From IMG/VR virus record IMGVR_UViG_3300026522_000029: DNA of 20,000 nucleotides; one strand, 5' to 3'. Below are positions 1-20,000 of this stretch, one piece after another (within the stretch, counting starts at the first letter, position 1; each line of letters opens with the position of its first letter). Both the position numbers and the translations under genes were made by a program. Source of the stretch: an uncultured virus (IMG/VR IMGVR_UViG_3300026522_000029). Taxonomy: Duplodnaviria > Heunggongvirae > Uroviricota > Caudoviricetes. The notes below the pieces were generated by a model. The model had not been told where the DNA came from, searched no databases, and worked only from the letters and a program-made list of their open reading frames with translations.

Positions 1-3000
1 GTTCAACAGCTTCATCAAGTTTTGTATTAACAGTCACATCAATGACATGTTCTGCATTAATATAATTATCTAATTCATCTTCAAAATATTTAAGTGCTTC
101 ATCATTAATTTCAATGGTTACTCCATCATCAGATGTCATTGCATCTAAAATACTTTGAAGTTGTTGAGCTGATTCTTCTGCGTCTTCTCTTGTCTGGTCT
201 AATTTCGCTACGTCTATTGCATTTTCGATATTTCCCATCGCATCTGCATAATTGTAAACGGAATCAACACCATCGTTCATTGCTTCACGAACGGTCTTAA
301 CATCTTGAGCTAATTGAGGATATTTTTCAAGTAAAGCATCTAATTCAGTATTTAATGCTGTTTGATCATCTTCTCCAAGGACATTTCCTTTAGAAATAGA
401 CTCAAGAGCATCTTTCGCATCTTTCGCTCCTGCAACAATAGTAGAAAGAGCGTCCGCTTGATTTTGCATCTTATCAGTAGTTTCGTCAGTATCTTCACCA
501 ACTTTAACTAAAGATAAATCTAGATCTCCTAATCCAGATGTCAGAGTTTCTATTGAAATCCCCGTGCTGTCAGAAATAGCTTTTAAATTATTGAAGGCGT
601 CAGCCCCAATTTTATCTTTCAAACTGTTTTCATCTAGTTCTTTTCCATCTTCAGAAAGTTCTTTAACAGCCTTTTGGATTTCTTTAATTTTATCAATATC
701 TATTCCTGTACCTGACCAAGCATTAGCAATTTGATCTTCTAACTGTCCAGAATTTTTATAATACTGAGTAATTACATCTTTTAACTGTTTTATTAATTCT
801 TTATCTTGCGTCGCTAAAGCAGAAGGGAGGGCCTCTTGAGCTTGAGACATTTTATCAGATTCATCTTTTAATATCTCTTCATAGTTCTTTTCCCACTCAT
901 CTATATTAGCTTGAATTTCTTTTAGAACCTCTCCATTGTTCGCAGCTTTTACTGCTTGCACAAAGGCTTCTTCGGCTTTTTTATCAAATTGTCCAATTCC
1001 AATTAAATAATCAGCACCCGATTTGCTAATATCTTGGCCATTTGCCTGAGCACTCTTCTTAGCTAAATCAACATCTGTCCCATAGAAATTCTGATCATTA
1101 GAAGCCATATCAAAGGTGCCACTCTTAAAAGCCTGTCTAGTAGCCTTGTTTGTTGCTTCTGCATTTATTTTGTTTAGAGTCTCTTGGTTTTTAATCTCAG
1201 CTTCTAATTCAGCATTTTGAGCTTTTAGATTTACCAAATCTTGAGCATCTGTAATAGAAATTGTTCCTTTACTTTGGATTTCATTAATTTTATTTGTTGT
1301 TTCATCTAACTGTGTATTTAATGAATCCAAATTATCTAGTCCAGAAGAGTATTCGTCCGTACTTTCTTTTAAAGCCTCTCCCGCTTCTTTTGCAGATGTA
1401 TGTAAACTATCAATTCCTTTTACAACAAAAGGAATGGCTGCACTTATCGCCCCTAAAACAAGTCCAATGGGTCCCATCGCAGCTTGCAAAGACACAAAAC
1501 CGCTAATCAAAGTAGGAATCATCGCTGCAAGACCAGAAATTGCTCCAGTAGCATCAACTGTCCCATCACTTAATCCAGAGAAAATGTTCATCAATCCGGC
1601 TCCGCTAGAAGACAACTGTCCAATAGCTGCTGTTGCCTGAACAATATTTTGAATTAAAGATTGTTGCTCCGCTTCTTTCTGGATTCCTTCTTGAGCAGCA
1701 TTTACTTTTCCAAGTGCCGTATCTTGCTCATCGAGTTTCTTGTTGATATTATCAATATCAATATCTAATGCGGCGCCAGCTTGGTTTGCATATTTATAAG
1801 TAATGATAAGAGCATTTTGGATGTCTTGTAAATGGCTTTTAGTCACAGGTATCTGATTCCTATTAACATCATCCAAAGTTTGAACAGCTTGTTGAACTTC
1901 TGGCGGAAGAGAAGTATTTCCCTGAAGAGAAGATAAATCAATTCCCTGGATTGTTTCTTTAATAGCTTTCTTACTATCTCTTGATATTCCTCCAGATTTG
2001 AAAATCACAGAATTAGCAGCATCTTTGGCTTTTTCTATTTCTTTCGTAATATCTTTTATTTGAATTTGGAGATCAACAAGTTCTTCTGAGTTTCCTCTTA
2101 TATTACTGCCTGCGCCATTTAGCTATTTTGCATATTTTTCTGCTTTAGCAATAATATTTTCATAATCTTGTTGCTGCTGAACTAACAATCCTTCTTGTTT
2201 AAGAAGTTCATTATATTGATTTCGTTGCTCGTTCGTCAAAGCAGAAGCGTATTTTGCAATACCTTTATAAGATGCTTGCATTGCAGAAACAGCTGGATTA
2301 CTTGAAATTCCGTTCAAGCCAGCTATCTGATTTATCATTTGCTCACTCTGCTGAAGAATAGCTTTATTATTGAAAGCATTTTGAATATTAGTAACAATAC
2401 TATTAATCTATCCTGCAATTGTCTTATTAAAAACTAGACTAAGTGTTGAAGCAAAATTCGCTAATACAACGCCGCCACCACCAATAGCATCTGATAACTT
2501 GGTGAAAATATTTAATAAACTTGTTCCAAAATCAATTACATTTTTAAAACTGTCTGTATCTGCTAAAGACTGAATTAAACCTTCTTGTGCGGTCTTTAAT
2601 TGATTTGTATGAGCCGCTAATGATTCCATATAAATATCATTTTTCTCATTCAACTCATTATTCGCATCAAGAGAAGTATTTAGTTCCTTAGTATATGTAT
2701 CCCAGTTATCATACAACGCAATTAAGTTGTTCATTTGGCGCTGGCCCGCCATAGTCTGAGCAAGATAGACCTGCTGCTCTCTGCTCATGCTAGACCATTT
2801 CTGACCAATTTCGGTCATTACATCACCAGTATCACGAAGCTTATTATTTTGATCAAGAACATTGATACCGACTTCTGCCATTTTCTTAGTATAATTACCA
2901 AGTGAAATTTCGGCATCATCAGTTCCAGCTTTTATATCATTAATTCTTGAATAAATTGTTTTGAGAGCGTTACCAGTTGTTTCTGGGGCCTGTCGTGTTA

Positions 3001-3949
3001 CCTGTGTTATCGTAGCTATCTGTGCTGCCAACTGATCAATTGTAACACCCATATTATTAGCAATAGAAGCAGATTTAGACATTGCTGTTGCTAATTCTGA
3101 CATGTCAGAAGCAGAAGAATCTGCTACTGCTGCCAATTTAGATACTGCTTTTTCAGCATTTTCTGATGAAATTTGATAACCATTCCAAACGGCTGTTAAA
3201 TTATCTGCCATTTCAGAAGGATCTTGTCCAGTGATATTAGATGCCTTTAATGTTGCTTCTGTTCTAGCTGCACTATCTTGTGCTCTCATACCTTGCTGTA
3301 CAAAAGTTAAATACGCATTGGTATAATCCTTTGTTTGTCTACCTAGCGACGCTGCTGCTTCATTCGCAGATTGAGCAAAAGCATCCATTTTCTCTTGAGA
3401 ATCACCAGTGACAATTCTGATATCATTTAATGAACCATTTAACGCTTTTACGTAATTAAAAGCATTCTGGACCGCCCCAGAAAACTGATTAATAATACTA
3501 GATGAAATATTCCATTTAATAGTATTTGATAAGGTCTCGCCCATCTTATCCAAAATATTTTGGGCACTTTTTAAATTTAAATTTGCTCCATAGACCTGAG
3601 CGGCAACACTGGCAAAAGCCCTTTGTCCAACCGCACCAACTTGTGAAAAATCACTATAAATTTTTTCAATAGTCAGATCAGAATTGGACAATTCTTGATT
3701 AAATTTTGTAACATTTATTGAATCTAATTTTGGGTTAAAAGCCTTCATCAAGGCTCTTTCAACCTTATCAGCAGTTTCTTCTACTGCTGTTAACTTATCT
3801 CTTGCCTAATCAGCGGATTTTGCGTTGATAATACTTTTTGTACCAGCAGTATAAATAGCATTAAGAGCCTATTTAACTTGCTTTAAACCAGAAGTATCAA
3901 CATTAAAGCCCACTCCAAAGGTTATTTTTCCACCATTATTGTTAGCCAT
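1..3949 (-). CDS. Tail tape measure protein (3' end runs off the window; at least 1316 codons; 4 in-frame TAG)
   Basis: ATG at 3949 with AAGGAGG RBS at about 3961-3967. One frame joins ORFs 2408..3751 and 2123..2338 and the open region 1..2122 across TAGs at 3869-71, 3806-08, 2408-10 and 2123-25. TP901-type TMP core (LNDIRIVTG...SDMSELATAMSK...QVTRQAPETTGNALKTIYSR...AGQRQMNNLIAL) followed by Ala/Gln/Glu-rich helical sequence. Confidence 0.93.
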
Positions 3950-3999
3950 ATGAATGCTAACCTCCTTTTACTCTATTCTCTCCGCCTAAAAATACGCAT

Positions 4000-4039
4000 A
4001 AAAAAAATTCCATTCTACAGAATTCTGTAAAATGGAATT
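4000..4039 (-). terminator. Intrinsic terminator-like hairpin between chaperone and tape measure genes
   Basis: Inverted repeat AATTCCATTcTACAGAA/TTCTGTAaAATGGAATT (4006-4039). The single mismatch is a G-U pair on the minus strand, and a U-tract follows on that strand. Confidence 0.7.
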
Positions 4040-4054
4040 ATTTGATTATTTAGC

Positions 4055-4648
4055 TTAGTCCTTGGGGGCGTGATCTGAAATTGAGGCAATCTTGGCGGCG
4101 CCGCCATTATTTATACCTGTTGCCGTTGCAAGATTTGCAAGTCTTTCAACTTCTGGAAACTTATCTTTATTAGCATCAATGATATCCATTGTCTGTTGCA
4201 TCTTCGTCGGCAAGTCATTAATCAAAGTCTCCAAGAATCCACCTATACTTTGATTATGATTAATCATATTTTCTTTATTAGTTTTCAAATAATCAAGAAG
4301 AGTTTCATATTCATCCTCCTTCATATGACTAATAACTTCATTAATTAAACCACTACACTGAAGTTTATCATACAGCTCGGCTTCATCTTCCTTTTGCTTA
4401 TCTGTAAAATTAATATTAGTATATAAATAAATAATATTCAAATTGAAATGCATCTCAAGGGCAACTTCGTCAATAATTCCATCATGGGATGCTTTTTGCA
4501 GAGAAATTTGAATTAAATCTTCTTTATCTGCAATGGGAAGATATTTATATACTTCAATCGGAAATTTTTCTCCGTTATATTCAAAATCAAAATTATTTGT
4601 AGAATTATCTACTTTAAGCTTCATTTTTGCAAATGATACTATTGCCAT
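4055..4648 (-). CDS. Hypothetical protein, probable tail assembly chaperone (197 aa)
   Basis: Intact acidic ORF with AAGGAG RBS and TAA stop, directly upstream of the tape measure gene. Function inferred from position only. Confidence 0.6.
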   Translation of the reverse strand: MAIVSFAKMKLKVDNSTNNFDFEYNGEKFPIEVYKYLPIADKEDLIQISLQKASHDGIIDEVALEMHFNLNIIYLYTNINFTDKQKEDEAELYDKLQCSGLINEVISHMKEDEYETLLDYLKTNKENMINHNQSIGGFLETLINDLPTKMQQTMDIIDANKDKFPEVERLANLATATGINNGGAAKIASISDHAPKD

Positions 4649-4685
4649 TTTATTTTTCTCCTTTTATCTCCATTTTTCTATTTTT

Positions 4686-4714
4686 ATTTTAACAAAAATT
4701 TTCAATTATGTCAA
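4686..4714 (-). promoter_or_regulatory. Sigma-A/sigma-70-type promoter
   Basis: TTGACA (4714-4709), 17-nt spacer ending in TGT, then TAAAAT (4691-4686), upstream of the 4648 ATG. Confidence 0.75.
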
Positions 4715-5871
4715 ATCTTCACGCCTATTGTTTGTTTTATCTATTTGGGAACTTCATTAGTAGCAACTACTTCTACTTTATTCCTTAATCCTTTTCGGAT
4801 ATTTTGCTTTATTGGGTCTTTATATTGTTTCTATAAAGAAATTTGTTTTAATTCAGAAACAGTCTTTATTTTATTATTTAAAATTTGGTTTGCAAGAGTA
4901 ACCATCTGGGTATATCCAGGAAGAGAAGCATTTAATGATTTTACCGCATAATCGTATTCATTTGTAGTTATATCTGAAGCATATAGTCCAGATACATTAT
5001 CAACATTGACAACACCTTCTCGAATAAAATAGTCCATATTTCTATTATATACTCGCCCTAAAAAAAGAGTGTTTGGATTACTTCCTTCGCCACCAGTGTA
5101 GAAAAAATATGCATAGGCCTCTGCAATATCTCCGGCGGCGCCGCCAATAGTCAACTTATACCAAATATTTTCCGTATCTATTTTCCAAAAAACATGGGGC
5201 TTCCATTTTTTATAATCTGCATCTGTCTCTTTATATGCTTCATTAAGTCCTTTTAAAGATTGTGCCCCTATAATAGAGTCTTTCCTAATAGCTTCTGCTA
5301 AATCCGTTTTAACTTTATCAATACTAATTTTTAAACGCCCAACTAATCGTGGAATTTTAGCAGAACTCATATCTGTTGTTATTGAAATTCCTTTATCTCC
5401 TTGCAAAATTTTTTCCATTGGAATATTAAGTATTATTGGATTTCCATCTGCATCTAGGAAAACAATAGATATCTATGCTTTATGCCCTGTTATAATTTCA
5501 AGAATTCTCGCATTAAAAATCATTGAAGCTGCATAAAAATTATCTAATGTTTTATTAGCTAATCTCTATTGTTTGAATTTTTCTCTAGCTTCAATATATT
5601 GCTGCACTTCTACAGGATTTTCCACAGTACCTGGAGCAACCTTTAAACTATGTCGTTTGTTCCTTAGAGATAAAGCGGTTTGCTCTAATTGCATAATCTC
5701 TTCTCGGCTAGCTTTAATAACTTCTATAAAATCTAAAGCATATTTTTTCATTAAAAGAGAACCGTCATCACCAAGTTTTTTTAATTCCTCCGCGCTTTTA
5801 TCTCCAATAAGATTGGCTATTTGCTATATTGCCCCATCAGATACTTTTATATCCGGGCCAAAAGTTGCCAT
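4711..5871 (-). CDS. Hypothetical protein (386 aa, 5 in-frame TAG)
   Basis: ATG at 5871 with GGGAGG RBS. One frame through TAGs at 5824-26, 5566-68, 5473-75, 4831-33 and 4741-43, joining ORFs 5566..5751 and 4831..5418; ends TGA at 4711-13. Confidence 0.8.
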
Positions 5872-5987
5872 AATCTTCCTCCCTATACTTTTTTGAAAAA
5901 ATATTATATAATATAAATATAGAAAAAGTTCAAAGATATTCCTGTTGAGGAATTAAATCTTTACCTTAACAGAGAAAGCGTAATATT

Positions 5988-6326
5988 ATGACTAATCTGT
6001 TAAAGAACTTTTTCGAAACTAATGATATATGTGAAGCTGATGATATTATGTATTTAATTAAAATTAAAAATACTAGTATCACAGAATTTCATCTGAAAGA
6101 CGGACGTATTCTTACAAAATACATCTCACTAGGAGCATGTAATAAATAGCTACCGTCAGAAATTTTTATACCTATTAACAGAGGTATTATAATTAACAAG
6201 CATTATATTAAATGTATTAATAGATATATTTATCATATGCAAGATGGGACTATTTTTGAAGGTAAATTAAAAGCCACTAAATTACACAAAAAATTAAAAG
6301 ATGAATGCACTCATCATATATCATAA
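5988..6326 (+). CDS. Stand-alone LytTR-type DNA-binding domain protein (112 aa, 1 in-frame TAG); not in the ORF track
   Basis: MTNLLKNFFETNDICEADDIMYLIKIKNTSITEFHLKDGRILTKYISLGACNK*LPSEIFIPINRGIIINKHYIKCINRYIYHMQDGTIFEG... matches the LytTR pattern (DIxY...H..DG...SL....LP...F....R..IIN...I..I.....M.DG). TAG at 6147-49, TAA at 6324-26, then a terminator. Confidence 0.75.
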
Positions 6327-6331
6327 TAACA

Positions 6332-6368
6332 AAAAATAGGGGAAGTTTATTAGACTTCCCCTATTTTT
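6332..6368. terminator. Bidirectional intrinsic terminator
   Basis: AAAAATAGGGGAAGT-ttattag-ACTTCCCCTATTTTT lies between the convergent LytTR (+) and major tail (-) genes. Confidence 0.9.
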
Positions 6369-6382
6369 ATTTTAAATTACTA

Positions 6383-8557
6383 TTATACTCTTGCACCTGT
6401 GTTATCATTTTTTGAGCTGCTATCCTTACTCATATCGAGAATAGAACTTGCTGATTTACTATCTTCAGTAGAACCATGCTCAATCTCACTAGTATGAGGC
6501 ATTACTGGTCTACCCCTCTTAGCTCCTGCAATTGTATTATCAATAATCTGAACAACACAAAGAACTTTCTTAGTCTTATCAAAATATGTATATCCAGGGA
6601 ATGCGTCAAGAGTAAAATCAAATGTCAAATATATTCAATATAGATCGCTACTCTATATCCGTTCTCTTATGAACTGCTCTATGTTTCCATAGACGTTTAG
6701 ACTATATCTTCTCCCTCAACTTCACTTGTTAGGGAGTTTCCCATTTCCACTCGCTTGAGTGTACTGGCTCACGCCATAGTCGTTGAACTTGCAACTTATT
6801 TCCAGCTTTTACCTTTTAATATATAAGATATATTAGATTTTGTACATCCTACGATATCTCCTATTTCCTGTTGAGTTAAACCTTTTTTTCTTAACTCAAA
6901 AACCTTTTTAACGTCTTTTTCGGTCAATTTATGAAAATTACTATTTTCACCTCTTCTAGCATGGCTTAAACCCGTCTTAAAAGCATGAATCTGATTTTCA
7001 CTTGCTGTACACCATTCAAGATTTTCTAACTTATTATTTCTTTTGTTCCCATCTTTATGATTTACTTGCAAATTTTCCATGCCTTCTACTGGATTAAAAG
7101 CCATCAATACAAGTCGATGTACTCTAAAGGTTTTCTTTTTCCCATCTACTGTAGAGAAATTAATTATTTGATAATCTGTACCAGCTCTGTCTCTGGTTTT
7201 CATTTTTCCTGAATTATCACTAAAAAATTCTCCATCAGAAGTAACAGTATAATAATCTTTTAATTCTGGTAAAAAATCATGTAATCTCTTTTCCACTTTC
7301 GTGTCTCCTTTACATATTTTTAAATAAGTTGTTTAGCTGCGGGTTGTCTCATCTTTAACGTTTTTACTATACCTTAGTCATTACCCTCGCCATATCTTAT
7401 GTCGCCATAGATACTTAGTAGTTAAAGCTCTTAAAGATTTTTCCGCAATTAAGGAACTAGATCTTTTCAGCACTCTCATGCCGCCAAGCGCATTAATATT
7501 AGTTCACTTGGATCTCCAGTACTAGCCATCGTAATAGTAAAGTTAGACTGAAGTTTAGCATTTGGAATTGTCAGCGCGCCCTGCATATCTTTACCAGTAG
7601 CCTGATCTCTTACAAGAACATCAGCTTCAACATAGTAATAACCTGCAAATGTATCTGGTCTGATATCAGCTTCCCATACGTTTGCTGTTGGAAGATCAAT
7701 GTAATAATCAAGCATTACTGTCTGAGCTTTAGTAATCCCAGTTGCAGTAAGTGTCGTCTTAGGACTATTATTTTCATCTTTTGCAGCTGTCTCTTCAACG
7801 GTAACATCTGTTGCAAGAATCTCTCCAGTTACAGACTGTCCGTCATAATCAAGACTGTCATTATCAAGAGCAAGTACATAGATTGGTGCATCATCTACAC
7901 AAACCTTAGCAATAAATTTATTATCACTACCAATACCGTACTCAGCAATAGCATCAGAAATATCAATTTTACCACTTGCATCAACAGATACGATTCCATT
8001 CTGATGAACATGAACTTTTTCAATTCCATTACCATAACCAGTACTATGGAAAAGATCTGCACCAGAAAGAATGCTCAGTCCAACAGGAGAAAGCAGGGCA
8101 TCTGTAAATTTCAGAGTTAATGTTTTGTCTCCTTCCCACGCAATAAGTCTTGTATTTCCTCTACCACCAGTTGCATATACGGTAGTAGCTGCTTGTTCAA
8201 GGGAAGAAGTAGTTGCTGTGTCAATATAAAGAACTGGTTGACCAGGATGAAAAGTCTGGCTACCAATTACAACTTCTTGTTTTGAACGCAAAGTTAAGTT
8301 TGCGACTTCTCTTCATAAGTATATAAACCTATGGACTATCTCTTACAAAAGTTCTAAGACTTTTGTACACCTTTTTCGATCCACTTACCAATAGTGAACC
8401 TACCTGAGCTATCAGGCTCATTAGTCTCTACATCGCTCTATAATAGTATGACACGGGGTTCTCCATGTAGGCATTTCCCGTTAGCTACTTTATAAAAGTA
8501 ACCCCTATGGTGTTAGGCTAAGGTGTATAAGCACAAGATATTCATGCCAAATCTCAT
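6383..8557 (-). CDS. Major tail (tube) protein, spliced: exons 8557-8544, 8313-7506, 6625-6383 (354 aa)
   Basis: GGAGG RBS, ATG at 8557. Removing two group I introns gives an uninterrupted frame MRFGI/REVANLTLRSKQ...GGRGNTRLIAWEGDK...NFTITMASTGDPS/TFDFTLDAFPG. The GDPSTFDFT and GGRGN motifs and the position upstream of chaperone and TMP fit a tail tube protein. Confidence 0.85.
6626..7505 (-). mobile_element. Group I intron (880 nt) carrying an HNH ORF, in the major tail gene
   Basis: 5' exon ends CCAAGU and pairs with intron GCUUGG (P1 with U-G at the splice site). P AAUUGCGGAA 7450-7441, Q AACCCGCAGC 7345-7336, R GUUCAACGACUA 6788-6777, S AAGAUAUAGUCU 6710-6699, terminal G at 6626. A 10-bp stem (7331-7322 with 6801-6792) closes the ORF in the P6 region. 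Confidence 0.93.
6796..7296 (-). CDS. Intron-encoded HNH homing endonuclease with C-terminal HTH (166 aa)
   Basis: VHRLVLMAF...VNHKDGNKRNNKLENLEWCTASEN HNH motif; C-terminal GLTQQEIGDIVGCTKSNIS helix-turn-helix; GTG start with AAGGAG RBS; TAA stop; no TAG. Confidence 0.92.
   Translation of the reverse strand: MEKRLHDFLPELKDYYTVTSDGEFFSDNSGKMKTRDRAGTDYQIINFSTVDGKKKTFRVHRLVLMAFNPVEGMENLQVNHKDGNKRNNKLENLEWCTASENQIHAFKTGLSHARRGENSNFHKLTEKDVKKVFELRKKGLTQQEIGDIVGCTKSNISYILKGKSWK
8314..8543 (-). ncRNA. ORF-less group I intron (230 nt) inside codon 5 of the major tail gene
   Basis: P1 exon GGCAU with intron GUGCU; P10 UCUU with 3' exon AAGA; P3 UACACCUU (8527-8520) with AAGGUGUA (8373-8366); R GUAGAGACUA 8431-8422; S AAGAGAUAGUCC 8344-8333; P8 ACAAAAGU/ACUUUUGU; terminal G at 8314. 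Splicing restores the frame. Confidence 0.9.
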
Positions 8558-8561
8558 AAAT

Positions 8562-9377
8562 TTATTCCTCCGATAAAAATCTATCAAATTTTTCTTTTTT
8601 CCTTAAAAGAAAAAACTAAGGATCATTTTTATACATATATTGTGCAAGCTTTAAAGAGTCTTTTTTACCAAAAGTCAAATGATAGCAAGTCTTTGCTTTA
8701 TTACAAAAACTGATAGAACCGCCTTCTATATCGGATTTCTCTCTTAAAACTCTCAAAAGCTCTTCAAGAAAAATGCGACTACCACTTGAAAAATTAGAAT
8801 TTATTCTATTATCTTTCACAAACCAGACGCTGCCGTCCCCATCAAAGTATCCTCTAACAAAATCAGCAATAAATTCATCTGGAATCTCTTTAGGAAAAAC
8901 AGCCGTTAAACTTTTACGTTCGGCGCCGCCCAGTTTTCTTATATCATTATAAATAGTAACGCAACTAAAATTGATTCTTGAAGATTGAGTATCCACCGCG
9001 TCTTGCAGATTTCCCTCATACTCCATGTCTTTTGCAATTTGTTTTAAAATGTACTTATCTTTTCTATGCTGAGTTATATCAAACATTTGTCCTCGATAAA
9101 TACAACCATCTGCCCACCATAGACCTAATGTATAAGCCATATTATGTGACCAGTGTTTAAAATAATCTTCATTTATATGATATTTTCTCGCATTTTTCGA
9201 TTGAATTTTTGACTTCTCTTCTTTTGAAAGATGTGCTATTCGACAATCATTGTGATAACAAAAATCATATATCATCTTTCTTGGATATTGAAAACCAAAA
9301 AATTCTTCCCATTCTGGCAAGGTTTTACTATCGCTCTGGGCGAGTAGAATCTCCTTATGCTCCTTTAATATTGGCAT
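8562..9377 (-). CDS. Free-standing two-motif LAGLIDADG homing endonuclease (271 aa, 1 in-frame TAG)
   Basis: Motifs AYTLGLWWADGCI and FVRGYFDGDGSV. Reading TAG 8616-18 adds FFLLRKKEKFDRFLSEE, the usual LxRK tail, to TAA at 8562-64. It starts 20 nt after the upstream gene's TAA, so it is not in an intron or intein. Confidence 0.9.
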
Positions 9378-9397
9378 ATTAAATTCCTTTCAATTTC

Positions 9398-10159
9398 TTA
9401 ATGATTGAGAGAATTCAAATCTCCCATCCAATTGTCTACTTCATCTAAATCCTTAGCCCCCGCCAATTTTTCCTGAACATAAATATCAAAATTTTGTTTC
9501 ATAATAAATCGACGAAACTAATTCATTATCTGATAAACGCTATAATCTAAAAGTGTATTTATATCCTTTTTCTATCCTACTGCTAAAATTGAAATGTAAC
9601 GAGAAAAAATTGAAGACGTTTGTCCATCTTCTCTATTTTTCATCTTTGCTAATTTTTCATGATATTTCCGAAACTTCTCTGCTAATTTTCCTTCCACTTC
9701 TGTAGCAGGATTATATCCAGTTTGTTCATTAAAGATATCTTTTAAACAAAACATCTCTTTTACAATTTCTCTGAACTTATCAAAATTAGCTGCATTAATT
9801 TGTAATACCCTTGGTTTATCCCCACTAGTATCTATAAAACCAATACTTCCAGGCAAAAAATTGACCTTATAATTTGGAAACATCAGAAGCAATAGCATCT
9901 ATGCACAAGCTCTACTTCTTTGAGAAGCAGGATTTTTATCTTGTACGATTGACATAAATACATCAAAATTTGTTATTTTAGATAAATCAATATCGTCCTC
10001 AATCTTATCTTTAGATACAGTTAAAGTTTGACAACCTAAGAAAAAATTTTCCTAGCCAATCAAACCAATTTGTTTTAACGTTGGTTGATGAATATTTAAT
10101 TGAGCTTCTGGAAAAGGAATATCATTTTTAGAAAAGATAGAAAACTCATCACTGCCCAT
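9398..10159 (-). CDS. Hypothetical neck/tail-region protein (253 aa, 4 in-frame TAG)
   Basis: MGSDEFSIFSKNDIPFPEAQLNIHQPTLKQIGLIG*ENFFLG...EVDNWMGDLNSLNH. TAGs at 10052-54, 9899-9901, 9572-74 and 9518-20; start overlaps the end of the upstream gene; TAA at 9398-9400. Confidence 0.8.
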
Positions 10160-10769
10160 CTGTTAAATCTTCAGTAAAATGAAGCCCTCTATAAGATATA
10201 GTATACATAGAAATATCTTCATTTAAAACACTTAAATTACATCCTAAAAAAATATATTTCCCAAAACCAGATAGCTTTATATTATTCCCTATTGAATAAC
10301 CTATATTTTTATTTTTATCAGAAAGAGAATTTAAAATTCCATCAATATAACCGCAAATTTCCAGAGGACGAGTTTTATAATCATCAAGACACCAAGCATC
10401 CATATAGCAAATTACATCAAAATTAATTGTACAGTTTCTAAACTCTGGATTTTTACTTGGTTCAAAATTATCAAAAGAAACTAGGATATAAGATTTAATT
10501 TCTTCATGTTCTCCCCTTGGAATTTTTGGATTAAGCCTTATATATCCCTAGTTAATTAATCTGCCAACAGAGTAACTATCTATTTCATCTTGGTACTCTT
10601 GATTGCTCATATCTAAACAATCTGACTTATTAATTATTAATAGTCTTTTTAAAACATCGCTATAAGGATGAGAAGTTACAAAAAGAGTCTCAAGAATTTT
10701 TTGAATATCAAGACTACAAGATAAAAAAGATGAACGGAGAGGCTGCGTTTTGACTAAATCTTTTCTCAT
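10149..10769 (-). CDS. Hypothetical protein, possibly tail terminator/completion (206 aa, 1 in-frame TAG)
   Basis: ORFs 10548..10769 and 10149..10403 are in one frame, separated only by TAG 10548-50; ends TGA. Function from position only. Confidence 0.75.
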
Positions 10770-10773
10770 TCTA

Positions 10774-11829
10774 TCAACTCCTTATTGTAATATGTTTAAT
10801 ACTATTGCCATATTTTAAATTAAAACCATCTTTATATGATTTCTTTGTTTTTACTGTTATAAAAATACTTTTACCATCAATAGTATAAGAAATTAAATCA
10901 TCGAGGGCGGCGCCGCCTAATGTCTCTACTGACCACGATCCTGTAGTATCATCAGCCGCAGTGTATTTAACTTTTACATCAAATGGAGACAAAATATCTG
11001 GCCCAACAATTTCTTCTACCGACCGCGCCTCTTTATCTTTTTTAATTTTTTGATCTGTTGAAGTATAAGTTTCTTTTACTGCAACTCTAATAATTCCAGT
11101 ATCAGTTTTATTTGAACTTGATCCATAATTATCATTGTAAGCTTGGACTTCCCAAGGCTTACCATTTATATTGACTCTATCAAAACGTTTAAAAAAAGCT
11201 AAAGTAGTTTCATCTTTTGTAATATAAATTAATTTAGTATAATTCATATCATTCCAAACTACACCTTTTTTAACATTCCATAAAATATCTGTCTCATCTG
11301 GGCCAGATGTCCAACCACGATAAATTAGAGGATCGCCCTAACTACCATCTTTCTTTATTGGGATAATTTCAATTTCTTCATCCGCTCGTCGTATTTCTCC
11401 CCTAAAATAAGCTGTTTCTTCTGAATATTGCCTATATACAACCCAATAAGAGTCTGGAATCCATTCCTTTTTATTTGCGTGCCGCCAAATAAAAGTCGTC
11501 CCATTACGAAAATTAGTCTATAATAAATCATTATTATCCTTCACAACGGGATCAACTGAAACACTACATTCTTCAAAAGGAATTGAAATTTCTTTATCTT
11601 CATACTCGACGTGTTGTTTTTCTTTATTAATCAAACATCTAAAAAATGGACTAGTTTGTTTCTCTCCTTCAGAAGGAATATACTTTTGAACAACAGCCGC
11701 CTGATAAGAATAGTATAAAGCTTTTTTCATACTTCTTAATTTATCTTGGCGCATTCTCATCCATTGAGAGCTGTCCCCATCTGCTCCATAATAAGAAATT
11801 CGTTTTTTCATTCTATCAAGACCGTTCAT
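10774..11829 (-). CDS. Hypothetical protein, possibly head closure/stopper with beta-rich C-terminal domain (351 aa, 2 in-frame TAG)
   Basis: ORFs 11518..11829 and 10774..11247 are joined in frame through TAGs 11518-20 and 11338-40; ends TGA. Confidence 0.75.
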
Positions 11830-12136
11830 TTTTTATCACCAACAGATTAAGTAACCCTAGACATTCAAAAATAATTCTTCTATATAACATAAAATCATTG
11901 TCCGAAGTTAGCTCAAAAAGTCCTTCCATTTTTGATAATAATGAAAAATATATATCTTGTTTGTATTTCAACAAACTATTCATTCCGCTTAATTCTTCCA
12001 TAATAGTTTGAAGAGGTTTCTGCCAATCAGATCCCTCTTCTCGCATTGGTAATAATTTATAAGTTTGATTAATAATTCTTTTTAAACTTTTATTTATTAC
12101 AATATTATCTATGTCAATGTTGTACTTAATTTCCAT
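11816..12136 (-). CDS. Hypothetical protein (106 aa)
   Basis: ATG at 12136 (MEIKYNID...) behind a GGAGGAG RBS, overlapping both neighbours; TGA stop; no TAG. Confidence 0.75.
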   Translation of the reverse strand: MEIKYNIDIDNIVINKSLKRIINQTYKLLPMREEGSDWQKPLQTIMEELSGMNSLLKYKQDIYFSLLSKMEGLFELTSDNDFMLYRRIIFECLGLLNLLVIKNERS

Positions 12137-13940
12137 CTTTCTCCTCCGGCAATGGGGCAAGTGGTTCCATAATTTTAGTCATTGAGGAATGAAAAACACC
12201 ATTAACATCTTTAAATCTTCTTTTATACAGTCTTTGTAAATGAAATCCTTCTGCTGTATAATCTTTCTTTAACTGATTTAATTTAGCTAAGTGGTTCGCT
12301 TGGCTTGTGAATTTAAAATCCTGAAGTAGGTTGATGCTGCTACCAACCTAAGCTAGCTTTTTATCTAACTTCTCATATGCTTACTATTCGCATATGTTCG
12401 GCATATCTTTTTATCTTATGATGTCCTAAGATATCGAGTCTCGTGGGAGCTATTTTCTTATGGAATAATATTTTTTTCTTTTTCTTGGCAACCGTAAATA
12501 ATCATTTTCATATAATAGAGCACCTGCTTTTAGAACTTCTTCTTTCTTCCAATACCGTAGTGAATAAGCATTTTTATCTGTATATATTTTTTTAAATGAC
12601 AACCCATACTCATTATGAAGAAAAAGCATAATTTCCTCTAAGAAGTCTTTATTTGCAGAAGTAATATTCCAAAAAAGACTACCATCAATGCACCGCCCTA
12701 AACTTCCATCCCCGTCAAAATATCCTGCTATAAAATCTAGCATATATTCTTTTGGTATATTTGGAAGATGGTGCAATTTAAATGTTTTATTATTTACGAT
12801 ACCATAACTTTCTAATTGTTGTCGAATCTTCTTTGAAGCAAAAGCTAGACTAACTTCTTTATACGTCTTTTCTCCTAAATGAACATCATATTTTGCTATA
12901 TTGCCATTGAATTCTAACTCTTTAGCAATTAAATGTAAAATATCTTCATCTTTTTCAGCTAGAGTAATTACTATTCGGTTTCTTGCCCCTTTTGTAATTG
13001 GCAAATATCCATCTGCCGCAATAAACCCCATTAACCAGGCGCCATTATGGCTTAAAAGATTATAGTCGTCATTAACAGGGAACTTCCTCAAATCTTTTAC
13101 CGTCATAACTTCATGAGCCTCTTGGACATTACGAATATGAACATTATTATCTTTTAGAACGCTTTTTACTTTATCGAAACTAAAGTCTAGATTTAATTCC
13201 CTTACGATCTTATCTAAACCCCAACCCTTATTATATGCTTCAATAATGCGAAGTTGAGTTTCACGAGGAACTTGTATTTTCTTACGACCACCATAAGTTG
13301 GTCTTAATTTAATGCCTTCTTCTTTTAAAATTCTTTTAATAACTTTTGCGTCCCATTTTACTCCAATAGCTCGCTTTACTGCTTCAACACCCATCTTCTC
13401 ATCTACATAAAAATGGACGATTTTTTCTCTCTGCTATTTTGTAACTTTGATCATTTTTCCCATAAGTTTTAATCTCCTATGCTCTGCGCGTGTTTTAACT
13501 TTTAAATTAAAACTTCCGCTCTGATTCGCATTTCAGCATTCCAGTTTCTTACTCGAATTTAACCTATTAATTACTTAATAGGTGACCAATTTTATATTAG
13601 CCCCTGAATATTTCATTCTAGTTAATTCAACAGATGCAAGCTGTTGACCAAGCCAAGCTACAACCATATAAACTGCTAATATATTCTACTCTTCCAGATT
13701 GAGCTTATGTATAAAATAACTAATTATTTCAGTATTGCCATTATCATCTGTCACTTCTTGGTTTAACATATAATCTAATGACACTCTTGGAAATTCAAAA
13801 GAAGGGATAGCAGACAATAATAAATCTTGCGCTGCCACCTAAGTGTCTTCTTTTGTCATTTCCATATAAAAATCATCAGTTATTTTACTAAAAAATATAT
13901 CATATATATCTGAAAAAGGTGTAATATTGCCCATATCCAT
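12126..13940 (-). CDS. Head-tail adaptor-like protein, spliced: exons 13940-13599 and 12320-12126 (178 aa, 1 in-frame TAG); absent from the ORF track
   Basis: GGAGG RBS; MDMGNITPFSDIYDIFLVKITDDFYMEMTKEDT*VAAQDLL...TRMKYSGA/DFKFTSQANHLAKLNQLKK...; TAG at 13839-41; TAA at 12126-28. Adaptor call from size, helical pattern and position after the capsid genes. Confidence 0.8.
12321..13598 (-). mobile_element. Group I intron (1278 nt) carrying a LAGLIDADG ORF
   Basis: P1 GGCU/AAU-auaaa-AUUGGUC; P10 UAAAAUU with 3' exon GAUUUUA; P3 UCGAGU (13556-13551) with ACUCGA (12439-12434); P7 GCAGAGCAUA (13487-13478) with AAGAUAUGCC (12409-12400); terminal G at 12321. Splicing restores KYSGADFKF. Confidence 0.9.
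12411..13463 (-). CDS. Intron-encoded two-motif LAGLIDADG endonuclease with tandem N-terminal helical repeats (350 aa, 3 in-frame TAG)
   Basis: AGGAG RBS 13478-13474, ATG at 13463. TAGs at 13434-36, 12450-52 and 12426-28; TAA at 12411-13. Motifs WLMGFIAADGYL and FIAGYFDGDGSL. Confidence 0.88.
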
Positions 13941-13958
13941 CATCACACCTCCGAATTA

Positions 13959-14552
13959 TCAATTTTTCTTTGCGATAACTTTTACTTGTGGTTTGTCTTC
14001 TACATCAGCCGCAGTAATTATTGGGGCGGCGGCCCGTCTCTTCGTACTCTTTGTAGTAGACTCTTCTATAGATTCGCCTGTATCACCATCAAGTTTAGTT
14101 TCTTTAACTCTAATTGCTGCTTCTACATTAAAACCAGTTTTATCTAGAATAGCTTTTCGTTTTGCTACGTCATTTAATGGAAGATTTACTGCTTCCTCTT
14201 GAATTAAATCAATAACTCCATCTGGAGCAAAATCAAGACAATCAAGAAAAGCATCTAAATTATTTGGTGTTAAAAGAAGTCTCTTAATATCTTCTTCTGT
14301 ATAATAGTATTCTGGTTCAACATCAGGTAAAAGCTCTTTTGCTGCCTCATAGTCTTTAATCACCAGATACTTTTCAAGAATCTTTTCTCCAGCAGGGTCT
14401 GCTGCTACCTTTTCTAGTTCCTCAAATGTAATCTCTTTCGTCTCGCCTGGATGAAAATTTCTATGAGGAATAGCCATATCCTGTACATCATATCCTACTG
14501 TACCAGAATATCTATTTGTAACTTTAATCAATTTATCTTTAGCAACTGCCAT
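13959..14552 (-). CDS. Hypothetical protein downstream of the major capsid gene (197 aa)
   Basis: Intact ORF, AAGGAG RBS, TGA stop, low-complexity charged C-terminus. Confidence 0.8.
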   Translation of the reverse strand: MAVAKDKLIKVTNRYSGTVGYDVQDMAIPHRNFHPGETKEITFEELEKVAADPAGEKILEKYLVIKDYEAAKELLPDVEPEYYYTEEDIKRLLLTPNNLDAFLDCLDFAPDGVIDLIQEEAVNLPLNDVAKRKAILDKTGFNVEAAIRVKETKLDGDTGESIEESTTKSTKRRAAAPIITAADVEDKPQVKVIAKKN

Positions 14553-14580
14553 TTTTTATCTCCTTTTATCTCCATACGAC

Positions 14581-14612
14581 AAATAGGGGGAAGACATATG
14601 TCTTCCCCTTAT
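14581..14612 (-). terminator. Intrinsic terminator after the major capsid gene
   Basis: GGGGAAGAC-ATAT-GTCTTCCCC stem just 3' of the capsid TAA, with a short U-rich tail on the minus strand. Confidence 0.75.
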
Positions 14613-14622
14613 ATAATTTTAA

Positions 14623-15657
14623 TTACTTATTATCACGACTGAGATTTGTATTCTCATATACACAAATACCAGGATTAAACAGATAAGAAGCAACACCGAG
14701 TTTCTGATAAGTCTGAATTTCTCTTGACCAATCACGATTCTCAAAATCTTTAACCTGAGTTGTTCCTTCAAAAGCAACCTTAATAGGTTTCTCAGAGCCA
14801 GAAGGAATAATGTATGCCTTAGATGGATCAATAACCTTCTTAGCGTTATTAACGTCTTCAAAAGACTGAGGAAGAATAATTACGTTATGTCCCTTATAAG
14901 TTGAGAAATAACCATTATTCCATCTCTCCTGTTTCATTTCATTTGAAGCCCATGCAGCATCTGGAATCATCGTAGCTGCGAATTCAAATGTACAGTAAAT
15001 AGTAGACTGACCATATGCATCAGCAGTCTGAAGCAGTCTAACCATTTCACCATCATTGAAAGATGTCTGAGAAGTCTTATTTACAGGCTTGATATCCTTA
15101 GTCATAGCTTCAAGAGCCTTAGCAATCTCACGATAAACAGCTTCATCCATGCCTTCAAGAACAAGGCTGTAGAAGTCATTCATTGTATAACGACCATCAA
15201 GCATCTCTTCCCATTCAATTCTAGCCCCTCCGCCATAAGCACTTGTAGGAACTTCAATCTTATATCCATCAAGCTTAAAAGTCTCATAACGACCAGCCAG
15301 ACCAACTTTAGTAACGAACTGCTTAGCTCTCTTTCTGGAAGCTTCGCTAATTCTTACTTTAAATACCGGAAGTGTACCCTGCGGATATCTCTGAACGTCT
15401 GCAAACTGACCATACTCCTGAAGCACCTTAGTAGGAAGAACCTATGTAAGAGCAACTTCAAGCAACTCAAAAATTGTATTCTTATTTCTATCAAAATCAT
15501 GCGGTGTCTTACCAAGCTCATGAAGCTCATTCATGAAAGTCTTTTCAAGAGCGTCCGCCGTCATATTCTTATTGGCAAAAGTATACGCAACAGAAGGATT
15601 CAAGGAAGCCTTCGCAGCTGCTTTTGCAAGTGCAATCTGATTAGTGCGATCTAACAT
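14623..15657 (-). CDS. Major capsid protein (344 aa, 1 in-frame TAG)
   Basis: ORFs 15442..15657 and 14623..15426 are joined by TAG 15442-44 (FELLEVALT*VLPTKVLQEYGQFADV). Strong AAGGAGG RBS, terminator downstream, and size and position typical of an HK97-fold capsid gene. Confidence 0.88.
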
Positions 15658-15674
15658 CTCTGCTTTCCTCCTTA

Positions 15675-16205
15675 TTACGCAATTCTCTGAAGTTTAACTC
15701 CAGGCTGACCATCCGGCATAGTGTAAACTTTTACTACTTGGAATACTGGGCCATCGGCATTAACTTCTGTAGTAAGATAACCATCTGTTCCAACATAAAC
15801 TTTATCACCCTGATCAAGAGTAATACCTGCAACTTCAGCTTCTTTATCAGTATTTACTCCAAAAGTATTGGTTGTGAAAATATCATTCACATTAATCTCA
15901 ATAAGTCTAGGAGTAATTTCTCCATCGGTATAATTCTTAGCGATCATAGCGAAATCTTTATGACTCTGATATCTTTCATCATAAAGTTTCTCTTCATTAT
16001 AAATCATTAACCAAGGGCCTGCACCAGTAAGATCAACCTTACCATTAGCATAGTCATACTTAGCAAATCTACCCTGCTCAATTACCTTACCCATTGCCTC
16101 GGTATCAACAGGGAGCTGTGCATAAATGCTACCATCAACAATTCCTGTTAAATGGTTAGGTTCTACTTGGCCAAATCCACGTCTTTTAATTTGTGTTGCT
16201 GCCAT
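15675..16205 (-). CDS. Probable capsid decoration/cement protein (176 aa)
   Basis: ATG at 16205 behind GGAGG (MAATQIKRRGFGQVEPNHL...). Beta-rich and Gly-rich; lies between the scaffold and capsid genes. Confidence 0.65.
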   Translation of the reverse strand: MAATQIKRRGFGQVEPNHLTGIVDGSIYAQLPVDTEAMGKVIEQGRFAKYDYANGKVDLTGAGPWLMIYNEEKLYDERYQSHKDFAMIAKNYTDGEITPRLIEINVNDIFTTNTFGVNTDKEAEVAGITLDQGDKVYVGTDGYLTTEVNADGPVFQVVKVYTMPDGQPGVKLQRIA

Positions 16206-16224
16206 TATAGCATCCTCCATTAAA

Positions 16225-17538
16225 TTACATATTGTTTTCTACACTCATAACGGCATTAACCCAATCTGGTGTAGAATCTATACTATTGTTATCCATATTA
16301 ACTATTACATTATCCTGTTTTTCAGATGAAGTATCTAAGCCAAAATTGACACCTTTATGGCATCCAATTACAGCAAGCTTAGCTTCAATATCTTCAAGAG
16401 AATACTCTCTCTTATGCTCAATAACATCCTTCTTATCTTCGTTAGAAAGCATATAAAATTTAGCAATCAGAGCATCTTTTTCTTTATCTTCAGCTTGATT
16501 TTTAAATTCAACAAGCTTATTCATGTCTTCTGACATTGCATTAAATTTATTTTGAAGTTCAGTAAATTTACTCTCTAATTCAGCATATTCTTCATCTGTA
16601 TGGAGAGAATTCTTTGCTGCTGGCTTCTTTTCATCTTCTGTGCCAGTAGAATCATTATTTTCGCTAGGCTGATCGTTTTCTTCCTTTTTATCATCATTAC
16701 TAGCAAATTCTTCTGTGGCAGCAGCAGGATTTTGATTTTCTGTATTAGATTGATTTTCAACAGCACTTTCTTCAACAGAATTGCCCTGTTCTTCAGCTGC
16801 TGTGAATTCTTTCTTCTCTTCTGCCATGTTTTCTCCTTCTTTATAAATAGATTTTAAATCTTCCATCATACTAAATAAGGTACGTTTAAAATCTTTATCT
16901 AATGTGAAATCCTTGCTCACTTTAGGTTCTGTAACACTTGATCCTTCAAAACAAGGTTCTACATCATCACCTAAAACACAAAGTTTAGAAATTACTGCAC
17001 TATTGATAATAAAAAAATCAATTCCAGTATTATCATCAATTGTCCAATGACCGTCTAAAGTTTTATCGTCCAATTCCATCGAATGAGGTTTTCCATCATT
17101 TTCTAAAATTTGGGCGGCTTCCTTAAACTGTCCTGTCCAAAGATACCCTTCTGTCATCAAATAGGTTCTGATGATCTTGTTACCAAAGTCACCTGTTTCT
17201 TCAAAATCTTTAAACCAGACTTTAGAATCTGGAGCAACAAAACCATATGGTTTTGTTTCACACTCAAAATGCACTCCATCTCCATCAATAGTGATTTTTT
17301 CCCCATGATCTCGGAAATCTTCTTTCTCTTCATTGTAATAACCAACAATAGGACAACCTCTTAAGGTCGTTGCCATTTCTTCTGCTGTCTATTTACTAAT
17401 GAAACTGCCATTTCGATTCTTTCCAAGATAAAAAACTTTAATTTCACATTTAGATACTAAAGGAGAAATATCAGTAGATTGCAGATTTATAAATTCGATT
17501 CCATCTACTGTTGGAATACTCATATGCGGTAAACTCAT
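16225..17538 (-). CDS. Prohead protease-scaffold fusion (437 aa, 1 in-frame TAG)
   Basis: ATG at 17538 behind AAGGAG, coupled to the portal stop. GKNRNGSFISK*TAEEMATTLRGCPIVG...DH...SMEL...LCVLGDDVEPCFEGS protease-like N-half, then an acidic linker and coiled-coil C-half. TAG at 17389-91. Confidence 0.82.
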
Positions 17539-17548
17539 TTATATCTCC

Positions 17549-19168
17549 TTATAAAGATTCTCTATTAGCAATTGTTTTATTTGACTTATCTTCATCAGGT
17601 TTTTCGGGGCGGCCCGCGCTTGATGACTCCTCTGAACTTGCCCCTTCGCCGTTACCCGTCAAAGCTGTTAGAGTATCTGCATTCATAGTAGCACTTGTCA
17701 TTGGCGGAACAAATACTTTAATTAAATCTAGAACTTCATTCTCCCAATAAGCAGTCGCCAAAACAGAACTTTCTGATTGACCTAATGCAATAGCAGGCTT
17801 CAATTTACTAAATCCACTTCCAGTTTGATCTTTATACAATTTAGCCAAATCTTGATAGTTCTCGTTAGTAGTAGGTAGAATTTCGGCCATATAATAACAC
17901 TTTTTAGCGTTTCTATTATAGGGTTCTAATAAACTATTAAGAAAAGCTTCAAATTGTTGAATAAGATTATAAATACTAGAAGCATCATTTAAAGAAGAAT
18001 ACTTTAATGCATTATTGCTTGTACTATTAAAATTATTAATTGAAGTTCCAAATTCATCAAAAACAGAATCCTTAACTCTTGTAATATCATCTGATTGAGA
18101 AGTATTGCTCTTATCAGACATATCTGCTACATCGACATCTGCAAAAGTTGTTAATACATCAACACCAATAGCTTTACTTAGCATTTGTACGGCATTATTA
18201 TGTAAAGCCTGTGCCTCATCTACATCAAAAACAGGGTCGCCATTCTTATCTAATGGCATTTTTTGAACCAAGATTCTTAAAAGTTTTTGAGCTATTCTCT
18301 TTTGATCTAATTCTTTTGCAGTATCTAAATCAATAATTGCAGGAATCGCTGCAATAAAGATTGGAGTGTCATCACCATTAATATTAAATTTTATTGTGTT
18401 ATAAGGCGTGAGCATATACCATCCCGCCGTATCTCCAGGAAAATCTGGGACTAAACGACCTTCTTTATACGCCCTATATCCTTTTTTAAATTCCGGTGGA
18501 AAAACATTTAAAATTTTTGTCCTAAGTTCAGTTGTGGGATAAAAATTATCAAAAAAAGCCATATTGAATTCAACAGCTGGCCTACCATTAATGCTAAATC
18601 GAGTACGACAATAATCTGGCGGAAGCTCTTGAATAGAAATTTTGTCATTATTTGAAGTCGTCAAATATCCATAATAACACCCATTTTTGATAACTTTCAA
18701 AGCAGCGTCGCCGCAGAATTTCTTAACATTAAAATCATCAAATTTTTTAAGAATTGTAAAGAAATCTTTTAAATACCGATTTCTACTAGACTCACTTGGT
18801 TCATTATGTGATGGAACAACAACCAAACCTCTATCTACGACTGGCGTTATCATCCAATCATATCTATAAATATAGGCAACGTACCTACAAACTTTATTAT
18901 AAATACCACTAGTTCTATAATAAAAATTTGAAATAGCGCGTTCTTTATTCAAATTGCCATCAGCGATACATTTTACAACATAATCTTTATCACCAAAATT
19001 TTCATTTGCTCTACGATAAGTTCCAAGATTTAAAGTTGCATCTTCAAGAATCTTTAATCCTGCCCTTATCTTTCCGAAATTCATAGGAGTGTACACATCT
19101 TGAGAAGTGCCACTCTAAATATTCATAGCAAAACCTTTTTTATGTATTTCTTCAATTCGATTTATCAA
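17549..19168 (-). CDS. Portal protein (539 aa, 1 in-frame TAG)
   Basis: TTG at 19168 behind AGAGGTG; TAG at 19115-17 (codon 18) extends ORF 17549..19096. Size, position and the C-terminal GRPEKPDEDKS tail are typical of phage portals. Confidence 0.85.
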
Positions 19169-19197
19169 AGTAACACCTCTTCTAATTTTCTCATTTT

Positions 19198-19226
19198 ATT
19201 ATACATAAAATTTTTAATATTGTCAA
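19198..19226 (-). promoter_or_regulatory. Perfect-consensus sigma-A promoter upstream of the portal gene
   Basis: TTGACA (19226-19221), 17-nt spacer, TATAAT (19203-19198). Confidence 0.85.
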
Positions 19227-19236
19227 CATAAATGAA

Positions 19237-19597
19237 TTATTCTCCATAAGCTCTTTTTACAATATAATCATAGCTTATTCTTGATTCATCCGTATATGGA
19301 ATAGCTATTAATTTATATCCATGCTCTTTACAATATTCTCTTTTTTTCATATCATTATATTGTTGCTTACGGAGGCCCTACCAATTACCAAATTTAGACT
19401 TAGGGCAGTAATGCTGTATTCCTTGGTATTCAATTAAGAAATCAATATTTCCTTCATCATCAAACACTGCAAAATCGAAACGAAGCACACGACCCGAGGA
19501 ACTAACTAAATCTGGAAAAGAATACTCCTATGCAAAATCAAACCCTCCTGCCCTAAGGCAATCCTCTATCTTTATCTCACCCACGAGATGCCCTCAT
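19237..19597 (-). CDS. PD-(D/E)xK-like (Vsr/DUF559-type) endonuclease; 2 in-frame TAG and an apparent 1-nt frameshift near the start
   Basis: EIKIEDCLRAGGFDFA*EYSFPDLVSSSGRVLRFDFAVFDDEGNIDFLIEYQGIQHY...FGNW*GLRKQQYNDMKKREYC...LIAIPY. TAGs at 19528-30 and 19378-80; TAA at 19237-39. ATG 19597 (AAGGAG RBS) is one base out of frame at the GGG run 19582-19580. Confidence 0.75.
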
Positions 19598-19744
19598 CTC
19601 ACACCACTCCTTCCTAATGTAACCGCGCAGTTACATCCTCATTATATTTTATAATGACTTCTTTTATATCATTATCCTAACACCATTTAATCTTATATTT
19701 AAATATAAAATTTATAAAATCTAATGTAATAAGATTGTCCAATT

Positions 19745-19773
19745 TTGACATTTATTAAAATTTTTATTATAAT
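19745..19773 (+). promoter_or_regulatory. Perfect-consensus sigma-A promoter, divergent from the structural operon
   Basis: TTGACA (19745-19750), 17-nt spacer, TATAAT (19768-19773). Confidence 0.85.
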
Positions 19774-19871
19774 AAAACCAACAAAAGAAAAACAAAAAGG
19801 CAATCTTATAACTTTATTTCTTAAAAATATTATTATATTATATTAATATAAAAAGAAATGAGGTGATAATT

Positions 19872-20000
19872 ACGGCAAAACCAACAGTTAGTATGTGTTA
19901 TTGCACACAGTGCGGTTCTTCTTTCCCTATTCTAAGAACAAATAAAAAAATAAGAGAGCCTGGCCATTTGAAAAAATTATGGTGCAACAAATGTAAGAAG
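19872..20000 (+). CDS. Small zinc-ribbon protein, loosely bL33-like (partial; runs off the window)
   Basis: (T)AKPTVSMCYCTQCGSSFPILRTNKKIREPGHLKKLWCNKCKK has two CxxC pairs; GAGGTG RBS at 19860-65; promoter upstream. Start codon uncertain. Confidence 0.65.

Follow-up and report, generated by a model that had tools for sequence, protein, structure and literature searches.

In-frame TAG codons at glutamate positions in the structural genes of a ruminant-gut phage: probable reading of TAG as glutamate

The window, as the whole 20-kb stretch of DNA analysed here is called, is a phage structural module in which every gene lies on the minus strand. Its ORFs are broken when translated with table 11, and taking TAG as sense merges the fragments into ORFs of full length compared with those of relatives. 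In-frame TAG was confirmed: 28 such codons are distributed over 13 of the 18 ORFs, from 2123–2125 to 19528–19530, and a doubtful ORF (8221–8466) contains 3 more, beyond the 28. Of the 17 complete ORFs, 11 terminate in TAA and 6 in TGA, and 4309 aligned window codons included 23 in-frame TAGs and no TAA or TGA. A preliminary description of this DNA had given the same TAG span, which agrees exactly with the in-frame coordinates, but a count of 27. One of the 28, codon 2 (16239–16241) of the longest ORF at 15675–16244, aligned in no relative and was left out of the sense TAGs; it probably lies upstream of the real start. Near-identical DNA was found in sequencing runs of cattle and sheep guts, spread over 12 studies.

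Residues opposite the TAGs were read from standard-code relatives and from relatives that themselves use TAG. In the small ORF 19237–19584, a few homologues of which carry PF10881, codon 19 (19528–19530) faces E in 30 of 32 standard-code votes (M 1, Q 1), in 21 of 22 TAG users and in 111 of 120 database homologues (Q 7). In ORF 16225–17538, described earlier as a capsid protease and having no Pfam match, codon 50 (17389–17391) faces E 19, D 10 and N 1 among 30 votes, and E 15, D 3 and TAG 3 among TAG users. The major capsid protein gene (14623–15657) has its TAG at codon 72 (15442–15444), where every vote is acidic: D 12 and E 11 in standard-code relatives, and E in 16 of 18 TAG users, the others having D 1 and TAG 1 (L003, the closest DNA relative). 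ORF 9398–10159 contains four TAGs. Codon 36 (10052–10054, context LIG-TAG-ENFF) is opposite E in 14 of 14 standard-code cluster votes (TAG users E 6, TAG 3), codon 196 (9572–9574, LIN-TAG-GYIRL) opposite E 9, L 3 and Q 2 of 14 (TAG users TAG 4, E 3), and codon 214 (9518–9520, IMN-TAG-FRRF) opposite E 12, T 1 and Q 1 of 14 (TAG users E 8, TAG 1); codon 87 (9899–9901) is variable (L 4, M 2, N 2, E 1, Q 1 and others; 14 votes). Codon 74 of ORF 10149–10769 (10548–10550) faces E 9, D 3 and K 2 of 14. ORF 10774–11829 has E 8, P 4, K 2 and Q 1 of 15 opposite codon 104 (11518–11520), and opposite codon 164 (11338–11340) a gap in 10 of 15 relatives and otherwise E 3 and K 2.

Other sites are discordant or poorly conserved. 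In ORF 13575–13946, codon 36 (13839–13841, EDT-TAG-VAAQ) is opposite F 8, A 3 and E 1 of 16 (TAG users F 12) and codon 87 (13686–13688) opposite I 15 and V 1 of 16 (TAG users I 12, E 1, Q 1, V 1). Codon 18 of the portal gene 17549–19168 (19115–19117), a TAG common to L003, lies in a variable column (A 15, S 3, E 2 and others of 32). Codon 69 of ORF 19237–19584 (19378–19380, FGNW-TAG-GL) faces S 21 and E 3 of 32, and S 49, E 27 and T 15 of 120 database homologues. Five assessable window columns are clearly other than E, with I 15/16, F 8/16, A 15/32, S 21/32 and one variable L column. The nine TAG sites of the tape measure gene and g03 fall in variable columns, with K, R, D or A in relatives. 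The tape measure protein gene (2–3949, Pfam PhageMin_Tail, 1.4e-28), which runs off the window, has four TAGs at poorly conserved sites: codon 27 (3869–3871) is opposite K in 4/4 votes, codon 48 (3806–3808) opposite K, D, D and N, codon 514 (2408–2410) opposite A, G and F, with TAG in L003, and codon 609 (2123–2125) opposite A. In g03 (4711–5871), a structural gene of unknown family, the five TAGs (5824–5826, 5566–5568, 5473–5475, 4831–4833 and 4741–4743) face TAG, K, R, K and E in L003; 26 database homologues vary at these sites (Q6/D6/N5/E3; K8/Y5/H4; R8/T7/K5; Q11/K10; E11/Y6).

Two LAGLIDADG ORFs lie among the structural genes. Of 119 homologues of ORF 12411–13463, 107 have E opposite codon 10 (13434–13436), the others having Q (5), K (2) or a gap (5). 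This site was the lead case of the preliminary description, and the internal repeat on which it drew, IKVTK-TAG-QREKIVHFY and IQVPRETQLRIIEAY, is present as described, the TAG aligning with E of the second copy. Two further TAGs in the 3′ tail of this ORF (12450–12452 and 12426–12428) lie beyond the end of most homologues. In several of the closest homologues the protein ends at residue 337, immediately ahead of the TAG at 12450–12452, which probably ended the gene in the past and is read through today; at codon 346 (12426–12428) 110 of 119 homologues have no residue. In the LAGLIDADG homing endonuclease ORF 8562–9377, homology extends past TAG codon 254 (8616–8618, KNDP-TAG-FFLLRK) to query residues 260–269. 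E is the plurality residue at this codon (23/135; S 19, K 18, D 15, Q 3), and four of the five best matches read NPELFLLRK. Of the nine contexts that had been proposed as Glu sites, seven hold, including this one, the protease, the capsid and the three in ORF 9398–10159; FGNW-TAG-GL and EDT-TAG-VAAQ fail. The placement of the first LAGLIDADG gene in an intron is likewise unsupported. A scan of the window with Rfam gave no family at its gathering score, and the endonuclease ORFs sit between structural genes that adjoin each other in relatives, findings that do not support a group I intron with a LAGLIDADG gene. Contigs from other runs join across 6616–7506 and 12252–13841.

The TAG columns were tallied against control columns in two sets of relatives. 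In set A (10 relatives; 23 aligned window TAG columns, 121 cells), TAG was opposite E in 40% of cells, D in 9%, A in 9% and K in 8%, these being residues tolerated at a site rather than the residue inserted. The control columns gave E at 47% for GAA and 51% for GAG, and Q at 48% for CAA and 57% for CAG. After cluster deduplication of the set A columns, a Gln codon was opposite a window TAG in only 1 of 98 cells. Set B was confined to standard-code relatives and read from IMG/VR contig DNA (50 loci, each 90% cluster counted once; 14 TAG columns). Its TAG cells held E 43%, D 11% and Q 2.5%, and the plurality residue was E in 7 of 14 columns and Q in none, in agreement with the earlier remark that no TAG context clearly needs Gln. 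CAA/CAG columns of the same set had Q in 48% and E in 9% of cells (plurality Q 47%, E 17%), and GAA/GAG columns had an E plurality of 63%. By this tally, which the preliminary description had proposed, the TAG columns resemble the columns of Glu codons and differ from those of Gln codons.

A likelihood comparison also ranked Glu best, ahead of Lys by 12.1 and Gln by 16.1 ln units (Glu best in 1903 of 2000 bootstraps) and, with the standard-code relatives of set B only, by 8.5 and 11.3 ln units (1868 of 2000). In controls, 500 of 500 random draws of 23 codons recovered the correct residue for each of 8 codons. Lys was second in the window-only likelihood and won 90–92 of 2000 bootstraps; Asp was second in the all-cells likelihood for both window and clade. 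In the reverse tally, TAG was opposite GAA/GAG in 3.0–3.1% of cells, opposite CAA in 1.0% and opposite CAG in 0.3%. If TAG encoded Gln, CAG to TAG and back would be a synonymous transition and should dominate, so the scarcity opposite CAG disfavours TAG as Gln. Among Glu codons facing TAG the GAG share was 0.26, which resembles GAA columns (0.24) and not GAG columns (0.37), arguing that the window TAGs are not fresh GAG-to-TAG changes. Taken with the site-by-site alignments, these data place TAG at Glu positions in the window genes.

The same pattern extends to the clade. In 22 non-redundant TAG-using relatives, 352 TAG cells were E in 54% and Q in 5.7%, with plurality E in 217 and Q in 14. 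In the per-column normalised likelihood the lead of Glu was 98 ln units over Gln, 107 over Asp and 115 over Lys, and Glu won 2000 of 2000 bootstraps. TAG behaves in 34 related contigs as it does in the window.

To our knowledge, stop recoding in phages is treated as TAG=Gln or TGA=Trp only, and annotation tools hard-wire table 15 for TAG-recoded phages. In two relatives, the database proteins show Q at precisely the codons that are TAG in the DNA of the locus (12/12 sites checked), and the public record of the window's own LAGLIDADG protein has Q at all three TAGs. At the five TAG sites of g03, a database protein with 96% identity reads E, Q, Q, Q and Q; because the two other proteins have Q where the DNA has TAG, these Qs are attributed, by analogy, to table-15 translation. 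Q at TAG sites in database proteins is therefore unreliable, and current pipelines appear to mistranslate the proteins of the window phage, with Q for E.

The 20-kb window contains no tRNA gene. Each of the complete TAG-using relatives carries one tRNA(CUA) (3/3), and the family is found in 9 IMG/VR contigs, with 20 of 20 pairs retained and 8 pairs altered at both positions. When the CUA tRNAs of relatives G006–G008 were compared with 66 tRNAs of three Bacillota genomes, tRNA-Glu was best (0.75–0.78), with tRNA-Gln at 0.61–0.64 and Asn/Asp tRNAs a small margin behind at 0.70–0.73. The acceptor pairs of the G008-type tRNA (G1-C72, G2-U71, C3-G70, C4-G69, C5-G68 and G6-C67) are those of tRNA-Glu in the three Bacillota genomes, and the D-arm signature of G006–G008 is also of the Bacillota tRNA-Glu type. 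A pattern made from the acceptor strand and D-arm of the CUA tRNA matched 120 bacterial loci, 118 of which ARAGORN called tRNA-Glu, a result favoured by the design of the pattern, whose N positions were chosen after the model of Bacillus tRNA-Glu; among the matches listed (80 of the 120 loci), every record title names a Bacillota organism. The G006–G008 tRNAs differ from tRNA-Glu in a variable loop of 5 nt rather than 4 nt, in A36 rather than C36, and in the anticodon, CUA rather than YUC. The identity set of tRNA-Gln includes U1-A72 and G73, and tRNA-Gln of the compared Bacillota genomes has U1-A72 or A1-U72. In the CUA tRNAs of relatives, pair 1-72 is C-G, G-C or G-U and the discriminator is A or C; a suppressor compatible with glutaminylation (U1-A72, G73) was rejected for them, both the pair and the discriminator being different. 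By these features the CUA tRNAs of the complete relatives are Glu-like, not Gln-like.

Gut phages that recode TAG under code 15 include crAss-like phages, Lak phages and the clades of Borges et al. (bioRxiv 10.1101/2021.08.26.457843; see also Crisci et al., PMC8346664; Peters et al., PMC9523058; Cook et al., PMC11210395). Such phages resemble the window in having in-frame TAG in structural genes and keeping TAA and TGA as stops, and resemble its relatives in having a tRNA(CUA) among many phage tRNAs. They are taken to read TAG as Gln, whereas here Q is opposite 2.5–5.7% and E opposite 43–54% of TAGs, and the suppressor of the window's relatives resembles Bacillota tRNA-Glu, not tRNA-Gln. The literature searched reports TAG=Gln only, with no phage TAG=Glu. 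TAG columns dominated by Gln, as code 15 predicts, were seen neither in the window (0/14 columns) nor in the clade. TAG=Glu is known from two nuclear codes, NCBI tables 30 (peritrich ciliates) and 31 (Blastocrithidia), in which TAA is also Glu. The window is like these in TAG=Glu, here by alignment statistics only, and differs in that TAA ends 11 of the 17 complete ORFs and is never in frame. Since this is a bacterial virus and not a eukaryote, the origin of TAG=Glu would be independent of tables 30 and 31.

The reading of TAG as Glu is well supported by the alignments. We consider it very probable that the window is the structural block of a tailed ruminant-gut phage in which TAG is Glu, TAA and TGA are stops, and a tRNA(CUA) on a Glu scaffold is the probable decoder. 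The phage would be large, about 100–140 kb, and live in the guts of cattle and sheep; its decoder, as seen in the complete relatives only, would be a tRNA(CUA) that the phage itself encodes, built on the tRNA-Glu scaffold of Bacillota. Since no phage-encoded synthetase was found, a likeness to the code-15 phages, the phage presumably relies on host enzymes, and charging would fall to the host glutamyl-tRNA synthetase (GluRS); no release factor gene was found in the 5 relatives examined, a difference from the code-15 phages. Bacillota make Gln-tRNA through GluRS and an amidotransferase, and the CUA tRNA would escape this conversion because it lacks the U1-A72 pair of tRNA-Gln.

The preliminary description had left two options: either TAG is translated as Glu, or it stands for Gln and became fixed at Glu sites. 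The column tallies, the reverse tally, the GAG share and the Glu-like CUA tRNAs of the complete relatives support the first. The second, ordinary code 15 with tolerated GAG-to-TAG (E-to-Q) changes, can appeal to the phage literature searched, to the Q in public protein records of the window and its relatives, including the g03 homologue with Q at 4/5 sites, and to the similarity of E and Q; Crisci et al. (PMC8346664) note some TAG/E alignments in Lak phages and still take these TAGs as Q. It is nevertheless highly improbable: Q makes up 2.5% of cells in the window and 5.7% in the clade against 48–51% opposite CAA/CAG, it is the plurality residue in 0/14 columns, TAG is opposite CAG in 0.3% of cells against 3% for GAA/GAG, the GAG share is 0.26, the database Qs were translated TAGs at all 12 sites checked, and the CUA tRNAs of relatives lack U1-A72.

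Decoding could also be ambiguous, some Gln being inserted beside Glu because of mischarging or partial transamidation, or the residue could be Lys or Asp. The second ranks of Lys (with its 90–92 bootstraps) and Asp, the near-equal D and E at capsid codon 72, the several TAG sites in non-acidic columns, and the proneness of E. coli amber suppressors to glutaminylation, as cited in Borges et al. (bioRxiv 10.1101/2021.08.26.457843), all lean this way. We regard it as unlikely, given the clade lead of Glu over Gln, Asp and Lys in every bootstrap and the presence of TAG at sites almost or wholly invariant for E (14/14, 30/32, 107/119). That the TAGs are real stops, through gene decay, assembly error or low-level read-through, would account for the ORFs broken under table 11 and for the TAG at the usual LAGLIDADG protein end, but it has next to no probability. 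Genes are interrupted by TAG and never by TAA or TGA, in-frame homology runs on across every TAG, TAG positions are common to relatives, near-identical DNA recurs in 12 studies and the 34 related contigs behave alike; for the structural genes, conservation across the TAGs refutes it.

If TAG is indeed Glu, the natural genetic codes of bacterial viruses are more varied than thought, and the clade's public records give Q where the phage makes E, some of them at family-invariant Glu positions. The Borges et al. preprint (bioRxiv 10.1101/2021.08.26.457843) proposes susceptibility of the host GlnRS as enabling amber recoding; the proposal would then leave out hosts that make Gln-tRNA by GluRS and amidotransferase.

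G001, the closest relative, has 83% capsid identity and is about 64% complete; no uninterrupted tRNA(CUA) was found in it. Its sole candidate is a Glu-like tRNA gene that has a 62-nt insert in the anticodon loop and can be read as CUA or UUA. A broader scenario, which we put forward as speculative and rather doubtful, is that an entire clade of phages of the ruminant gut, with Bacillota as their probable hosts, has a code absent from the bacterial and viral tables (TAG=Glu; TAA and TGA stops), with a tRNA-Glu-derived suppressor that uses host GluRS and evades the Glu-to-Gln amidotransferase, and that in the nearest sub-branch the suppressor anticodon loop is split by the cloverleaf-like insert so that tRNA processing might gate late-gene translation. 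The variable loop of the split G001 tRNA is 4 nt long.

All recognisable genes of the window lie on the minus strand. They comprise a tape measure protein gene (Pfam PhageMin_Tail, 1.4e-28), a capsid protein gene (weak match to Phage_capsid_4) and, both without a Pfam match, a portal gene and an ORF first taken for a capsid protease. The rest are several structural genes without a name and three genes for homing endonucleases, one of the HNH and two of the LAGLIDADG type (6796–7296, 8562–9377, and 12411–13463). Pfam matches were obtained for only 6 of the 19 submitted ORFs. Taking TAG as a stop breaks 13 of 18 ORFs; read as sense, it leaves them full length when compared with their relatives, so the in-frame sense TAGs of the preliminary description are a real observation. 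The window contains 28 of them, spanning 2123–19530, one of which (16239–16241) probably lies upstream of the true start. The 17 complete ORFs terminate with TAA (11) or TGA (6). Three further TAGs are found in an 81-codon ORF (8221–8466) in the spacer between a LAGLIDADG gene and the gene at 7476–8291; this ORF matched no family, no relatives of it were found, and it is probably not coding.

Relatives were collected from IMG/VR by a capsid search, which gave 10 loci of 58–83% identity, and by a portal alignment, which yielded at least 379 relatives; 80 of these were added as further loci. When the window's proteins were aligned to the loci by tblastn, in-frame stops appeared in 36, all TAG except a lone TAA in three, and about 50 loci showed no in-frame TAG. 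The clade thus provides both independent TAG users and standard-code homologues. One IMG/VR contig of 131,615 bases (L088) has six in-frame TGAs and no TAG in its aligned structural genes, and could represent recoding of TGA within the clade. DNA near-identical to the window (79–100% of sampled words) is present in 20 runs from 12 studies, recorded as bovine and sheep gut metagenomes. Among metagenome contigs, the capsid had no closer match than the relative already known at 83%; neither viral nor metagenome contigs contained exact stretches of the window, and megablast against phage records returned a single match (74% over 12% of the query).

The residues opposite TAG resemble those opposite Glu codons. 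Across the first 10 loci, the 23 aligned TAG columns of the window (121 cells) hold E in 40% of cells, D in 9%, A in 9%, K in 8% and TAG itself in 7%; a Gln codon stands opposite a window TAG in 1 of 98 cells in the cluster-deduplicated count. Control columns of the same alignments hold E in 47% (GAA) and 51% (GAG), Q in 48% (CAA) and 57% (CAG), D in 57% (GAT) and K in 57% (AAA). When the tally was restricted to standard-code relatives (50 loci, each 90%-identity cluster counting as a single vote), at least five votes were available for 14 TAG columns. E is the plurality residue in seven of these and Q in none, the rest being L, F, I, D, A, S and a gap column; by cells, E makes up 43%, D 11% and Q 2.5%. 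The matching controls have an E plurality in 63% of GAA/GAG columns, and a plurality of Q in 47% and of E in 17% of CAA/CAG columns. In 22 non-redundant TAG users, the 352 TAG cells (E 54%, D 9%, Q 5.7%) are close to the GAA/GAG columns (E 56%, Q 3.8%) and unlike the CAA/CAG columns (Q 51%). A tally of this kind, with both sets of control columns, had been proposed in the preliminary description, and in it TAG behaves like a Glu codon.

Each amino acid was also scored with an empirical substitution table built from the same alignments. For the window, with per-column normalisation, Glu ranks first, ahead of Lys by 12.1, Gln by 16.1 and Asp by 16.9 ln units; with standard-code relatives only, it leads Lys by 8.5 and Gln by 11.3 ln units. 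Glu wins 1903 of 2000 column bootstraps in the first of these tests and 1868 of 2000 with standard-code relatives only. When sets of 23 control codons were drawn at random, the scoring recovered the correct residue 500 times out of 500 for each of eight codons. Every TAG-using relative examined gave Glu when taken singly, and pooling them put Glu ahead of Gln by 98 ln units. Pyrrolysine, the label ARAGORN attaches to CUA, was ruled out, the TAG columns being Glu-like and not Lys-like.

Site by site, ten TAGs fall at clear Glu or acidic positions: 10052 (E in 14/14), 9518 (12/14), 9572 (9/14), 10548 (9/14), 11518 (8/15), 17389 (E 19, D 10), 15442 in the capsid gene (D 12, E 11; E in 16 of 18 TAG users), 19528 (E in 30/32, and in 111/120 database homologues), 8616 (an E plurality of 23/135, and E in all but one of the five best hits), and 13434–13436 in a LAGLIDADG gene, already assigned to a Glu position from its repeats and found here opposite E in 107 of 119 homologues. 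Other TAGs do not fit. Their columns are dominated by I at 13686 (15/16), F at 13839 (8/16), A at 19115 (15/32) and S at 19378 (21/32); the column at 9899 is variable, as are those of nine TAGs in the tape measure gene and in g03, a structural gene at 4711–5871, where relatives carry K, R, D or A. Such scatter is expected, since many genuine GAA/GAG columns also lack an E plurality, and it is the main limit of the window-only evidence.

TAG might instead encode Gln, with the TAG codons sitting at Glu sites. CAG and TAG would then be exchanged by a synonymous transition, expected to be the commonest exchange, yet TAG stands opposite CAG in 0.3% and CAA in 1.0% of cells, versus 3.1% for GAG and 3.0% for GAA. 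The GAG share of Glu codons opposite TAG (0.26) is near that of GAA columns (0.24) and not that of GAG columns (0.37), indicating that the TAGs did not arise from GAG by recent single-step changes. The window and its closest DNA relative (L003) also have TAG in common at four sites. The 40 listed of about 1690 differences in near-identical strains include none at a TAG codon and so carry no information on the codons of those strains at the TAG sites. What looks Gln-like is a 96% identical database homologue of g03, with E, Q, Q, Q and Q at the five TAG sites. Two other database proteins, otherwise equal to the translations of two relatives (L003 and L007), show Q at 12 of 12 positions that are TAG in the DNA, and the LAGLIDADG record of the window itself has Q at all three TAGs. 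Since Q appears exactly at the TAGs of the DNA in the records checked, the public proteins are table 15 translations, whose Qs do not count as independent evidence, and those of the g03 homologue probably have the same origin. Such records of relatives and of the window itself (P0058, P0105 and P0147) are mistranslated if TAG is Glu. A Gln meaning for TAG does not fit these data.

Within the 20-kb window there are no tRNA genes. Three complete or near-complete genomes of TAG users were examined, two with terminal repeats (G006 and G007) and one 99% complete (G008), and each encodes one uninterrupted tRNA(CUA) among 13–25 tRNAs. This family occurs in nine IMG/VR contigs as five distinct sequences, which keep 20 of 20 cloverleaf pairs, with both-sided changes at eight, and an invariant anticodon loop, CUCUAAA. 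Compared with 66 distinct tRNAs that represent each of the 20 isotypes in three Bacillota genomes, the CUA tRNAs always score highest with tRNA-Glu (0.75–0.78), followed by Asn/Asp (0.70–0.73), with Gln at 0.61–0.64; comparison with the phages' own 95 tRNAs was uninformative (0.62–0.68 to many isotypes). A degenerate pattern from the acceptor strand and D-arm matched at least 120 bacterial loci, and ARAGORN called 118 of the 120 listed tRNA-Glu (101 UUC, 17 CUC) and made no call for two, in a test that leans to tRNA-Glu as the unspecified positions were set with Bacillus tRNA-Glu in mind. All 80 record titles printed for these loci name a Bacillota organism. Acceptor pairs 1–6 of the G008-type tRNA, including a G2–U71 wobble, equal those of Bacillota tRNA-Glu, whereas tRNA-Gln of the three Bacillota genomes has U1–A72 or A1–U72. 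Unlike tRNA-Glu, the phage tRNAs have a variable loop of 5 nt and, by necessity, A at position 36.

GlnRS is missing from most Bacillota, in which Gln-tRNA is formed through GluRS and GatCAB, the latter recognising U1–A72. A CUA tRNA charged by GluRS and lacking this pair would deliver Glu. Genes of the GluRS/GlnRS family and release-factor genes were not found in the five relatives examined. G007 also encodes, beside its tRNA(CUA), a tRNA with an ochre-type UUA anticodon and a Glu-like D-arm (L129:6222–6296), yet its aligned structural genes (L068) contain 19 TAGs and no in-frame TAA.

The controlled alignment statistics and the Glu-type suppressor tRNAs of the relatives support the initial suggestion that TAG may encode glutamate, making this the best-supported reading for the phage and its clade and probably the correct one. 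Glu at TAG would add a further form to the stop-codon recoding described in phages. No report of TAG as Glu in phages was found in the open-access literature searched. According to Crisci et al. (PMC8346664), Q stands opposite TAG in 75–85% of cases in Lak phages, and occasional E is taken as GAG>TAG change. Table 15 is assigned by Cook et al. (PMC11210395), and also by a 2026 jumbo-phage survey.

G001, the closest relative, has a capsid 83% identical to that of the window and a genome about 64% complete; it gave 21 Infernal tRNA hits, none an uninterrupted CUA tRNA. With introns allowed, ARAGORN found a well-formed tRNA whose anticodon loop holds an insert of 62 nt (L041:12196–12333, on the contig of L003). 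Its D-arm is that of phage tRNA-Glu(UUC) genes and its variable loop has 4 nt. ARAGORN reads the anticodon as UUA; with the insert displaced by a single base, the loop becomes CUCUAAA, as in the CUA family. The split tRNA is a putative Glu-type gene with anticodon UUA or CUA, between which sequence alone does not decide. The insert folds as a three-hairpin domain closed by a 7-bp stem, and an Rfam search of it returned no ribozyme, intron or other family. A strict pattern combining the Glu-type D-arm of G001 with the CUA loop had zero matches in viral contigs. RtcB was found in none of five relatives examined. RNA_ligase-family genes (PF09414) are present in four of the five (G001:C1:28584–29123, and G006, G007 and G002); as they also occur in genomes without the split tRNA, they explain nothing about it. 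Contig L041 carries other odd RNA genes (19822–19892, 14783–14856, 12765–12883, and 10571–10913), namely a tRNA with an 8-nt anticodon loop (ACCA), one with anticodon ACA, a second tRNA whose anticodon arm holds an insert of 37–56 nt, and a tmRNA carried by the phage.

For the LAGLIDADG endonuclease at 12411–13463, several of the closest homologues end at residue 337, right before the TAG at 12450–12452, and 110 of 119 homologues have no residue at codon 346, the next TAG (12426–12428). The TAG at 12450–12452 is probably a former stop that is now read through; if the phage reads TAG as sense, the endonuclease would be longer by a tail of 13 residues. The HNH gene and the two LAGLIDADG genes sit between structural genes that are neighbours or near-neighbours in relatives. 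In contigs from other runs, position 6616 is joined directly to 7506, and 12252 to 13841; the endonuclease elements are therefore present in some strains and absent from others. No group I intron was detected around these genes, and the label of intron given earlier to the LAGLIDADG gene is not upheld. In another relative (L006:15124–17044), the homologue of the gene at 7476–8291 is split by about 1.2 kb, with query residues 1–60 and 58–266 apart, pointing to an intron, intein or inserted element at that place.
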